Part shown: positions 1 through 64,000 of the stretch, one piece after another
Layout: every line of letters begins with the position of its first letter
Position numbering within the stretch: the stretch's first letter is position 1
Position numbers and translations under genes: made by a program
The notes under the pieces: generated by a model
Databases searched by the model: none
The model's input: only the letters and a program-made list of their open reading frames with translations
Told to the model about the DNA's origin: nothing
Origin: Cyanophora paradoxa CCMP329
Lineage: Eukaryota; Plantae; Glaucophyta
Length of the DNA stretch: 64,000 bases
Assembly: GCA_004431415.1 (NCBI GenBank)
Contig: QPMI01000472.1
Coordinates: forward strand, 1 to 64,000
Direction of reading: 5' to 3'

Positions 1-2345
1 CACGAATCTCCCCTTTATCACTCGGAAACCTTGTATTTGGATGACGGTTTCGAGCTCAGCAGTAACATTACCGCTTCCAATGTGACCATATCTTCGAACC
101 TTGTGGTAAAAGACTTTCTATTAAATCAGAGCAACTTCATATATCGATATCACCAGCAATCTCCCTTTTACTATGGCACTGATAACTCAGCCCTCGTAAT
201 ATATCATGGGGGCTCACCTGTTGCATTCTTTGGCAGCAATTTCCCCACTGTGCGAACCTTTCAGCACGAAATCAATAAAGCCCGCCCATCCACTGACAGC
301 TGTCGTCGAATGGATCCTGTTAAATATTCGCAGAGCATCACAAGCAATATTACACTCACTCGACCACATTTAATTGAGGTCATGGGGGTCGACCTTGTAA
401 AGGAGTTTTATAGTGAGCGATTCACAAGAACGAGCGAGATGTAGCCCAGGATCTCGAAATCTCGGGTTTATCAATTGCTACCGCAGCAAACACGGCAGGG
501 CTCGCTGTTTTAACAGGTGCAATCACCATCACTGATGCGATCATGTATTTATCCGCGATTTGGTGCCTTTGCTCGATCATCAATTTAATCTCGGGCAATC
601 TAACACTGATGCTGTTAAGAAATGGCTGAATGTGTATGCCTATGATGGTGGTTTGATGACTTGCACACGACTAACCTTTATAGCACGACCTCAAAAACAA
701 GTAACATAATCTTGCCTTTCAATCACTCACTCGACCTAATCAGATTCTTACCAATGATAATGCACTGATCAGCTACACCGACTATAATAGTAACCTTTCC
801 CGCTCGGTTTCGCAAACTGAGACCTACACTGTCGAGGGATACCCTCAGCAGCTCGCAAATGGGGTCTATGTCGCTTACGTAGGCAAACCTACATATACAT
901 TCACTTGGGATCAGTTGGGTGTCACAGGTTTCGAGACGAATATACCCACTGTTTCATTGGTGGATCACACTACTTATTATAATCCTATCTATAACAATAA
1001 TGAATCTAATAAAGCATTTATCCAAAATGTCACCTCCACAGGGTTTCAGGTTTCGTTTGTCATTAACGAGACATACAATTTACTTATCATCCGAAACAAA
1101 CTCATTGAGTTCCGAAGCTACTATTAGTTTCACTCTTAACATCAATTATATCACCCTGAATTCGATAGCAAACCCAGAGTGAAGGTTTACCGAGATTTAC
1201 AAGGTAGCAATATCGTGCCCTTCTCACAGAATTTCGATCTTGGGGCGAATTCTTTGAGGTGGAACACAGTTTATACTTTGAATGCAAACACCTGTAATAT
1301 TGTGGTCGCAGGGTCATCGGCTACTATTGGAGATCTGACCGCCCCTTTCAAAAAGGAGTATCTTAAAGAGCTGTATATTACAAAGTCTGATTTACCAGAT
1401 GCTATTTCGTTGGTGCTCTCCCCAACTCCCAGTATATCCTATCACAATGTGAAAGACACCAGTAATGTAGTGCAGAGGGGAAGCAAAGTATTCCAGGCAT
1501 CCGAGATATCAGCAACAACATATAGATACCTTGCAGCGGTTCCAGCAAATTTTAATTTCACATTTGAGACACCATTTGTTTCCCCTCCTACTATTGAAAT
1601 AACTGACACGAATTTGTATGTGATCAATAATGGGTCGACCACCTCTATTAACAATGCACCAGCCGGCTACTCCCCATTTGTTGCAACTAACATAACAACC
1701 ACCGGCTTCACACTTGTCGGAAATGCAACAGTGACATATGCTCTTACAGCATATCCTGTTGGGTTGTATTTTGCGAAATTTAATCTTTCAGCGATCCCAC
1801 CTGTGTCCCTTTCTCCTCCCTTTACTATCAATTGGAAGGCAACAGGAACAATACCTCGGTTTGACTCCGAAGATCGATTAAAAATAAGGTATCCTCTCGA
1901 TGTGACCGACCTCCATACTACGAGATAAATGGGCAGAATTTCGTATTTAATGGAACCAATGCGACTCTGATCGATAATCGAGTTACAAATAATTACTTTT
2001 TCGATTCTCGATATATTAATACTTGCAACATTGTCATACAGAACACGTTTGAGAATCGAAGTAAGACCTTAACAGTCACCTTGCCCACTCACTCGAATGT
2101 CTCAGATGGATTTTACTATTACCTGTTCAATCGCAATTACACCTCTTATATTCCATATCCCTCTGAGACTGTGGACATGAGCTATCCCAAAGTCACCTAA
2201 CATCGACCAATGCTCACTTCTTGGATCCACGGACTTTATGACCTTCTTTGCTTTCACATCCTCTACTGATGGGCTCTTAGTTTATTACACTTTCAGATAT
2301 GATGCTGTTTGGACTCAGCTTGACAGCCACCAAATACAGATGTAA
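1..2345 (+). CDS. Fragmented large fibre/virion-surface protein (ORFs 31-444, 915-1127, 1179-1928 and downstream frames, probably one gene)
   Basis: Beta-rich S/T/N composition, fibre-type motif DLGANSLRWNTVY and an F.TPF.SPP...ITTTGF...INWKATG module. Frames appear joined by 1-nt shifts; boundaries approximate. Confidence 0.4.
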
Positions 2346-2384
2346 TCGAAGTGGGCGATAAGAAATATATAAAAACCGCTTCCC

Positions 2385-3221
2385 ATGGTGTGCACTGTCC
2401 GGCTCGATGACAGATACACTCCCAACCTAAATAACATTGGAATGCACTCGACTTGCAATATTTATGTGCAAGGTGCAATTTCGGCTACCAAATATTTCGA
2501 GGGAGGGAACTGTGATGCAGGGCATCGATTGCTATCGCGAAATGGATTCTTTGAGTCATTCAGTGGGACAGCTCTACCGCCCTTTATCAGGGACACAGTG
2601 TATGATACCACATGCAATATTTGGGTGTGTCGATCTGTGAGCAATCCGCCTGTGACAAAGGAATTATATAAATATCTGTCAGATACCTATGGTGCAATCT
2701 CAGGATCCTCCACAGGAAATCCAGCAACAGCTCCTATCGTGTTTGCAAATGCATACACAGCGCCAACCTCATTGGCAGGGTCGACAGAACCGCCACCAAA
2801 CGATCCCAATCCGAACCAGCCTAACCCAGATCCCGATTCAAAAGATCCCCCTACAACTGATCCAGATCCAAACACGACACCTAATAATCCCACTAATCCT
2901 ACAAATCCAGTCGGAGCACCCGGAATGGATCCAGGAACGTTAGTGCTTCTCATTCTCTTGCCGATTCTCGGTGCTCTTGGACTTGTGCTTGCATACAAAT
3001 TCCGAGCTTTATGTTGTGCTTGCATAGACAGAACCATTGCAGGTGCAGGTAATAAATACTCGGTGCCAGAAATGAATGTGACCCAAACAGCCGAAGGAGA
3101 TGTGGGGTTAGAGGTGAGGTCAGCCGAGGGGCATGGTCTTAGTGTTGTGAGAACTGATCAACCACAGCAAGTAGGGCAGCACCCAAAAAATCGCGAGCAG
3201 AACGAATGGCTGAATCAATAA
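2385..3221 (+). CDS. Single-pass membrane protein with Pro/Asn/Asp-rich stalk
   Basis: PNDPNPNQPNPDPDSKDPP stalk, hydrophobic helix LVLLILLPILGALGLVLAY, then KFRALCCAC and a polar tail. Confidence 0.65.
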   Translation: MVCTVRLDDRYTPNLNNIGMHSTCNIYVQGAISATKYFEGGNCDAGHRLLSRNGFFESFSGTALPPFIRDTVYDTTCNIWVCRSVSNPPVTKELYKYLSDTYGAISGSSTGNPATAPIVFANAYTAPTSLAGSTEPPPNDPNPNQPNPDPDSKDPPTTDPDPNTTPNNPTNPTNPVGAPGMDPGTLVLLILLPILGALGLVLAYKFRALCCACIDRTIAGAGNKYSVPEMNVTQTAEGDVGLEVRSAEGHGLSVVRTDQPQQVGQHPKNREQNEWLNQ

Positions 3222-3362
3222 TAAAAGATAATGCAGACTTTATGGCGGAAATTGCACAACGAGAGGCAGAACATACGAGCTTCTCCCAATGCGACCCTAA
3301 TTTTTGTAGTATGCCTTAATAGAGAAATAATGACGGAACCATAGTAGAAACGACAGTAAAGA

Positions 3363-4792
3363 ATGCTGTATTGGATAATCAATTTTATATAACCCATGGC
3401 AATATACCCAGTGAATCCAATGACCTAATTGTTAATCTAAAAGGCTATGTGATGGGAGCTATGGCTTCTAACCTATGGAATGACCTTTTCGGTTACGAGT
3501 TTGGTCACATCTATGACATTGCAAATGGGATCGGCTATGTGGATGCAATGGCAGGCACAGCCTTTCGCAATTTAAATTGCAACTGTGTGGGTGGGTGGAT
3601 GTTTCAGATCTGTTCAAATGTCGATCCTACTATTGATCCCGCCACTGTGACCTTTGATTGCAATCTGTATGCCCCCAAAACCATTTTTTCTATCACTTGC
3701 AATCTCGTTAATTCGGATGTGCCCATAGTAGCACCTGTAATAGGTGCATCAAATATGTATATCCAAAGAAATCCGGTCGTGCATACAGGCGCCGAATTTA
3801 TATTAGGCGACAACACCCCAATTAGTCGACTCGAATTGCCCACGAATTTCACCTTTAATCTCGTGGATGAGTTCCCTAACAGTCAAAGTCTTATGTATTT
3901 CACCTCTGAAAATCGCCTTTCGGGTGCATTCTCACCCATCGAGCTTTCTATACCGAAACAAAAGGTGAGCTATAAAGAGCTTACAGATGTGCCGGCGGGA
4001 TTTAGTGGTAGATGGACTGATATTACTGAGAAGCCGACTTGGAGTAGTGTAGCATACACAGGAAATTACTATGATTTAGAGGGAACTCCCGATTTCACAA
4101 GTTATATACCTCGTTGGATCGATCAAGGTGTAATTATATCAGAATCTACACTTCCTTTCAATGGGACATGGGATAGGTTATTTACTAAGCCGAATTTGCA
4201 TGCTGTTGCCACAAGTGGTGACTACAATGATTTAACTAACACACCCAATGCACCGACCTTGCATGCTGTGGCTACAAGTGGGAGCTATACAGATTTAGTT
4301 AATACACCTAACCTCCACGCTGTGGCTACAAGTGGAAATTATGATGATCTGATTAACACACCTACTTCGCCACCCACTCACAATCACAGCATAGAGTTGC
4401 TCACGAATTTCGGTAGTTATGTGAATCCAAATGCATATGTGCAACAAGGGACAGCGAATGTAGTTTTGGAAAATAGAATATACAATGCAGGAGAGACCTT
4501 TCAGTTATCGGGAACGGTCGTATTCTCTACCCCATTTTATAGTGATGCAGTGATTACTACCTCTATCGAGAATAGCTACAACTCTGTAAATTGGGAAATG
4601 ACCAACTGTGTATATATCGGACCTGAGTATGTTAATAATGAGAGAGTAGGACTAAAAACTAAGTTTACATGGATCGTTAGATTCACAGCTTTCGCATCGA
4701 CTAATTTCACAAATGTCACAGCAGCAAATCGCACCCTTAAACTCCATTGGACTGCTGTCGGACCTCTCCAAAACAATAATATTCTCACTTAA
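3363..4792 (+). CDS. Tail-fibre-like protein with LHAVATSGxYxDLxNTP repeats
   Basis: ORF 3371-4792 has three LHAVATSG(D/S/N)Y repeats typical of phage fibres. Likely true start is ATG 3363 after GTAAAGA (MLYLDN if one T is added). Confidence 0.65.
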
Positions 4793-4813
4793 TAAGTAAA
4801 GAACAATCACACA

Positions 4814-5833
4814 ATGTCGACTGTGTTTACCCCTGTCTTCTCCCTCAGTGCATCAGCTGTCCATAATGTCCAACACACAGTCTATGATTTATCTCCGAGC
4901 CACCCTTCCACAGAGACAGCGAAAACCGATTCTTTTAATGACCAAAGTATACTCAGAGTCAAAGAACTCAGAGCTGACAAGATTGATGGACTCGTTAAAG
5001 CTACTCAAATAATCGTATCTAATCGACCCGCAATATCTTCGGGGCTGGTCACCAAAGAAAATCTATATGAGGGTCAACAGGATTCCAAAACGGCTTTTAA
5101 TCCGGCTGATAGGAATTCGGCGGCTTTTCAAGTTTACAGTGGTGGGGCATGGATTGGGACTGGACTTGGAGTGAATGGGAATGCAACAGTGAGCGGGAAT
5201 GCAACAGTTACTGGAAGCCTTACAGCTGGATCATTTGGGACAGTTAAAACGACGACTATTGATTCTGGGGCAAATACAGAGTTGGTGATCAAGCGAAATA
5301 ATGAGAATATCGCTTCCACATTTGTAAACAGCTTCACCAATTCAACAAGTGGGGCAGTTGCTGGAACTTACAGCTGGAAAGGTCTTACAGTCAATGGGAC
5401 AAACTCTTATCTTGGGACTCCAAACCATCCTCGATTTTGCTATGGATTAAATACAACAGTAACATCAGCTGCAATTATCAACGCATGGGGGCATATCATT
5501 TTAGGATCAACATCATTTTCGAATGGAGTATTCACAGCACCCATAGGAGGACATTACAGGTTCGTTTTCACAGCAATGACATCAAGATATGATACAGGAA
5601 ACACACATGTTATTTTACAAGTAAATGGTGCAGATACAGCAGTGAATGCATTAGTAGGTGTTGTAACTAATGCAGATGAATATAGAAGATATCGCTGTCT
5701 CGGTTTCAACACTATTCAATCACTTAGTGCAGGTGATAGTGTGCGACTCAGATTAGCATTGGGTAGTCAGCTTTATGGTGATGCAAGCACTGCATTTTGT
5801 CAATGGTCAGGTGAATTAATTTCGGCAATATAA
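4814..5833 (+). CDS. Fibre protein: conserved N-terminal module plus C-terminal C1q-like head
   Basis: N-terminal SILRVKELRADK..G.VK.T shared with 27521-28354 and 28378-29262. C-terminal FTAPIGGHYRF...LSAGDSVRL...WSGELI fits the C1q/TNF-like pattern. Confidence 0.7.
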   Translation: MSTVFTPVFSLSASAVHNVQHTVYDLSPSHPSTETAKTDSFNDQSILRVKELRADKIDGLVKATQIIVSNRPAISSGLVTKENLYEGQQDSKTAFNPADRNSAAFQVYSGGAWIGTGLGVNGNATVSGNATVTGSLTAGSFGTVKTTTIDSGANTELVIKRNNENIASTFVNSFTNSTSGAVAGTYSWKGLTVNGTNSYLGTPNHPRFCYGLNTTVTSAAIINAWGHIILGSTSFSNGVFTAPIGGHYRFVFTAMTSRYDTGNTHVILQVNGADTAVNALVGVVTNADEYRRYRCLGFNTIQSLSAGDSVRLRLALGSQLYGDASTAFCQWSGELISAI

Positions 5834-5841
5834 GTAAAAGA

Positions 5842-6105
5842 ATGTCGAACATCTACCAAGTGGTTCTAACTGATACTGAAAAACTCGGAATGGAATACTG
5901 TGCCTACTCTGTTCAGGATTGGATCGATAATGCTGCTCATAATAGGGCGAGAATCGCGATTGATGAGATTGTGGACAAAGAAGTTAAATCGTGTATTGCT
6001 GCTGGAATTCCGATTCCACTCACAAAGGAAGCGATTGTAGAGCAAGCGTTTAATCGGGGGACTGTTCGAAAGGCAAGCGAAATTCCTGTGAGTGCTCCTA
6101 TGTAA
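5842..6105 (+). CDS. Small phage-like hypothetical protein next to the C1q fibre
   Basis: DWIDNAAHNRARIAIDEIV motif, recalled from small phage proteins; preceded by TAAGTAAAAGA-ATG. Confidence 0.6.
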   Translation: MSNIYQVVLTDTEKLGMEYCAYSVQDWIDNAAHNRARIAIDEIVDKEVKSCIAAGIPIPLTKEAIVEQAFNRGTVRKASEIPVSAPM

Positions 6106-6269
6106 AGAGAGATGGGTTTATTGTTATTTTTCATAGATCATGCATAAGAAAGGCATGTATCTTGCATAGTGGGCGGGGCGCACTTATCCCCTTCGTATCC
6201 ACTTCGTATCCACTTCATATCCACTTTGTGTTCACTAAATTATATCGCACTGATTCAGTTTGCATTTTG

Positions 6270-7290
6270 CCCCCACCCTACACCCCACCCTATACTACAA
6301 TCTCGTTATTTCTATACATATTTACTATCTAATTTAATAGAGTTTATACATTGAAATAAGTGAGGTGTATCGATAAGTAATACAGGGTGGGGAGGTGGGG
6401 TTGGGTGGGGTCTTTTTTGCCCAAAAATATTTGACCCCCAAAAATTTAAGGGATTCAAAAAAATGCCCACCTCACCCCACTTACCCCACCCTATCGAAGT
6501 CCGCACGATATCATAGTAGGCTACATCGGGATTGCGATCATATCACAGTGTATACAGTGAGGGTGGTGCCCCACTTTCTCACCCACCCTATCGATTCGCG
6601 ATTCAGGGATCGCGAAATATACAGCACATGATACTTGTTTTTCTTAGTGATCGCGCCGTTCTAATACGATCTGAATATATCATATCTCGTCGGTATCACG
6701 TCGGTTCAATATCGTAATTATTAAATGGTTGGCTGATACCACTTTCACACCCCACCCTCACACCCCACCCGGTATTAATTTAACATACATAATCTCTATA
6801 CTTTATACATTAATTACATTGAAATCAATCATAAATATAATAAAAGATACAGGGTGGGGTAAGTGGGGTTGGGTGGGGTCTTTTTTGACCAAGAATTTTT
6901 GAGGGGGAATTATTTTAGGGAATTCAAAAAAATGCCCCACCTCACCCCACCCGCCCCACCCTATCGAAGTTATCGAAGTCCGATAAGTATCAAACCGGAA
7001 GTAAAAATAACACATCATGATTTTATGTGTGCCATCTTAGATTGGACTACCATACCGATACCACTCACACCCCACCCTCACACCCCACCCAGTATTAATT
7101 TAACATACTCAATCATACATATTTATATTTAAATTACATTGAAATCAATCATAGATAAAGAGAATAATACAGGGTGGGGTAAGTGGGGTTGGGTGGGGTC
7201 TTTTTTGACCAAGAATTTTTGGGAGTGAAACATTTTAGGGAATTCAAAAAAATGCCCCACCTCACCCCACCCGCCCCACCCTATCGAAGC
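6270..7290. repeat. Element A subterminal region: three copies of a GGGTGGGG-iteron / AT-rich spacer / CCCCACCC module
   Basis: Copies at about 6385-6491, 6852-6961 and 7172-7281, each preceded by CCCCACCCT(C)ACACCCCACCC; copies 2 and 3 nearly identical. Confidence 0.85.
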
Positions 7291-7544
7291 TACGTAGGTG
7301 ATACACATGACTATATGAGGCGCGTCCCAAGCAGCACATTGTAGTTGTTTTAGATACACATCGCGCATCGTAAACACATATCGGCTATATCGCGATTACA
7401 TATTATATATACATATTTTACAAAGATTCCACGATACTTATATTATTTTTATTGATTCATTTACGAACTACCGATAGAATACATATCACATATCGATATA
7501 CACTATGATAAAAATGCTAATATCTTTATATAACTTATAGTAAC

Positions 7545-7615
7545 ACACATATAAAAACAAATATTATTATCCTGAGCGGAACGCGAGGGATAATAATATT
7601 TGTTTTTATATGTGT
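7545..7615. repeat. Terminal hairpin, right end of element A
   Basis: Perfect 28-bp arms 7545-7572 and 7588-7615 around TGAGCGGAACGCGAG. Confidence 0.95.
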
Positions 7616-7699
7616 GGGGGGGGGGGGGGGGCGGGGGGGGGAGGGGGGAAGGAAGGGGGGCGGGGGGGCAAGCTGAAGCAGCGGCTGCCGCCAGTGCGC

Positions 7700-8590
7700 T
7701 CGAGCGGGGCGCACGAGGCCGGTGGCGGTGGGGCGCGGGTCGGTCGGGGCGGGGAAGCCGCCCCCGGCCGGGCTCAGGTACGACGCGTGGGCGTCCCCGG
7801 CCGTCCAGTCGGACTGCGGCGCCGAGGGTTCATTCCGGATCAAATCAAAGGCTCGAGATCAAATTCAGAGGTCGAGAACGAACCAGAGGCTTCGTGGTGG
7901 GCGGGAGGGGGGTCACGGGGACGACCCGCTGGGCGCCGCTGTCCCAGATGACCTGAAGAAAGGAAGGCTTAGCTATGTATGGCCGCTTAGCTAAGCTGGC
8001 TAGGAAAGGCTTCAAGCTAGCTAGGCCCTAATAATAAGCCTCTGGGCGCCCACCTTCTCGATGGGCTGGTTCGTCACGTCGACGCACTGGCCGTTCACGA
8101 TCTTCGCCGGGTACCTGCGCGCGCGGGCGCGCGGGCGAACGCCCGGCCGCTTAAGCCTGAGCTTTTGCCGGCGCAGACGTCGACGGCGCCGGCCGCCGGG
8201 ACGCGGCGGAGGTCTAGATCTTGCAATGGGCCCGGCCCAGCTCGCACCCGGCATTGAGGGAGCAGCAGCCGTAGTCGTTCGTGTTTACGTTGCCCCTGAA
8301 GATAGGCACCAGCTTGTAAATCTGCGCATGCGCGCGGGAGCCTCGGAGCGAGAATTCGAATCGTCGATGCGACGCCGACATATGCATTGGCGTCGCCAGA
8401 ACACACACGCGCGCAGCGAGGGCCGCCGGGCGCGGCCCGGGCGAGCGTAACTTCGTAGCTTAGTAAAACGCACGTTCTTCACCGAGAAGAACTCGGGGTC
8501 GGGCATGGGCTGGCACCCCGGCGTCGCCGAGTTCGGCCCCGGGATCGCCAGCGTGGGCGGGATGGCGGGGCGGGCCCTGGCGCGCAACAT
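7700..8590 (-). CDS. Probable spliced host gene of unknown function (exons unresolved)
   Basis: Short protein-like segments (PDPEFFSVKNVRFTK; IYKLVPIFRGNVNTNDYGCC; AKIVNGQCVDVTNQPIEKV) separated by GC-rich intron-like tracts. Confidence 0.3.
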
Positions 8591-8713
8591 CGTCTACTAG
8601 ACAGCCTAGAGAGCTCGCGCCGAACGCTGCTAATGGAAGGCCTCCTCGACGAAGCCTTGATGGACGCGCGTTCGCTGATGCTGTATACGTAACGGTGTAA
8701 CCGCCGCCGAAGA

Positions 8714-9240
8714 AAAAGTTTTTTTTTTGGTGAATTACCGGCCACAGTCTCTAGACACCAGCACTGCGGGGGCTGCCCAGGGGGCCTAAAGACAAAAAAG
8801 CAAAATAACTAAGACAAGAGCACGAAGAAAGATAAGACAAAGAGCCAAAAACGACAATAAAAAAGAAAAGACACAGAGCTCGAGACAAATCGAGAAGAGA
8901 CGAGAAATCGAGCAGATCTAGGGACAGAGGATGACTGACACAAAGAAGAGCCAGAGCTAGAGATACCATCAATATCGGAAGGAATTACATCACTAAGAAG
9001 CGGAGGACAAATTTGAGAAAGATAAATAACAGGAAGCAGACAAGTAAGAGGAACAACAAGACGACGCGGAGGCGGAGGCGAAGCAGGACGACGCGAAAGG
9101 GCAGAGCTACGGCACAAGGTCGAGGAGGACACAGGAGGCGGAGCAGGCGGATCAAGAGCAGGCAAAAGGACAGTCAAAGGAATCACTAAAGCCGACCGGG
9201 GTCGAGACGGGCAGTCGAACTGCAAACGACGGCGAACAAC
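8714..9240 (-). repeat. Dispersed host repeat, possible retroposon 3' end
   Basis: Minus strand reads as a pyrimidine-rich body, then CCCTGGGCAGCCCCCGCAGTGCTGGTG...GGCCGGTAATTCACC and an A-run. Related copies at 14500-14730, 16120-16160 and 20381-20455. Confidence 0.5.
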
Positions 9241-10313
9241 AGGTCGAGCACGAGGACTATAGCTAGTATTGAAACTAACTCTAGCATCAACACTCGAAAA
9301 AAATGCAGTGGATCCGGATTCCGGACTCCGGACTCCGGAGGTTGACTCGTCAGATCCCGGATCCGAGGCGATTCCGAGGAATCCGAGCTCGAGCTCCGAG
9401 CGACATGCATATGATGATCGATATCCGCGGCCGACATCACGAATTCATGATCAAGTGTATACTAGTGTACTGCTGGTCTCGCCACTGAGGTCGCCAGACA
9501 TTAATCCGAGGCCTAGCTTAAGCTTCCGCGGCGCCGAGGGCCGGCCGGCCGCGCCCGGCCCGGCGGCGCCGGAGTCCCGCGTAGCCAGGTCGCCGGGTTT
9601 AGATCTAGCCTCTAGTAGAGATCCGCTGCATACGCCGTGACGTCGACGTACCTTGCACATGCCGTCGCCGGCCGCGCCGGCCGACGAAGTCTACGCTGGC
9701 CCCGAGCTCGAATCTGGAGCGCGCGCGCGCGCCCCGGCCGCCCGGTGGCCCCATGGCCAGCCGAGGTGCACGTGCACCGTACGCGTGCCCTGTACTACGG
9801 TAGCTGTAGCTCAGGGAAACTTGCACTTCGCGCCTACATGCAACGCCCAGGGCGCGCCGCGGCGGCTGGGCCAGCTGCGCTGCGGCAGCTGCAGCTGGGT
9901 GGGGACTCCCGCCAGTGTGGGGGGAAATCAAAGAAGGTGGAGACAAAAGCGCGTAATATAATTACATCTACAGCCGGGCGCCCCGCTGCGCTACGGGGGG
10001 GGCGGGGGGCGCGGACGGCGGCGACGGCGGCGCGGAGGGCGGCGACGTCGCGGAGGACGGGCGCCGGGACCGTCAGGAGCATGAAGAAGGAGAACCCGCG
10101 GGGCCGGGCGTCGGGCGGGGGGCGGGGCCACTGGGCCAGAGCCCGCACGCGTACGCGTCCCCCTCGCGCGATCGATATCGAGGGCAGCCGCCAGCCCGGC
10201 GCCCAGGGCGCCCGCCCGCCGCAGCCGCGCCCCGCCCGCCCGCCGCGCGCCGTCCCCCGCGGCCGCGAGGCGCGCCCGCCTCAGCCGCGGCCCCGCGGCC
10301 TCCAGGAGCTCCA

Positions 10314-11773
10314 ATAGGGTACCCCCCGCACCCTCCCCCATCGGCTCCAGGAACTCTGCGGGGGAGGGGGGGGTGAGCTTAGCTTTGGGGGGTACGGGGC
10401 GAACGGGGCGCACCGAGGCGGAGCTCGAGGTCGGTCAGGGGGTACAGACGCGGAGGGCGCCGGCCGCGGCGGCGGCGCCGGGCGAGTCGGCGAGCCGCAG
10501 GCGGAAGCACGCGCGGCGCAGGCGCGGGGGCAGGTCCAGCGGCTCCTCCCCCCCTTCCTCCGTCTGCGCACGCGGAAGAGTCAGGCGAGGGGGGGGGGAA
10601 GGAGCGGGCGGGGGGTACGGGGCGCGGACCTCGAGGGAGGCGCAGAAGTCGAGGGCCGTCAGAGAGGGGAGGCGGGACAGGCGGGACAGGGCCCGGCGGG
10701 GCAGTAGCACGGCGCCCCCGTCGCTCCGCCTGCGATCGAGGTACAGCCCGAGGGGAGAGGAGGGGGCTACCAGAGGCGGAGGGTGCGGAGGGAGCGGCTG
10801 GCGGGGCTCGCGGCGAGGCGAACGAAGGGCTCGTCGGGGGCCAGGAGGGGCCCCGCGGAGAGGGATTCGAGGGGGAGGGGGTACAGGCCCTACAACGCGT
10901 ACTGGTTCGCGAGGCCCACCTGTTGGGGGTGGGGGCGGGAAGAGGTCAAAAGGCGCGGGGCGGGTGGCCGGCCGGGGGGGTACGCGTGCACCTGGAGGCG
11001 GCGGAGGCGGGGCAGGGCGGCGGAGAGGGCGGCGGTCTCGTCGGCGCGCAGCTGGAGGCCCCCGGGGAGGGCCAGGGCGCCGAGGGCGGGGAAGCGGCGC
11101 AGGCGCGCGACGGCCGCCGCGGCGATGTGGAACGCCGGCCCGGGGCCCCGCCGCCCCGGCGGCCCGCGCGGGTCGCCGGCGCCGCAGCCGTCGACTGTGA
11201 GGGCGAGGCTCTCGAGGGCGCCGGAAGGAGGGAGCGCCTCCAGCAGCGCGGCGGCGTGCTCCTGCATGGCGCCGGCGAGGCCGGGGAAGGTCGGCACGCG
11301 CCAGGCGACGCGGAGCGAGCGCAGCCCGCCGGCCGCCTCCCAGCACGCGTACGCGAGGCCTAGGGCGGCGGCCGCGGCGAGGCGGCCGAGGGCCGCGCAC
11401 CGGTCCGCGGCGTCGGCGTCTTTCGCGTGCGCAGGTGGCGGAGCAATTGCAAGCTCGAGCTCGAGGGATGCGCCGCGGGCGATGCGGAGCGCGCCCCGCC
11501 GGACCGCGCCGCCGAATCCGGCGAGCGCCTCGACGCGCGCGGCCTCAAGCCGCAGCAATGCCCACTCGACGCCGTCGGCGATGCCGCGGAAGCGGCGGCA
11601 GACGAGCTCCGCGAGGACGCCGCCGAGCACAGCGTCGTCGAGCGCGTTGAAGCGATCGAGCGCATAGCTGCCGAGTCGTGGACGTCGAGGCTACGAGCCG
11701 TGAGCGAACCAAGCGGTCCGAGGCCTGGAAGGCCAGCCAGGGGGGGGTACGGTGCGAACCGATCGGCGCGCAA
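10314..11773 (-). CDS. Spliced host F-box/LRR-like gene (approximate limits)
   Basis: LGGVLAEL-VCRRFRGIADGVEW resembles the F-box of the divergent neighbour; LRR-like LESLALTV and LPRLRRLQV. Confidence 0.45.
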
Positions 11774-11829
11774 GACGGATAGGAAGCCGGTCGAGCTTCA
11801 ATTTGCGCGCAAACGTGCGCCGATCGCAA

Positions 11830-14445
11830 ATGGAGGTCGCCTCAGAGCGGGGGCGCAAGCGAGCGCGAGTCGCCAGCTCCAGCTGCGGATGCGGCCGCGG
11901 CGCCAACCGCGCCGAATTCCGCCTCGATGCGCTCCCCGACGAGCTGCTGGTGCATATCATCCGCGCGATTGGCCTGACAGACGTCCTGATCGTAAGCCGC
12001 CCCACCCGCGGCCGCCCATGCATATGCCAATTTTCCACTGAAAATCGCGATCGATATCCGCGCGCTCGCGCCCGCGTGCGCGCAGTGCCGCCCGCACCAT
12101 GTGTGCCGCCGGCTGCGCGGCGTCCTGCGGACCATCGTCTGGGACGAGCTGGACCTCGCGCCCTCCGAGGCGGAGATCCGGGCGCGCGCGGCGGCGGAAA
12201 CAGCTGCAAGCGACAAGCTTAAGGATCTGGAACCACTGCCGGACCTGCTCAAGCAGTTCAACGCGAGTCACATGCGGCGGCTGAAGCGGGTGCTGGCCTC
12301 GCTGCACCCGGATGCCGGCTTTGCGGCGTGGGGCAGCGCGCGCGCCCTGCGCCTCCGCTTCAGCTTCTACGGCTACGAAGAAGGGTTCGAGGAGGTCTAC
12401 ACGGCGATCGAGATCGCGTCGAGCCTCGCGCTCGCGTCGCCGTCGATCGTCGCGGCGCGCGTCGAGTTCCGCGAGCCGTCGGAGGACGAGCGTCAGCCTT
12501 ACAACAGGTTCTTCGGCTGGGAAGGGTTGCAGCGCGAGGTGCCTCGAATCGATGCACTCCTCGCAGTCCTCAGCGCGCTGCCGAACCTGGCCAGGGTTCG
12601 CCCGGCCCGCGATCTAATTCTAACTCCGCTCTCTCATCCCCAGCTAGCCCGCGCGCGCGCGCGCGCGAGCCCTGATCATGAACGACCCTGCCGTCCCGGC
12701 AGCTCGAGTTTGGCGAGGACATTTATTTGGACATCGGCTTTTTCTCCTGGAGGAACATCGTCGGCAGATCTAAAAGCGATTCGGCGCTCTCCGCCGCCCT
12801 GGCGCCCTTGACCTCGCTCCAGCACCTCAGCGTCCCTTGCGCGGACTGCGCGAGTGACTTCCGGCCGTTCCTCGCGCTCCTCCCCGCGCTCCGCTCGCTG
12901 AGGGCCGCCCTGTCCTTCGGCAAGCTCCCGGGAGCCGCGCCCCTCTTCGCAGGGTCCCGTTTAGAGCGCCTCGAGCTGACTCTCAAGGATGAGGTGCATG
13001 CGTGCACCCGCGCCGGCCTTAAGCTTTAGCTTACTGCGAGCCTTGTCCTTAAGCTTAAGCTTCGACGCCGTACACATTAATATTATAATTGTTCCGAAGT
13101 TCTGATCGATATCGGCTGCTGTCCTTTTTGATTTCTGTGTTGCAGTGCCCTGGCACCGCCGGGGCAGCCATCGGGCTCGCGGGCGCTCTGGAAGCGCTCG
13201 CCGACTGCGCCCGCGCCCCGCAGGTGACCTGATCTGATATTACCTGATCTGATCTGACCTGATCTGATCTGACCTGATCTGAACCGCTCTGACTTCCGAG
13301 TCCGCGCAGATCGTTCGCGTGCTGGAAATTCCCTTCGACGTGACTGGCGCTGCGAATTCGAGCCCCGACGCCGCCGGTCGCTTCTTCGCGGCTCTCGGGC
13401 GGCTCACGGGGCTCGAGAAGCTGTCGCTGACGGTCCGTCGGGTTCGAATCCGGCGGGGTCCTTTTGCGCTCGTTTTCTCTTTTTCAAGGCTTGCTGACCC
13501 CGGGTTCGAATCCGGCCGCAGGTCTCGAAACCCGACACGGCTTTCCTGTGCCATGCCGCGCCCCTCGAGCGGCTCACCGGGCTCAAGGAAGCCCTCCTCA
13601 GGTTCGATTCCCGGCCGGCCCCTTTTCTCCGCATGCGAATTGAACAAATTAAAGCGCTGACCGCTTTTTGCAGCCTCCACGGGATCTCCGCAAGACTCGA
13701 TTCTGAACCCCTAGTCAAAGCGCTGGCCTCGCTTCCGGGTCTAACGGTCGATCTCGAGGTCCGCACCCCCCCCATAATTTCATGCCCCTCGCCCTCCCCC
13801 CCCCCCCCCCCCCCCGCCCGTCCCCCGCCAAATCGAGTCGGCCATCGTATATACGTACCCCCGCGCCTCCGCAGGTCGCGGCGCTCGACTCGGGGGACCT
13901 GGAACACGCGGTCAACGTTGCCGCGCGCCTGCGGCCCAAGCTGCGCCTCTGCACCATCGTGGGGGTACACTGTCTTTTTCCTTCCGCTCCCCCCCCCCTA
14001 CCCCCACACCACCCCCGGCCCTCTCCCCCCTCCTCCTCCTCACAGCCCGCCCCCCTCGCAGGCCGCGGAGATTGCGGGGGTGCGGGCGGTGGCGGCGCTG
14101 CCGCCCTGGCCAGGCCTGACTCTGCGGGCGACTCTGGAGGGGAGCGCGCCTTCGGAGCGCCCCGCGCTCGTGCGGAGCCTCGCCGGCGCCCTGGCGGCCG
14201 CGGGGCGACTGGAGCTTCGTTTCCTGGCCTCGAGCGACACTGACCTGGCATGCCTTCCCCTACTCGCAATCGCGCCCCTCCGCCGCCGCCTGCGCCTCCA
14301 GCTTGAGATCGATGAGCTCGACGACTACCAGGAGGCTAACATGGAAAACGAGCGCCTCACCCGGACGGCGCGCGCCATGCTCCGCGGCTTCCTCCCGGCG
14401 TCGGACTGGAGCGTCATGATTAGGGCGCGCACCACTTCGAGCTGA
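11830..14445 (+). CDS. Spliced host F-box/LRR-like gene
   Basis: ATG 11830, F-box LDALPDELLVHIIRAIG, GT-AG intron at about 11992-12085, then CRRLRGVLRTIVWDELDL; LRR-like LTSLQHLSV, LPALRSLRA, LTGLEKLSL; stop 14445. Confidence 0.6.
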
Positions 14446-14499
14446 GTGTGCGTATATATGACAGTGACGGTCAAATTCATGTCGTTATAATTGCCTTCT

Positions 14500-14730
14500 G
14501 ACTTTATAGCTCGACCTCCGTCTCGGATTTCCTCGTCTGTCGTCTCTTCTCGGACTCTAGATCTCTTTCTCTGCTGTCGATTCTGGCTCTTTCTCTTATT
14601 GCTTTTAGTGCTCTTACCTTAGTTTTCTTGCTTTAGTCGTACTTTTTGCTATATATACCCCCTGGGCAGCCCCCGCAGTGCTGGTGTTTAGAGGCTGTCA
14701 CACAGTGTGGCCGGTAATTCACCAAGAAAA
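14500..14730 (+). repeat. Dispersed host repeat, second copy
   Basis: CCCTGGGCAGCCCCCGCAGTGCTGGTG...GGCCGGTAATTCACCAA matches the reverse complement of 8728-8790. Confidence 0.55.
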
Positions 14731-15829
14731 CATGTACATAAAATTATAAACCCCGGACCTTCTCTATGGGAAATATGACGTCCCCAAATTACAGTATGTC
14801 TATGTCGTTATGTCTGGCCATGGAGATCTAGAGTCATTGGCCATGGAGACGACATAAAGAGTAACGTACAGACCGTAATATTCTGTATTATGGCCCGGCC
14901 GCAATTCTCGCGCCGGGGGTGCAAGGGGGGAACCGGGATCTAATGAAAGAGTCGTAGTCACTGAGTGGCACGCACATGCGTGCGGCAGATCTAGATCGAC
15001 CCCGGCCCAGTGCGCGCGGGAGGTTGAAGTGTAAAGATAAACACAGATTAAGATTGAAAAAAAAGGCCCATTAAGCAGACGCCATACATGTCCAACCGAA
15101 CTTCTAGCGGAGCACAGCAAACGATTGGCGCGAAACTGAGCACGTCTGAAGTGCAGTTTAGAGCAATCTAGAGCAGGGAGATTTTGGGTTTCGCGCCAAT
15201 GTCTCGCCGTGCAGAAGTTGGCCTCGGGGGTCGCTGCGCCCCGGCCCCCTCTTCAGCCCAAGGCAGCTCAAGGCCCGCCCAGGCCCCCCCGCTCCCCCCA
15301 ACTGCCCTTCCCGGGACTCGAACGCTGGAGCAATAAGACGCCGGCCGGGCGCGCTGCTAGCTCGGCTCGCCGCGAAACTGGCCTTTTCCTCGTCGCTTTT
15401 TCGCGGGTCCGTTTTCGCACGATCACTTTTCGCGGCTTCACTAGATCTCGAGCTCTCCACATCTCGAGCTCCTATATATATGATGTGCCTCTCCCCTGAC
15501 TCGATCCTCTCATTCTTTCTCAATCTCCTACAGCTAGCTCCACTGAGCCTTTAGTTTCGAATTCTTCGCATATATATTGGATATGCACGCGATTTATGCA
15601 TTCCACACCAGCCAAGGGCGTCGTAGCGCACAGAATTTACATGGGCTGGGGACAGAGACGGACTGCTTGCAGTCGGACATGGGCAGCGATCGGCATATAT
15701 ACATACAGGGAGAGCAAGTCCAGCGCCTGAATTTACTTGGCGCCGGGGGGACCTGCGCATGTACGTGTACCGTCACTTGAAAAGCTCGCAAAATAAATGA
15801 ATTCCGAATTCGGATCGATGGCGCCGGCG

Positions 15830-17175
15830 GCACCGGTCAGCTGGAGCTGGGTGAGGTCGAGAATCGTCTGCCCGAAGAGCTGGAGGCGCAGCTGCGGCGC
15901 TGCCGGAGAAATTGAGCTATGCAAGCAGCGTCGGGGCCCGACGCCGGCGGGCCGGCGGGCCGGGCCGGGCCGACGCTGCGCACTGAATTGGATGACATTG
16001 GAGGGATTCTCCGGCGGGAAGGACTGGGGGATGGTCGCCGTGAACTGATCACGAGGAAAGAGTCAGATTAAATTCGAAAGCTTCAGAGCTTCAGCTCTTC
16101 AGAGAGAAGAGCTCTTGATGTGTCTAGAGACTGTCACAATGGCCGTTAATTTACCAAAACCCAATTCAGAGAGAACTATGCTCATTAGAGAAATTGAAAA
16201 CTAGCTACATGGAAATCTTTCACGACTCACGCCGAGGTCCAGCAGGAGGCCAACGAGCGCTTCGCGGAGGCATTGCGGCGGCTGCGAGATTAAACCGGAA
16301 TTTAAGCAATATACCGTGGGGCGCGCGGGCCGGCGGATCGAGGCGCCGCGCACGGCGGAGGCTCCGAGGAGGCGGCGGGCGGGGGCGGGGACGCCGCCCG
16401 GGGGGCAGACTTCGACGGCCAGCAGCTCCAGGTTCAGGTGAATGAGGTCGGCGGAGACGGTCGTCAGGTCCACCGCGCTCTCCGGGACCGGCCTGCGCAT
16501 GCGCTCGCGCGCGCGCGCCTCGCTCGTGACTAGATCGATTTCGGGCAGAATGTCGCCACGCACAGTCCGAGGGCGTCGCTGAATCTCTGAGCTGCGCGTG
16601 CGAGTCGGAATCGCGATCTCGAAGCTTGCGAAAATGAATTATTCCTCACCCACGAGCGCGTCGGTGATTTGCGTCGTGTCCAGAGGCGAGCCATCCAAGT
16701 TGGTAATATCGCCAGAGAACGTCGCGGTCCGGATCGCTGCGCAAGCCCCCGCGTCTCAGCGACCGGGAAATGACAGCAAAAAAGAAATTCGAGGACGGGA
16801 GAAAGGCAAGCAAGGGAGATTCCGCACGCTGGCCGCCCTGTGCGCCGTGGAGCCTCCGGGAGCCGGCGCGGAGGGTCTGGGCGATCTTCTCAGTCACAGA
16901 GACACCATCTGCGATCAAGAGAAACATCAGCAATGCCCAAAACACTGAAAATCGGATTTTCGCGGGAATCGTGCGCCACGCGCTCGGGCGGCGCCGGTGC
17001 TCTCTAGCCCTTCCGCGGATCGCTTTGACTGGATGGGAAGAGCCTCGCGCAGCCCGGCAGAAGCGCGCCTGCATGTGCGCGCGAGCACGCTCATCGACGC
17101 ACCTTGTTCGAGGGCCGCCGCCGCCCCCAGCAGAAGGACGGCGACGAAGAGGCAGCGACTGAGGCTCGAGTTCAT
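15830..17175 (-). CDS. Possible spliced host gene for a secreted or membrane protein
   Basis: Signal-peptide-like MNSSLSRCLFVAVLLLGAAAA, hydrophobic FSVFWALLMFLLIA and further exon-like segments. Confidence 0.3.
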
Positions 17176-18125
17176 GACTGCGCGGCGCGCGCTGATCGAG
17201 CTGGGCCTGGAGCGCTCGAGATGCTACTAGGCTAGCTACTAGTACCCTGGGCCAGCTAACGTATACCTTTATAGCTTTCTACCTACTGTTCTCCCCTCTA
17301 TACGTATATACCGGGAAGACTTGGGGCCCCAGGCTTCTAGCGGAAATCTAGAGGAGACGTACAGCTATGGAGAACTGGTTGCATGCATATGCATATGCAA
17401 AACCACACAAGGTATTAAAATTGTGCGGCGTACGCGGCGCAGTGCGAGGAAGCCGAAATTTAATGAAGAGGAGACATATGCATGTACATGTACAGCTAGC
17501 TAGGGAGAAGTGCATGGTTCCATGCAGAACCGCGCATGCGCAAGGGATCCGGAGAGCCCGGAGCGCGAAGGAGTTGGTTTTCCCCTCGAAAACCACTTTC
17601 CCCCCTCGACTTTGACGCTCGAAAGTCGAAAGCTGACCGGTCCACCGAGCAAATCAGAACGCGAATAACCCGTCATTTTTTTCCGGTGTTGCAGACTGGC
17701 CCGGCCCTCGAAAACGGCCTCTTAGAAAAATTTTGGCTGAAGCGAGGGAACGGGAAGCAAGGGGGGAAGACCTTCGGTCTTCTTTCCCCCCTTGCAACTA
17801 CGGTATTACGGTAGTAGGCTCACTAGGCTGCCAGGCTGGTACGTCCTGGAGCCCTGGCCTCGAGCTCTGGGCTCGGGCCCGTGCAGCTGGCAAGGGATAT
17901 ATATGTCTCGATCAAATTGTACACGGCAGGAGACGTTTGGGCTACTTCTGCCTTCCATTGGGCGCTGCCGCCGCTGCCTCGGGCGGCTTCCGCACGGGCG
18001 GCGGCAGCGAGTACGCCGCGTCCACACGCCTCCTCTCCGCCGCCGTCTGCGCATGCCACGCCCCATGAGTCCGCACGCGCTCCGAACGCCCCCGCCGGAT
18101 TCGAACCTTCTCCTCGAGGATGGCC

Positions 18126-19070
18126 CTACGGATCCGGCGGGCCTCCAGGGGGGAAAGCGGGCACTCCTTCGGCCTCTGCAGCTTGCTCCGCGCCTGCGGG
18201 TCTCCCGCGTGACTCACGCGACCGCCGGGGGGGGGGAGTCCTCGCCTTCTTAAGCTTCGCCTCCGCCTCCGCCTCCGCCACGTCGGCCTCGCCCGAGGGG
18301 CTCTGGGCCCCCCGGGCCCCGCGGCTCGGCGCCGCCCTCCCCGTACGCGTGTTCAGCTGCCGCCGGGTGAGACCCGCGGGGGCCGGGGCGCCTCCGGATC
18401 TGGGGTACAGGAAGGGGCAGGCACCTCGCCGTCGCGTACGTCGCCGCGCGCGGCGGGGTACGAGGCCGAGGGCGACCCGCGCCTGGTGCTGCTCGTCCAG
18501 GAACTCCATAATCCTACCCCCCCGGGCGCCCCTCTTAAGAGGACGTGCCTCTGGCGGCCCCGCCCCGCCCCGCCGCGCGCACTTTCGGATGGCCTCCACA
18601 GTCCCCGGGCCCACCGGCGGTTCCGCCTCGGGCGCTTCGAACTGCGCGAATTTCAAATCTCAGCGAAACGCGTGGGGCTGTACCCCCCGTACCTTGGCGA
18701 GGCCACAGCGGCAGATGACCTCGTCGAACTCCTACCGGTTCATCTGCGCCGCGGGCCGGCCGGCTCGAGGGGGGTACGCGAGAGAGGACGGGGGGTACGG
18801 CGCGCCTCCTCGAGGGCGTCGGAGATCTCGTCCTTGAGGACGTCCGGCTGCGAGAGAGGAAGCTTAAGGGTGGGAGGGTGAGCCGCAGCGGGGTACGCCG
18901 AAGACGGGGGGCATGGGCATGGGCATATGCATGGGCAGGGGCATGGGCCGGGGCATGGGGCTAAGGGTACGGGCAGGGCGGGGGGCGGGGCGGGCCTGCT
19001 CCTGCATGGCGGCGTCGGCGGCGGGGTCGTTCTGCGCCATCAGGAACGCCGCCTGCATCTAGATCTGCGG
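18126..19070 (-). CDS. Possible spliced host gene of unknown function
   Basis: Protein-like segments QAAFLMAQNDPAADAAMQEQ, KFAQFEAPEAEPP and RIMEFLDEQHQAR between intron-like tracts. Confidence 0.3.
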
Positions 19071-20108
19071 GCCCCGGGCGTGATCGATATCGTGCATGAG
19101 CTGAAGCTTAAGGAGGGGGAGGAGGGAGGAGGGCGCGGGCGGGCCTCCTTGACGGTCAGCCGGTTGTCCAGCGCCCCGTAAAAAGTTTTTCAAAAAGTTT
19201 TTGAATTTGAAAAATTTTTGGGGGTGTCTAGAGATCTTGGCCCTCAGGGCCTTGGGCCTGCAAAAATTTTTGGAACCCTGCGTCACAAGCTGCGTGCCGG
19301 GCGGCAGTCGCCCGACTTCCGAAGTTCCGGTTCGGGCGAGCCCTTCATTGCACCTGGCCGGGTGCGGCCCCGGGCCCCCGACGCCGCCCCGTGCGGCACG
19401 GTGCGGCCAGGGGTCGAAAGTTACTCGAAATTAAACTCAATCGCAGTTCAACGGTTAGAACCTGAGAACTTACTAAGTTAGAAGCCTTTTGACTCAGTGA
19501 CGGGCACTCATAATCACCCCTACTAACTTGTTTTAGTTTAGTAAGTATTAATATTTGGAAGAAATTGGAACCTGACTCACTGAGTCAGGCTGAGCTTGCA
19601 AAATTCGACGTCCGATCGGCGAGCCTCGGAGCCGCTGTCACCCGCTGATCATCATCAGATCATGCATGCGCATATGAGCGCTAGCGTGGTCGAGCTCAGT
19701 GACTGGGCCCGCAGACTCTGAGACTAGCTGCCAGTACTACGGTAGGCTGGGCGGCCTGGGCCGCAGTGCTGAGTCACTGCTGACGCACTGATTGCAATTG
19801 AGAGCGAGCCTGTGGAGATCGCGGATCGGTATCTGAACCGTCAAGTCATACTGCTAGCATGTCACGATTCATGTGCAGCGATATCGATGTGCTATGCATA
19901 TGCATGCAAACGTACGCGTGCAGCGGCACTGCGGCACTGCAGTCTGCAGCCTGCCAAGGCTGCCGCCGCTGCCGGGCAGCCTGGCAGTGCCGGCCGGGCG
20001 GCCCGGGCCTGCCCAGCGGCGGGCCAGCGCTAGCAGCCCAGCCTGGTCCAGGTGTCACAGTGTCTACCGGTACCGTGTACGGCGTGCAGTCGGCGTGTAC
20101 ACGTACTA

Positions 20109-20379
20109 CGGTAACAGAATATTAGTTCACGCATAATATTAGTTCGGTACCAAATTAGTGCGTTTTTTGCCGTGAAAACGCACTAATTTGAGACCGCACT
20201 AATATACAAGCTAGGATGCTAAGAAAATGCCGTAGGGGTACGGTGTGTACCCCTCGCCCCATACTATGATAGACTGGAAACGAAAAAACGCACTAATTTG
20301 AGACCGAACTAATTACTATGGTCGTGGTCGGGGTCTAAAAACGAACTAATATCGTGCGAATTAATATTGTGTTACACGG
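20109..20379. mobile_element. MITE-like element, Tc1/mariner-type ends
   Basis: AT-rich island of about 270 bp with imperfect ~40-bp TIRs, TA on both sides (20107-20108, 20380-20381) and internal AAAACGCACTAATTTGAGACCG repeats. Confidence 0.55.
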
Positions 20380-21957
20380 TAGAGACTGCAGCCGTCAGTG
20401 TGGCCGCCGCTGGCCGGTAATTATAAATTGCGGTAATTCACCAAAAAAACAAAAATTCGACGTCGACGTCGATCCGAGATCGCGAGACTCCGAGTAGCTT
20501 CGTGGAACACGGTCCCGGCGCTTGTACCCCCGGCGCTTGTTGCTCAGTTGCTGCAGGGAGCAGCGCGGGGTCGTCGACTCCAGTGAGCAGCTGCAGCGCG
20601 GGTCGGACCACCAGCATCACCAGACTCGCCAGCAGCACCGCCTCGTGTCGCAGTGCACGCCACGCGCCACCGCACAGCTCCGACGTAGACCCACGCCAGC
20701 GGTACCGCCGCGCCTCAGCAACTTGGCAGCTTGTCGGCCTGCGTCTTTAGCTAAAGCGGAGTGCGTGGCCACATCCGGCCTGGACACGAGAGCCGAGTCC
20801 GACGTCGACCGCGGCCGCGGGCCCGGGCCGGCGCCATCCCATCCGCGGCCGATCCGCGCGCGCGGCCGCGTCCGGTTGCAGTTGCGGCGAGTCAGCTCTT
20901 CTTCCTCCCGCGCTCCTACGGCCCCAGCGCGACGCCCGGGCCCGGCGCCGCGCGGCATGCATATGCGCACGCTTGCGTGAGCCGCGCATGCCGCAGTACG
21001 TAGTACTAGTGCACCAAGAACAACATTGATCAGCTGCAACGTTAACTGCATTGGTTGGTGCGCTCTGCCTCCTATAGGCTATAGCTAGTGCCCTCCCAGT
21101 GCCTCCTGGCCATGGCCCGCGCGCGCCAACCCAATTGCAGTAGATCTAGACGTAAGAGCGACGCGTGGAGCGCGGGCGCCGGCGCGCGCGCTGCCGCCAT
21201 CGACTGCGGTCGCGCTCCTTTGGAGCGCCCAGCGGCAACGCAGGGGCGCGCTTCTGTCCTCCCGCAGCTGAAGTCTCTTTGGATGCATGTGCATCCGCAG
21301 CTGGGGCGTCAAGACTGATTGCGTTCTAGATCTGTCCCGGAATCCCGCAGCCATGTGCAGGCGCAGCTGCAGCTGGGGCGCTGGATCTGAGGCCAGCTGC
21401 GGCTTCGGATCGCTCTGCGGGCGTCGGCGGATCCTCTTGACTCTGGACCTCCGCCGAAGGCTGCAGTCCTCGCAGTTGATCGCATGCCTCGCCGCCGCGG
21501 TCTTCGTCGCCCTCGCCGGCGTGTCGGAGGCTGCCAACAACGGTGCGCGCTGCCGCTGAATTCTCGTCCGATCGCGATCGCTCGAGGCTCACCGAAGCCA
21601 GCCTGGCAGGTTTCGCGATAAGCATGGCGGACGGCGCCAAGGAGATTCTCTTTGCGGTGCGCCCGAACAGAAAGAACAGAAAGAGCGCTGGTCCACATGT
21701 ACAGCTGACGAGGCCGCACGCAGACGCCTCTTGCAGGGCAGCACATGATGGACCGGGAGCCATCGCGGCGACTGGGCGTCCTTGCCCGCTCTTTTAGTGG
21801 CGTGATCATCTACTGCGACTGGGATTTGGTGCGGACCTCTTTCACAGCATCGGGCTTGCCGTCGGATTTGATTGACTCGAAAAACAGGACGAGAACCGAT
21901 GCGGCTTCACGAGGGAGTTCACGTCGGTGCGCGCGGTTCCTGACGCGACTCGTTCCT

Positions 21958-22053
21958 ACACATATTGAAAAACGAATTTAAATCCCTTCGTTCATCTCGA
22001 TCGCTTCGCGATCTCGATTCACTCTGGATTTAAATTCGTTTTTCAATATGTGT
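21958..22053. repeat. Terminal hairpin, left end of element B
   Basis: Perfect 28-bp arms 21958-21985 and 22026-22053 around a 40-nt cap containing GATCGC-TTC-GCGATC. Confidence 0.95.
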
Positions 22054-22103
22054 TAATTTAATACTAAAATACATATTTATCGATTAATTTCTTTAACTTT
22101 TTA

Positions 22104-22180
22104 TGCAAACTTTGTATAAAATAATGCAAACTTTGTATAAAATAATGCAAACTTTGTATAAAGTAATGCAAACTTTGTAT
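22104..22180. repeat. 21-bp tandem repeat ATGCAAACTTTGTATAAAATA, about 4 copies
   Basis: Read directly in the sequence. Confidence 0.85.
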
Positions 22181-22415
22181 TAAAAATGATAAACGCGTTT
22201 AATTTAATGCATATTCACGATTGATTCAATCGATATTATATCGATATAATATGTTCTTTGTCGATTACATATATAACTTCGATTGATTAACATTAAACTA
22301 CTTAAAGAACGATATAATCGCGATTAATTCGCATAAATTCGCATAAATTCGCATAAACTCGATATATCTCTTTGGTATTGAAGTAGACCACCGCCCATTC
22401 TGTATCGAAAAACGC

Positions 22416-22735
22416 AAAAAGTGTCACAGAGTTGCATTATGTCCAATTAAACAATCGATGGGATTGCGGATGTACATTTTTGCACCCAAAAAGTGTCACA
22501 GAGTTGCATTATCTCCAATTAAACAATCGATTAGATTGCGGGATTTTCTATTGGAATATATCGGTACTGCATTATGTCCAATTAAACAATCGATGAGATT
22601 GCTGATGTACATTTTTGCATTGAAAAAGTGTCACAGAGTTGCATGGTCTCCAATTAAACAATTGAGAAGATTGGGGATGGGCATTTTCTCTTCGAAAAAT
22701 TGTCACAGAGTTGCATGGTCTCCGATCGATCAATC
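22416..22735. repeat. Degenerate ~72-bp tandem repeat, about 5 copies
   Basis: Core TGTCACAGAGTTGCAT...TCCAATTAAACAATCGA recurring at 72/63/72/72-bp spacing. Confidence 0.8.
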
Positions 22736-22739
22736 GAAG

Positions 22740-22947
22740 TAGGCATCTTTGGTAGGCGGTTTAGGCGGTTAGGCACTTCTTAATCGAGAATTAAAAAGAA
22801 GTCCCAAATACATCAACTTGTGTTTTTCAAAACGTTGATTTTAGTTTTTATAGAGAATTTCCAGAAAAGGTGCCTAAGTGCCTAACGTCAATTAAAAGTG
22901 CCTAACTTCAATTAAAAAGTGCCTACTTCGATTTTTAAAGTGCCTAC
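22740..22947. promoter_or_regulatory. Putative replication origin, element B subterminal copy (TAGGC iterons / AT-rich / GTGCCTA iterons)
   Basis: Close reverse-complement match to 58849-59042. Confidence 0.6.
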
Positions 22948-23139
22948 TACACCATTTTCAGTAAGCCCATCTGAAATTCTGAATTTCTCAGTGTCAACTA
23001 ACTCGGAAATCGCAATACTCTATGTTTCTCCGATTTCTCCAACCCTGAAAACACACCTGTTATTCTCTCATCTATCTCATGAGATACTCTCGTTTCGCCA
23101 AAAATTGACAAACGATTTCCCATCATGCTGTAAAGGAAA

Positions 23140-23395
23140 CATGCCGATTAACCAGCAATATCACAATTTCCATGGGACTTACATCTTGATTGTCAAGAAA
23201 CTCCCAGAGCATTATGAGATCTTCCAAGAGATGGGATTGCGAATTACAAGGAGATCAACCCTTTGTAGATTCTTGAAAAAGAATGGTGCTAAATGGGATA
23301 AGACAATTCGCAAATGGTATACAGAAGATCCCAAGAGTCCCCTTCTGGATGTTTTCGAAACAGTGAATTTGGATCGGTTTAATCATTACCAATAG
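23140..23395 (+). CDS. Small protein with DUF5710-like C-terminus
   Basis: KKNGAKWDKTIRKWY motif in ORF 22919-23395, whose 5' part overlaps iterons; start uncertain. Confidence 0.45.
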
Positions 23396-24305
23396 CCAGA
23401 AACTCCAACTGGAATGAGTTGTCTATCCCATTCATGTCTACAAGATCACCATAATAATCTCTAAACTCAACTGTTAACTCTCTAATGACCAAATTGCGAT
23501 CGGTTATTTTTATGTATTCACTGTGCTCTCCACTGTGATAAACATACTGTCCAATATCTTTACTTAATTGCAATCTGAGAATCGCCCCTTGATTCTGTGG
23601 TTGTGATCTTGGGACAATATTGTGGTTTGTAGCAAATGGGGAGAGTTCTTTAATGTGCATGTATAAATACTGTTCTGCATTCATATCTGTCATCTTGGAT
23701 GCTTCTAACTTGTAGTTTAAGCGAGATGCCTCAAATTCATATCCTGTGAATGTTATTCCCATTGGGGATGGTTTGGGTGATTGGTACTCCTGCAAAATAG
23801 AGGAAATTCTCTGGGGCATATAAAGACCTTGCAGACTCTGGGAAATCGTAGATGTGCTCAATTGAAGCGACCCAATCAACAGAACTCACCCAAGAAGTTT
23901 ACCCAATCGCTGTGTAGATGCTACCAATTCGAATTGAACATTACTGTAAAACTCTAACTTGTAGGAAGTAGGGTTGTAGTAGACCTTGAATGCATATGTG
24001 AGATTGTTGCTCCAGTAAAGGTGAAATTCAGACCATAATTATATGGACTGGTGACCCGAAATGCCCTTGATTAATATACCCACTTGGGAGAAGGAAGACC
24101 TGTTTGGTTTCAGAGATGCCTTGGTAGAAGAATCTGACAAGAAGGTGGTCTGTTCCAATGGAATTATAGATGCTGTTGGGATCTCTGCATACAAAACTCG
24201 ACATTCTCTTGGTTTGGTTACTGGGGTTGTGAGTGCAACTTTGTAGGAGTTTTCTATTTGTCCATCTGATCGGTCTCTGCTATCTATATTGACCAGCCGA
24301 ATCAT
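23379..24305 (-). CDS. Minor capsid (penton) protein 1, element B (1-nt frameshifts)
   Basis: VNIDSRDR...Y.V.L..P....RVLYAEIP N-terminus and ELTVEFRDYYGDLVDMNGIDNSFQLEF C-terminus, the PLV single-jelly-roll pattern. Confidence 0.8.
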
Positions 24306-24333
24306 TTTAATATATGTTTATAGATAAAAGAAG

Positions 24334-25343
24334 ATGCCTGTGGATTACATTGAAGTGAGCTCTTTCAATACAATTTCGGGAGATGGACCTACTTCGAGTT
24401 TTATTGCTCGCCTCCCCAGCACATATGAATTTGTAAGAGCAGTAAGACTGGTCTCAGCAGAATTTTATAACAGCATTCCCATGGTGAGTGGTGAAACCAA
24501 ACCAGGAGATGTGACAATAGATAATGCAATCTACCTTTATTGGTCTGAATATCTTTCTGGTGCAGGAAGCACTGGTATTCCAACTGATCGACCTGCTGCT
24601 GATTATGAATCATGGAAACACATTGTGATAAGTCGCAGCACACCCATTCAAAACCACCAACAACTGGTGAATGTAATTAACTCCAAACTTGCATTGAGAG
24701 AGCCACCAGTAGCAATTCGCTGTAAATGGGATGATACACTGAAACGAGTAATATTCCATTCCACCATACCGTTTTACCTGGCTTTCTCAACTGCAATAAA
24801 CCCAACCCAGGCACAGATTCAGAGGTTTTTGAGTTCTGCTCGACTGCTTGGTCTTGATCCTGGGAGATATGGTAACACACCAATCCAATCACAGGTGTAC
24901 AATACTCTTACTGATGGTATCTTCACTGGGTCGATGGTGCATGGTATTATATCTTCATTTGAACCCGAGAAGACCAGGGATAGTGTCCTATTTGTGAGAG
25001 TAAAGGAGTTGGGTGATCTTGTGCAATGTGGTGATGGTCTCCTCACTGGATATTTCCACAAAATCGTGGTTCCTGATAAAGATTATGGTGAGCATGTCGT
25101 TTATAATTCGACAGAAGCCCATCCGATTTATAAATACTATAACAAGAATCTGGGCTCTCCACATTTTCGGTTGACATTGTGAATGCAATTAATGAACCAA
25201 TTGATTTCGAGGGTCAACCTGTCCACCTCACCTTCGAAATTCGATATGGTGATGAACCTGCTGGTGATCCTGTGTACGAATACTTCAAGAGGAGAATGGC
25301 GGAAACACATCCATCTTATCCGGTTATTGCGAATTTTGCGTAA
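24334..25343 (+). CDS. Minor capsid (penton) protein 2, element B (one frameshift near 25150)
   Basis: FIARLP..YEFVRAVRLVSAEFYNS...VDIVNAINEPIDFEGQPVHLTFEI; ortholog at 38140-39149. Confidence 0.78.
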
Positions 25344-25397
25344 AATCAAGGATCATTGGTGAATTTTTTATGTTGCAGTATAATAAAAGAGATAATC

Positions 25398-25740
25398 ATG
25401 GATATTACTTCGACCCTCCAACGTCTTTCTCTGAAAGAAGCTCTAACAACCCCAGAAGAAGCCAAGGCGTTCTTCTTGGACAACTCTCTCATGCTTGGTC
25501 TTGAATCCAAGTCGAAGCCAGTTCTTGTTGTTGTGAACCCAAGCAACACTTTTGAGAATAATGCTGGAAATCGCATTTCTTTCAAGCTCCCTCGCTACAA
25601 TTTCTGTGGAAAACTCGAACTTGCGTTTGACCTTCCAGCTGTCACTTTTGCTGGTGATACCGACCTTGTTCGCAATGGATACGTTCGCCCAGTTGGTGCT
25701 CTTGTCTCTCGACTTGAAATCACCTATGGATCTTACACTT
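25398..25740 (+). pseudogene. Major capsid protein of element B, 5' part (split by element C)
   Basis: ISFKLPRYNFCGKLELAFDLP...GALVSRLEITYG double-jelly-roll-type N-terminus. Joined to 52878-53908 it gives an intact 1374-nt (457-aa) frame. Confidence 0.85.
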
Positions 25741-26570
25741 ACACATATGAATATTCATATTTTAATCCCTCGGCGTTCCGCCTCAGGATTAAAATATGAA
25801 TATTCATATGTGTGATTCGATGTTATATCAATAAAATCGATTAATTTATTTGAATTTTCACATGAATTTTCATATTTTTATATGCAATTTCAATTAATTT
25901 AATCGATATTATATCGATAAACTCGATTAATCGATATTGTATCTTAATTGTAGTTAATCGGAATTATATCAATAACTTCGATTGATCTTAATTGAATTCT
26001 AAATGAATCTAATCGGAATTATATCAATAAATTCGATTAAATCATGTTCTTTTCCGATTAAATCAATTAAATATTTAACTTTGTTACCATAAGTGGTCTA
26101 AGTTGACTCACTTTTCATAAACATTTTGAACTCTTAGTCTCCTTGAATTTCTTAAGATGACTCAACTTAGTCAACTTAGTCAACTTTGTTACCATAATCA
26201 ATCAGGGTGGACTCACTTTTAGATCAACTTTGAAATTTCAAGCAAAATCAACTTTGATTTCAAAAGTGGATCTTCTAAGTGGACTCAAAATGTTCACTTT
26301 GTGATACATGTTAGCTCAAATCCTTACTGTTTATGGTCAGGGTTGACTAAGTGGGGGGAGTTGACACATTTTGTGAAATCCTTTTTAGAAAACTTTTGGT
26401 CCCAAATATTTCCTGTGAAATTTGAGTCAACTCAACCCACTTAGTCAACCCTTGCATTGAATTCGTAACAAAATCCATATACTTTTACTACTTTTACGAT
26501 TAATATGAGTCAACCTTGAGTCCACTTAAATATAAATATTATATAATAGGGGGAATCTAGGGCAGATGCT
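25741..26570 (+). repeat. Left TIR of element C (hairpin 25741-25813, ATCGA-rich tract, GTTGACT/GTGGACT iterons)
   Basis: Reverse complement of 52042-52871; identity ends after ...GGCAGATGCT (26570). Confidence 0.96.
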
Positions 26571-26803
26571 GAGTGTTATTGTAAGGAAATCGAATAGTAT
26601 TCGAAATACTTGACATTGCTTAATGTAGGGTGCATTCATATTTCGGCTACATCATACAGTAGAATTCTATTGTAACAAAAGCTACTGTAGAAAGAAAATC
26701 ATTGTAGAAAGCTATTGTAGGAAAGGATATATTATATCCTTTTTTAACGATTGCCATTGTAATAAAAAAGGTAAATTACCCTGTTTATCATTATAGAAAC
26801 CCA

Positions 26804-27202
26804 TCAAAACGGGAATCTATCATGTTTATGTCTCTCAGTCTTCTCAAATGTTAAGAAATTCATTGTTTTATCGATCTCATCTGCAACTGCTTGTGTTTTA
26901 TGCTGAGCTTCTTTACCACAACTGAATATATCAATTGCTAACATGCCTTCATTGGAATAACAATGAGCTGTGCAATGGCTTTCATCTAATAGCAGAACCA
27001 ATGCAAAACCAGGAGGTGATAGTTTGCCATCAAATATCTCACAATGCTTATGAACAATCCTAATACCTTGTCTCAATACTGCTTGTTCAAGGGTTCCCAT
27101 AATCCAATTACCTAGGAAGCTAACATGCTCATAACCTGTTGCTATAGCTGATTTAGCCTTGTAATCAAGCATAACATGAAAGCCTCTGTATTTAGTCTCC
27201 AT
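26804..27202 (-). CDS. speD: S-adenosylmethionine decarboxylase proenzyme (short, prokaryotic type)
   Basis: G.H...D N-terminus and LLLDESHCTAHCY..EG.LAIDIFSCG, with the ESH self-cleavage site and TCG-like Cys motif. Confidence 0.88.
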   Translation of the reverse strand: METKYRGFHVMLDYKAKSAIATGYEHVSFLGNWIMGTLEQAVLRQGIRIVHKHCEIFDGKLSPPGFALVLLLDESHCTAHCYSNEGMLAIDIFSCGKEAQHKTQAVADEIDKTMNFLTFEKTERHKHDRFPF

Positions 27203-27225
27203 TAAGAATACCTTAGAAAAATTAA

Positions 27226-27498
27226 CTAGTCAAACCTAATGCAAATATCCCTATACTCTACTCTGATTGATGAAGTAGCTCTTTTCCTGTGTGCTTGACT
27301 CTTTCTTTTGTTACAGTCCCTGCAACCTGATCCCTTCACATGATTAAAGGGATAGGTAAGGATCACCTTATTACACTGCAAACATCTCACAGATACTTTC
27401 TCTTGAGCTTTGATGTAATGTGTCTCACTGTAATCGAATTTATCTTTACCATGAACTGTCATAGCAGCATCAATAAACTTTTTTGTTTTACTATCCAT
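27226..27498 (-). CDS. Small zinc-ribbon protein (DUF723-like)
   Basis: FI..A..VHG..FDYS...Y.....KV...C..C......P.NH..G.GC..C. Confidence 0.7.
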   Translation of the reverse strand: MDSKTKKFIDAAMTVHGKDKFDYSETHYIKAQEKVSVRCLQCNKVILTYPFNHVKGSGCRDCNKRKSQAHRKRATSSIRVEYRDICIRFD

Positions 27499-27520
27499 AC
27501 TCTATATATAACCAATATTC

Positions 27521-28354
27521 TTATGGAGCAGTATCCTGTCCAAAAATGGGGAAATATCGATTTGTGCCATAATACTCAGCATAGGTATTCTGCCTTGCAA
27601 TAAAATCGGTTCTCTCAGCATATAATACACACTTGTAGATACCAAACTTGGTGGCTCTCACCAGAAACTGATAGTCTTCCAAACCGAAATTGACTCCATG
27701 ATAAGCAATACCAAAATTATCATATGGGGTGATCACAACTGCAAAATTAGGAGTTCCACCCTCTACTTGACATACAGCATATACATCTGGTGGGATATCC
27801 ACAACTACCTTGTAGTGGTCACCAATTTCAACAAGAGAGTCTACTACTGCTGTTTGTTCATTCACAACAATGGGGAATATCTTGATTATATAGGGGGCAT
27901 TCATGCTGGGGACATAGGTTCGAATTCTTGTGTTGGGATCAATGGGATTGGGTTGATCATTCACAAATAAAGGCGCTCCAACAGCCCCACCAACCCTAAG
28001 ACCATCACCAATATAAGCTCCCCCCGATTTGCAGTTAATAGCTCCCGACCTAGATTCAAAAGAATAAGTAGACAGAGGATCTCCATAGCTATCTGGGTCT
28101 CCATAATGAGCAGAAAAGTTTGCATTTGTGACAAGTAGCTTAGTTGTCTTAACTATTCCATTATTTTTATCACATCTGAGTTCCTGTAATCTCAGCTTGT
28201 GGGTGGAACCAAATGTATTCATTGTAGGTTGGACCTCTGTGGATTGGAGACCCTCAACATCATCAAAAGTAGCATGCTGCAGAACATGGTTTGCTGGTGC
28301 AGCTAATGAAAGCTGAGGTGTAATAATTCGTTCAAGTGGGGGTTGCTCAGCCAT
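27521..28354 (-). CDS. Fibre-family protein, conserved N-terminus with variable C-terminus
   Basis: LRLQELRCDKNNGIVKTTKLLVTNA...SGGAYIGDGLRVGG shared with 28378-29262 and 4814-5833. Confidence 0.6.
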   Translation of the reverse strand: MAEQPPLERIITPQLSLAAPANHVLQHATFDDVEGLQSTEVQPTMNTFGSTHKLRLQELRCDKNNGIVKTTKLLVTNANFSAHYGDPDSYGDPLSTYSFESRSGAINCKSGGAYIGDGLRVGGAVGAPLFVNDQPNPIDPNTRIRTYVPSMNAPYIIKIFPIVVNEQTAVVDSLVEIGDHYKVVVDIPPDVYAVCQVEGGTPNFAVVITPYDNFGIAYHGVNFGLEDYQFLVRATKFGIYKCVLYAERTDFIARQNTYAEYYGTNRYFPIFGQDTAP

Positions 28355-28377
28355 TTTACATTAAAGGGATATATCTT

Positions 28378-29223
28378 TTATGGGGTTGGGTCATCAATTA
28401 CATCTGGCTCCATGTAAAACCCTGTAACTGAAAGAGTATCAGGAGTTACACCTCTAAGAGCTGATACAGCGGCTATATCTGTTCTCAAACCGATAAGAGT
28501 TATAGTATATAACCCAATATCTGTAACAAACAAGTCAAAGGTGAAATTATTATTATAAACACAGTAGCCATAACCGAAATGATTATATCCCTGAACATTG
28601 AAATAGTATTTATGACCTACTTGATTGTTGTTGGCTCTACAAAGGGAAAGCATTGCAGATGGAATCGCAAGACCTCTCAGTACTCTTTTGGTTCCTTCAA
28701 TTAATTCCGAGTTTTCAAGAGTAACAGTATATCCAATGTAAAATTGAATTAATGGCTGCTGTGCAACAGGAGTATATAATCGAATTCGTTGGGGGTCTTC
28801 AACATTCTGTTCAAGAGTATCTGGGACATCATTATACGAAATTGAGGATGAAAGCTGACCTGAAACTCTGCAACCTCCACCAATAAAAGCTCCTCCTGAT
28901 CTCACAGTAACAGCAGCAGTATTCTTGTCGAAATCTAGGGCTTTCAGGGCAACACTGTAAGCATCAGGACCTCCATTTGTAGGCTGGAAGAAGTTAGCAT
29001 TGGTGACAAGAAGTCGAGTTGTTTTAACCACACCAGAATTCTTATCAGCTCTCAGCTCTTTAACTCGAATAATCGAATTTTTATCAAAGGAGTTACCATT
29101 GGAGTTGGGTCTCTCTGTGGATTCTAAACCACGAACCTCATCATTTACTTCATGCTGGCGAAAATGCATTGCAGGGGATCCAAGGGAATATATAGGCAGT
29201 TGAACTCGATTATATTCACCCAT
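28378..29223 (-). CDS. Fibre-family protein, tandem paralog
   Basis: IRVKELRADKNSGVVKTTRLLVTNA...SGGAFIGGGCRVSG; ATG at 29223 follows TAGTAAAAG. Confidence 0.6.
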   Translation of the reverse strand: MGEYNRVQLPIYSLGSPAMHFRQHEVNDEVRGLESTERPNSNGNSFDKNSIIRVKELRADKNSGVVKTTRLLVTNANFFQPTNGGPDAYSVALKALDFDKNTAAVTVRSGGAFIGGGCRVSGQLSSSISYNDVPDTLEQNVEDPQRIRLYTPVAQQPLIQFYIGYTVTLENSELIEGTKRVLRGLAIPSAMLSLCRANNNQVGHKYYFNVQGYNHFGYGYCVYNNNFTFDLFVTDIGLYTITLIGLRTDIAAVSALRGVTPDTLSVTGFYMEPDVIDDPTP

Positions 29224-29262
29224 TGCTTCTTTTACTAAGAAGGAAAGAAAAATAAACTGCAA

Positions 29263-29568
29263 TCAAGCCAAAGTGATTAAATTCGATCCAAGGGATTGGT
29301 AAACAGTTGAAAGAACTTGCAGGTTGGATGTCATTGCTTTGATGTTGTTATCACATTCAGTGTATTTAGCAACAGGGTCACCATATGCAGATTTGGCAAG
29401 GACATTAACCAAGAGGTTTTTATACTCATTTACAACTGGTGAGAGCTTGTTAGTTTGCTGAATCGTTTTTTCAACTGTTTGTAATGCGTTTACAAGGGTG
29501 ATTGTGTCAAAAGAAAGCGCAACAGGCTCAGTTGAATAGGTGGTTCCACCAAGAGGATAGGTCGCCAT
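29263..29568 (-). CDS. Hypothetical helical protein
   Basis: 101-aa ORF packed tightly between co-oriented genes. Confidence 0.55.
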   Translation of the reverse strand: MATYPLGGTTYSTEPVALSFDTITLVNALQTVEKTIQQTNKLSPVVNEYKNLLVNVLAKSAYGDPVAKYTECDNNIKAMTSNLQVLSTVYQSLGSNLITLA

Positions 29569-29571
29569 TTA

Positions 29572-32500
29572 TTATACTTTGACATTTTTAATTTGGTCTA
29601 TTTGATCCTGTTGATCTTTGCATTTTTGGGACAACTCCTTCACAGCTTCAATGAGAACTGGAATTAAACCTGTGTATTCAAGAGATAGGTAGCCATCGTC
29701 TTTTTTAACATTAACTACCTCTGGTATTACCTTTTCTACATCTTGCGCAATTAAACCTAATTTCGTTCCATCTTTTTCGCTTCCAATTCGTTTAAAACTC
29801 ACTCCTTCTAATTTTTCGATTGCTGAAAGAGCGCCGGATATCTTTTTAATGTCGGTTTTGTATCTTATGTCACTTCCTTGTGTTAAATAACCTCCAATCC
29901 ACATCCATCCTCCATGATACATGTAACAAATATCAGTATCTTGTTCATTTCGGAATACAAGGGGAATATCTCCCCCTCCTTTCAAATATGTAGAAGTTTG
30001 GTTACCGAAATGGATACGATTATATCCATCACTGGAATTAAACCAAGTCCCCACAGTTCCTGTTAAGATATTTGGTTTACTATAAACGTTATTCCAATGA
30101 ATATAGCCGGTGTGACCACCATAGCTATGCCCAACCCATATTTTCATGTAACTTATACCCATAATGTGAACTCTTCCAATCTTTGGTCTAATTCGAATTG
30201 TGAGAAATCGATTACCAAGATGTATCGGAACATTATTTAAACCACTGTGGTTACCATCAGGCGATGTGGCGTATGGTTGATAACTATTCACTGATGTAAT
30301 AAAAACTTCATTCCCTTGTCTATTAACTCCCCAAATTTCAAAAACTCGTGAGCTTACCCAAGGTAAATAAGTTAAAAATGCTGTTCCTGTCAGGTATCCA
30401 TCGGGTATATCGAAGTCCATCCAAGCGGTAGAAGTTTGGTCATCATATTGATCATTATAGACATATGAACCATAATTATAATATGGATCCCATGATGTCC
30501 CCCAGTGATAGCTCCAACCCTGAGAACATCTATTAAACTCAATTGCTCCTACTGTTTTATCTGCTGTGTGAAACTTTGGGACATCATTACCGTTTATTTG
30601 GAGTTTGGTAGTAGCATTAATAGTGGGTGCTGTAATAGTGTTATTCACCCAAAAGTTACCATTACCATATGATTTTAAGATTGCTGCATCCGCTGAGTTT
30701 CTAAATTCGACAGATACACCATCGCCATTTTCATAGCCTCGAATATATGTAGTTTGACCATTTCCAAACCAAATTCGCTCGACTGCATCTACTGATTTTA
30801 ACCATGCATTTGTTGCCCATGTTGCGGTTTGTGGAAGGTCTGCGGCTGAGTAAAATGATGGTTTACTAAATATATTATCCCAAGAGATCATCCAACCTCA
30901 TTATCTGTTGCCCTCTGTCTACTCCACCCAAAAACACCTGTAAGATGGATTCTACCTTTTCGACCTTGAACATATATTTTTGTGTAAAACTCACAGTTAA
31001 TAGAGATGAAAAGTATACTGGATTGTGTTCCATCATGTACTGATGCTTGAATACCTTGATAAACATTTAAACGCCGAAGGAAATGTTGATTACCATTAGC
31101 TGTTTGACCATAGATGTCAAAATATCTACAATTAGACCAACACATGGTTTGAATATAAAACGTTTTCATTCCTGTGGGGACATTCCACCTCATCCAACAA
31201 GCGCTACAATCTTCATCATTTTGTGGTGTTGTATAACATCCTGTTTGTCCGGTTCTTGGTGTCCATCCTAAGTTCCAATTATTTGCGCTTCTATCTGTCG
31301 AAACCACATCTAATTGGTCGAAATCGTAACCTTTTGGTATTGTGGTTCCACCAATTTGTAAAGTGGTAGCATTCACAGTTCCTGTTACAGTTCCACCTGT
31401 TAGAGGTAAATAATTCCCAAGAGCTGCTGTTAATTCGGTATCTGTTACAACATCTGTAAGAGCTAATTGTAATTCTGTATTTGTTACATAATCTTTGTTT
31501 TCTAAATAATCATCTGTAACAACACCAGAGAGGGTCTCATTGTGTAAGTTTTTTGCTGCCATCCTCTGATTGACTTCTAAGGCTCCTCCTGCTAATGTTT
31601 TAATCCAGGACATTTCGCATTTCCCATAGTTATCTGATGGTTGTCCCACAAGTGGGACATAATTGAATTTGGATCGACTGAATATTATTTTAGGTCTGGA
31701 GCCATCAGTTGCACTGACATCTGTTACATTTACTTGCATAATGGCATCCTTATCATCATATGCTGCTGGATCAGATGGGAGAGGTGGTAATCCTGATGTC
31801 AATGTGATGTCCTCATTATAATAACTTGTTAAGAAGATGCCTGGTTTGGTATCAATCACCCCAACACCACCTGCTGAAATCATTTGGATTCTTGTTGGTT
31901 GTTTGATGTATAATTCACCTTCCATTGTGGTCCCTGCATCAATGCCTTTTCGATTGACATAATAATCATTTAGTTGTAGCCTTTCAGGTATGGTATTACT
32001 CTGGTAGAGACTCACACCATTTGTAAAGTCTGTCAAAATATTGCCTGATGATGCAAAAGTTGGTTGTTCATCTATTTGACTCCAAGGGTGTCTGTGGTTG
32101 CTATTGGTTATTGTTGAGTAATCATGAGTGTGTGAATCAGGTGGGAAGGTTAATGGAGGATTTGTGATATGCTCCCATAAATGAGTATGGGCGAAATCTG
32201 TGATCTGATCTTTGGTGTGAGTATGGGCAAAATCTGTGATCTGATCTTTGGTGTGAGTATGGGCGAAATCTGTGATCTGATCTTTGGTGTGAGTATGGGC
32301 AAAATCTGTGATCTGATCTTTGGTGTGAGTATGGGCGAAATCTGTGATCTGATCTTTTGTGTGAGTATGGGCGAAATCTGTTATTTGGTCTTTTGTGTGA
32401 GTATGGGCGAAATCTGTTATTTGGTCTTTTGTGTGAGTATGGGCGAAATCTGTTATTTGGTCTTTTGTGTGAGTATGGGCAAAATCTGTAATCTGGGCTT

Positions 32501-35500
32501 TTGTGTGAGTGTGATTTTGAATCCAACCTTGAACCACATTAGAGGTTGGATGATGTGGTAAATTTGCATTGCTTGTAACTGTAAGGTAATCTATTACAGT
32601 ATCAGGTGAGGTTATTTTTAATCCTCTGTAAATATTCAGAGTCTGGGTATGAGTGAATCCATATTTTTGTTGAATGTAATACCTCACAGCATTCTTTTCA
32701 GAAGTTGTCAAAGCCCTATTGAAAACAATCAACTCGGAAATACCACCATTCACAATATTACCAAATCCGAAATGATTGACAGTATTATCTGGTAGATAAT
32801 TTGTTCCTACAAGTGTTTCAATATCTACTCCATTTAACCCGACTGTGTAGCTGCTGGAAGTAATTGTTTGGTCAGTGTAATACCATGTATTTATTAAAGA
32901 AGGAACCGTAATAACTGGGCGGTTTTGGGATGCTCCATTAATAGTGAACTGGTTCATTCCAATAGCAGTAGAAGATGTTGCCCCATAATAACAATATCGT
33001 GATGGAAAGGCGCTTCTGTAAAGTCTCAAGTGAACTTGCATAGAAGAGGCAGTTGGATGATATTTTCCCACAAAGAAAAATGTAAGCCCATTTGAGAAAT
33101 CAATAGTTCTTGTAGCAGAGGTATATGCATAAAAAGTGCCTGTTGGGCTTGAAACACTAACTTGGTTGTTGATTTCGGGATTGGTGTAATAGGAACTGGC
33201 TCCGGAGATAAACAAGTCTGGAACAACTGAATTCGGGACTCTGCTTACTATAGTTGTATACATTGCTGATTGACCTGGTACTCCTGATGCCTTCCAAGCA
33301 AAAATGCAGTTCGAGATATTTGATGCTGGATCAAAGCTTGGTGGGACATCATACCATTCTTCGTAAACCTGATTCATGGTATTGAAATTGCAAGAGCCAA
33401 TTGTGAGGATTCCATTTACTTTCAAATTGCTGGTCTCTATATTGCTACTGTAAATATTACTATTAACTGTGAGGTTTCCTGTGATTGTCCCACCACAAGA
33501 GGGAGATATTTGGATAGTTCTGCTGCAAGTTCAGCTTCTGTAATAAATTGATCAAGCATAGCAAGGGTTACAAAATTAACAAGGATTACTGCAGTAAGGT
33601 AATCCTCTGTGACCACTCTCGAAATATTTTCGTTGTGTATGTTTTTTGCAGCCATCCTCTGATTGGCTTCCAGAACCCCACCATAATCTGTTTTAATCCA
33701 TGCAAGCTCTGCCCTCCCATAATTATCATTTGCAGTTCCCACTATGGGAATGTAGGAATATTTATCTCTGCTGAATACTATCATTGGTCTTGAGCCATCT
33801 AAACTGCTTACATCTGCTACATGAACCTGTATAGCAGAGTTGAAATTTTGGTAGGTTGCTGGGTCTGTTGGGACTCTGAATGTATCTGTGGGAATGTCAG
33901 CCTCCATGTAGCTTGACACAAAGATATTTGGTATGGTTGCTCCTGGTTCAGGTGGTGGATCATAAGAGCCTGGTAATGTCCTAATATGAAGTGGTCCTCT
34001 CATAGCTGAATTTGCAAGTGTCCCATTCACATGTACATAGTGTTCATTCAAAAAGATTCTTTCAGGGACATTACAAGTCTGATAAAGAGAAACCCCCAGG
34101 GTTGCCAAAGGCTCCACCTTTGCAAATTCTGGTTGGTCATTGATCTCATCCCAAGTATGTTCATGTTTGCTTGGTGGGAACTCAGTTGGAATCCCATCAA
34201 TTTCTCCCCAATCATGTCTGTGATCCTCTGGTGGATATTTCTCTGGTTTCCCTAAGATCTCATCCCAATCATGATTGTGATCCTCTGGGGATACTTTGCA
34301 GGTTTATTATTAATTTGTTCATAATCAGGAAAGAACTCCCAGATCTCAGGTCGAAATCCATCTGGTAATAATTCCTCATGGGGTTCATAAGGTTGCTCAT
34401 AATCAACAGCTGGTGGATCATGCCCATCTGGCAAATACTCCTCATCAGGTTCATAGTTCTGCTCATACTCAAACTCTTGGGGATCTAAGCCATCTGGTAG
34501 TATCTCCTCCTCATTGGGGTCATACTGATCATATTCATATTCTTGTGGGTCAAAACCATCTGGTAAATACTCTTCCTCATCTGGAACGAATTGATATTCA
34601 TCAAGCTCTAATATATCGACTTCAGGAGGTAAATACTGCTCATCTATTTGCTTTCTTGGTTCAATTATAGGTTTATTGCGAACTTGCTCCCAACTAACAA
34701 TGTGTTGCCCAAAAGGAACTGTCTCATCTGCTGTGTACTCTCTGCCTGGTTGCTTTTTCGGTGTTAAATCCGGTGGATCCCATGGAAGAGGGAAGGGAAC
34801 TGGGACAGGTCCATAATACTCAAAGATCTCTCTTATGGTCTTCTCACTTACAAGCTTCTCACCATTTGCATACACATTGCTGCCATGGATATTTCGCCAT
34901 TGCCTGGTTCGAATTCCAAGGTCTTTCACATTGCTATACAAAGGCAAAAGGTGCCTATCCATTTCAACAAGATCAGGATGTAAATGGATTGCTACTGGCT
35001 GACTGGGGCTACTGTTGATTGTAATTGATGGCTTTTTTTGATGGACATCTTTTGGAGTAAAGAACCCAAAAGGCTCATTCCTCGCAAAGTCATATGTTAT
35101 ATCCTTGGGATAGACATCATTTGTGTAGGAGACCTGATTTGTGTTGGCAATGGGACCCACTTGCAATACTTGGGGGACCTCAGCTTTTGCAGTGCTGCCC
35201 TCATTGTAAATTCGCAAACCTGTGTTCTGTTTGCCCTGCTCATCTTGAACATTGAAAATCAATCGACCACTATCAAACCTGGAAGGTATATCTGGATGAG
35301 TGCCACTGGTTTTGAGTTTCCTAGGTCTCCTTCTTGTTGCTTTGATCTCTGCCACTTGGTTTGCTTTCACATTACCCAAGCTAAAAGCTACACTGACTTC
35401 CTCCTTATCTGGATCGGTTTGATTCACAGATAAAGCATGCTCCCTTGATTGAGTCTTGGATGAATTATCGGAACTGTGGTCAATCGAAACTGAACCCTTT

Positions 35501-35589
35501 ACTTTAATATTATCAAAGTTCACATGCTTGGTGCTGCTTGCATTATCATCTTGAATGGTTTCTAGATTGGGTGGGTAATTGAAGCTCAT
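29572..35589 (-). CDS. Giant (~2000 aa) fibre protein with C-terminal intramolecular chaperone (peptidase S74), split into four ORFs
   Basis: ORFs 34252-35589, 33437-34117, 30888-33425 and 29572-30891 join with one added base at each break. It contains acidic repeats, HxH repeats, a LamG-like domain (GGISELIVFNRALT..E) and SDIRYK.DI...LGLIAQDVE...Y.GLIPVLIEAVKEL. Confidence 0.75.
32181..32513 (-). repeat. 36-bp coding tandem repeat, 9 copies (HTHTKDQITDFA)
   Basis: Visible in both DNA and translation. Confidence 0.95.
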
Positions 35590-35632
35590 GGCTTTTACTA
35601 TATGGATTTATAAAATTCCTGATAAGTAAAAG

Positions 35633-37189
35633 ATGCCTCTCAAAGTAGTTCTCAGTTTGTCAGGGGGAGGTGCAAGGGGCATTATCATAACCAGGCTGCT
35701 CAAAGAAATCGAAAATCGAACTGGAAGAAGAATAATCGATCTTGTGGATCTTGTGAGTGGAACTTCCACTGGTGGGATCATTGCAATAGGTTTGAATATA
35801 AGACATCCTGATAAACCAGGTGAACCTAAACTGACAGCAAACGATTTACACAACATTTACCTAACTCAACTGCCCTTGATTTTTGCAAATCCTCGAAATA
35901 TCATCGAAAATGCCCTATTTAACACAAAGTATGATGTGGGACCCTTGGAGACTGCAATCAATTCAGTTACTGGTGAATCACTAATACAGGATTCCCTAAA
36001 GGACATTGTGATTACATCCTTTGATACTCAGAATATGAAACCAATATTTATCACAAATGATAACAATTACAACTTTATGCCTTGTAAGATTGCTGCTAGG
36101 GCTACTTCTGCTGCTCCTACATATTTCTCTCCTGTAAGCATTGTTGATTTCAATCGGGGAGTATTTGTCTGTCTCATTGATGGTGCCATTTCGGGAAACA
36201 ATAATCCCAGTGTGTGTGGTTACAGCCATGCAAAGAAGATTTACAGTGATGATGATGATATTATAGTAATAAGCATCTCTTGTGGTGAGGTGGACCCACA
36301 TTTAGAGTCTGATTATGTGGGTTATGCTTATGAGACTGTGAACAGCTGGGGAATTCTCTCATGGATTGCCTCAACAGATGGAAGCCCATTGATTAACATG
36401 CTCATGGCTGCAAGTGAGCTTTCTGCCCTTGATAAGATGGAGGAGTTGTTACCCTACAACTATGATCAGGATTATGGGAGATACTATAGGCTATCAGTCC
36501 CACTTCCAAATCACATAGTAAGCTCCCTGGATGACACTTCTAAAATCCCAGACATGCTTGCATTCACTGAAACATACATTGCAGCAAACAATGATATGAT
36601 TAATAAGCTTTGCAGCATTCTAGTAGCAAACTATGAATTAAAGAACCCTTCAAAGGCTTACATATCATCCACTCTCACTACATCACCTCCTTTGGATGCA
36701 AATTGGTATCAGCTTGCAGATGATGCCTTCACTGCCTCATCCTCTGTGACAGGTAAAGAGCCTTTCATGGCTAGACCTTCAGCATTTGGCTGGGAAGCTG
36801 GAGCCTATGCTCCTGAGCAGATATGGGAAACCCCCACTGAATACCTTCAAGTTGCTTTCCCATATACTTTCGAACTCTCCTCTGTTATTGCCTATGGTTC
36901 AGGGGACACCAATGCTTTTATTAAGACTTTCAATGTGGCAACATCCACTGATGGGATCAACTGGTCTTTTATTCGATCAGATGGGCAAAACAAAATATAT
37001 GTCTGTGAGAACATTAACAATGCTCACAACTCTGGTGATGTGGCTCTATTGAGTGGATTTCCTCTCAGCATCAAGGATGCTTTTTACATAGGTTTTTCTC
37101 TCAGAATCAAGTATATTCGCATTTATCCCCTTGTGTATGTGAATGCTCCCACAATGAGAGTGGACTTTACAGGTGCCTTTATTCGATAA
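35633..37189 (+). CDS. Patatin-like phospholipase fused to a discoidin (F5/8 type C) domain
   Basis: SLSGGGARG, GTSTGG nucleophile, ATSAAPTYF, DGA; C-terminal YLQV.F...STDGINW...KYIRIYP...MRVDF. Confidence 0.88.
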   Translation: MPLKVVLSLSGGGARGIIITRLLKEIENRTGRRIIDLVDLVSGTSTGGIIAIGLNIRHPDKPGEPKLTANDLHNIYLTQLPLIFANPRNIIENALFNTKYDVGPLETAINSVTGESLIQDSLKDIVITSFDTQNMKPIFITNDNNYNFMPCKIAARATSAAPTYFSPVSIVDFNRGVFVCLIDGAISGNNNPSVCGYSHAKKIYSDDDDIIVISISCGEVDPHLESDYVGYAYETVNSWGILSWIASTDGSPLINMLMAASELSALDKMEELLPYNYDQDYGRYYRLSVPLPNHIVSSLDDTSKIPDMLAFTETYIAANNDMINKLCSILVANYELKNPSKAYISSTLTTSPPLDANWYQLADDAFTASSSVTGKEPFMARPSAFGWEAGAYAPEQIWETPTEYLQVAFPYTFELSSVIAYGSGDTNAFIKTFNVATSTDGINWSFIRSDGQNKIYVCENINNAHNSGDVALLSGFPLSIKDAFYIGFSLRIKYIRIYPLVYVNAPTMRVDFTGAFIR

Positions 37190-38110
37190 ACTCCAACTGA
37201 AAAGAATTGTCGATTCCATTCATATCAATCAGTTCACCAAAGTAATCTTTAAACTCCACAGTGAGTTCCCTTATCACCAGGTTTCTGTCATTTATCTGAA
37301 TGAATTCGGCATGCTCACCACTATGGTAAACATAGCCGCCTATATCTTTACTCAATTGCAGTCTAAGGATTGCCCCCTGGTTATGTGGTTGCGATTTCGG
37401 GATTATATTGTGTCTGCTGGCAAAGGGGACAGCTCTTTAATATGCATGTACAGATACTGCTCAGCATTCATATCAGACATCTTCCTGCTGTCAAAATAAT
37501 ATTGCAAGGGCTTAGATGAGAGTCTGGGTCCCGAAAAGGTGGTTCCCCATGCTGGGTGATCAGGTGTAATAGGTTTGCCATCATACTTTAACAGGTTCTC
37601 AGGTCGATAGGGTGATCCACCAACAGGAGGAGTGCTATAATACCCATTGGTGTATTCAGTAGAACTCACACCCAAAAGCTTCCCTATTCTCTGGTTGCTT
37701 GCAATAAAACGAAACTCATGGTTACTGTAAAACTCCACTTTATAGGTAGTTGGGTTATAGAATATCTTGAACTCAAAAGCTACTGTTTTGCCTGCAATGG
37801 TTTGGAAGCTTGAATAGTTCAGCCCATAATTATAAGGGTGTGTTACCCCAAAATGACCCTGGTTAATGTAGCCACTGGGAAGGGGATACACTTTCTGTGT
37901 GATGATTTCATTGTATGAACCATCTTGGTAATTAAACTGAACTGTTAGATGATCAGTTCCCACACTGTTATAGATACTGTTTGGAATCTCTGCATAGAGA
38001 ACCCTACATTCCCTTGGTCTCTCTACTGGAGTTGTGAGAGTGACCCTGTAAGAGTTTTCATTTTGTCCTTGGCTTCTATCCCTGCTATCAATATTAACAA
38101 GTCGATTCAT
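37179..38110 (-). CDS. Minor capsid (penton) protein 1, element C (one frameshift near 37420)
   Basis: MNRLVNIDSRDRS...RVLYAEIPNSIYN...NGIDNSFQLEFIE. Confidence 0.82.
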
Positions 38111-38139
38111 TTTAATATATAAATATAGATAAAAGAAGA

Positions 38140-39149
38140 ATGCCTGTGGATTACATCGAGGTTAGCTCATTTAATACAATCTCTGGTGATGGTCCCACAT
38201 CAAGCTTTGTGGCAAGACTCCCAGTAGTTATGAGAATGTGAGGGCTGTGAGACTGGTCTCAGCCGAATTTTATAACAGCATCCCTATGGTGAGTGGTGAA
38301 ACCAAAGTAGGAGATGTGACAGTTGACAATGCATTTAGCATTTATTATTCTGAACAAACTCCTGGAGCTGGAAGCTCAGGAATTCCAACAGTTCGCCCAG
38401 CTGCTGACTATGAACAATGGAAACAATTCATTATAAGTCGAAACACCCCCATCCAAAGCCACCAGCAACTGGTGAATGTAATTAACTCTAAATTCGAAGG
38501 CAGAAATCCCCAACCATCCATTCGCTGCAAATGGGATGAATCACTGAAACGAATTATATTCCACTCAGCAGTACCATTTTACTTGGCTTTCTCAGTAGCT
38601 GTGAACCCAAGCCAACAAACAATCCAAAAGCTGTTGAGTTCAGCTAGACTGCTGGGTCTTGATCCTGGAAGATATGGTAACTCCCCAATCCAATCACAGG
38701 TCTATGATGCTCTCACTGATGGAATCTTTACTGGTGGTCGCGTGAATGGCATTATATCTTCTTTTGAGCCTGAGAAGACCAGGGACAGTGTTTTGTTTGT
38801 GAGAGTAAAGGAGCTGGGTGATCTGGTGCAATGTGGGGATGGTCTTCTGACTGGTTACTTTCACAAAATAGTGGTCCCTGATAAAGACTATGGTGAGCAT
38901 GTTGTTTACAATTCAACAGAGGCTCATCCACTTTATAAATACTATAACAAAAAGGTTGGATTATCCACTTTCTCGGTTGATATTGTTAATGCTGTAAATG
39001 AACCAATTGATTTTGAGGGTCAACCTGTTCATCTGACCTTTGAAATTCGCTATGGTGATGAGCCAGCAGGAGACCCAGTTTATGAATACTTTAAGATGAG
39101 AATGTCGCAGCTTCACCCTTCCTATCCAGTTATTACAAGCTTCGCATAA
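38140..39149 (+). CDS. Minor capsid (penton) protein 2, element C (frameshift in C-run near 38220)
   Basis: MPVDYIEVSSFN start as in element B, continuing into ORF 38238-39149. Confidence 0.8.
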
Positions 39150-39202
39150 ATTAAGGATCATTGGTAGATTTTTTATGTTGCAGTATAATAAAAGAGAATA
39201 TA

Positions 39203-40568
39203 ATGGATATCACTTCCACTCTTCAAAGACTTTCGCTGAAAGAAGCCCTAACAACCCCAGAAGAGGCGAAAGCCTTTTTCCTGGATAACTCCCTTATGCT
39301 TGGACTCGAATCCAAGTCTAAGCCAGTTCTAGTTGTTGTGAATCCCAGCAATACTTTTGAGAATAATGTTGGAAATCGCATTTCCTTCAAGCTACCTCGC
39401 TACAATTTCTGTGGAAAACTCGAACTTGCTTTCGACCTACCAGAAATCACTTTTGCTGGTGAAGATCTAGTTCGCAATGGATACACTCGCCCAGTTGGTG
39501 CTTTAGTTCAGCGACTTGAAATTACCTATGGATCTTACACCTACCACATTCCTTCTGATTTCCTTGCTCATTTCCCCTGGTCTATTATTCGGAGGATCAA
39601 CTAGCTAAAAAGAAACGCTCAATGGGCATGGTTCATGGAATCCCTGCTCATGGAACCAACCGACTTGGTGGCTCATTTTTCGTTGAAATCCCAGTGCCTT
39701 GGCTAAATCACTATCTTCCCTTGGTGCTTTATCTGGTGAAATGGTTGTTACTGTTTGGTTTAAGGATGCTGGAAAGGGTTATGTTGAAACTTCCTATGGT
39801 GGTCGCTCTCTCCCTGTTGTTGGTGGGACAGCTGCTGATAAGACAGAAGATGATGGTCTTGGTGATACTGCTAATGCTACACTTGCCCATGTTGGTCAAA
39901 ACATCACCACTTTCAGTCTTGGTGCAACAACCCCTGCTATTTCAATTACTTCTCCTCGCCTTTACATGCATGCTATTAATGTTTCTGATGAGCTTTTCGC
40001 TACTGTAATTGAAAAAGTAAAGACTACTGGCATGGCTATTCCCTCCCTTGATATTGGATTTGTAGATGCCATTGCTTTCCCTGCCAAGGGCAATGCCCAG
40101 CCCAATCGAATTAACCTCTCTCAAATCTCAGGTCTTGTCTATGCTCTGCTTGTTTCAGTTCGTGATTATGAGACTGTTGACAAATCCAATGGCTCCCACA
40201 GTGTTCTTAAGACCTATGCCAACTCCAAAGATATTACTTTCACTGTTGAAATTAATGGACAACGACTTTATGCCACTGAGCCAATTTCCCTACTCAAAGG
40301 TGCTGAGCTAATTGCTGATGCATTCAAATGCTCTAACATGGATAAGGTTGCAGATAAATATGTCCTTTCAGGTTTAAGTTTCTGCATTGATGGAGAGAAG
40401 GCGATTCGAAATATTGCTCAAAGTGGATTTGTTGACCTGACAAATTCCTCATCTTCATTCCTCACACTCTACATGCCCACAGATAAGACAATCAATGTTC
40501 AAGTTCGCGCTTTAATGCATAGTTTCCTCATTATAGACGGTTCAGGTGTTCGTAGAATCAATTTATAG
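39203..40568 (+). CDS. Major capsid protein (double jelly-roll), element C (two C-run frameshifts)
   Basis: Colinear with the rejoined MCP of B; 1366 nt plus two restored C gives 455 aa; lies between pentons and packaging ATPase. Confidence 0.82.
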
Positions 40569-40627
40569 ACCATATTCAGTCTCCCTGCATTATTTTTATC
40601 TGTCTTTATTTAGGAAGATCTACAACA

Positions 40628-41410
40628 ATGCAAGATTTAGAAGAGTTTAATGTCTCTGAAATGATTAAAGGTGTTTTCAGAGCCATTTTTATAGGCAAAA
40701 GTTGTACGGGAAAAAGCGAATGTGTAAAGTATTGGTTAAAGCAATTACATGATGCCAAAGTTATTGATGTTGTCCTAGTTGTGAGTGGGACCAGCTTCAA
40801 TCATTTCTGGAGAGAGGTTGCAACAGTAGAACTTGGTAAATGGGATGCCGGTTACATTTCAAAGCTTTTGGATGAAAGGCAGGAGAAAATCGAAAAGGGT
40901 GAACCTGTCAACCACATGTGTGTTGTTTTAGATGATTTAATTGATAATGAGATAATTGATTTAACCAGAGACAAGGTGGTGTCATCTCTGTACAGTAGGG
41001 GCAGACATTCGAAAATATCCATTATCTGCATTACACAGAAACTCAGAAAAGTCTCTTCCACTATTCGAGTTAATTCTGATTATGCTGTTTTCCTGAGTGC
41101 TGCTAATCGCAAAGAACTTGAAGCCATAGAGGAAGAATACAATATAATGCGAAACAAGGAGGACTTTTACAAAATGTTTGAAGAGTATGTCCACTCCTAT
41201 CAGTATATCGTTTGGTCCTCTGCTGGCTACTCTGTTAAATACTTTGTAGATAAAGCTGAGCTTGTCAAAGACTTCCCATTTCCTCGCTTCCACAGAAAGC
41301 CAAAAAAGAAAGAAGATGAACTGAAACCACCAGAGAAAGAGGAAGCCCCAAAAGAAGTGAAAAGCCAAGTCCATAGCAATAAATTGATGCGATATAAACG
41401 CGGTTTATAA
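40628..41410 (+). CDS. A32-like FtsK/HerA genome-packaging ATPase
   Basis: Walker A GKSCTGKS, Walker B VVLDD, RGRH...ITQ, IRVNSDY. Confidence 0.93.
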   Translation: MQDLEEFNVSEMIKGVFRAIFIGKSCTGKSECVKYWLKQLHDAKVIDVVLVVSGTSFNHFWREVATVELGKWDAGYISKLLDERQEKIEKGEPVNHMCVVLDDLIDNEIIDLTRDKVVSSLYSRGRHSKISIICITQKLRKVSSTIRVNSDYAVFLSAANRKELEAIEEEYNIMRNKEDFYKMFEEYVHSYQYIVWSSAGYSVKYFVDKAELVKDFPFPRFHRKPKKKEDELKPPEKEEAPKEVKSQVHSNKLMRYKRGL

Positions 41411-41438
41411 AATTATCTCTCATTCTAATAAAGATACA

Positions 41439-42173
41439 ATGCCTCCCAAACGAAAAATAGGGATCCCAGCTGGGGCTGTTGGCTATTCAGGTGGTGGAAA
41501 CAATGGATCTATTAACACTGAACCAATGAAATTCAATGGTATGAACGAAATCAAACCCTCACAACCCCAAGAAGACCCCCTAAATGCTGCCTATGAGGAA
41601 TCAGTCGATGACAAAGCCCCACAAAGTTCAACTGCTGACCAACTCAACATCTCACCAGAAGCCTCAAAGATGAAGTCTGTTGCTGAGGGTGCCAGGCGAA
41701 TTATTGGTGCTGCTGATGATAAAGGTTTAGGCTTGCAAGATCTGTCATTGGCTCGCAAAGGTGAAGGTCTAAGTAAAGAATCAGACAAGGTTATTCAGTC
41801 TATGGCTGGTGAAGTCACATACAAGACTGCTCCCACTCAGAATGTTCATCGAATCCCCAAAGCTCAATGGGATGAGATGACTGCTAAACTCAAAGATCTG
41901 GAAGCCAAATCAAGTGCCTTGGAGCAGTATGTTACTGAGAAGAAAGAGAGAGCCAAGCTAAAGGAGATGCTTCGAAAGGAAGTTTATAAAATGGGTATTA
42001 CTGGTGTCCCAGATAAACAGTTTATTGCTAAGAAAGAGAACCAAAACGATGAGCAGGCAGTAGATGAAATGAAAACAAAAACCCAAAAGGGAACCATTGA
42101 ACCTGGTGCCACCAAAGCTGAAGTAGAAAAGGGAGTTGCCCCAACAGTATATAAAAGACGAGTTTGGCTTTAA
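41439..42173 (+). CDS. Conserved charged coiled-coil protein, possible core protein
   Basis: 244 aa, highly similar to 54782-55516. Confidence 0.75.
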   Translation: MPPKRKIGIPAGAVGYSGGGNNGSINTEPMKFNGMNEIKPSQPQEDPLNAAYEESVDDKAPQSSTADQLNISPEASKMKSVAEGARRIIGAADDKGLGLQDLSLARKGEGLSKESDKVIQSMAGEVTYKTAPTQNVHRIPKAQWDEMTAKLKDLEAKSSALEQYVTEKKERAKLKEMLRKEVYKMGITGVPDKQFIAKKENQNDEQAVDEMKTKTQKGTIEPGATKAEVEKGVAPTVYKRRVWL

Positions 42174-42195
42174 TTATCTCTGTTTTATTAGAGAT

Positions 42196-42468
42196 ATGGA
42201 CATAATACGAAAGTTCTTCGAGATGTTCAGTCTGCATGTGGTGAGCAATTGCCACAGTGGATGTTGTGAGACAACAGTGGAGTTTGAGATGTCAGATAAT
42301 GAGGATAATGCCTCAGAAGCAAGAGAGAGAAGGAGGTCTACAGTTTCTGTGGAGTCAATGCCAGCAGACCCCACAGAGTATACATATGAGCAACAGGAGT
42401 ATCCAAGGAGAAGTTCTCTGTCAGCAGAAAACGTTTTCTCTGGGAATATAAATGGAGGATACTATTAG
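42196..42468 (+). CDS. Small protein with amphipathic N-terminus and CHSGCC motif
   Basis: MDIIRKFFEMFSLHVVSNCHSGCC matches 55544-55777. Confidence 0.65.
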   Translation: MDIIRKFFEMFSLHVVSNCHSGCCETTVEFEMSDNEDNASEARERRRSTVSVESMPADPTEYTYEQQEYPRRSSLSAENVFSGNINGGYY

Positions 42469-42697
42469 TTTAATCGAGTTTACCAGTGATGAACCTGTTA
42501 CTGAGGGGTCTATAAGACACATTCTGGCAATGCAGAAACGATATAGAGATGACCCAGCCTATAGAGAGTATAAAAAGCAGCAAGCCTTGGCATCCTATTA
42601 TCGAAGAAAAGCCCAAAAAGAGGAGCAGAGACCCAGAGGGAGACCGATTAAATATTATTTGCCTACTGATAGTAGCAATGGACCCCCAGGTCTATAA
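42452..42697 (+). CDS. Small basic AT-hook protein
   Basis: QKRY..D..YRE..K..AL..YYRRK...RPRGRP. Confidence 0.65.
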   Translation: MEDTISLIEFTSDEPVTEGSIRHILAMQKRYRDDPAYREYKKQQALASYYRRKAQKEEQRPRGRPIKYYLPTDSSNGPPGL

Positions 42698-42849
42698 GAT
42701 AATCGAGAAAAAGCGGTCTCAGTATGCCACTGAGGCAGCTATAAAAGTTTACAGACAGGAACTGGTGTTCGCAACAAAAAATGACTTAAAGAAAAAGTAG
42801 ATAGGTTGTATTGAGGAAAAATTATTTTCGTATCTACTATTAAAGAGAA

Positions 42850-43176
42850 ATGCCGAATATCCGCAAGATACTCACAGATGATGAAAAAGCAGAGAAGCTG
42901 AGACTGAAAAGGGAGCAAGATGCCCAAAGAAAACGCGAAGCCTATCATAAAAAGAAGGAGGAACGATTATCCCAAGGAGCCGCTACAGTTCACACACCAG
43001 AAGAACTCAAAAAGATTGCCCTCAGACACCAGAGGAAATACAGGGAAAATGAAGAATATCGCGAGCAGAAAAAGGCAAAAGCGCTGGAATATTACCACAA
43101 GAAGAAAGATGAACAGCCCAAGAAACCCAAAGAGCATAAACCGGTTGGAAGACCTCGGAAATATATCGAAGAATAA
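42850..43176 (+). CDS. Small basic AT-hook protein, paralog
   Basis: YREQKKAKALEYYHKKK...KPVGRPRKY. Confidence 0.7.
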   Translation: MPNIRKILTDDEKAEKLRLKREQDAQRKREAYHKKKEERLSQGAATVHTPEELKKIALRHQRKYRENEEYREQKKAKALEYYHKKKDEQPKKPKEHKPVGRPRKYIEE

Positions 43177-43394
43177 ATTCTCGATCGAAACAAATTTTGT
43201 AGAAATCGATTTGATCGGAGGCAAAAAAATGACAGCTTTCTTCCCTCTTTTTTAAAACTGTACCTATATATCGAGACAGTATCCCGACCCAAAACTACTT
43301 AAGGACTTGGCAAATAATAGGATATATATAAAAGACAATTCCTCCTTCCGAAATTATTTTCTTTGTTAAAGGTAGAAGTCCCCCAAAATCGAAA

Positions 43395-45987
43395 ATGAAC
43401 AAAATCGAGAAATTCGCCACCCCTGTTGAAAATGCTACATTCCTTAGTACTCTCATTGGTGATCGCAACAAGGTCACCCATGTATTTGATTCTGCTGAAG
43501 ATGCCCTTGAAGCAATTGATAATAGCAAGGTCAAGACCTGGGCTGAATGCATTCAGCCTGAACAAGTGACCAGAGTTTACCTGGACCTGGATAAATTCGC
43601 TGATTTGAAGGAGAATATTGCTGATAACTATGCTGAGGCTGAAACTGTTGTAAGAGAGATGAGAGATAAGCTATGGAAGCGATCTGGGACCACTTCGATT
43701 AACGATATTGCTGTTGCAGTTCGCCATAGAAGGGTTTATTTGATCAAGGAGGATGTCACCAAGTTCAAGATCTCAGCCCACTTTATCATTAAGTCGCTTG
43801 CATGCAAACATGAAGATATCCCAAGCTTTTCAAAGCTATGGGATTGGTGAAAAATGAGGATTATGACAGTGGAGTTTACAGCTCCACACAGAACCTTATC
43901 TGCCTCAATTGCTGCAAAGGTGAGACTCTGGATGCTCAAAATAAATCAAAGAAAGATGTTGATAAAAACGTTTGCTTTAAGAAATTCGTTGACTGTGACA
44001 AAGTGTTAATGCGAAATGAGGACTTCTTTGTATCTTTCTTCTCAGCTTCTACTAAACTTGTGGATGAATCGAATATTTCTGCATTCGCAAATTATAGCCC
44101 TGAGCCAAAACCAGTTAAAAGGAGCCAAAAAGTGATAAAGTGAAGACTGAGAAGGTAGAAGCTGAAAAAGACACTGAACCCGAAAACCCTGTTACTTTCG
44201 AACTGCTACAAAGTGTTATAATGGGTCTGAATGGTGAGAGAGCTAATGAGTATAAAACTTGGATTGATGTAGGACTGGTCATCATCAATGTTGGGGAAGA
44301 CAACAAGTTCACCCCTAAAATGCAAGCTGAACTCTTCCACCAATTCTCAGAACAGAGTGACAAGTATGATTATGATGAATGCCAGGAGAAGTTTACACAG
44401 CTTCGCAGAAGCAAGAAGAAGGCTGAGCCTGGCAAAGTGTTGACCTTCAAATCCTTGGTTTATTGGTTGAGCAAAGATAACAATGAGCTTTTCAAGGAAC
44501 TCTTCCCCAAAAAGTATGCATTCCTACCAGAGGACACAGATGAAATCGATTACAAGACTGCAAGTATCCCTCCTTTGGCTGAACATTACAATGTGCATAA
44601 GAGGTATTTCAATGCTCGCATGCATCATGTTGAAAATGTTGGTTGTGTGATGCTCTGGGATGAACAACTACTTTGCTGGATGCCCAAAGATATTGGGAAG
44701 CTCTCTACAAAGCATTTCCCCCACTTGATGCATAAGGTGATTGTGAATGAGGGGACAGATAATGAGAAAGAGAAATGGGAGCAATCATTTAGGAAATGGA
44801 TTGTGGATCCCACAGCCACAAGATCTACTTATATGGATTTCCTCCCACCTCCTGCTACTCTCAGTGCCAAATGCAAGTCTGTATTTAATCTCTATCCAGG
44901 AATGAAGGTCGACCATCAGCAATTCGAAAATGCCCCAGAGGATGTAACTGCTGAGATGATTAAGCCTTTCCTAGATCACCTGTTCTTAATGTCTGGTGAG
45001 GATCAAAATACCTATGAATATCTGTTGAAATGGTTTGCCCACATGCTGCAAAAGCCTGGGGAACTCAATGGAGTATCCTTAATCTTCATTGGTGAGCAGG
45101 GAACTGGTAAAAATGTGTTGGTTGATACTTTCCAAAAGAAGATACTTGGAGATGCCCTAAGTTATGCAACTGGAAAGCCAAAAGAGGATCTGTTTGGTCG
45201 ATTTGCCCACAATAGAGAGGATAAGATCTTGATTGTTGTCAATGAAGCCTCAGGCAAGGACACATTCGAAAATAATGATATGCTTAAGGATCTCATAACT
45301 TCTGATAAGATTGTAATTGAACACAAAGGGATAGATTCATACACAAAAAGCAACTTTGCCAGGATTATATTTACCAGCAATAATAACATTCCAGTGAAAA
45401 TTGAAGCTGGAGATAGGCGATTTGTGGTTGTTGAAGTTAGTAAGAAATTCGCAAAGGATAGGTCATACTTCCTTCCACTTGTAAAATGGCTTAATGATCA
45501 CTGCAATATTCGAAACATTGCCCACTATTTGAGAACCAAAGTTGACTGTGAGGATGTGAACTGGATTGCTGATAGACCCCTTACAAATAAATACTATTTA
45601 GCCCAGCAGGTATGCGCCCCAATCATTCTTATGTTCACTAAGTGGCTTGTGGATCGAGGCTTAATTTCCGAGAATAAATGCAAGTCTGGTAGCCTTGTGG
45701 AAACCTGGAAGTGGTTCCAGGAGTTCATTACCAGCAACAAATATAAAAACGATTATAATAGTCGCAGATATTATACTGAAATGAGAAGTGTTACATATAT
45801 TCAAGTGAAAACTACAAATGGCAAACAATACTATCATTTCCTATTCCCACAAGTATTTGAGGAATTCAGAAAGATGAAGCTTGTAGATGATGAGACTATT
45901 GAGGAAGAAGCTAATCCAAGGATGAAACAGGACCTACCTGCTGCTGATCCTGATGCATCAGATTATGATTCTGATGTTGAAGTTTAG
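43395..45987 (+). CDS. AEP primase - PriCT-2 - SF3 helicase, element C (three ORFs, two frameshifts)
   Basis: RVYLDLD, KISAH, D.GVYS..Q; Y.TWIDVG...FHQFS..S.KYD..EC; Walker A GEQGTGKN, VVNE, IFTSNN, DRRF. Confidence 0.85.
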
Positions 45988-46180
45988 GTTTACTCAAAAG
46001 TGGACTCATGGTTGACTCAAATTTATCATAAAAGACCCAAACAGTCTTTTATTTATGGTTTATTTATCGATTAGGTTGACTAAGTGGGGGGAGTTGACTC
46101 ATTTTTTCACAGATTCTAAAAAAGGACTCTGCCCTAAAAAGAAATAAAAAGTGCCTCAACTCCACCCACTAAGTCAACCA
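45988..46180. promoter_or_regulatory. Putative replication origin directly downstream of the helicase (GTTGACT / AT-rich / AGTCAAC)
   Basis: 46074-46180 resembles TIR segment 26341-26450 (GGTTGACTAAGTGGGGGGAGTTGAC...ACCCACT.AGTCAACC). Confidence 0.6.
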
Positions 46181-46230
46181 AAAAATGATTTAAGAGATAG
46201 AAAAATATATTTATATGTAAGTAGTAAGAA

Positions 46231-46581
46231 ATGGCTGGAACAGATCATGATTCTGGATCGATCTATATGATTGAGAGTCAGGAAATGAACAAAATCTACA
46301 TAGGGAGAACCTCACAGCCACTACACAAAAGATGGAGACAACACAAATCAGGTGAAATGAAATCCACAGCAGACCTATGCAAGGCTGCTGATGTCAAGTT
46401 TTCAGTCTTGTATTCAAGCAAGAATGGTGGGCATGAAGACCTAATGAACAGAGAAGCATATTACATGTATCTGTTTGAACCTTGGATAGTCAATTTACAA
46501 AAACCGAAATCAAGATTTAGAATTAATCGGTTTTTGCGATTCCATTCAGAGGAAGCCAATGGATCCATTAAAACATTTTAA
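46231..46581 (+). CDS. GIY-YIG endonuclease
   Basis: GSIY...IYIGRT...L..R..QH...RE..Y...VN. Confidence 0.85.
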   Translation: MAGTDHDSGSIYMIESQEMNKIYIGRTSQPLHKRWRQHKSGEMKSTADLCKAADVKFSVLYSSKNGGHEDLMNREAYYMYLFEPWIVNLQKPKSRFRINRFLRFHSEEANGSIKTF

Positions 46582-46642
46582 AAATGCGTTTAGAACATCC
46601 TAAAATAAAATATCCCCTTAGAATAGGAACAAGTTAGGAATA

Positions 46643-49600
46643 ATGCCCCGAATTACCAACAAACTCATAAGGGAGAAGAAATGGGAACTCATGGGATTGC
46701 TGGGAACACTATATGCAGCCCATGAAATAACAGAGGCTGAATATGACCGGGAAATAGATTTAATTGCAAAGGGTAGACCCACTTTAGCCAGATTAACCAG
46801 AAAAGCAAATAACCTATATGATAAAATTGAAACCTTGGATGAACTGGATCGCCTAAGGCAAATAGAACCTGAGGCAGAAGATGGAACAGCCATGAATGAA
46901 TTATATCGCTGGCTCACTTACAGAGCCAGAAGGGAAGTTGTTGTAGATGTGATTGAATTCCTGGACAGAATTGCTACATCCCTTCCTAATCGATTAAAGC
47001 AGGGTTTAGATCAATTCAGGGCAATCAAGGTTCGCTTGTCTTTTATCTGCAAGTTCGTAAAAGTAAGCAATCCGCAGGTTTGGATATCGAAATACATTTA
47101 CAGCGATTATTTTGTACTAACCAGATCGAGAAATATTCGAACTGAGCTGAATAAAGCAGCCCAAATATGCCAGGAGCAGATGAATGTGGTTGATAGCTAT
47201 CGCTTAGAAAGAATTGAAATACTCAGAGTGGCTATTATGAGTTATGCTCCAACTGGTGGATGCTTTCTACAAACCCCAGAGTGGATTGCTAGGAAGAGAG
47301 CCACAGTGAATATTCGAAATATTGATGATTCCTGCTTCGAAAATGCAATTTTGGCATATATTCACAGAAAAGCGATAAACTCCCATAAGAGGAATGAGCT
47401 TTCACAATATCGCAAATGGAAATACTCAGCAATCGCTTATAATCCGCTGGCTCTCAATTTCGACAATATCCCATTCCCTGTTGCCTGTGATGCTGAAATA
47501 ATTGATAAATTCGAGGCTCAAAATGCAGGCATTAGCATTAATATATTTGGAATCGATGGAGAGGTTATTTATCCCCTGCATCAATCAAGTAACCCAGGCA
47601 GAAAGCATAAGGTTAATCTCATGCTGATATTTGATGATGAAGGGAATGGTCACTATATTACAATCATGTCCCTTTCAAGGCTATTGAAAGTAAACCATGA
47701 AACATACAATGATCAGAAGTTACACTACTGTGACACATGCTTATCTCGATTCAGGTCTGAGGCTAAACTCACTGCTCATGTGGACTCAAACAGATGCATT
47801 GATTGGAGACTCTCAAAGGGAATCACACCTAAACCTGAAACCACCATAGAGTTTGGATTGAAAAACCTCAGGAAAACTGTCTGGCTTCCTGTTGTGGTCT
47901 ACTGCAAGATTGAACATAGAAGCATCCCCATTGATGCATCGAAATCTAAGAGGGAAGTTTCAGCAGTCAACCTTAGAATAGTCACTGGGGCAGATGTTCA
48001 AGATTTTCGATTTGAGGGGCAGGATCCAATGGGAGATCTGTTTGAATGCTTGGAATCCAAAGCAAGAGAGCTGATCGATTTCCTGTTTACCAATATTCCC
48101 ATGAATGAACTCACAGATGAGCAGAAAGCAATTTACAAGGCTACTAAACACTGTTACCTTTGCAGTGAGAGGTTCACCAAAGAGAACTTCAAATGCAGGG
48201 ATCATGATCATCACACAGGCAATTATATTGCTCCTGCATGCAGAAACTGCAATCTCCATAGGAGAATCTCAAAGCAAACCAAAGTTGCAGTGGTTGTTGA
48301 CCAAATGGATGACTGTGGGACATTCATTTTCAGAAAAATAGCAGGCATGGGTGATAAAAAGCGAATCGAAATCCTTTCGAAAAACTTTGATCAATACCTT
48401 TCATTGCAATGGGGTCTTTACAAGTTCATTGATGCAAGCAATTTCATGGATTTCGGAGCTGCTGATGTGACTGAGTTAATGAACAAATTCCAGGCTTTTA
48501 GAAGGCTTTCACACTCAGTATATGGACTTGACCCAGTTCATTATGTATCTGCACCTGGGCTATCTTGGGATGCTATGTTAAGGACCACCAAGGCAAAAAT
48601 AGAGCTTATAAGTGATGTAGAGCAATACGAATTTGTTGAGAGGGGAATCAGGGGTGGCTTTGCAACAATGCCTTGTAGGTATGCTGAGGCTGATGGTGAG
48701 AACTCCCATATTATGCTGTTTGATGCTAACAACTTGTATGGCTACTGTTTGAGTCAGCCAATCCCAGTTGGTGATTTTAGATGGGAGACCGAATTCAACC
48801 CACAAGATAACAGATCCAGTTTCCTAGAAGTTGATCTGGATTACCCAATTAGGCTGTTTCTAGATCACAGTGATTTTCCCCTAATTATTAACAAGAAAAT
48901 AGTAGAATATGCAGAATTATCACAATATCAAAAAAGCCTATTGGATCTCTCAGGAGAAGAGCTTGATAAAACCCCTAAGCTAACTGCAACCTTTGGTTCT
49001 GTGACCAACTATGTAGTTTCTGAGCCTCTTCTACAATACATGTTAGCTAAAGGTGTGAAACTAAAGAAGGTTCACAGGGTCCTATCATTTACTGTGGCTC
49101 CTGTAATGAAACCCTACATTGAGCTGAATACTGATATGAGAAGGAAAGCAGTGAATAAATTCGAGGCTGATTTCTATAAGCTCATGAATAATTCAATCTA
49201 TGGGAAATGCATTGAATCATGTAGAGGTCGATCTGTGGTTAAGATTGCCAACACTGAGAAGCTATTTATGAAATATGCAGCTTCCCCATTGGTGAAATCA
49301 ACAAGTCCCATAAGTGAAAGGGCAGTTGCCTTTGAGTTTTACACAAAACATGTGAAGCTAGATAAGCCTGTTGCTATTGGGGCTTATGTTTTGGATACTG
49401 CCAAACTGCATAACTACAAGTTCTTCTATGATACTGTAAGGTCCCAGTGGGCAAAAGCAAAGTTACTATTCCATGATACTGATTCCTTTTGTCTATATAT
49501 CGAATCTCAGACCCTCCAAAAAGACCTAGAGAATATATCCTTTAATCTGGACTTAGGGGGATCTAACAGAATGACCCCAGGTAAATACAAAAATGAGATG

Positions 49601-49888
49601 CCAGGTTCTGCTATATTGGAGTATGTAGGTCTGAGAGCCAAAGTTTACAGTTTCAGAACTGCTGAGATTGAGAGAAGTAAGCTATCTGGGACTTCCACTG
49701 AGGAACTCCAATTCAATGATTTTAAGGAGTGTTTATTTGCAGGTATCAGCAAGACTGTGACTGCAAAGCAGAAAAGAAGGGCAGATCACACAATAATAGA
49801 TACTGTGAGTAGAAGGGTTGCCCTAAACTGCTTTGATGCAAAGAGATACATCTTACCAGATGGTATTAATTCTGTTCCTTTTAATTAA
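46643..49888 (+). CDS. Protein-primed-type family B DNA polymerase, element C
   Basis: DANNLYG, KLMNNSIYGK, HDTDS, K.KNE, GLRAKVY; N-terminal OTU-like DDSCF...GHY and EndoVII-like C..C...RDHDH.TG....AC..CN. Confidence 0.93.
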   Translation: MPRITNKLIREKKWELMGLLGTLYAAHEITEAEYDREIDLIAKGRPTLARLTRKANNLYDKIETLDELDRLRQIEPEAEDGTAMNELYRWLTYRARREVVVDVIEFLDRIATSLPNRLKQGLDQFRAIKVRLSFICKFVKVSNPQVWISKYIYSDYFVLTRSRNIRTELNKAAQICQEQMNVVDSYRLERIEILRVAIMSYAPTGGCFLQTPEWIARKRATVNIRNIDDSCFENAILAYIHRKAINSHKRNELSQYRKWKYSAIAYNPLALNFDNIPFPVACDAEIIDKFEAQNAGISINIFGIDGEVIYPLHQSSNPGRKHKVNLMLIFDDEGNGHYITIMSLSRLLKVNHETYNDQKLHYCDTCLSRFRSEAKLTAHVDSNRCIDWRLSKGITPKPETTIEFGLKNLRKTVWLPVVVYCKIEHRSIPIDASKSKREVSAVNLRIVTGADVQDFRFEGQDPMGDLFECLESKARELIDFLFTNIPMNELTDEQKAIYKATKHCYLCSERFTKENFKCRDHDHHTGNYIAPACRNCNLHRRISKQTKVAVVVDQMDDCGTFIFRKIAGMGDKKRIEILSKNFDQYLSLQWGLYKFIDASNFMDFGAADVTELMNKFQAFRRLSHSVYGLDPVHYVSAPGLSWDAMLRTTKAKIELISDVEQYEFVERGIRGGFATMPCRYAEADGENSHIMLFDANNLYGYCLSQPIPVGDFRWETEFNPQDNRSSFLEVDLDYPIRLFLDHSDFPLIINKKIVEYAELSQYQKSLLDLSGEELDKTPKLTATFGSVTNYVVSEPLLQYMLAKGVKLKKVHRVLSFTVAPVMKPYIELNTDMRRKAVNKFEADFYKLMNNSIYGKCIESCRGRSVVKIANTEKLFMKYAASPLVKSTSPISERAVAFEFYTKHVKLDKPVAIGAYVLDTAKLHNYKFFYDTVRSQWAKAKLLFHDTDSFCLYIESQTLQKDLENISFNLDLGGSNRMTPGKYKNEMPGSAILEYVGLRAKVYSFRTAEIERSKLSGTSTEELQFNDFKECLFAGISKTVTAKQKRRADHTIIDTVSRRVALNCFDAKRYILPDGINSVPFN

Positions 49889-49891
49889 GAG

Positions 49892-51277
49892 ATGCCAGCA
49901 ACTGGAAGAATAGTAAGGAGAACCACTGAGCAACTGCAAGGTAACCTACTGCCTATCACAGTTCCAAAGGAGGAAAAAGGGGAATCTCGAATTGTCAAAA
50001 AGTCTGAGATGAAAGAGCTTGTCCCAGTAGAGATCCCAGTTGCTATTGCAGTGAAAGAAACTAGCAAGATTGCCAAGAGATTCTATGATGTGAGAACTGG
50101 TTACAAAGGGCTTCAAGCTATGAGGGCTGAGTTACCAGATGAATCCTATAAGCAGTTGCAAGAGTTCTATAAAAAGCAAGAGGTAGTTCAGATCAATGCA
50201 CCTGCTATATCTAGGAAGAGAGATCCCATGGTCCCAATAAGGCAACCCCTTGATACCTATGTGATTGATTTGCTCTTTTTCCCAGCTTATAAGAAACAAA
50301 ACAATGGCTATGATACCTTTATGACTGCAATGGAATCAACACTGAGAACTGGGTATATCATACCTATAAGGGATAAATCAGCTCTCACTACATTAGCTGC
50401 ATTTAAACAGCTTGAGATGAGAGTAGCAAGACCCATAGTAAAAGTTCAATCAGATGCTGGAAGTGAGTTCCAAAATCGAATATTCCAGGAGTATTTATCT
50501 AGTAAATACATAGAACACCAAGTGAGTGGAACTGCTGACCACAGAAGCCAAGGTCGAATTGAAGCCTTTAACAAACAGATTAAGAGATTGATTACAAACT
50601 ACTGCATAGCCAATAATACAGCTAGATTCTTTGATGTGTTAGGTGATATTGAGTATAATTACAATAATACAGTTCACTCAGCTACTAAGATGAAGCCAGG
50701 CGAAACTACAGAGGAGCATTATAGGTATATAGTGGGATTAGAAGATGAAAGATTCAAGAAATCAATAGCTTACCTTGATACCATGCAGCCTGGCATGTTT
50801 GTTAGAGTGAAAGTTGAGAAAAATCCCTTTGCTAAACAGGGTAACAATTGGTCTAGGATGGTTTACACTGTTGATAGTAGGGAAGGCTTTAAGTTTAAGC
50901 TAAGGAGTCCCACTGGTGAGATCATAGAAAACAGGTTTGCTTTCCATGAGCTGTTGCCTGTGAATGCAGTTGAATATCTAGAAACCCCTACAGTGGATGC
51001 CTTAGAGCAAGCCAAGGAGGAAGCCAGGGTTGATGCTGCTATAAGGAGAGAAGGCATAGAAGCTGCTAATGAAGTCCCAGATAAGCCTTTGATAGAGGCT
51101 AGAAAGGAGAAGGCTGGGAAAGTTAACAGGGAACTCAAAAAGCTCACTATAGCAGGGACACAGAAACTTTCTGAGGTTAATAGCCAGAGATGGTATAATG
51201 ACTTTCAGACTACTAAGGAGTCATATACAGCCCCTAAACCTCAGAGAACACTAAGAGAAAGGACCAAAACTAGCTAG
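49892..51277 (+). CDS. Retroviral-type (rve) DDE integrase, element C
   Basis: VIDL, SDAGSEF, IEAFNKQIK, YNNTVHSATKMKP. Confidence 0.93.
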   Translation: MPATGRIVRRTTEQLQGNLLPITVPKEEKGESRIVKKSEMKELVPVEIPVAIAVKETSKIAKRFYDVRTGYKGLQAMRAELPDESYKQLQEFYKKQEVVQINAPAISRKRDPMVPIRQPLDTYVIDLLFFPAYKKQNNGYDTFMTAMESTLRTGYIIPIRDKSALTTLAAFKQLEMRVARPIVKVQSDAGSEFQNRIFQEYLSSKYIEHQVSGTADHRSQGRIEAFNKQIKRLITNYCIANNTARFFDVLGDIEYNYNNTVHSATKMKPGETTEEHYRYIVGLEDERFKKSIAYLDTMQPGMFVRVKVEKNPFAKQGNNWSRMVYTVDSREGFKFKLRSPTGEIIENRFAFHELLPVNAVEYLETPTVDALEQAKEEARVDAAIRREGIEAANEVPDKPLIEARKEKAGKVNRELKKLTIAGTQKLSEVNSQRWYNDFQTTKESYTAPKPQRTLRERTKTS

Positions 51278-51533
51278 TTTGCTAGGCGAAAACTCGTTTT
51301 TTCCAAATATATGTATGACTGATATACATATATGCACATGATATACACATAGTCTTGTAGATCTTATCAAGCGCTTCACAGCGATATGCAGAACGTTGCG
51401 TTTTGATGATCTGGTGATGAGATATAACAGTTTGAAGATGCCGATTATCGATTTTTCAAAATTTCGGCGAGATTTCTAAAATGATGCATCATAATGATGT
51501 AATAATAATGATGCATCATAAACATATAATTAT

Positions 51534-51761
51534 GTCACCGGTGACTTTATTTGTCACCGATGACTTAATTTATTTGTGTGATTGTGTCACCAGTGACTTT
51601 AATTTGTCACAGGTGACTCTATTTTTTTTGTGATTGTGTCACCAGTGACTTAATTCCTTGTGTGATTTTGTCACCGGTGAGTTTAATTTGTCACCGATGA
51701 CTTTAATTTGTCACCGGTGAGTTTAATTTGTCACCGATGACTTTAATTTGTCACCGGTGAC
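51534..51761. repeat. Array of ten GTCACCGGTGAC-type palindromes
   Basis: Starts at 51534, 51553, 51586, 51606, 51638, 51670, 51690, 51710, 51730 and 51750. Confidence 0.9.
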
Positions 51762-52041
51762 TTATGATTATTATTATTAATATATATATATATACATAAC
51801 AACAATGACGACATCGCCGTCATCGTCATGATCTCCCGAGTCACATGGTGTGTCATATATATCATATACATACGTCAAATCATGATGACGTCATTGAATG
51901 AAACCCCATACAAAACACTAAAACGCATGTATCTCTTCACCAACTCATCATCTGACAAAAACAAAAACAGATTCGGAATCCTCTTAACGAGGCCTGCGTG
52001 ACGATGTAAGTATCATAGGCTCAATAATTCATTAATTTGTA

Positions 52042-52871
52042 AGCATCTGCCCTAGATTCCCCCTATTATATAATATTTATATTTAAGTGGACTCAAGGTT
52101 GACTCATATTAATCGTAAAAGTAGTAAAAGTATATGGATTTTGTTACGAATTCAATGCAAGGGTTGACTAAGTGGGTTGAGTTGACTCAAATTTCACAGG
52201 AAATATTTGGGACCAAAAGTTTTCTAAAAAGGATTTCACAAAATGTGTCAACTCCCCCCACTTAGTCAACCCTGACCATAAACAGTAAGGATTTGAGCTA
52301 ACATGTATCACAAAGTGAACATTTTGAGTCCACTTAGAAGATCCACTTTTGAAATCAAAGTTGATTTTGCTTGAAATTTCAAAGTTGATCTAAAAGTGAG
52401 TCCACCCTGATTGATTATGGTAACAAAGTTGACTAAGTTGACTAAGTTGAGTCATCTTAAGAAATTCAAGGAGACTAAGAGTTCAAAATGTTTATGAAAA
52501 GTGAGTCAACTTAGACCACTTATGGTAACAAAGTTAAATATTTAATTGATTTAATCGGAAAAGAACATGATTTAATCGAATTTATTGATATAATTCCGAT
52601 TAGATTCATTTAGAATTCAATTAAGATCAATCGAAGTTATTGATATAATTCCGATTAACTACAATTAAGATACAATATCGATTAATCGAGTTTATCGATA
52701 TAATATCGATTAAATTAATTGAAATTGCATATAAAAATATGAAAATTCATGTGAAAATTCAAATAAATTAATCGATTTTATTGATATAACATCGAATCAC
52801 ACATATGAATATTCATATTTTAATCCTGAGGCGGAACGCCGAGGGATTAAAATATGAATATTCATATGTGT
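52042..52871 (-). repeat. Right TIR of element C (hairpin 52799-52871)
   Basis: Reverse complement of 25741-26570. Confidence 0.96.
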
Positions 52872-52877
52872 ACACTT

Positions 52878-53908
52878 TCCATGTGCCTTCTGATTTCCTT
52901 GCTCATTTCCCTCTTATCTATTACAGTGAGGATCAACTCGCCAAGAAGAAGCGTTCAATGGGAATGGTTCATGGTATCCCTGCCCATGGAACCAACCGAC
53001 TTGGTGGGTCATTTTTCACTGAAATCCCAGTCCCATGGCTAAACCACTACCTACCTCTTGGTGCTCTCTCAGGAGAAATGGTGGTAACTGTCTGGTTCAA
53101 GGATGCTGGAAAGGGTTATGTTGAGACTTCTTATGGTGGTCGTGCTCTTCCTGTTGTTGGTGGAACAGCTGCTGATAAGACAGAGGATGATGGACTTGGT
53201 GCTACTGCTAATGCTACTCTTGCCCATGTTGGTCAACAAATCACCACTTTTGGAATTGGTGCAACAACAACCCCCGAAATTAAAGTCACTTCTCCTCGTC
53301 TTTACATGCATGCTATTAATGTTTCTGATGAACTGTTTGCTACTGTCATTGAGAAGGTGAAGACCACTGGTATGGCTATTCCTGCTCTGGATATTGGTTT
53401 TGTTGACAGTGTCAATTTTGCTGCAAAAGGCAATGCTCAACCAAATCGTATTAACCTGTCACAGATCTCTGGTCTTGTCTATGGTCTTCTTGTTTCAGTT
53501 CGTGATGCCGCAGGTATTGATGGTTTCAATGGTTCCCACAGTGTCCTAAAAACGCATGCTAACTCAAAAGACATTACTTTCACTGTTGAAATTAATGGTC
53601 AACGTCTCTATGCTACTGAGCCCATCCCTCTCCTCAAAGGTGCCGAATTAATTGCGGATGCCTTCAAGTGCTCAAATATGGACAAGGTTGCAGACAAATA
53701 TGTCCTCAGTGGTCTACCGTTCTGTGTTGATGGAGAGAAAGCGATTCGCAACATTGCCCAGTCTGGCTATGTTGATCTCACGAACTCCTCCTCCTCTTTC
53801 CTCACTCTATACATGCCTTCTGACCAGACAATCACTGTTAATGTTCGTGCTCTCATGCACAGTTTCATTATAGTCGATAAGGACGGCCTGAGGCGAATCA
53901 ATCTGTAA
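52878..53908 (+). pseudogene. Major capsid protein of element B, 3' part
   Basis: Resumes FHVPSDFLAHFP after the TSD and is colinear with the MCP of C. Confidence 0.88.
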
Positions 53909-53970
53909 AACCATTATCAGTAACGTTTCGTTATTTTTATCTATCTTTAATAAGAAAGATCTACAAAGCC

Positions 53971-54753
53971 ATGAACGATTTAGAAGAATTTGTTGCCTCT
54001 GAGATGATAACCCCACCATTTCGTGCTCTTTTCATAGGAAAGTCTGCAACAGGCAAGTCAGAATGTGTGAAATATTGGTTGAAACAGCTGCATGATGCGA
54101 AAAAGATTGATACTGTTCTTGTTGTGAGTGGGACGTCCTTCAATCATTTCTGGGATAAAGTAGCAACTTTGCAACTCGGGAAATGGGATGCTGCTTACAT
54201 TTCCAAACTACTGGATGAAAGGCAGGAGAAAATCGAAAAAGGGGAACCTGTCAATCACCTCTGTGTGGTCTTAGACGATTTAATAGACAACGAAATCATT
54301 GATTTGACCCGAGACAAAATCGTGGGATCTCTGTATTCCAGAGGTCGCCACTCGAAAATCTCGATTATCTGCATCACACAGAAGCTGAGGAAGGTTTCAT
54401 CAACAATTCGAGTAAATTCGGATTATGCTGTGTTCCTGAGTGCTGCTAATCGCAAAGAACTCGAAGCAATTGAAGAGGAGTACAATATCATGCGAAACAA
54501 GGACGATTTCTATAAGATGTTCGAGGAATATGTACACTCCTACCAATATATTGTGTGGTCTTCTGCAAATTATTCGGTGAACTATTATGTTGATAAAGCG
54601 GATCTGGTCAAAGATTTCCCATTTCCTCGGTTCCACAGGAAGCCCAAAAAGAAAGAAGATGAACTACCATCTCCACAGAAAGAGGAAGCACCCAAAGAGG
54701 TCAAGAGTGGTGTTCATTCAAACAAACTGATGCGATATAAGAGAGGATTGTAA
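53971..54753 (+). CDS. A32-like packaging ATPase, element B
   Basis: GKSATGKS, VVLDD, RGRH. Confidence 0.93.
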   Translation: MNDLEEFVASEMITPPFRALFIGKSATGKSECVKYWLKQLHDAKKIDTVLVVSGTSFNHFWDKVATLQLGKWDAAYISKLLDERQEKIEKGEPVNHLCVVLDDLIDNEIIDLTRDKIVGSLYSRGRHSKISIICITQKLRKVSSTIRVNSDYAVFLSAANRKELEAIEEEYNIMRNKDDFYKMFEEYVHSYQYIVWSSANYSVNYYVDKADLVKDFPFPRFHRKPKKKEDELPSPQKEEAPKEVKSGVHSNKLMRYKRGL

Positions 54754-54781
54754 AATAATCTCTGCTTCTTATAAATATACA

Positions 54782-55516
54782 ATGCCTTCGAAACGCAAAG
54801 TTGGCGTTCCTGCTGGTGCTATGTCATATTCTGCATCATCTGGAACCGGTTCTATTAACACAGAGCCCCTGAAATTCAATGGTGTCAATGAAGTGAAAGC
54901 ATCACAGCATCAGGAAGATCCCCTCAATGCTGCTTACGAAGAATCACCAGATGATAAAGCGCCCCAGGCATCCACCAGTGATCAATTGAATATTTCACCC
55001 GAAACCTCTAAGATGAAGGCAGTTGGTGAAGGTGCTCGTCGAATTATTGGTGCTGCTGATGACAAAGGATTGGGTCTGCAAGATCTCTCACTTGCCCGAA
55101 AAGGTGAAGGTGTCTCCAAGGAATCTGACAAGGTAATTCAATCCATGGCTGGCGAGGTCACCTACAAGGTCGCACCTACACAGAATATTCATCGAATTCC
55201 CAAAGCCCAATGGGACGAAATGACTGCGAAACTTAAAGATCTGGAAGCGAAATCCAGTGCACTTGAACAGTATGTCTCTGAGAAGAAAGAGAGAGCAAAA
55301 TTGAAGGAGATGCTGCGAAAGGAGGTGTACAGAATGGGAATTACTGGTCTCCCAGATAAGCAGTTCATTGGTAAGAAAGAAACTCAAATCGATGAGCAGG
55401 CAGTTGATGAGATGAAGACCAAAACCCAGAAGGGCACCATTGAACCTGGTGCTACCAAGGCAGAGGTTGATAAAGGTGTTGCCCCAACAGTATATAAACG
55501 ACGAGTTTGGCTATAA
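54782..55516 (+). CDS. Conserved charged coiled-coil protein, element B
   Basis: Ortholog of 41439-42173. Confidence 0.75.
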   Translation: MPSKRKVGVPAGAMSYSASSGTGSINTEPLKFNGVNEVKASQHQEDPLNAAYEESPDDKAPQASTSDQLNISPETSKMKAVGEGARRIIGAADDKGLGLQDLSLARKGEGVSKESDKVIQSMAGEVTYKVAPTQNIHRIPKAQWDEMTAKLKDLEAKSSALEQYVSEKKERAKLKEMLRKEVYRMGITGLPDKQFIGKKETQIDEQAVDEMKTKTQKGTIEPGATKAEVDKGVAPTVYKRRVWL

Positions 55517-55543
55517 TTATCTCGCTTTAAGAGAGAGAATATC

Positions 55544-55777
55544 ATGGATTTTCTGCGCAAAATCATTGAAATGTTTAATCTCCACATTGTGAGCAATTGT
55601 CACAGTGGTTGCTGTGACACCAAAGTCGAAATCGAGTTCTCAGACACTGAAAGCCATGGATCTGGTGGAAGGAGATTATCCACAGACTCGGTGGATTTCG
55701 AAGAGCATATTAAGACAGAGACAGTGAGGCGAAGGTCTGTATCTTTCACAGATCCGAAATTAAATCTCGGTAATTAA
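55544..55777 (+). CDS. Small CHSGCC protein, element B
   Basis: Ortholog of 42196-42468. Confidence 0.65.
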   Translation: MDFLRKIIEMFNLHIVSNCHSGCCDTKVEIEFSDTESHGSGGRRLSTDSVDFEEHIKTETVRRRSVSFTDPKLNLGN

Positions 55778-55978
55778 TATCGAATGCTCAGTCTCCCTGA
55801 GATCTATGCTATCCTGGACAGGAAATCCGCTGAATATGCAACAGAAGCCGCAATAAAAAAGCGTAGACAGGAACTGGTCTCGATCTGCAAAAAATGACAA
55901 GGGATTTAAGGGTAAGGTGTGTTTGATTGGTGAACCCGGACAAATTATTTTCTCGTCCAAATATAAGGAACATATCAA

Positions 55979-56206
55979 ATGGAAACTGAATCTGTGGTCG
56001 AATTCGAACTTGCAATGAGCGAAATGGATCCCAATGAGAGGAAAAGGTTGTATGACCGCTTGTACTTCCAGAAACGTTATCAAGATGAGGAGTTCCGTGA
56101 ATTATATCGTAAAAAGGCACTGGAACGATATTATCGCAGGAAAGCTGCTGAGATGGATCCCAATAATCCAGTAAAACGCCCAGTTGGTCGTCCCAGGAAA
56201 TACTGA
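55979..56206 (+). CDS. Small basic AT-hook protein, element B
   Basis: QKRYQDEEFRELYRKKALERYYRRK...RPVGRPRKY. Confidence 0.7.
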   Translation: METESVVEFELAMSEMDPNERKRLYDRLYFQKRYQDEEFRELYRKKALERYYRRKAAEMDPNNPVKRPVGRPRKY

Positions 56207-56393
56207 ACCGCCCCCAAAGTCCCAAATATCCGCTGAATCCTTTTTGTTACCATGATCGATCGACTTTTCGATGGATCATTACCATATATCGAGCGCCAAT
56301 CGGAAAACCCAAAGGTATTTAAAGGTTAGGCGCCAAAAAATGACAAGGATCCGGAGAAATTAATTTCTCCATTAAGTATAAGAAGACCCCAAG

Positions 56394-58784
56394 ATGTTCA
56401 ACTCTCAGCAACCGAACGGACTTAAAATCGCTCTCTTTGAGAAGGTGGATCGCTCCACTCTCAAATACCTGATTGATAATTTCGAGACTTTGGAGTATCG
56501 ACCTGATATTGATGCAACTGCTACTCTCACCCTTCTCCAACGTTATTTCAAGGATTTGAAGCGAGATGGGCGCATTGAAGTTAAATATCATCAATGCAAG
56601 CATAATACTGGTCGTTATTTCGTGAATCTTGAACACATCAAGAAGAAGCAAGCATCAATGCAAGGAATGCCCAGAGAATTCCGCCACACTCTTGCTCGCG
56701 ATTTCTACTACGATATCGATATGAAAAATGCGCATCCCACACTTCTCATTCAGTATTGTGAAAAAAATGAAATCGTTTGTGAGGGTCTCACTGATTATGT
56801 CGACAATCGTGATAGTATCATTGCTGATATAAGCAAGAAATCGGACTTTCTCGCGAAGATATCAAGAAAGCGTTTCTTTCTGTTGTAAACGGGGGTGGGG
56901 GCTCAATTGATAACAAGGAGCTGCTGAACCACCCCAAGTTCAAAGCAGTTAAGAACGAAATCACAGGAATTCACGCTCAAATTGCAAGCATGCCCGAAAA
57001 CCACAACTTCTTCTTGATTTGCAAGCGAAAGAAGGAGTATAACATCTTTGGTTCAACCATTAATATGGTTCTTTGCAAATTGGAGAATGAATGTCTGATT
57101 GCGCTTTGTCAGTATTTAACCTCACTTGCTGTGAAAGTCGGTGTTCTCGTTTATGACGGTTGTATGGTTGAAAAAGCCCTTGAATTACCCGAAACTCGTC
57201 TCCACAATATTCTCTGTGATGCTACCAAGTATATTGAGAATATCACTGGCTACAAGATTGAGTTGATGATTAAACCAATGGATCAAGGATTTACGATTCC
57301 AACAAATTCCAAAAGTGTATCCTCTCCTCTTAATATTGTTCGGGATGATCGTGAAGCTGCTCTCACATTTGTTAAATCGATTGAGGGGCGAGTGGTCATG
57401 TCTGATGGTCGTATATTCGCTCAGACAGACGATTTTCTGTGGACTGATGATTCCACAATGGTCTACAATATAATGTTGAAATTGTGCATGCAGTGCTTCA
57501 TGTTCAAGGAGGATGACAAAGGTAACTTGAAGCCATATTCTACCAATCTTACTGGGGCAGATCGAATTATCAAGACAGCCAAAGCATTTCTGCCCAATAA
57601 TCGTGTGTTCTACAATGATATTATGTGGTCATCGACCATTGGGAAATTGTGCTACCGAAATGGTGTGTATGATTTCGAGACAAAGAAGCTCACACCATGG
57701 GACAAATGTGACAAGATCTATTCTACCACTCGAATTGAGAGGGATCTTCTTGTTGACAAAGATGGATATGTGATCAAGCCATCTGATTCGGATATTCAAA
57801 CCCTTTTCGACAAGATTCTGGAACCCGTTTTCGGAACTGATTCGATTTCTTCTGCTCTGGAATTCACAGCTCGTGCAATGGCTGGGAAATACGAAGATAA
57901 ACAGTGGGGATTATCAATTGGTGAACGCAATTGTGGTAAGGGGTTTATGTGAATCTCAATGAAAATACCTGGGGAAGTGGATATGTGCACACCATCAGTG
58001 GGGAGGCATTCTTGCTGAATAAGAACTCAGATGACAACGATACCTCCAAGTTAAAGTGGATGAAACCTTGTGAATTTCGTCGTCTGACATTCACCCAAGA
58101 GATGAAATTCGATGTCTCAAACACAAATATTAAGGTGAATGGTGCAATGATCAAAAAGAAGGAATCTGGTGGTGATGTTCAATGCATGCGTGTTCTTTAT
58201 GAAAATGAGGTCAATATTCGCCTCCAAAGTCGTTTGTGGATGATCATGAATGATGTTCCACCCATTTCCCCATCTGATACCCTTCAAACCATGGTATTGT
58301 TCAAGCACCCCACAAATTCGTTGATCAAAAGACTGTTGAGGAAATGAACTCTCCTTGTGTGAGATTGGCTTCGGAAGATATCAAGAGTGTTCTGCTAAAA
58401 AGTCCTGAGATAATTAGAGCATTCGAATGGATGGTGTTTGAAGCCTACAAATCTCAGAAATTCGTGGTGTCTGGGAAGGTTGCTGAGGATATTAATGAAT
58501 TCCGGGAAGATGCAGGTGATGAAATGTCTCTGATCAGATCAGTGTTCGAATTCACTCGAAATTCATCCGATTCTGTAACTTCCAAGATGGTTGAGCAAGA
58601 GATCAAGCAACTGAGACTGAATATGTCTGCAAATCGCATTAAAACTGTGATGGGTTTGCTTGGAGCGAAATATGACAAGAATGCAGTTCGCAAGAAGGTT
58701 GGTACTGGTTATGATCGTGGCTACAAGGGTGTGAAGAAGATTGATAAGACACCTACTGTTGTTGAGTTTGATGATGATGAGTAA
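56394..58784 (+). CDS. TVpol (PolA-derived primase-polymerase) fused to D5-like SF3 helicase, element B (four ORFs, three frameshifts)
   Basis: GRYF...SMQGMPREFR...YYDIDMKNAHP (motif A), LENECL, LVYDG (motif C); NGVYDF, Walker A GERNCGKG. Confidence 0.8.
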
Positions 58785-58848
58785 AATACTTCTGTTATGA
58801 TTCTGATTTCTATATACATTCTTTTTATACCTTACTGGAAATGGACAG

Positions 58849-59042
58849 TAGGCACTTGAATAATCGAAGTAGGCACTTTTCAATTGAGGTTAGGCACTTT
58901 TAATTGACGTTAGGCACTTAGGCACCTTTCCTGGAAACTCTCTATAAAAATAAAATCAACGTTTTGAAAAACGCGACTTAACCTTTTTAAGACTTCTTTC
59001 TTACTCTCGATTCAAGAGTGCCTAACTGCCTACAAGTGCCTA
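58849..59042. promoter_or_regulatory. Putative replication origin downstream of the helicase (5x TAGGCAC, 92-bp AT-rich spacer, 3x inverted TGCCTA)
   Basis: TAGGCAC at 58849, 58870, 58891, 58911 and 58919; inverted copies at 59018, 59026 and 59036; inverted duplicate at 22740-22947. Confidence 0.65.
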
Positions 59043-59418
59043 CAAAAAATGATGCGATTTCAGAGATGGGATCCAAGAGCACCACAATGACCACATTCTC
59101 AAAAGAAGATTTCGCCCGACTCAATCATGAATGCTATGGATCTGATCCAGTTCTGACAGATGCAGAGCAAAGAAAAAAGTGCTTCGGTTGATCTTGGAGA
59201 AAGGAGGATGTAAATATGATCAGATGCCCAGGCATTTCAGAAAGAAATTAGATAGATACTGCGAAAATGGTAGAGGTCACCAGTGTGCAAATGATTTCGA
59301 GGAAATGAGAGCGGGGCAGGGTCGTCATGATGTGAACCATGCAAGAAAGCGACTTCAAGATAAACTTTCAAAACGCGTTCAAAACGCCCGAAAATAATAT
59401 GTTCCCTTAAAGTAAAAG

Positions 59419-62400
59419 ATGCCCCGCCAATCCAATAGAATCATCAAAGAGAAGAAAAACGAAATACTCGGTCTTTTAGGAACCCTTTTAGTCACTGGTG
59501 ATATTACAGAATTCGAATATGATCGCCAGGCAGCAATCTTGGATAGGAGACCAAGATTATCTCAACTCACAGAAATTACAAATCGACTGTATGATCGTTT
59601 TGAGAAAATGGAGGAATTCAGGGATGAAGGTTTAAGGTTGGGAGCGATTGCACCAGAGATTGAAGATGGGGAAGCAATGAACAAAGCATATTCTTGGTTG
59701 ACCTATCGAGCCAGAGGGGAGGTTATCCAAGATGGGATTGAATTCTTGGAGAGAATTGCACCCACTCTACCTCAGAGACTCAGACAGAAACTCCAAGACC
59801 TGCGAGCAATTAAAACTCGGTTGACCTTCATTTGTAAATTCACCAAAGTGAGTGATCAAAGGGTGTGGATCACCAAATTCATTTACAGTGATTACTTTGT
59901 CATCACAAGATCACGAAATATTGATGTTGAACTGCGAAATGCCCTTCAATCTATGCAGGAACAGATGATGCAGGTTGACAGTTACAGACTGGATCGCATT
60001 GAGATGCTGAGAGTGGTAATAATGTCTTATGCTCCTGTGGGTGGTTGCTTCTTCTCGACACCTGAGTGGATTGGATCAAAGAGAGCAACTGTGAATGTCA
60101 AGAATATTGATGGTCAAGACTGCTTCAAGTATGCAATCTTGGCTTACCTGCACCGAAATGATATTAATAAACACAAGAGCAATGAACCCAGCCAGTATAG
60201 AAGATGGTTAAACGAACTCGATTTCGAGGGCATCCAGTTTCCAGTTGCCTGTGATGCAGAGGTTATTGATCGATTTGAGGAGCAGAACCCTGAACTCTCA
60301 ATCAACATTTATGGTGCAGATAATCAAGCACAGTGTTTCTATCCTCTCCACCAATCCAGCAACCCCAGGAGAAAGACCAAGATTAACCTTTTATTAATCG
60401 AAAACGAAGAGGATGATAGAGGGCATTATATCACCATCATGTCTCTGAGTAGACTTCTGAAAACCACCTTTGATAAAGCCCATGATGGTCGCATTTATTA
60501 TTGTGAGACCTGTCTGTCTCGTTTCAGAACTCAGGAGAAGCTGGATGTACATATAGAAGCAAATCGCTGCATTGATTGGAGGGAAAGCAAAGGTAAATGT
60601 CCGAAATCTGGAAGTCACATTGCATTTGGGCTTCAACACCTTCGCAAAACTGTGTGGCTTCCCACTATCTGCTATGTGAAAATGGACAGTCACTCGGTTC
60701 CAATTGATGAGAACCGCAGTAAGAGAGAGGTTAAATCGGTTTCTCTAACAGTTGTGATGGGGGATGAGGTGATCTCTCATTATTTCGAGGGATCAGATCC
60801 ACTTGGTGCTCTGTTTACCACTCTCACAGAGATCAGACCCCAAGTAATCCGCACTCTATTCACCAATATTCCAATGCACCCACTCACAGAGGAGCAGAAA
60901 GCACAATACAAGATTACTAAACACTGTTATATCTGTGCTGAACGATTTACCCATGAGAATTTCCCAGTGAGAGACCATTGTCATCAATCAGGAGCATTTA
61001 TTGGGAAAGCATGCAGAAACTGCAATCTCCACAGGAGAATCTCGAAACAAACCAAGGTTGCAATAGTGGTGGATCACATGGATGAATGTGGACACGAAAT
61101 ATTCCGCAAAATTGCACAGCAAGATGATAAACTTCGTGTTGAGATTCTGAGCAAGAATTTCGATCAATACCTCTCTCTGCAATGGGGCATGTGGAAATTC
61201 ATAGATGCTTCGCACTTCATGGACTTCCAGGCAGTGGATTCTGGTGATCTTATGAGTAAATTCCAGACATTCCGAGAATTGGCGTTTACACAATATGGAT
61301 TGGATCCTGCCCATTATGTGAGCGCTCCTGGATTATCCTGGGATGCAATGCTCATTTATACCAGAGCAAAGATCGAGCAGATCAGTGATGTAGGGCAATA
61401 CGAATTCATTGAGAGAGCAATTCGAGGTGGGTTTGCTACAATGCCTACTCGATATGCAAAGGTGGAAAACCCAGATGACCATATAGTTCTCTTGGATGCA
61501 AATAATCTGTATGGTTTTGCTCTCAGTCAAGAACTGCCCAATGGCGATTTTCGATGGGAAGATGTCACAGAGGCACTTAAAGACACCTCTGGACGAAGTG
61601 CTTTCATTGAAGTTGACCTGGAATACCCACAAACTCTCACAGATCATTACGATTTTCCACTTGTAGTAAATAAAGAGCAAATCAGCACCGAAATGCTGGG
61701 TGAGTATCAACGAAAACTACTGGATATCACAGGTGAGAAGATAAGCAAAGACCCCAAACTCACAGCAACATTCTCACCCAAAAACAACTATGTGATCTCC
61801 CAACCTCTCTTGGTCTATCTTGTGAGCAAAGGTATTATAATTAAGAAGGTTCACAGGGTTCTCTCATTTGCAACCTCTGCATTCATGAAGAGTTATATTG
61901 ATCTAAATACGAAACTGAGGCGCCAATCTGTCACCAGATTCGAGTCTGACTTCTTTAAATTAACGAACAATGCAATCTATGGTAAATGCCTCGAATCATG
62001 CAGGGGTCGATCTGTGGTAAAGATTGCTAACAGTGAGAAACTCTGCAAGAAATATGCTGCAAGTCCATTGATCAAGGCAACCAATGTATTAAACGAAAAT
62101 GCTGTTGCCTTTGAGATGTACTCAAAGCATGTTCACTTAGATAAACCAGTAGCAATTGGTGCTTTTGTGCTGGATTTCGCCAAACTCCATAATAGCAGGT
62201 TCTTTTATGATGTGGTGAGGAGAACTTGGGAAACAGCAGAGCTGCTGTTCCATGATACAGATTCTTTCTGTCTACTGCTGCATACCAATGATCTAAATAA
62301 TGAGATGAAGCGAATTGCTGAACACCTGGATTGCAGTAATTATGATCCAGCCCACCCTCTCTTTGATAGGAGTAATCGCTTGATTCCAGGTAAATATAAA

Positions 62401-62700
62401 AACGAGTTCCCCCATGCAAAGATTGTGGAGTATGTAGGTCTGAGATCGAAACTCTATGCTTTCAGAACTGAGACCTTTGATAAAATAAAGATGTCTGGTA
62501 CTTCCTCAAAAGACGTTCACTTTGATGATTTCAAGAGATGCTTGTTTGAAGGCATCACCAAAACAGTAGCAGTAGTAAACAAGCGAAGACAAGACCACAA
62601 CCTATATGATTTGGAGAGCAGAAGGGTGGCTCTAAACCAACTCGATAGCAAAAGGAAGATATTAGACGATGGAATTCACAGCATTCCATTTGGGCTCTAA
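59419..62700 (+). CDS. Protein-primed-type family B DNA polymerase, element B
   Basis: DANNLYG, KLTNNAIYGK, HDTDS; same domain order as 46643-49888. Confidence 0.93.
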   Translation: MPRQSNRIIKEKKNEILGLLGTLLVTGDITEFEYDRQAAILDRRPRLSQLTEITNRLYDRFEKMEEFRDEGLRLGAIAPEIEDGEAMNKAYSWLTYRARGEVIQDGIEFLERIAPTLPQRLRQKLQDLRAIKTRLTFICKFTKVSDQRVWITKFIYSDYFVITRSRNIDVELRNALQSMQEQMMQVDSYRLDRIEMLRVVIMSYAPVGGCFFSTPEWIGSKRATVNVKNIDGQDCFKYAILAYLHRNDINKHKSNEPSQYRRWLNELDFEGIQFPVACDAEVIDRFEEQNPELSINIYGADNQAQCFYPLHQSSNPRRKTKINLLLIENEEDDRGHYITIMSLSRLLKTTFDKAHDGRIYYCETCLSRFRTQEKLDVHIEANRCIDWRESKGKCPKSGSHIAFGLQHLRKTVWLPTICYVKMDSHSVPIDENRSKREVKSVSLTVVMGDEVISHYFEGSDPLGALFTTLTEIRPQVIRTLFTNIPMHPLTEEQKAQYKITKHCYICAERFTHENFPVRDHCHQSGAFIGKACRNCNLHRRISKQTKVAIVVDHMDECGHEIFRKIAQQDDKLRVEILSKNFDQYLSLQWGMWKFIDASHFMDFQAVDSGDLMSKFQTFRELAFTQYGLDPAHYVSAPGLSWDAMLIYTRAKIEQISDVGQYEFIERAIRGGFATMPTRYAKVENPDDHIVLLDANNLYGFALSQELPNGDFRWEDVTEALKDTSGRSAFIEVDLEYPQTLTDHYDFPLVVNKEQISTEMLGEYQRKLLDITGEKISKDPKLTATFSPKNNYVISQPLLVYLVSKGIIIKKVHRVLSFATSAFMKSYIDLNTKLRRQSVTRFESDFFKLTNNAIYGKCLESCRGRSVVKIANSEKLCKKYAASPLIKATNVLNENAVAFEMYSKHVHLDKPVAIGAFVLDFAKLHNSRFFYDVVRRTWETAELLFHDTDSFCLLLHTNDLNNEMKRIAEHLDCSNYDPAHPLFDRSNRLIPGKYKNEFPHAKIVEYVGLRSKLYAFRTETFDKIKMSGTSSKDVHFDDFKRCLFEGITKTVAVVNKRRQDHNLYDLESRRVALNQLDSKRKILDDGIHSIPFGL

Positions 62701-62883
62701 TCTACTTCATTAATCTTTCTTTTTCTTTGGTTTCGCTTTCCAAGAAGTAATAAACCGCGAATTAAATGCAGCAGCCAAATACATCTTAATCCAGGGTCAT
62801 TGGGCTCGATTGCAAAATAGTTTGGAATTGTGTTCTCTTTCCACACAGACTCTTGCATTTATTATATGAGAGATAAGGTAAAG

Positions 62884-64000
62884 ATGCCTTCCACACAAAT
62901 AGGATTGAGACAACCACCAAGAATTGTGAGAAAAGAGGCAATTGAAGATCGAGGGAATATCCTACCTATCACAGTTCCAGTGGAAGAGAAAAGCAGTCGA
63001 ATATTGAAAAGATCAGAGATGGTCAAGCAATTAATCCCAGAGACCCTCCCAGCTGAGACAGCACCAAAAGAGTCGAAGATTGCTAAGAAGTTCTATGATC
63101 CCAGGACAGGCTACAAGGGATTCACAGCAATGAGACAGGAACTACCAGAAGAGAACTACAAGAAGATGAGAGAATGGTATGATAAACAGGAGGTTGTCCA
63201 AATTAATGCACCAACTCTATCTCGAAAGAGAGATCCCATGATTCCAATTAGGCAACCCCTTGATACCTATGTGATTGATCTGCTCTTCTTTCCTGCATAC
63301 AAAAAGCAGAATGATGGTTATGATACATTTATGAGTGCAATGGAATCAACCCTGAGAACAGGGTTCATAATTCCAATGAGAGACAAGAGTGCTCTTACTA
63401 CTCTTGCAGCATTCAAGCAACTTGAACAAAGAGTCCCCAGACCGATTGTTCGCATTCAGAGTGATAGTGGAAGCGAATTTACCAATGTGCTATTCACAGA
63501 TTATTTGGGAACCAAATTCATAGAGCATCAACTAAGTGATGTTGCAGATCACAGAACCCAAGGTCGAATTGAAGCCTTTAACAGACAGATCAAAAGATTG
63601 ATCACAAACTACTGCATTGCAAATAATACTGCACGATTTTTTGATGTGTTGGGTGATATTGAGTATAATTATAATAATACCATTCACTCTGCAACCAAGA
63701 GAAAACCAGCAGAGACCACAGAAGCCCACTACAAAGAGATTGTGAATATGGAGGATCAGAGATTCAAGAAATCGATCGAATATCTTGATGCCCTGAAACC
63801 TGGAATGTTTGTGAGAGTAAAAGTTGAAAAGAATCCATTTGCAAAGCAGGGTGTTAATTGGTCTCGAATTGTTTATAGTGTGGAGGGCAGAGAGGGCTTC
63901 AAGTTCAGAATCAGAAGTCCAAGTGGTGAGATAGTTGATGGTAGATTCGCTTTTCATGAACTGCTGCCCATCAAAGGTGTTGAGTATCATGAAACTCCCA
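62884..64000 (+). CDS. rve integrase, element B (runs off the window, absent from the ORF track)
   Basis: ATG 62884, MPSTQIGLRQPP...PIRQPLDTYVIDLLFFP...SDSGSEF...IEAFNRQIK. Confidence 0.9.
   Translation, partial: MPSTQIGLRQPPRIVRKEAIEDRGNILPITVPVEEKSSRILKRSEMVKQLIPETLPAETAPKESKIAKKFYDPRTGYKGFTAMRQELPEENYKKMREWYDKQEVVQINAPTLSRKRDPMIPIRQPLDTYVIDLLFFPAYKKQNDGYDTFMSAMESTLRTGFIIPMRDKSALTTLAAFKQLEQRVPRPIVRIQSDSGSEFTNVLFTDYLGTKFIEHQLSDVADHRTQGRIEAFNRQIKRLITNYCIANNTARFFDVLGDIEYNYNNTIHSATKRKPAETTEAHYKEIVNMEDQRFKKSIEYLDALKPGMFVRVKVEKNPFAKQGVNWSRIVYSVEGREGFKFRIRSPSGEIVDGRFAFHELLPIKGVEYHETP

What the first reader, a model, noticed from the sequence alone, without database searches (positions are those of the whole stretch)
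21958..22053. Strand-specific terminal hairpins (28-bp stem, GAA triloop, tandem G.A pairs) at all four visible virus ends
Seen: the ends at 7545-7615, 21958-22053, 25741-25813 and 52799-52871 each have a perfect stem of exactly 28 bp, ACACATAT...ATCC, whose middle differs between elements with full compensation. On the strand carrying the 3' end the caps read T-GA-GCG-GAA-CGC-GA-G (A), T-GA-GGCG-GAA-CGCC-GA-G (C) and A-GA-GT-GA-ATC-GA-GATCGC-GAA-GCGATC-GA-GAT-GA-AC-GA-AG (B). The loop is always GAA and the internal mismatches are GA opposite GA. Known: GNA triloops such as GCGAAGC and tandem sheared G.A pairs are very stable in DNA, while the complementary TTC/TC strand gains no such stability; Polintons are modelled as protein-primed with simple TIR ends. 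Inference: the 3' terminus is selected to fold back with its 3'-OH paired, giving a self-priming, protective or closed hairpin end. All four ends have one orientation, so no flip-flop is seen.
Basis: partly seen in the sequence, partly recalled or inferred. Interest (0 to 1): 0.92.

Follow-up and report, generated by a model that had tools for sequence, protein, structure and literature searches.

The report
Strand-specific hairpins capping polinton-like virus ends
Three integrated polinton-like viruses end in a 28-base-pair DNA hairpin whose G·A-rich cap lies only on the strand carrying the 3' end, which likely folds back to shield and prime the end much as Streptomyces telomeres do, while a retained terminal-protein polymerase probably rebuilds the 5' end.

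Summary
Observation confirmed. Four ends of three endogenous polinton-like viruses (A, B, C) carry a 28-bp perfect stem. Eleven of 28 pairs differ between families, all compensated. A GAA loop plus tandem GA/GA occurs only at these four places, always on the 3'-end strand. C has 830-bp TIRs and a 6-bp target duplication.

Corrections: both strands fold (about 1 kcal/mol apart), so only the cap is strand-specific. Only B has the extra-stable GCGAAGC. Four ends cannot exclude flip-flop (p=1/8).

New here: both family-B polymerases have a dead, largely deleted exonuclease. They keep a terminal-protein domain under purifying selection, whose priming loop is shortened but still holds Ser/Tyr. Each element also has a primase-helicase.

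Best model (0.45): the single-stranded 3' end folds back as cap and primer, and protein priming restores the 5' end, which fixes cap orientation, as at Streptomyces telomeres. Main rival (0.25): the free genome has closed hairpin ends that the integrase nicks and inserts.

Terminal palindromes with hairpin priming were already proposed for PLVs in a 2026 preprint. The G·A cap, the constant stem length and the link to this polymerase were not found in print. The scan earlier noted a subterminal Polinton hairpin in another genome.

The parts
7545..7615 (+). Terminal hairpin of element A (right end); 28-bp stem, 15-nt cap with one GA/GA tandem and GAA loop on the + (3'-end) strand
   Evidence: GC step
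21958..22053 (-). Terminal hairpin of element B (left end); 28-bp stem, 40-nt cap with three GA/GA tandems and a C(GAA)G loop on the - (3'-end) strand
   Evidence: host junction in 4 of 4 runs and a cap variant one base shorter
25741..25813 (-). Left terminal hairpin of element C; 28-bp stem, 17-nt cap
52799..52871 (+). Right terminal hairpin of element C, identical to the left one
25741..26570 (+). Left TIR of C (830 bp, 100% identical to the right TIR)
52042..52871 (-). Right TIR of C
25735..25740 (.). 6-bp target-site duplication, left copy (C is inserted in B's putative capsid gene)
52872..52877 (.). 6-bp target-site duplication, right copy
46643..49888 (+). pPolB of C: terminal-protein (TP) domain, vOTU protease, dead and shortened exonuclease with an EndoVII-like insert, intact polymerase motifs
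46949..47242 (+). TP domain (residues 103-200); the linking loop, residues 182-186 (47186-47200), is shortened and holds Ser185/Tyr186
59419..62700 (+). pPolB of B, 62% identical to C's, with the same exonuclease loss and TP loop
49892..51277 (+). rve-type integrase of C with D-D-E motifs present
   Evidence: (below Pfam cut-off)
62866..64000 (+). rve-type integrase of B (76% identical to C's; runs off the window)
43332..45987 (+). Second replicase of C: primase (PriCT-2) plus SF3-type helicase, split over three frames
56382..58784 (+). Second replicase of B: unrelated N-terminus with PolA/TVpol-like motifs (motifs recalled, not matched by a library) plus helicase part, split over several frames
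40628..41410 (+). A32-like packaging ATPase of C (B's counterpart at 53971-54753)

Best explanation
The last 71-96 bases of each virus end form a 28-bp palindrome whose G·A-rich cap sits on the 3'-end strand, and this strand likely folds back whenever it is single-stranded, giving a probably nuclease-resistant end with a paired 3'-OH, while the terminal-protein polymerase is predicted to rebuild the 5' end so that the cap never changes strand. Steps. (2) Inferred: strand displacement or the primase-helicase leaves the 3' end single-stranded and it snaps back. (3) Inferred: the fold protects the end, is bound by a viral protein that spans from the GA tandem to the terminus, and lets a polymerase re-extend an eroded 3' end or prime the second strand on the inner arm, which keeps the arms perfectly matched. 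(4) Inferred: the end is reopened at the original 3' position and the exonuclease-dead pPolB fills the short gap from its TP, as in Streptomyces end patching. (5) Shown for C: insertion with a 6-bp duplication, consistent with the rve integrase.
For: The cap pattern occurs only at the four ends and only on the 3' strand. The chance of GA/GA in a 2x2 mismatch loop is 1/144 each, and B has three (they may share an origin by duplication). 9 of 10 GA steps lie in pyrimidine-GA-purine context, the one that favours sheared pairs in DNA (count from the caps; rule recalled). A design that benefits one strand fits ends copied without inversion. The TP fold is modelled at pLDDT about 80-90, with Ser185/Tyr186 in the loop between the second helix and the last strand, where 10.1101/2024.03.18.585575 places linking Ser/Tyr (passages). 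D-S-Y is kept in 3 of 3 family members although P0121's TP is only 41/98 identical. TP pN 0.23 versus pS 0.83, like the polymerase domain (0.26/0.74). vOTU Cys/His and Pol A/B/C residues match 120 of 120 homologs. Precedent: Streptomyces 3' overhangs with GNA loops and sheared G·A, TP-primed patching and fold-back repair (PMC4513846 passages; PMC5449611 passages and introduction). The ends start with an AC repeat, as slide-back origins do (recalled).
Against: The priming loop is about 4 residues shorter and has no Gly or Pro; 116 of 118 homologs covering it keep Gly/Pro plus a hydroxyl residue, 103 as GSG-like, so the TP may no longer prime. In Halocafeteria, terminal palindromes go preferentially with non-pPolB elements, so such ends do not need a TP. 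Zero one-sided changes among 11 variable pairs is explained more simply if the arms are two strands of one duplex (rival 1). Folding energies differ by only 1.1-1.4 kcal/mol between strands (the parameters are not built for sheared pairs). A and C lack the C(GNA)G closure; CG-CG two-pair stems are not extra-stable in PMC13037366 section 2.3 (measured there for GAAA loops). Orientation rests on 4 ends. Two replicases in one genome can be a transient state. No free genome was seen.
Confidence: 0.45

Rival explanations
1. Hairpin-end integration. The free genome ends in a closed or nicked hairpin with the GA cap. The integrase cuts 28 bp from the cap, joins that 3'-OH to host DNA, and host repair unrolls the hairpin. 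The provirus palindrome is then the footprint of a hairpin telomere, and excision would run the same chemistry backwards. Replication would rely on primase-helicase and hairpin priming.
For: It explains perfect arms without compensatory evolution (11 two-sided, 0 one-sided changes), the constant 28 bp as a ruler, the same 8-mer at the inner and outer junction, and the cap on the transferred 3' strand. The TP loop is altered and the exonuclease is dead. Palindromes occur on TP-less elements. The pPolB carries an EndoVII-like domain that could cut four-way junctions (also present in many homologs).
Against: Copying through a closed hairpin makes GA and TC caps in equal numbers, so an extra asymmetric step is needed. 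TP and vOTU are under purifying selection. None of the joints listed changes strand (weak: contigs break at repeats). That retroviral-type integrases use hairpin substrates this way is not known to me.
Confidence: 0.25
2. The fold is a recognition signal (cruciform or single-strand hairpin) for integrase, excision or the packaging ATPase, with no priming role; replication is ordinary protein priming.
For: The hairpin design is shared by B and C, which share integrase, pPolB and the morphogenetic block but have unrelated primase-helicases. Beyond the hairpin, the end regions match only in short pieces (B-C) or not at all (A-B).
Against: It does not explain why the 3' base is exactly paired at the stem foot, or why the arms never mismatch.
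Confidence: 0.15
3. Parvovirus-like rolling-hairpin replication with hairpin transfer: the 3' hairpin primes, a nick on the parental strand hands it to the new strand, and caps flip each round. Four ends in one orientation would be chance.
For: The geometry allows self-priming; this model is proposed in the Halocafeteria preprint; p = 1/8 to 1/16 for 4 ends.
Against: Only one strand's cap has the G·A design. No HUH/Rep endonuclease appeared among the proteins scanned (28 + 34 ORFs against Pfam; not every ORF was scanned). The TP is retained.
Confidence: 0.1
4. Assembly fold-back artefact, or a neutral by-product of repair at insertion.
For: The assembly has single-base indels against run contigs; the preprint mentions accidental annealing as an alternative.
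Against: Same length and cap logic in three diverged families, identical hairpins at both ends of C with an exact TSD, and the junction confirmed in 4 of 4 runs.
Confidence: 0.03

Closest known systems
Terminal palindromes of Halocafeteria seosinensis virophages and PLVs (bioRxiv 10.64898/2026.07.28.741278; passages and section 7 read, supplements not seen)
   Same: Palindromes inside the TIRs next to the TSD in integrated polinton-like elements; hairpin priming proposed.
   Different: There they go mainly with non-pPolB replicases (52 nt in one subtype). No G·A caps, strand bias or fixed stem length appear in the parts read. Here they accompany a TP-bearing, exonuclease-dead pPolB. Their sequences could not be compared.
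Streptomyces telomeres, Tap-Tpg end patching (PMC4513846, PMC5449611)
   Same: The 3' strand folds into hairpins with GNA loops and sheared G·A; protein-primed 5' ends; fold-back repair of eroded 3' ends; second replication machinery for the bulk.
   Different: Several short palindromes over about 170 nt rather than one 28-bp stem; Tap/Tpg are not family-B polymerases; bacterial, not integrating.
Polintons and PLVs with group-2 pPolB (10.1101/2024.03.18.585575, passages)
   Same: TP-vOTU-Exo-Pol layout, rve integrase, A32 ATPase, long TIRs, 6-bp TSD. Exonuclease loss alongside an SF3 helicase parallels mavirus.
   Different: Palindromic ends; shortened TP loop; about 95 residues deleted from the exonuclease. 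Three viral contigs with related pPolB and end-located inverted repeats showed no terminal stem of 14 bp or more (3 of 33 loci; ends may be trimmed).
Parvovirus terminal hairpins (rolling hairpin; single-orientation left ends by junction resolution, largely recalled; passage in PMC3431310)
   Same: A self-priming 3' fold-back with mismatched purine bubbles.
   Different: ssDNA genomes with a Rep/NS1 nickase; none found here; no integrase-made TSD.
Mini-hairpin DNA, GCGNAGC (PMC13037366, passages and section 2.3)
   Same: B's tip is the exact extra-stable, nuclease-resistant motif, also found at phage origins and promoters.
   Different: A and C close the loop with G-C instead of C-G.

Membership tests
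Polinton / polinton-like virus (Polisuviricotina) | Long TIRs and a 6-bp target-site duplication | tested here: met
   C: 830-bp perfect TIRs, ACACTT on both sides. Not testable for A and B, whose other ends lie outside the window.
Polinton / polinton-like virus (Polisuviricotina) | Protein-primed family-B polymerase with TP and vOTU domains | tested here: met
   Pfam DNA_pol_B_2 above cut-off for C; best structural match phi29 polymerase, E 2e-17; domains and catalytic residues.
Polinton / polinton-like virus (Polisuviricotina) | rve integrase and A32-like packaging ATPase | tested here: met
   Pox_A32 above cut-off; rve E 1.4e-4 below cut-off, but D-D-E motifs are present and PHROGs gives transposase hits.
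Polinton / polinton-like virus (Polisuviricotina) | Double jelly-roll major capsid protein | tested here: inconclusive
   The ORF before the ATPase has no Pfam or PHROGs hit, one homolog at 56%, and a model of that homolog at pLDDT 38. The assignment rests on position and size.
Protein-primed linear replicons | Linking Ser/Thr/Tyr in the TP loop with Gly/Pro nearby | tested here: inconclusive
   Ser/Tyr present and conserved in 3 of 3; Gly/Pro absent, loop about 4 residues shorter.
Protein-primed linear replicons | [quoted passage not shown] | not testable with these tools
   Needs extrachromosomal DNA.
Streptomyces-type telomere (works like; not a member) | GNA loops and sheared G·A hairpins on the 3' strand | tested here: met
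   Sequence pattern only; the sheared geometry itself is inferred.
Streptomyces-type telomere (works like; not a member) | Tap/Tpg proteins and multiple tightly packed palindromes | tested here: not met
   One palindrome per end; the replication proteins are pPolB and primase-helicase.
Rolling-hairpin replicons (parvoviruses) | Flip and flop forms of the cap | tested here: inconclusive
   4 of 4 ends in one orientation (p = 1/8); other copies were not counted.
Rolling-hairpin replicons (parvoviruses) | HUH/Rep nicking endonuclease | tested here: not met
   None among the ORFs scanned against Pfam; GIY-YIG and EndoVII-like domains are present instead.
Closed-hairpin telomeres (poxvirus, N15, Borrelia) | Covalently closed ends of the free genome | not testable with these tools
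   No free genome; no strand-changing joint among those listed.

The most novel reading that the evidence does not exclude
These viruses use an end type not yet described in eukaryotic DNA viruses: a G·A-capped 3' fold-back that serves at once as telomere, primer and integrase substrate. It is read by a 28-bp ruler and served by a dedicated, exonuclease-dead terminal-protein polymerase that only patches ends while a primase-helicase copies the rest. In the strongest form, the integrase inserts hairpin-ended genomes and excises them by the reverse reaction, which would answer how Polintons leave the chromosome.
Probability: 0.3. Interest if true: 0.85.

Novelty: new variant of a known kind. Interest (0 to 1): 0.58.

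Why it matters
How Polintons and PLVs leave the host chromosome and solve end replication is untested; current models are inferred from gene content. These ends give short, synthesizable substrates (71-96 nt) with built-in controls (GA strand versus TC strand, three natural variants), and a polymerase and integrase to test on them. Protein priming, hairpin priming and hairpin-end integration can therefore be told apart directly. If the best model holds, it is a convergence with Streptomyces telomeres, and it gives a functional reason for two replicases in one virus and for loss of proofreading.

Tried and rejected
No whole genome is held, so other family ends could not be collected and cap orientation over further copies was not counted.

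End or cap patterns found 0 matches in viral contigs and 0 in metagenome contigs. Locus searches with the integrase pair and the pPolB pair found no confirmed relative. pPolB searches gave only distant loci of 26-39% identity. In the 33 loci no GA-capped terminal hairpin was seen, a weak control because contig ends may be trimmed; L034 was not scanned.

One close pPolB relative (P0121) has no DNA context available. Exonuclease loss is not tied to the TP-loop change: P0232 lost the exonuclease but keeps GSGW. I first read the changed loop as a dead TP and dropped that.

No Rfam match, and no one-sided G-T changes in the stem, so an RNA structure is unlikely. No RNA holder was listed. 29 host-region ORFs had no Pfam hit, so the host is unidentified; the only capsid homolog is from a protist proteome collection. 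The capsid model was too poor to search. The atlas search gave no answer, so the PolA/TVpol label for B's second replicase rests on recalled motifs.

Literature: searches of the open library found no description of G·A/GNA strand-specific caps in Polintons or PLVs. Subscription journals and bioRxiv supplements were not visible, and the Halocafeteria palindrome sequences may be in the latter. The original Polinton paper and the parvovirus junction-resolution paper were not held, so statements on them are recalled.

Full report
Setting. The window holds the right part of one AT-rich element (A, to 7615), 14 kb of GC-rich host DNA, and a second element (B, from 21958 to beyond 64000). A third, complete element (C, 25741-52871) is inserted into B. 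C has 830-bp perfect TIRs and the same 6-mer on both sides. B and C encode a family-B polymerase, an rve-type integrase, an A32-like ATPase and a primase-helicase. The capsid gene is assigned by position only. They are endogenous polinton-like viruses of an unidentified, probably protist, host.

Observation. All four hairpins are as described. They are the only perfect stems above 16 bp in the window, against 10-13 bp in 30 resamples. Between the three families 7-9 of 28 stem positions differ per pair; 11 pairs change on both sides, none on one side, and none is broken. The first 8 and last 4 stem positions are invariant. The caps are 15, 17 and 40 nt long. A GNA triloop stem followed by GA/GA occurs four times on both strands of 64 kb, at the four ends, always on the strand with the 3' end. 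Contigs from 4 of 4 runs laid reproduce the host-to-B junction through the first cap base with no difference. They also show a B cap one base shorter at 21987 in 29-32% of summed depth, which makes B's closing match A and C (depth is not a copy number).

Limits of the observation. Both strands form the 28-bp stem, within 1.1-1.4 kcal/mol, so only the cap is strand-specific. Only B has the GCGAAGC motif whose stability and nuclease resistance are documented (PMC13037366); A and C close the loop G-C. Four ends in one orientation occur by chance 1 time in 8, and C's two ends may not be independent. A's stem is 28 or 29 bp depending on a flanking G.

What is fixed. Stem length and the first GA/GA tandem are fixed while the tip varies, so the conserved distance runs from the terminus to the first tandem. 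This suggests a protein reading the folded strand (inference). Beyond the hairpin the end regions share little.

The polymerase. Both pPolBs (62% identical) have the TP-vOTU-Exo-Pol order and fold like phi29 polymerase (model pLDDT 88). Polymerase and vOTU catalytic residues match 120 of 120 homologs. The ExoI aspartate, present in 120 of 120, is lysine in both; ExoII is absent; a segment of median 108 residues is 14. The TP loop that carries the linking residue in PRD1-type TPs (10.1101/2024.03.18.585575) is about 4 residues shorter and lacks Gly/Pro, which 116 of 118 covering homologs keep. It retains Asp-Ser-Tyr in C, B and a third relative, P0121, at the modelled loop position. The TP domain is under purifying selection like the polymerase domain (pN/pS 0.23/0.83 and 0.26/0.74). 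Protein priming is therefore more likely kept than lost, but it is not shown. Each element also has its own, unrelated primase-helicase.

Mechanism. Best model (0.45): the 3' end becomes single-stranded during replication and snaps back. The G·A cap makes it compact and recognisable, and the paired 3'-OH allows repair or second-strand priming on the inner arm. TP-primed synthesis then restores the 5' end, so the cap stays on one strand. This is how Streptomyces telomeres work, with other proteins (PMC4513846, PMC5449611). Rival 1 (0.25): the free genome ends in a hairpin, the integrase cuts 28 bp from the cap and transfers that 3'-OH, and repair unrolls it. This explains perfect arms and fixed length most simply, but needs a way to lose TC caps. 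Rival 2 (0.15): recognition signal only. Rival 3 (0.10): rolling hairpin with flip-flop not yet sampled. Artefact 0.03.

Prior art. A July 2026 preprint reports palindromes at TIR ends next to TSDs in Halocafeteria virophages and one PLV subtype, mostly with non-pPolB replicases, and proposes hairpin priming (supplements unseen). An October 2026 preprint describes genomes with two replicases and internal repeats bracketing one of them. In searches I found no report of strand-specific G·A/GNA caps, a constant stem or a link to an exonuclease-dead pPolB in these viruses. Passages of PMC12721341, PMC12747079, PMC3431310 and PMC4443254 added nothing on this. The pyrimidine-GA-purine rule, slide-back repeats, TVpol motifs and single-orientation parvovirus left ends are recalled, not from a call.

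Relatives. None with DNA context was found. Among 33 viral loci with distant pPolBs, 3 had end-located inverted repeats and none of the 33 had a GA-capped terminal hairpin; this is a weak control.

Verdict. A real, selected DNA end structure and a new variant of a recently noted kind. Its mechanism is open between protein-primed patching and hairpin-end integration, and it is directly testable with short oligos and two proteins. Interest 0.58.

Noticed in passing
window 22744-22965 vs 58831-59051 (B); 26341-26527 vs 45998-46179 (C): In both elements a diverged inverted copy of the inner part of the left end region (86% over 223 nt; 69% over 191 nt) sits between the primase-helicase and the pPolB-integrase pair, suggesting that this pair is a separately acquired cassette (compare the October 2026 preprint).
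   Followed up: partly
window 47870-48523 and the matching part of 59419-62700: A pPolB subfamily (C, B, P0121) with a dead exonuclease, about 95 residues deleted and an EndoVII-like zinc domain kept; P0232 lost its exonuclease separately.
   Followed up: yes
window 25735-25740 and 52872-52877: C's target 6-mer begins with the same four bases as the element's own end; chance or target preference. B's flank does not show it.
   Followed up: no
window 26804-37189: C carries a block absent from B's left arm: S-adenosylmethionine decarboxylase, fibre-like genes with an S74 chaperone and a 36-nt repeat (32088-32549), and a patatin-like lipase fused to an F5/8 domain.
   Followed up: no
window 51527-51769: Array of about nine 20-bp-spaced near-palindromic repeats between the integrase and the right TIR of C, a possible protein-binding site array.
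   Followed up: no
window 6280-7292: A's end region has three copies of a 150-240-nt repeat in mixed orientation, with purine/pyrimidine-biased iteron-like motifs unrelated to those of B and C.
   Followed up: no
window 46228-46581: Stand-alone GIY-YIG endonuclease just upstream of C's pPolB, a second candidate nickase.
   Followed up: no
window 22055 and 25915: Contigs in 4 of 4 runs join C-like and B-like inner TIR sequence, pointing to further family members with mosaic TIRs (table 5c).
   Followed up: no
window 23379-25400, 39203-40568, 43332-45987, 56382-58784: Many viral genes are split over frames; run contigs differ from the window by single-base indels in B's left arm, so some breaks may be assembly errors.
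   Followed up: partly

Follow-up and report, generated by a model that had tools for sequence, protein, structure and literature searches.

Nesting of viral elements in protist genomes

Whole viral elements that carry terminal inverted repeats (TIRs) and target-site duplications (TSDs) and that reside within other viral elements have been described in Halocafeteria seosinensis, where 14 of 77 elements (5 PLVs and 9 virophages) are nested (bioRxiv 10.64898/2026.07.28.741278). The same preprint has already put forward safe-harbour and hotspot readings of such virus-in-virus arrangements. The locus described here, from the glaucophyte Cyanophora paradoxa CCMP329, resembles those nests in its whole inserted element with TIRs and a TSD, in its terminal palindromes beside the TSD, and in its swapped replication modules. 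It differs in host lineage and in capsid group, and the sections of the preprint consulted do not mention insertion into a capsid gene. Furthermore, terminal palindromes in Halocafeteria are mostly a property of elements that lack pPolB, whereas here they flank PolB-bearing elements.

A second precedent is provided by Ngaro and other retrotransposons, which likewise insert into the genes of resident virophages and PLVs (PMC8547959, PMC12220804). In that case the invader is a retrotransposon, and Ngaro type 1 truly prefers viral DNA (91%), whereas here the invader is a sister virus that displays no preference. Complementation in trans has been discussed in the same two papers as unlikely but possible.

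C. paradoxa is already known to be rich in related sequences. A published survey lists 366 hits for the major capsid protein (MCP) in 99.9 Mb, or about 7.3% of the genome, with the clusters marked as 'new' (Table S4 of PMC10120064). Adintovirus-like proteins have also been mentioned for this species (PMC8502044), and glaucophyte PLVs encode patatin-discoidin fusions and tail-repeat fibres (PMC10120064, PMC12220804) like those of the inner element reported below. The main text of PMC10120064 contains no instance of the word 'nested', and the literature consulted describes neither this locus nor any nest within a capsid gene; Table S5 of PMC10120064 may list the locus.

An element integrated in the capsid gene of its relative

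The window, a 64,000-nucleotide stretch at the start of contig QPMI01000472.1, comprises three AT-rich islands (39-42% GC) amid host DNA of 64% GC. Element A is represented by its right end (1-7615). Element B begins with a drop in GC content at 21958, and its right terminus lies beyond the window. Element C (25741..52871, plus strand) measures 27,131 bp and is present at full length between inverted repeats of 830 bp. The left repeat (25741..26570, plus strand) opens with a 73-nt hairpin with 28-bp arms, and the right repeat (52042..52871, minus strand) is identical to it, with zero mismatches over 830 bp read inward from 25741 and 52871. The hexamer ACACTT stands on the plus strand directly outside both ends (25735..25740 and 52872..52877), such that C is a whole inner element with its own TSD within the sequence of B. 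An exact 6-bp duplication at both ends has a chance probability of about 1 in 4000, before the in-frame fit described next is counted.

The gene that C interrupts is the MCP gene of B. Its 5′ half (25398..25740, plus strand) stays open over 114 codons and one further base, and its 3′ half (52878..53908, plus strand) takes up the corresponding frame, which closes with a stop at 53908. By arithmetic, the two halves sum to 457 codons in register, and their products tile an intact 456-aa relative, P0001, from end to end with 68% (5′) and 58% (3′) identity. A reading made earlier from the sequence alone had claimed that excision of C and one ACACTT restores a 457-aa MCP, and this claim is borne out by the perfect TIRs, the TSD, and the in-frame halves. 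That C is nested cleanly in the MCP gene of B is confirmed as a real feature of the sequence.

An alternative boundary, with ends of the form TACAC..GTGTA and a 4-bp duplication, was considered and dropped. We place the ends of C at ACAC..GTGT because other copies differ at the next flanking base (loose ends 52797 and 52799) and because the end of element A agrees. It was observed post hoc that the ACACTT target matches five of the first six bases of C's own end, a point against the reading favoured below.

Additional evidence comes from letters that are private to this copy. The two TIRs of C share four letters (25887, 25908, 25998, and 26255) that are unlike the majority short-read contig in all four sequencing runs compared, and the two TSD copies share one letter that is unlike the uninterrupted sister contig. 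Because these private letters are common to both TIRs and to both TSD copies, the two ends are best regarded as products of a single event.

Gene content of the two elements

The left part of B (21958..25740, plus strand) holds the host junction, a terminal hairpin with 28-bp arms (21958..22053; terminus ACACATAT), two frameshifted genes, and the 5′ half of the MCP gene. The first of these frameshifted genes (23382..24305, minus strand) is conserved, of unassigned function, and located beside the capsid module; it is homologous to C 37188-38135 and carries several single-base frameshifts, and short-read contigs add a base to it at six positions, in one case in just a single run. The second (24334..25343, plus strand) adjoins the MCP gene, has one frameshift, and is a candidate minor capsid gene with 80% DNA identity to C 38140-39150. 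The C version resembles unnamed viral clusters with DUF5901 in 13% of members, which is a lead only.

The right part of B (53971..64000, plus strand) resumes beyond the MCP gene with an A32 ATPase (53971-54753; PF04665), a frameshifted primase-helicase (56394-58784), a PolB whose motifs are intact (59419-62700; 60% identical to that of C and with no Pfam match to PF03175), and an integrase (62866 to the end of the window) that has the D, D, and E motifs and matches PF00665 at E=1.4e-3, below the curated cut-off. With its MCP gene interrupted and the motifs of PolB and integrase intact, this copy of B is probably capsid-null yet keeps its replication and integration genes, as the sequence-only reading had proposed. 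B spans 14.9 kb within the window and C 27.1 kb, and the composite of the two exceeds 42 kb.

Element C carries an accessory block (26804..37189) with no counterpart at the matching place in B. Pfam matches identify a SAM decarboxylase, fibre-like genes (Peptidase_S74 chaperone and tail repeats), and a fusion of a patatin lipase with an F5/8 discoidin domain, and a blastn comparison found no B counterpart of this 11-kb block. Beyond it, on the plus strand, are the MCP gene (39203..40568), which occupies three reading frames in the assembly and shows 95% and 88% amino acid identity to the two B pieces; an A32-like packaging ATPase (40628..41410; PF04665, E=3.4e-12); a frameshifted primase-helicase of the PriCT-2 plus DUF5906/D5-like type (43332..45987); a family-B DNA polymerase with intact motifs (46643..49888; PF03175, E=8.4e-13) and an endonuclease-VII-like insert (PF02945, E=4e-4, below cut-off); and a retroviral-type (rve) integrase with the D, D, and E motifs (49892..51277; PF00665, E=1.4e-4, below the curated cut-off).

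In both B and C, a candidate minor capsid gene is followed by MCP, A32 ATPase, PolB (which carries an endonuclease-VII-like insert), and finally the rve integrase. Amino acid identity between them is 88-95% for the MCP pieces, 90% for the ATPase, 76% for the integrase, and about 60-62% for the polymerase. The primase-helicases do not match one another at all, and the terminal repeats and repeated motifs also differ. B and C are therefore relatives rather than copies, given their unmatched helicases, their different terminal repeats, and the 11-kb block that only C carries.

Both elements share with Polintons/Mavericks (PMC11161782) an rve integrase, a family-B polymerase, an A32 ATPase, and a double jelly-roll MCP, and C additionally has long TIRs (830 bp) and a 6-bp TSD, for which the published criterion is 5-6 bp. 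In contrast to Polintons/Mavericks, B and C have no recognised protease, a separate primase-helicase, ends that begin with ACAC and form hairpins, and a divergent MCP from a cluster marked as 'new'. Specifically, Pfam detected no adenovirus-type maturation protease among 43 ORFs or ORF pieces, a search that a divergent or frameshifted protease could escape. Most PLVs, narrowly defined, have neither pPolB nor an rve integrase (PMC11161782), whereas B and C carry both, and the two elements are PLV-like only by their divergent capsid, helicase, and fibres. A single-sequence fold of the C polymerase reached a pLDDT of 32, which is too low to use for terminal-protein or vOTU domains, and no homologues of this polymerase were found at E<=1e-10. 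Neither hairpin ends in combination with this type of polymerase nor DUF5901 turned up in the literature consulted, PMC10748475 included.

The capsid assignment deserves separate comment. Among candidates of near length, the C. paradoxa protein P0001 is the sole MCP relative found (57-58% identity to the 3′ piece of B), and the supplement of PMC10120064 gives it as an MCP confirmed by HHpred (98.5%). A published C. paradoxa MCP has an N-terminus nearly the same as those of B and C (PMC10120064). These capsid relatives by themselves point to C. paradoxa or a near relation as the likely host. Comparison of P0001 with Capsid_N/Capsid_NCLDV clusters gave a score of 0.98, which is of low recognition value. 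Only six proteins among 1.84 billion representatives are related to the B MCP at E<=0.001, and one of these, a probable repeat artefact, was excluded from alignments. No relatives were found in viral or metagenome contigs, the MCP alignment had no match below E=0.9 among PDB sequences, and the predicted fold of an MCP relative (pLDDT 38) was too poor to use. On these sequence relationships, the capsid proteins of B and C are assigned as putative double jelly-roll MCPs.

Probable sequencing frameshifts and assembly support

The region is present in 20 of 24 listed public runs, none of which is recorded as RNA, and four of these (X1, X6, X7, and X11) were compared with the assembly, all as short-read contigs. 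A contig that spans the junction between host and B (21400-21986) and reaches 29 letters into B shows no difference in any of the four runs. Among the pieces listed (32 out of 6397 in one comparison and 32 out of 297 in the other), none extends 31 letters to each side of a B/C junction.

The frameshifts in both elements have a recurring form. The three frames of the C MCP gene arise from two single-base losses, relative to B, in runs of C near 39577 and 39720, and both primase-helicases and several other genes are also frameshifted in the assembly. Between 21400 and 31400, short-read contigs insert a base at 8 places, 7 of which lengthen a run of C or G, and unique host DNA shows zero differences. 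Artefacts of this run-length kind, arising from a failure of long-read polishing, are described in section 7 of PMC10120064. Because the inserted bases extend C or G runs as in that artefact, the scattered frameshifts in B and C are likely to be unpolished long-read errors. One C-type contig (run X1) crosses the first shift in the C MCP gene without a gap, which supports this view indirectly.

These observations bear on the earlier description of C as complete. C is full length between its TIRs, in keeping with that description, but as assembled it carries the two single-base frameshifts in its own MCP gene and more in other genes. C is likely complete in the cell, though the assembly does not display this completeness. 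The interior of C could also be a mosaic of sister copies, which would leave the nest itself unaffected.

Copy number, age, and the proposed dependence of B on C

Copy numbers were estimated as the depth of single contigs relative to a single-copy host contig, a rough measure that is probably inflated where GC-rich DNA is under-read. On this scale, the 3′ half of the B MCP gene is present at 35, 72, 61, and 37 copy-equivalents in runs X1, X6, X7, and X11, respectively, and the ends of C, with depth halved, at 36, 55, 75, and 37. Each family thus comprises roughly 35 or more copies. In run X7, the sole run in which it could be measured, an uninterrupted B-type contig across the target site has 82% of the depth of the B MCP gene.

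It had been suggested that capsid-null B could be packaged in trans by the similar MCP of C. We find no support for such a dependence: intact B-type sisters could supply a capsid, and the C MCP gene carries frameshifts of its own in the assembly. End-to-end copying of the interrupted B would now also have to involve the whole composite of more than 42 kb, against 27 kb for C. Most B-type MCP copies in run X7 cross the target site without a break, and so the B family need not rely on the capsid of C. A helper-dependent satellite would be a family without a capsid of its own, and this does not describe B, whose uninterrupted MCP contig stands at about 50 times single-copy depth. Perhaps the obstacle for the interrupted copy is the length of the composite rather than the supply of capsids.

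The temporal claim of the sequence-only reading, a recent event into an undecayed target, is supported. The TIRs of C are identical, and of 22 phased substitutions that distinguish B from majority contigs, 18 affect the third base of a codon (P=4e-6), or 19 with the inclusion of a gap that appears in a single run. These 22 are the ones in B genes to which a codon phase could be assigned, among the 40 substitution rows listed out of 104. The identical TIRs and the undecayed target together support a recent insertion. Pseudogene decay of B had been considered as a source of its differences and is ruled out by the third-position bias of these 22 substitutions; B appears to have diverged under selection as a working virus, with no neutral decay.

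Chance, tolerance, or targeting

We consider it likely that a full-length Polinton-type virus, C, was recently integrated by its own rve integrase at an essentially non-specific site within the MCP gene of an older resident, B. The chemistry of rve integrases (PMC12220804) and the 6-bp TSD suggest that the C integrase would have joined a linear C genome to its target through a 6-bp staggered cut. Several percent of the genome consists of such elements, which may be why this site was hit, and an insertion into a resident element would cost the host nothing and would therefore persist. The interrupted copy of B, being capsid-null and copied only as an oversize composite with C, is likely a dead end, whereas C retains both of its ends and is likely still mobilisable. 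Most probably, the nest records a recent chance landing of an unremarkable sort, already known from other protists.

For 366 elements of 20 kb, based on the 366 MCP hits in PMC10120064, uniform random landing predicts about 13 nests and about 0.9 inside an MCP gene, and more if host genes are off limits; the figures rise to at most about 40 and 3 when 30% of host DNA is taken as tolerant. With just the two measured families, B and C, taken into account (70-150 elements), an MCP gene would be hit with a probability of 3-14%. In Halocafeteria, by our own calculation, the 14 observed nests compare with 2.4 expected under uniform landing, an approximately six-fold excess that would vanish were insertions tolerated in no more than about one-fifth of host DNA. 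To judge from the parts of the preprint considered here, Halocafeteria at least has some bias toward resident viruses, whether through selection or through preference. Tolerance without targeting is the simplest reading.

Several other explanations for the nest merit consideration. It is unlikely, in our judgment, that the integrase prefers resident viral DNA, either AT-rich islands or their chromatin, as a safe harbour, with the capsid gene being hit incidentally. The presence of three elements within 64 kb and the excess of nests in Halocafeteria, where the authors refer to viral sequences as hotspots, would fit such a preference. However, elements A and B landed in host DNA of 83% and 59% GC, and the target of C has 43-47% GC, which is above the element average of 39-42%. 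The flanks of other C-type ends are also GC-rich in all five cases listed (57-77% by hand count, compared with 39% for C), a small sample that is biased to long unique (host) contigs. In addition, the Halocafeteria excess disappears under the tolerance noted above, and Cafeteria virophages showed no sign of sequence-specific integration (PMC8547959). The suggestion that C targets AT-rich islands therefore goes unsupported locally, and of the safe-harbour proposal, which is already in print, the idea of tolerance is plausible but that of targeting again lacks local support. More remote still is an assembly chimera in which repeats of a high-copy family fused unrelated loci. The abundance of near-identical C-type copies (about 35 or more), the visibly unpolished state of the region, and the lack of a bridging contig among the pieces listed make this conceivable, but a chimera would yield neither a matching 6-bp duplication, nor a single gene in frame, nor private letters common to both ends, and we regard it as highly improbable.

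Competition, or a helper-satellite pairing, is likewise very unlikely to account for the nest. Here, smaller B-type rivals would lose their capsid gene to C-type elements, or B would ride in C capsids. The close identity of the B and C capsids (88-95%) and ATPases (90%) makes cross-packaging within this genome conceivable, and C carries a fibre/lipase block that B lacks. Against competition, the uninterrupted contig accounts for so much of the B MCP depth in run X7 that the site is not a recurrent target, and the homologous site in the C MCP gene differs just at the last two bases of the hexamer. We know of no homology-guided targeting by rve integrases. Both versions are also difficult to reconcile with a composite of more than 42 kb and with B and C terminal repeats and repeated motifs that are unlike one another. 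A broader scheme, in which viruses favour landing in sister proviruses and fibre-bearing C-types overwrite fibre-less B-types whose intact copies borrow the entry proteins of C, strikes us as quite doubtful. If true, it would amount to a network of intragenomic competition and complementation among the endogenous viruses of one alga.

Implications

Returning to the preferred reading of a recent landing at an essentially non-specific site, the nest offers a clean example of how protist genomes accumulate and silently disable endogenous DNA viruses. It also gives the relative order of two families, with B preceding C. A caution follows for such genomes, where counts of capsid genes and the scoring of copies as 'degraded' lump true nested breaks together with frameshifts from sequencing. 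Where hundreds of such elements share one genome, there is a good opportunity to test whether nesting reflects chance, tolerance, or targeting. If targeting were true, virus-versus-virus conflict would join the proposed antiviral role of these elements.

Terminal hairpins of the three elements

Element A and the Polinton-type virus-like elements B and C in the window each end in a perfect hairpin whose arms are exactly 28 bp long. These structures lie at 7545-7615 in A, at 21958-22053 in B, and at both ends of C (25741-25813 and 52799-52871). The only bases common to the hairpins of all three elements are ACACATAT at the tip, ATCC on the loop side, and a few more. Thus, length and symmetry are conserved rather than sequence. 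The loop orientation is identical at the left and right hairpins of C, and a single unbroken contig from one of four public short-read runs (X6) spans 52798-52843, which is a weak hint against mixed loop orientations. A preprint on nested elements of Halocafeteria seosinensis (bioRxiv 10.64898/2026.07.28.741278) reports similar palindromes. There, however, they belong mostly to elements without a family-B DNA polymerase (pPolB), whereas B and C both carry one.

Element ends, target site, and host DNA

Element A (1-7615) represents a third family, distinct from B and C. Its terminal repeats are of their own type, rich in CACCCCACC; its fibre-like genes are weakly similar to 28843-29196 of C, and it has a C1q-like match. 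In this copy of B, the stretch from the left end to the capsid module (21958-25398) lacks a block of fibre, lipase, or SAM decarboxylase genes, which may be characteristic of the family or may reflect a loss from this copy.

The hexamer duplicated on insertion of C into B, ACACTT, is identical at five of six positions to the first bases of the C end, ACACAT (25735-25746), a likeness noted post hoc that is probably due to chance. The flanks of A and B show no such match.

A 6-kb host segment (8729-14723) is delimited by inverted repeats that begin GGTGAATTACCGGCCA, and a third copy of this repeat type lies at 16140. The segment includes an intron-containing gene judged by eye to be F-box/leucine-rich-repeat-like. 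Possibly, it is a DNA transposon carrying a gene.

Replication genes and internal repeat copies

At equivalent positions, C (43332-45987; PriCT-2 plus D5-like helicase) and B (56394-58784; weak D5_N match) carry unrelated primase-helicases. The B protein has an N-terminal motif that may resemble PolA-type primase-polymerases. A free-standing GIY-YIG endonuclease gene (46231-46581) lies ahead of the polymerase in C, and none was recognised among the B ORFs.

Just upstream of the polymerase region, B and C each carry an internal, inverted copy of their own family-specific terminal repeat (58831-59051 versus 22744-22965 in B; 45998-46179 versus 26341-26527 in C). These copies are candidate promoters or origins.

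Follow-up and report, generated by a model that had tools for sequence, protein, structure and literature searches.

The unit exchanged between two related viral elements in the stretch of DNA analysed here (64,000 nt, hereafter the window) is probably a self-loading initiator, a primase-helicase, together with a candidate for its cognate replication origin, as judged from sequence comparison and from analogy with the SaPIs. Elements B and C carry unrelated genes in the same slot, and directly behind each of these genes lies a block of ~200 nt with short facing repeats around an AT-rich spacer. Recurrence of the block is limited to the termini of its own element, with TAGGCAC repeats in B and GTTGACT repeats in C. 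Each slot helicase would act on its own block as the replication start site, and the wing of its C-terminal domain would read the iterons, as in PriRep5 of SaPI5. With specificity residing in the wing, primase domains would be interchangeable, and the helicase end and the origin, terminal copies included, would have to move or change together.

Elements of the window

Three AT-rich elements (A, B and C) are set in GC-rich (~64%) host-like DNA in the window. The right end of A is at 7616, B starts at 21958 and continues past the window edge, its right end lying outside, and C is a complete Polinton-like virus (PLV) of 27.1 kb (25741..52871) nested inside the MCP gene of B. The insertion of C is flanked by a 6-bp target duplication, with the second copy at 52872-52877, and its perfect 831-nt TIRs (25741-26570 and 52042-52871) end in hairpins. 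The preliminary description had presented B and C as a pair of close relatives, and relatives they are, but C sits inside the MCP gene of B and not alongside B. On the forward strand, this gene is left as an N-terminal part (25398..25740) and a C-terminal part (52872..53908), and B could be packaged only with a capsid given in trans. The sole MCP homologue found for B and C is P0199, a Cyanophora paradoxa record with 57% identity that is the nearest to the C-terminal part of B; its own nearest Atlas clusters carry Capsid_N/Capsid_NCLDV on 12-18% of their members (score 0.98, low recognition). This match hints that the host is a protist.

Further along the forward strand, B has an A32 ATPase, a coiled-coil gene and three small ORFs (53971..56207), all common to C and forming the left border of the swapped slot. 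Beyond the slot are the protein-primed PolB (pPolB; 59419..62700, motifs read by eye) and an rve integrase that runs off the window (62881..64000; Pfam rve E 0.0014, 76% identical to that of C). The pPolB and rve integrase of C occupy 46643..51277 on the same strand, pPolB being 46643-49888, and the slot of C also holds a forward-strand GIY-YIG nuclease (46231..46581, Pfam E 3e-11) that is absent from the slot of B. Matches to Pox_A32 (E 2e-11/3e-12), to DNA_pol_B_2 in C (8e-13, reaching the pPolB of B through 62% identity) and to rve (E 1e-3/1e-4 in B/C, below the curated cut-off) place B and C as related Polinton-like viruses of the rve/pPolB type within Polisuviricotina. No protease family match that would indicate an adenain-type maturation protease was found among 42 ORFs scanned. 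Close relatives of B and C were absent from scans of viral contigs with the ATPase, P0199 and pPolB, and a metagenome scan gave one 1.4-kb contig.

Both pPolBs keep the vOTU Cys/His residues, the polymerase motifs and an endonuclease-VII-like zinc finger, with the domain order taken from PMC11161782. Reading the motifs by eye, we recognised no exonuclease motifs in B or C, and the polymerase of mavirus is likewise reported without recognisable ones. All three visible kinds of element end are imperfect hairpins of 73-96 nt (z about -12 to -14), located at 21958..22053 for the left end of B (z -11.7), at 7544-7616 for A, and at 25741-25813 and 52799-52871 for C. Each has a loop of 3 nt with mismatches close to the tip, and the layout of the tip is common to A and C.

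Several other features were observed in the window. Small basic ORFs with GRPRKY-like ends, which we take to be AT-hook-like motifs, precede the slot in both elements (55544-56207 in B, 42196-43176 in C). Where C has its GIY-YIG gene, B has a small, apparently frame-broken ORF with Cys/His residues (59066-59400). In the region 26807-37189, C encodes an AdoMet decarboxylase and a patatin joined to an F5/8 domain, and its fibre genes there contain a 36-nt repeat and an S74 chaperone. This group of genes is missing from B in the part seen. Repeat arrays containing GTCAC occur near the left end of B (22416-22737) and between the integrase and right TIR of C (51527-51768), those of C being palindromes with a 20-nt period, and may be sites for a protein common to the two elements, for example the integrase. 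In the GC-rich DNA, where 31 ORFs gave no useful Pfam match, a 57-nt inverted repeat (86%; 8744-8800 and 14642-14698) perhaps marks the ends of a host transposon of ~6 kb. A scan for bacterial promoters and terminators gave results at chance level.

Unrelated primase-helicases in one slot

The proposal that B and C hold unrelated genes in the same slot is confirmed by our comparison. The order MCP, ATPase, coiled-coil, three small ORFs, pPolB, integrase is common to both elements, and amino acid identity is 95/88% for the MCP, 90% for the ATPase, 87% for the coiled-coil protein, 76% for the integrase and 62% for pPolB, the last two being colinear as described previously. The slot genes do not align, with scores at shuffle level; similarity ends at ~56200 in B and ~43170 in C and resumes at ~59366 and ~46577. 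The MCP, ATPase and coiled-coil proteins had been called nearly identical, which does not extend to the DNA: core DNA is 65-79% identical and fourfold-degenerate sites 36-66%, so that at the nucleotide level the split between B and C is old.

The slot gene of B (56394-58784) is read in four overlapping frames with three frame breaks, and these frames are one gene. Its first piece (56394..56888, forward strand, as are the other three) holds the N-terminal half of TVpol, a PolA-like domain, with motif A (TVpol profile E 2e-48; residues 8-137 of the homologue P0001). The second (56828..57952) comprises the rest of TVpol with motif C, a collar and the D5-type helicase up to Walker A (profile A1 140-494, E 3e-108, and the fold of the homologue), the third (57940..58347) the SF3 ATPase core with Walker B and motif C (profile A1 493-616; PHROG 1156 E 3e-6), and the fourth (58278..58784) the C-terminal region with a predicted winged-helix domain (C-terminal profile E 4e-24). 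Sequence searches of Pfam, PHROGs and PDB returned nothing for the first piece. P0001 (767 aa) spans all four pieces in order, as do 46 of 150 further homologues, with at least three pieces matched in 127 of the 150, and the pieces tile one 765-position family profile in order. Separate genes were rejected on these grounds, the pieces also matching family profiles. The frame breaks would fit long-read consensus errors, since single-base indels at runs of 3-5 bases are also seen at several places in coding DNA when B and C are compared outside the slot, and the TIRs of C are perfect. Cleanly aligned core genes of B and C contain no stop codons, and the four stops found elsewhere come from alignments spanning a break.

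The motifs DIDMKNAHP and YDG, named in the preliminary description, are located in pieces 1-2 of B, and its assignment of TVpol joined to an SF3 helicase agrees with the profile match and with a structural model. This AlphaFold model (106 sequences, pLDDT 94) gives the fold of P0001, which is ~32-42% identical to B, and not of B itself. Residues 1-284 resemble PolA enzymes (Klenow Z 14.5, rmsd 4.0, 265 aligned; Pol theta 14.4; T7 12.3), and residues 295-764 resemble poxvirus D5 (Z 28.7) and SaPI5 PriRep5 (Z 24.5, rmsd 4.0, 394 aligned), the alignments to both extending through residue 751-764. As modelled, the family of the B slot gene combines a PolA fold with a D5/C962R-type SF3 helicase, and the P0001 model places a winged helix at the C-terminus. 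Primase/polymerase activity of TVpol is a prediction tabulated in PMC3671162, in the portion of that source available.

The slot gene of C reads, from its sequence, as an AEP-like domain followed by PriCT-2 and an NrS-1/DUF5906-type helicase, AEP being the weaker call. Pieces 1-2 (43395..44143, forward strand) are assigned to Atlas AEP_C962R (0.95, 10/10 best family matches), and the previously named DLD and SAH motifs are present in piece 1, in that order. The local profile match is weak (E 0.027), so the AEP call is made by language-model features and motifs, and Pfam, PHROGs and PDB sequence searches gave nothing for these pieces. A single-sequence model of piece 1 was discarded (pLDDT 60, all helix). 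Piece 3 (44119..45987, forward strand) contains PriCT-2 (Pfam PriCT_2 5e-9), an NrS-1/DUF5906-type SF3 helicase (DUF5906 4e-21; 6K9C E 2e-32) and a predicted winged-helix end. The earlier assignment of AEP-PriCT2-SF3H is thus firm for its second and third domains and less so for the first. Pox_D5 matches to the winged helix of the C family were found in 6 of 20 C-termini (E up to 0.016), along with RFX5 (E 0.028); the Sputnik-like group and C itself had no Pox_D5 match, and both were placed by alignment to Pox_D5-positive C-termini.

All four combinations of primase and helicase types exist among the homologues (P0001, P0002, P0005 and P0054). A non-orthologous replacement covering both the primase and the helicase domains is supported; one common fold for the two N-terminal domains was rejected, given the PolA fold in the family of B and the lack of alignment between the slot genes.

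The B gene had also been described as richer in CpG than the replication genes of C, which holds (observed/expected 0.76 versus 0.27-0.30, p 6e-7), and as perhaps a recent acquisition on that basis, which is not established. Although the slot gene is above the rest of B (p 9e-5), it is equalled by the ATPase gene of B (0.74, p 1.0), and taken as a whole B is richer in CpG than C. CpG content therefore does not date the slot gene, and we rejected it as a clock.

Facing repeats and the helicase wing

The blocks behind the slot genes consist of short repeats, a spacer and then inverted repeats. The candidate origin of B (58831..59051, forward strand) has five TAGGCAC copies, a spacer of ~92 nt and three inverted copies (p 0.002 against shuffles), and is 86% identical over 223 nt to a subterminal copy near the left end, which is inverted relative to it (22744..22965, reverse strand). 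An ORF with a weak DUF5710 match (22916-23395, E 0.002) adjoins this left block. The candidate origin of C, with GTTGACT-type units, is at 45998..46179 on the forward strand (p 0.052 in the shuffle test), and a block in the left TIR at 26341..26527 on the reverse strand (p 0.008), with its mirror copy at 52085-52271, is 69% identical to it over 191 nt (E 7e-9). The block of B is clear and that of C is degenerate, a strict detector missing both the internal and the TIR blocks of C. At the right end of A (6347..7616), a facing-repeat block of GGGTGGGG type occurs in three copies, along with the terminal hairpin; this block is weakly related to that of C (z 12 to the TIR block). Spacer AT content is 68-72% in B and A compared with ~59% in the genes of B.

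The repeats are specific for their element. TAGGCA[CG] is found 14 times in B, all in the two blocks, and four times, scattered, in the 27 kb of C. GT[TG]GACT[AC]A is found 25 times in C, with 20 copies in the TIRs (ten each) and four after the helicase, and not at all in B, A or the host DNA. The blocks of B and C do not align with each other (z at most 3.4) but do so with the terminus of their own element (z 76 and 23, respectively), even though the outer termini and the sequence upstream of pPolB are still alignable between the elements. Since silent sites are close to saturated between B and C, drift could account for the difference between the blocks.

The same layout is present in other viral loci. 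For the B family the sample was the best 80 of 377 loci, and for the C family it was the best 80 of at least 536. The helicase end was complete in 152 loci, which form 69 clusters at 70% identity, 68 of them with 300 nt downstream. By a shuffle-based test, designed after viewing the window and 12 of these loci, an array lies behind the helicase stop in 26 of the 68 dereplicated loci, compared with 19 of 635 other gene ends, and is absent at the other 42. Both families contribute, with 10/31 helicase ends versus 7/288 other ORF ends in the B family (p 2e-7) and 16/37 versus 12/347 in the C family (p 3e-11). Restricting the comparison to gaps of at least 150 nt gave 10/24 versus 5/104 and 14/32 versus 6/134, respectively. 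A stricter detector, designed after the shuffle-test result and so not independent of it, with convergent genes sharing the helicase gap excluded, found arrays at 25/68 helicase ends, 11/619 others and 2/57 positions upstream of helicase starts. The arms are 9-nt-periodic direct repeats around a spacer of 54-150 nt, and 48 of 101 repeat intervals are 9 nt.

A remote second copy of the array, sought on contigs that are partial, was modestly enriched in B-type loci (6/31 versus 18/291) and not in C-type loci (3/37 versus 25/348), and a loose test (at least 40 nt) did not discriminate (35/73 versus 221/585). The array layout occurs in virophages, PLVs and phages. When 180 ORFs of 190-900 aa were scanned in the 28 loci at p <=0.02, virophage capsid markers were found in five, an A32 ATPase in ten, Capsid_N in one and tailed-phage markers in four; one more lies in a 720-kb contig and seven had no marker assignment. 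L142, L148, L151 and L158 are tailed phages that have NrS-1-type helicases and the same array layout downstream of them, the GC-rich ones having no AT-rich spacer. L131 had no match among phage records. Facing arrays with a 7-9-nt period were also seen away from the helicase end in L130 (five or more), L009, L043, L047, L084:557 and L150, so that in some elements the array is present more than once or at another site.

Repeat sequence in the Sputnik-like group tracks, in the sequences compared, the wing of the helicase C-terminal domain and not the primase or the ATPase. This cluster of 15 loci and 11 distinct proteins (L119 carries V18/19 at E 2e-271) uses the NrS-1-type helicase clade and has three wing sequences, each with a distinct repeat type. 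The YKAHGT wing is accompanied by GGGGGAC repeats in 5/5 proteins and these repeats occur with 0/6 of the others (Fisher p 0.002, the sequences not being independent), and ATPase lineage is not associated with repeat type among the 11 proteins. In the pairs L127/L128 and L119/L126, proteins 98-99% identical outside the C-terminus differ in the wing and in both repeat arms, and L071/L075 follow the same pattern. There are exceptions: L088 and L090 have similar wings and different repeats, and L093 has the repeat of L088 with a different wing. Wing and block are ~150 nt apart, so linkage accounts for part of the co-variation. It is not a full explanation in its simple form, since the arms both change with the wing and the spacer with the ATPase lineage. 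Comparison with the PriRep5-ori structure came after the 9-nt period and the wing pattern had been found.

Replication start and known systems

If the blocks are origins, the shared, proofreading-less pPolB may extend primers made by the primase and complete the hairpin-capped ends, in place of all-protein-primed starts; this is the least certain step of our reading, and we put it somewhat below an even chance. The non-canonical initiation suggested earlier for a primase beside a protein-primed polymerase gains support, but from repeat blocks and hairpin ends that the suggestion did not draw on. We give nearly even chances to a wider proposal, in which virophages and PLVs with SF3 primase-helicases would start replication at SaPI-type iteron origins behind the helicase gene, and the short wing hairpin would be a fast-evolving origin code that separates co-infecting or nested replicons. 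In B and C such an origin would drive an exonuclease-less pPolB on a hairpin-ended genome, with protein priming no longer the main start.

Alternatively, the primase-helicase and its block could be a selfish passenger, a homing or transposing cassette, in an element copied by ordinary pPolB protein priming from its ends. The terminal-protein region, vOTU Cys/His residues and polymerase motifs of pPolB are under selection (62% amino acid identity at 37% fourfold-site identity), a GIY-YIG nuclease lies inside the slot of C, and cassette mobility of this kind is proposed in the available text of Barth et al. We nevertheless regard a passenger as unlikely: the ends follow the helicase, since both TIRs of C, with ten motif copies each, and the left end of B contain a matching block, and arrays elsewhere occur without a pPolB match, the DNA around 160 loci giving two weak 55-aa matches.

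Less probable again is that the internal block has no function and is a scar, left by duplication of part of a terminus when a pPolB-integrase or helicase module joined the element. The internal and right-TIR blocks of C are direct repeats that bracket GIY-YIG, pPolB and integrase, and comparable brackets in Gezel-14T and other polisuviruses are reported in the accessible parts of bioRxiv 10.64898/2026.10.13.758929 and PMC11296320. However, alignment of the two copies in C shows that the repeat units are kept and the spacers differ. The array moreover changes with the wing, and it is found directly behind helicases that have 6-10 kb more DNA after them, as well as in tailed phages.

We find it improbable, more so than a scar, that the repeats are recognition sites of the primase domain, templates for de novo priming such as phage NrS-1 reportedly has, and not winged-helix sites. 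Primase and repeats do both differ between B and C, and facing sites would prime two leading strands, but the repeats differ between proteins with 98-99% identical N-terminal domains, and GTATAGT-type repeats are common to five loci for which the N-terminal domains compared show only 21-31% identity. An RNA hairpin of the giant-virus type, which ends or processes mRNA, is the least probable reading of all, for although each block lies 3' of a stop codon and folds better than shuffles (z -3.1 and -5.6), such arrays are rare behind other genes of the same loci (11/619), recur in non-coding termini, have arms of 9-nt-periodic direct repeats around a 54-150-nt spacer, and a hairpin would have no need to follow the wing sequence of a protein.

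Turnover between PolA and AEP is already in print, as are primase/helicase replacement and the presence of pPolB together with a primase-helicase (Hackl 2021; Yutin 2013; the Halocafeteria preprint), so the swap between B and C is a new instance of a known process and, by itself, ordinary. As far as the available text goes, Barth, Ha and Aylward (bioRxiv 10.64898/2026.10.13.758929) describe a contig with two syntenic morphogenetic modules (70-78% nucleotide identity, PolA versus AEP), two SF3 clades shuffled with both primase types, multi-replicase elements, and repeats that bracket replication modules with nucleases nearby, and their Figure 6 labels small repeat arrays. In contrast to those elements, B and C have both retained pPolB and rve integrase as orthologues, C is nested in B, and their repeats resolve into helicase-specific facing iterons; iterons and wing specificity are not described in that text, to the extent available. 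The 'replicative end module' of PLVs (Barth 2024, PMC11296320, in the part accessible) is a hypothesis in which inverted repeats beside the primase-helicase are its origin and ends and replicase are replaced together, with a TIR-derived direct repeat behind the Gezel-14T module. It is framed at the level of whole repeats in tyrosine-recombinase elements, to which B and C, of the rve/pPolB type, add fine structure, an enrichment test and a specificity determinant. New terminal repeats would accompany replicase swaps because helicase end and origin must stay matched.

According to the portions available of PMC3671162 and PMC12220804, the TVpol-S3H of Sputnik V13, OLV25 and cryptophyte PLVs is a PolA-fold and SF3 helicase fusion in which helicase domains were displaced repeatedly; unlike it, B pairs TVpol with the D5-type clade, alongside pPolB and rve integrase. 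Endogenous virophages and PLVs of Cafeteria and Halocafeteria, as described in the accessible parts of PMC8547959 and bioRxiv 10.64898/2026.07.28.741278, show non-homologous primase/helicase replacement, pPolB with a primase-helicase, nesting and terminal palindromes, and are, like B and C, AT-rich elements within a GC-rich host. The capsid lineage of B and C is different, their nearest MCP being the Cyanophora paradoxa record, and those papers propose, in the same parts, hairpin priming or transient replacement states rather than an iteron origin. No paper describing iterons or origins in virophages or polintons was found in our search, most subscription papers, figures and bioRxiv supplements lying outside it. 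Linked helicase-specific origin candidates and a putative wing code may thus be new, and figures and bioRxiv supplements may bear on this. They provide exact candidate origins for the replication start of virophages and PLVs, a candidate specificity determinant in a wing of ~10 residues, and natural allele pairs that differ in little else, the Sputnik-like virophage group among them.

The closest parallel is with the SaPIs, and it would tie eukaryotic viral satellites to SaPI rep-ori logic. In the accessible text of PMC9371898, SaPI origins lie directly behind rep and have 6-12 facing iterons, to which the C-terminal winged helix binds, on the two sides of an AT-rich centre, and related SaPIs carry unrelated Reps in the same slot. 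The PriRep5-ori structure (bioRxiv 10.64898/2026.10.17.759575, as available) has the wing in the major groove and 7-nt iterons 2 nt apart around a 102-bp AT-rich centre. B and C share with SaPI5 PriRep5 the primase-SF3 helicase fusion, a predicted C-terminal winged helix, facing iterons directly behind the gene with an AT-rich centre of ~100 bp between them, and the 7+2-nt spacing. A SaPI, as these sources present it, is a bacterial satellite with one ori that uses the host polymerase and has been shown experimentally, whereas B and C, known from sequence alone, are eukaryotic linear elements with extra terminal copies of the block, hairpin ends and their own pPolB. B and C have the gene set of eukaryotic PLVs and, by this analogy, would be SaPI-like in their working, without being staphylococcal phage-inducible islands.

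Follow-up and report, generated by a model that had tools for sequence, protein, structure and literature searches.

Iteron arrays behind primase-helicase genes of Polinton-like elements in Cyanophora paradoxa as candidate replication origins

Elements and genes of the locus

The window, which is the whole 64,000-nt stretch of Cyanophora paradoxa DNA analysed here, holds three low-GC elements (A, B and C) in surrounding DNA that is GC-rich and intron-containing in appearance (Table 1). C encodes, by Pfam, a Pox_A32 ATPase, a PriCT-2/DUF5906 helicase, a GIY-YIG nuclease, a DNA polymerase of type B (PolB) as well as an rve integrase, with matches to PF03175 at E 8e-13, to PF04665 at E 3e-12 and to PF00665 at E 1e-4, the last falling below its cut-off; the gene order of B is identical. 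The arms of the C TIRs are 831 nt long and 100% complementary, and with PolB, rve, the A32 ATPase, TIRs and a short target duplication C fits a Polinton or Polinton-like virus (PLV). No close family member with the backbone of B and C was found, the nearest relative of the PolB being 49% identical.

The ORFs ahead of the ATPase genes (39203-40568 and 52805-53908) have no Pfam match and are assumed from their position to be candidates for a putative capsid gene, the product expected being a double jelly-roll major capsid protein. C is inserted into B's homolog of this gene (25398-25799 and 52805-53908), so that one related element is nested inside another. Pfam assigns to the cargo of C an S-adenosylmethionine decarboxylase-like gene (26804-27202), a fibre-like gene with an S74 chaperone domain (29572-30891) and a patatin fused to an F5/8 domain (35633-37189). 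An 86% inverted repeat (8744-8800 and 14642-14698) with purine-rich flanks surrounds ~6 kb of host-like DNA and is possibly a DNA transposon; the gene inside it is presumably of F-box/LRR kind.

Near-perfect palindromes that start with ACAC and finish with GTGT lie at all four element ends in the window (7545-7615, 52799-52871 and the two listed in Table 1); three were folded as DNA and gave z of -9 to -14. The ends of A and C match at 76% over a length of 91 nt and have small inner loops that resemble each other, and the orientation is the same at all three A and C ends. Other subterminal repeats are present: about ten GTCAC-N3-GTGAC palindromes with a 20-nt period are found immediately inside the right TIR of C (51530-51770), and repeats of a 72-nt type with GTGTCACAGAGTTGCA lie close to the left end of B (22420-22740); TGTCAC is common to both, and these repeats are possibly sites for another protein.

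Table 1. Positions of the elements, genes, arrays and terminal features in the window
Feature	Position	Strand	Method or remark
Element A, right end	up to 7615		A helicase beyond the window
A right-end module, third type, three copies (GGGTGGGG / CCCCACCC)	6270..7270		within element A
Element B	from 21958, running past the window end		right end outside the window
B left terminal palindrome (hairpin end)	21958..22053	+	DNA fold
Second copy of B array, ~780-990 nt inside B left end	22740..22947	-	alignment
Element C	25741-52871		nested in B, flanked by 6-bp target duplication ACACTT
C left TIR with terminal palindrome 25741-25813	25741..26570	+	arm alignment
C primase-helicase region, three ORFs	43395..45987	+	Pfam, structure models
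C internal module: GTGGACT/GTTGACT words and long dyad 46073-46179	45988..46180	+	word search, folding
C type-B DNA polymerase and rve integrase	46643..51277	+	B counterparts 59419-62700 and 62884 onward
C right TIR, exact mirror of left TIR	52042..52871	-	arm alignment
B block without nucleotide similarity to C block 42303-46876	55651..59661	+	blastn map
B primase-helicase gene	56394..58784	+	four reading-frame pieces: 56394-56888, 56828-57952, 57940-58347, 58278-58784
B array after the helicase: 5 TAGGCAC words, then a 92-bp spacer and 3 inverted copies	58849..59042	+	word search, shuffles

Primase-helicases of B and C

The primase-helicase of B contains a PolA-like primase, which we take to be TVpol, a D5-like SF3 ATPase and a predicted C-terminal RFX/P4-like winged helix. 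In C, the ORF at 44221-45987 encodes PriCT-2 and a DUF5906 SF3 ATPase, followed by a C-terminal domain that resembles a winged helix; neither of the two ORFs upstream has a Pfam match, and the primase part is presumed from the homolog P0121. Both genes are fragmented in this assembly.

The model of the last B ORF (pLDDT 87) has its structural matches in RFX5 (Z 8.7, rmsd 2.8, 78 aligned) and RFX1 (Z 8.4), while the P4 origin-binding domain 1KA8 scores Z 5.7, with the next unrelated row at Z 5.6; Foldseek with the same ORF returned nothing at E <=0.001, and RFX5 ranked first at E 0.11. The model of the C helicase resembles NrS-1, SaPI PriRep and poxvirus D5, and matches 7PDS and 7OLA. The two helicase classes differ, B being D5-like with a PolA-like primase and C being of the DUF5906 type; the B-class profile matches D5 at E 2e-4. 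The B and C helicases have no BLAST match to each other, and profile alignment of the two classes gives no alignment in the C-terminal part (probability 0.1). Scans of viral contigs with a single B or C helicase protein, or with a two-sequence B-class alignment, returned no relatives. Winged helices of the RFX/P4 type are described, in the available text of PMC2777425, as contacting DNA through helix 3 and the wing.

Iteron arrays of B and C

In B the forward words TAGGCAC start at 58849, 58870, 58891, 58911 and 58919 (spacing 21, 21, 20 and 8), the spacer runs from 58926 to 59017, and the inverted words start at 59018, 59026 (one mismatch) and 59036; the first of the eight words lies 65 nt downstream of the helicase stop at 58784. 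The array scores 14 against a maximum of 8 in shuffles, a score that none of 2000 dinucleotide shuffles reached. The second copy is inverted, and the arms of the two copies are 93% (109 nt) and 80% (87 nt) complementary, spacers included; since the spacers are homologous, one copy was made from the other. The coordinates and counts in the preliminary description of this array and its inverted recurrence are right. Its spacer had also been called AT-rich, as the centre of a SaPI origin is, which holds at most in a relative sense: its 68.5% AT is above that of coding DNA (58%) and within the 65-79% of the other non-coding stretches, three of four of which measured higher; it is unremarkable among the non-coding DNA of these elements.

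In four out of four runs the contigs continue from the B helicase gene as far as position 58918 of the array, within the duplicated part; because they bridge gene and array, the junction is not an assembly artefact. Contig depth, which is lower over the helicase and array of B than over its PolB, was left unused, since it cannot rank the parts.

The C helicase is followed by a different module. Words of the type G[T/G]TGACT lie at 46000, 46011, 46075 and 46093 with a single full inverted copy at 46173, i.e. 4+1 full copies plus a longer dyad, the total of five being one under the SaPI range of 6-12. By word count the internal module is weak, with p 0.01 for the exact 7-mer and p 0.31 when mismatches are tolerated; the TIR copy is significant (p 0.01) with words 4+4. 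The left TIR contains 14 GT[T/G]GA[C/T] words over 26102-26525, the module copy at 26341-26450 included, and a 43-nt block of the internal module recurs in the TIR at 86%. The recurrence of this module in both TIRs (the mirror lies near 52162-52271), as first described, is real, the module being weaker internally than in the TIR. The words are also element-specific, as had been proposed: TAGGCAC occurs once in the 27 kb of C, and GTTGACT is absent from B.

A blastn comparison of B and C gives 79% similarity as far as the genes behind the ATPase, and 65-73% from within PolB onward; the B block between, without similarity to C, contains small ORFs, the helicase, the array, the next small ORF and the start of PolB. 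Protein identity between the two elements is 90% for the ATPase, 87% for its neighbour, 75% for the integrase and 60% for PolB. In their sequences B and C are one natural case in which helicase, internal word and end word differ jointly on a common backbone, a comparison that is silent on which change came first. The array lies directly against the gene's 3' end, which encodes the winged helix, so that one recombination event could replace both reader and site. The proposal that helicase and origin are exchanged together stands insofar as helicase and module occupy the sole non-homologous block of B and C and covary in relatives; exchange as one cassette is what we infer from this.

Arrays behind helicases in relatives

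Helicase loci were taken from viral and metagenome contigs of virophages, PLVs and phages; the loci were cut at 10 kb, and many of the contigs are partial. By a first-round criterion of an exact 7-mer with at least two copies per strand, an array follows 16 of the first 25 helicase stops versus 2 of 211 other gene ends. Clustering at 80% gave 156 helicase clusters, 17 of which were dropped for short downstream DNA or for want of a full helicase match; among the 139 usable clusters a significant array is present in 60 (B-class 19/47, C-class 41/92), the strict detector finding none in 79. Where the non-coding gap is at least 150 nt, arrays are found at 52 of 108 helicases versus 21 of 257 control genes matched for such a gap and drawn from 112 of these loci, an odds ratio of 10.4; the loci are not fully independent, and the Fisher p of 8e-17 for this contrast is accordingly overstated. 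A custom profile places an A32 ATPase on the contigs of 25 of the 60 arrays, and a Pfam scan of 104 proteins places A32 or a Sputnik capsid on several array contigs and a terminase on one; as judged from these sequences, the arrays are common to virophages, PLVs and tailed phages. The layout is constant: the first word lies a median of 9 nt past the stop, the commonest periods are 9 and 7 nt, and opposite clusters are a median of 87 nt apart.

Three of the 60 arrays (the L158 paralog, L134 and L184) were left out before the class, identity and second-cluster tests, leaving 57 loci. A second cluster of the locus's own word is present in 8 of these versus 1 of 158 foreign-word controls, and subterminal duplication is not a general feature. 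Four of the second clusters repeat the array at 85-87% on the opposite flank of the helicase gene, two of these four being located at a contig end; another is within a gene, and one more arose by duplication of a whole gene. The best C-terminal matches of the B helicase, L158/L159 (32%), have three arrays of TAGGC[A/G].

Some loci have further peculiarities. In L141, L179, L114 and L096 the helicase gene sits between the 85-87% array copies, direct in two and inverted in two, in the manner of a composite mobile unit. L158 contains tandem paralogous helicase genes (6226-9009 and 9992-12334) that are 72% identical in DNA; two TAGGC arrays separate the genes, and a third follows the second gene. 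The words GGTTAC, GGTTGC, GTTGC and GGTAAC, found in L117, L120, L156, L191 and L192, presumably resemble the RFX X-box half-site, in keeping with the predicted RFX-like fold of the domain.

Wing residue and iteron word

The preliminary description expected the word to follow the type of the helicase C-terminal domain, which it does not: motif similarity is 0.41 within and 0.36 between classes. Helicase class was rejected as a predictor, with GTTGAC, as in C, also lying behind the B-class helicase of L161, and TGGAGG is found behind helicases that share 26-33% ATPase identity. Nor is there support for the idea that identity over the whole C-terminal domain outdoes that of the ATPase in predicting the word (partial p 0.10, difference p 0.56; 129 pairs, 39 loci); within clades such C-terminal identity tracks motif similarity (p 0.006), not better than ATPase identity does (p 0.56).

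A code based on one wing residue (R with TGT, K with TGG, H with TGA) was drawn from 41 C-class proteins and set down before more loci were fetched. Among these 41 training loci it is right in 18 of 29, with the failures in GC-rich phage-like rows. The held-out set consisted of 72 other C-terminal clusters, of which 22 gave a call, 18 of them with one of the residues R, K and H; for 15 of these 18 the code holds (H-A 8/8, K-G 6/6, R-T 1/4; label-shuffle p 5e-5), a result in which many loci had their best word listed before the code was noted, and among the loci fetched afterwards 5 of 6 are right. L249, with an H-protein, leaned to G, short of a call.

Descent was considered with a tree of the ATPase part alone, comprising 45 rows after the GC-rich phage-like rows (a list of 14), one wing-gap row and all uncalled rows were left out. 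On this tree K/non-K against G/non-G gives 10 independent pairs, 8.6 concordant and 0.5 opposite (median p 0.008), while the same comparison gives p 0.06 for H-A and p 0.69 for R-T. The wing column is the best base predictor of the 410 alignment columns, at 36 of 45 leave-one-out (median 19, 99th percentile 28), in a scan that takes in the training rows; the second-best column is likewise in the wing. These results suggest that one wing residue of an RFX/P4-like winged helix sets the word in DUF5906-class helicases, K with TGG and H with TGA.

The GTTGACT of C is itself off-code, its wing register being ambiguous (T or K) and the scorer calling A, not G. In the B class word similarity shows no relation to identity (Mantel p 0.33 and 0.65; 17 loci); L161 matches the C-terminus of B about as well as L158 does, yet its word differs, and the two B-class sister pairs have Q with GGTA versus V with GGTT. 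Covariation with the wing is the strongest indirect sign suggesting that the helicase reads the words, and it is shared equally by an origin and any other bound site.

Proposed role of the arrays

The arrays are likely the loading site of the adjacent primase-helicase and likely a replication origin, a reading to which a probability of about two in three is assigned. In such a mechanism the wing of the predicted C-terminal winged helix would recognise the iteron word; two hexamers, loaded on the clusters that face each other, would melt the spacer, and the primase fused to the helicase would supply primers to the PolB of the element. Helicase and array would be swapped as a single cassette, after which the array would be re-copied toward the ends; the end copies may act as additional origins, from which forks could reach the hairpin ends, or may be where the helicase loads for resolving the ends.

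The alternative that survives best, though improbable, is that the helicase binds the array with no role in initiation: the array would be an autoregulatory operator for the downstream nuclease, PolB and integrase genes, or a site for end resolution, excision or packaging, and replication would start from the termini by protein or hairpin priming. Besides accounting for the wing covariation as well as an origin does, such a site would suit a predicted domain whose nearest matches are the RFX transcription factors, array copies 0.6-1 kb from the ends, and the PolB and terminal hairpins of B and C, which make starts at the ends possible. The next gene runs in the same direction at 37 of 52 loci, as an operator would have it, but converges on the array at the other 15; together with the TIR copies of C, which lie downstream of their nearest genes, the converging genes indicate that the arrays are not simply promoters. 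A terminal copy, moreover, was not seen in most relatives, and facing clusters directly after rep are the layout of the tested SaPI origin, as described in the available part of PMC9371898.

Still less probable is an origin of the pRN1/BIP-1 type, a stem-loop or cruciform in which the fold-back structure would be decisive and the words secondary. In the portion of PMC4234260 available, pRN1 has a stem-loop origin on the 3' side of a gene for an AEP-SF3-winged-helix protein, and the internal module of C folds as a long stem (z -5.7 as RNA; B z -2.8), but folding is expected of any inverted array. A stem needs neither tandem direct copies at 7 and 9 nt nor unequal sides (5+3), and the covariation of residue and base suggests that the duplex is read.

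Transcript ends of giant viruses follow a hairpin rule, and the least probable account, that the arrays are terminators or polyadenylation hairpins or neutral repeats travelling with the helicase gene, would fit arrays that begin right after the stop codon and are able to fold, as well as kin that have both helicase and downstream DNA in common, yet other gene ends of these loci rarely score (21 of 257), residue and base switch jointly in independent sister pairs, and the copies in the ends of A and B are distant from any gene end.

Known systems and significance

For helicase loading at the arrays, the closest parallels are the SaPI/PICI and P4 systems. The P4 origin has two sites, ori1 and crr, and two such separated arrays would parallel the internal and subterminal copies found here. 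The P4 alpha protein is a primase-SF3 helicase-winged helix that binds origin repeats, as given in the available text of PMC4234260 and PMC2777425; unlike the linear elements here, which have hairpin ends and PolA-like or AEP-type primases, P4 is a circular replicon with a Toprim primase. The SaPI proteins (SaPI1 Rep, SaPI5 PriRep) are likewise SF3 helicases with a C-terminal winged helix, and the part of PMC9371898 available describes short island-specific iterons directly downstream of the gene, in opposite orientation on the two sides of a spacer; the winged helix of Rep binds 6-12 of them, one hexamer being proposed per side of the centre. The SaPI-like layout claimed for the DNA after the helicase holds for B, where a predicted SF3 helicase with a C-terminal winged helix has eight facing words (5+3) downstream, and the words here are element-specific; the SaPI minimum of two opposed iterons per side is reached by B and by the TIR copy of C (4+4). 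What differs is that these are integrated elements of a eukaryote with PolB, an rve integrase and TIRs, known here from sequence alone, with the array repeated near the ends and a residue-to-base code visible across relatives. A SaPI/PICI identity, i.e. a bacterial phage satellite, is ruled out by Pox_A32, DNA_pol_B_2 and rve in GC-rich, intron-containing-looking DNA; in our analysis, the module resembles SaPI and P4 in its presumed working and is not a SaPI.

In pRN1, the origin lies directly 3' of the primase-SF3-winged-helix gene ORF904, whose domain was aligned to those of RFX and P4 (available text of PMC4234260 and PMC2777425); that origin is a stem-loop without iterons, with no clear footprint detected, whereas the modules here fold but contain iterons. 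The 'end module' hypothesis of Barth et al. 2024 (PMC11296320) sees in PLV inverted repeats the origin for the adjacent primase-helicase and supposes that replication modules are replaced; the word 'iteron' is absent from the main text, an array, an internal origin or a specificity code was not found in its available parts, and the elements described there use a tyrosine recombinase. A preprint on endogenous PLVs and virophages of Halocafeteria (bioRxiv 10.64898/2026.07.28.741278) describes swapped replication genes and similar terminal palindromes, and helicase-linked iteron arrays were not found in its accessible text. In searches of the open-licence PMC and bioRxiv literature, no description of helicase-linked iteron arrays or of a wing code was found.

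A wider proposal, possible but doubtful, is that primase-helicase and array form a self-contained replicon cassette of virophages and PLVs, in which one or two wing residues set the word; co-resident or nested elements would have private origins, as A, B and C would with their three words, much like plasmid incompatibility groups. After a swap the array would be copied into the TIRs, and a linear element with hairpin ends and its own PolB would begin replication at internal and subterminal origins loaded by the helicase, not by protein priming as is assumed for Polintons.

The candidates are exact 200-bp sequences with a predicted reader domain, and natural sister pairs in which a single wing residue and a single base are changed make the idea testable with small domains and short DNA. 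If true, the reading of the arrays as helicase-loaded origins would extend the self-loading helicase origin of SaPIs and P4 to viruses of eukaryotes, would explain how replication genes are swapped without an orphaned origin, and would connect the RFX fold with a code for origin recognition that is still in use.
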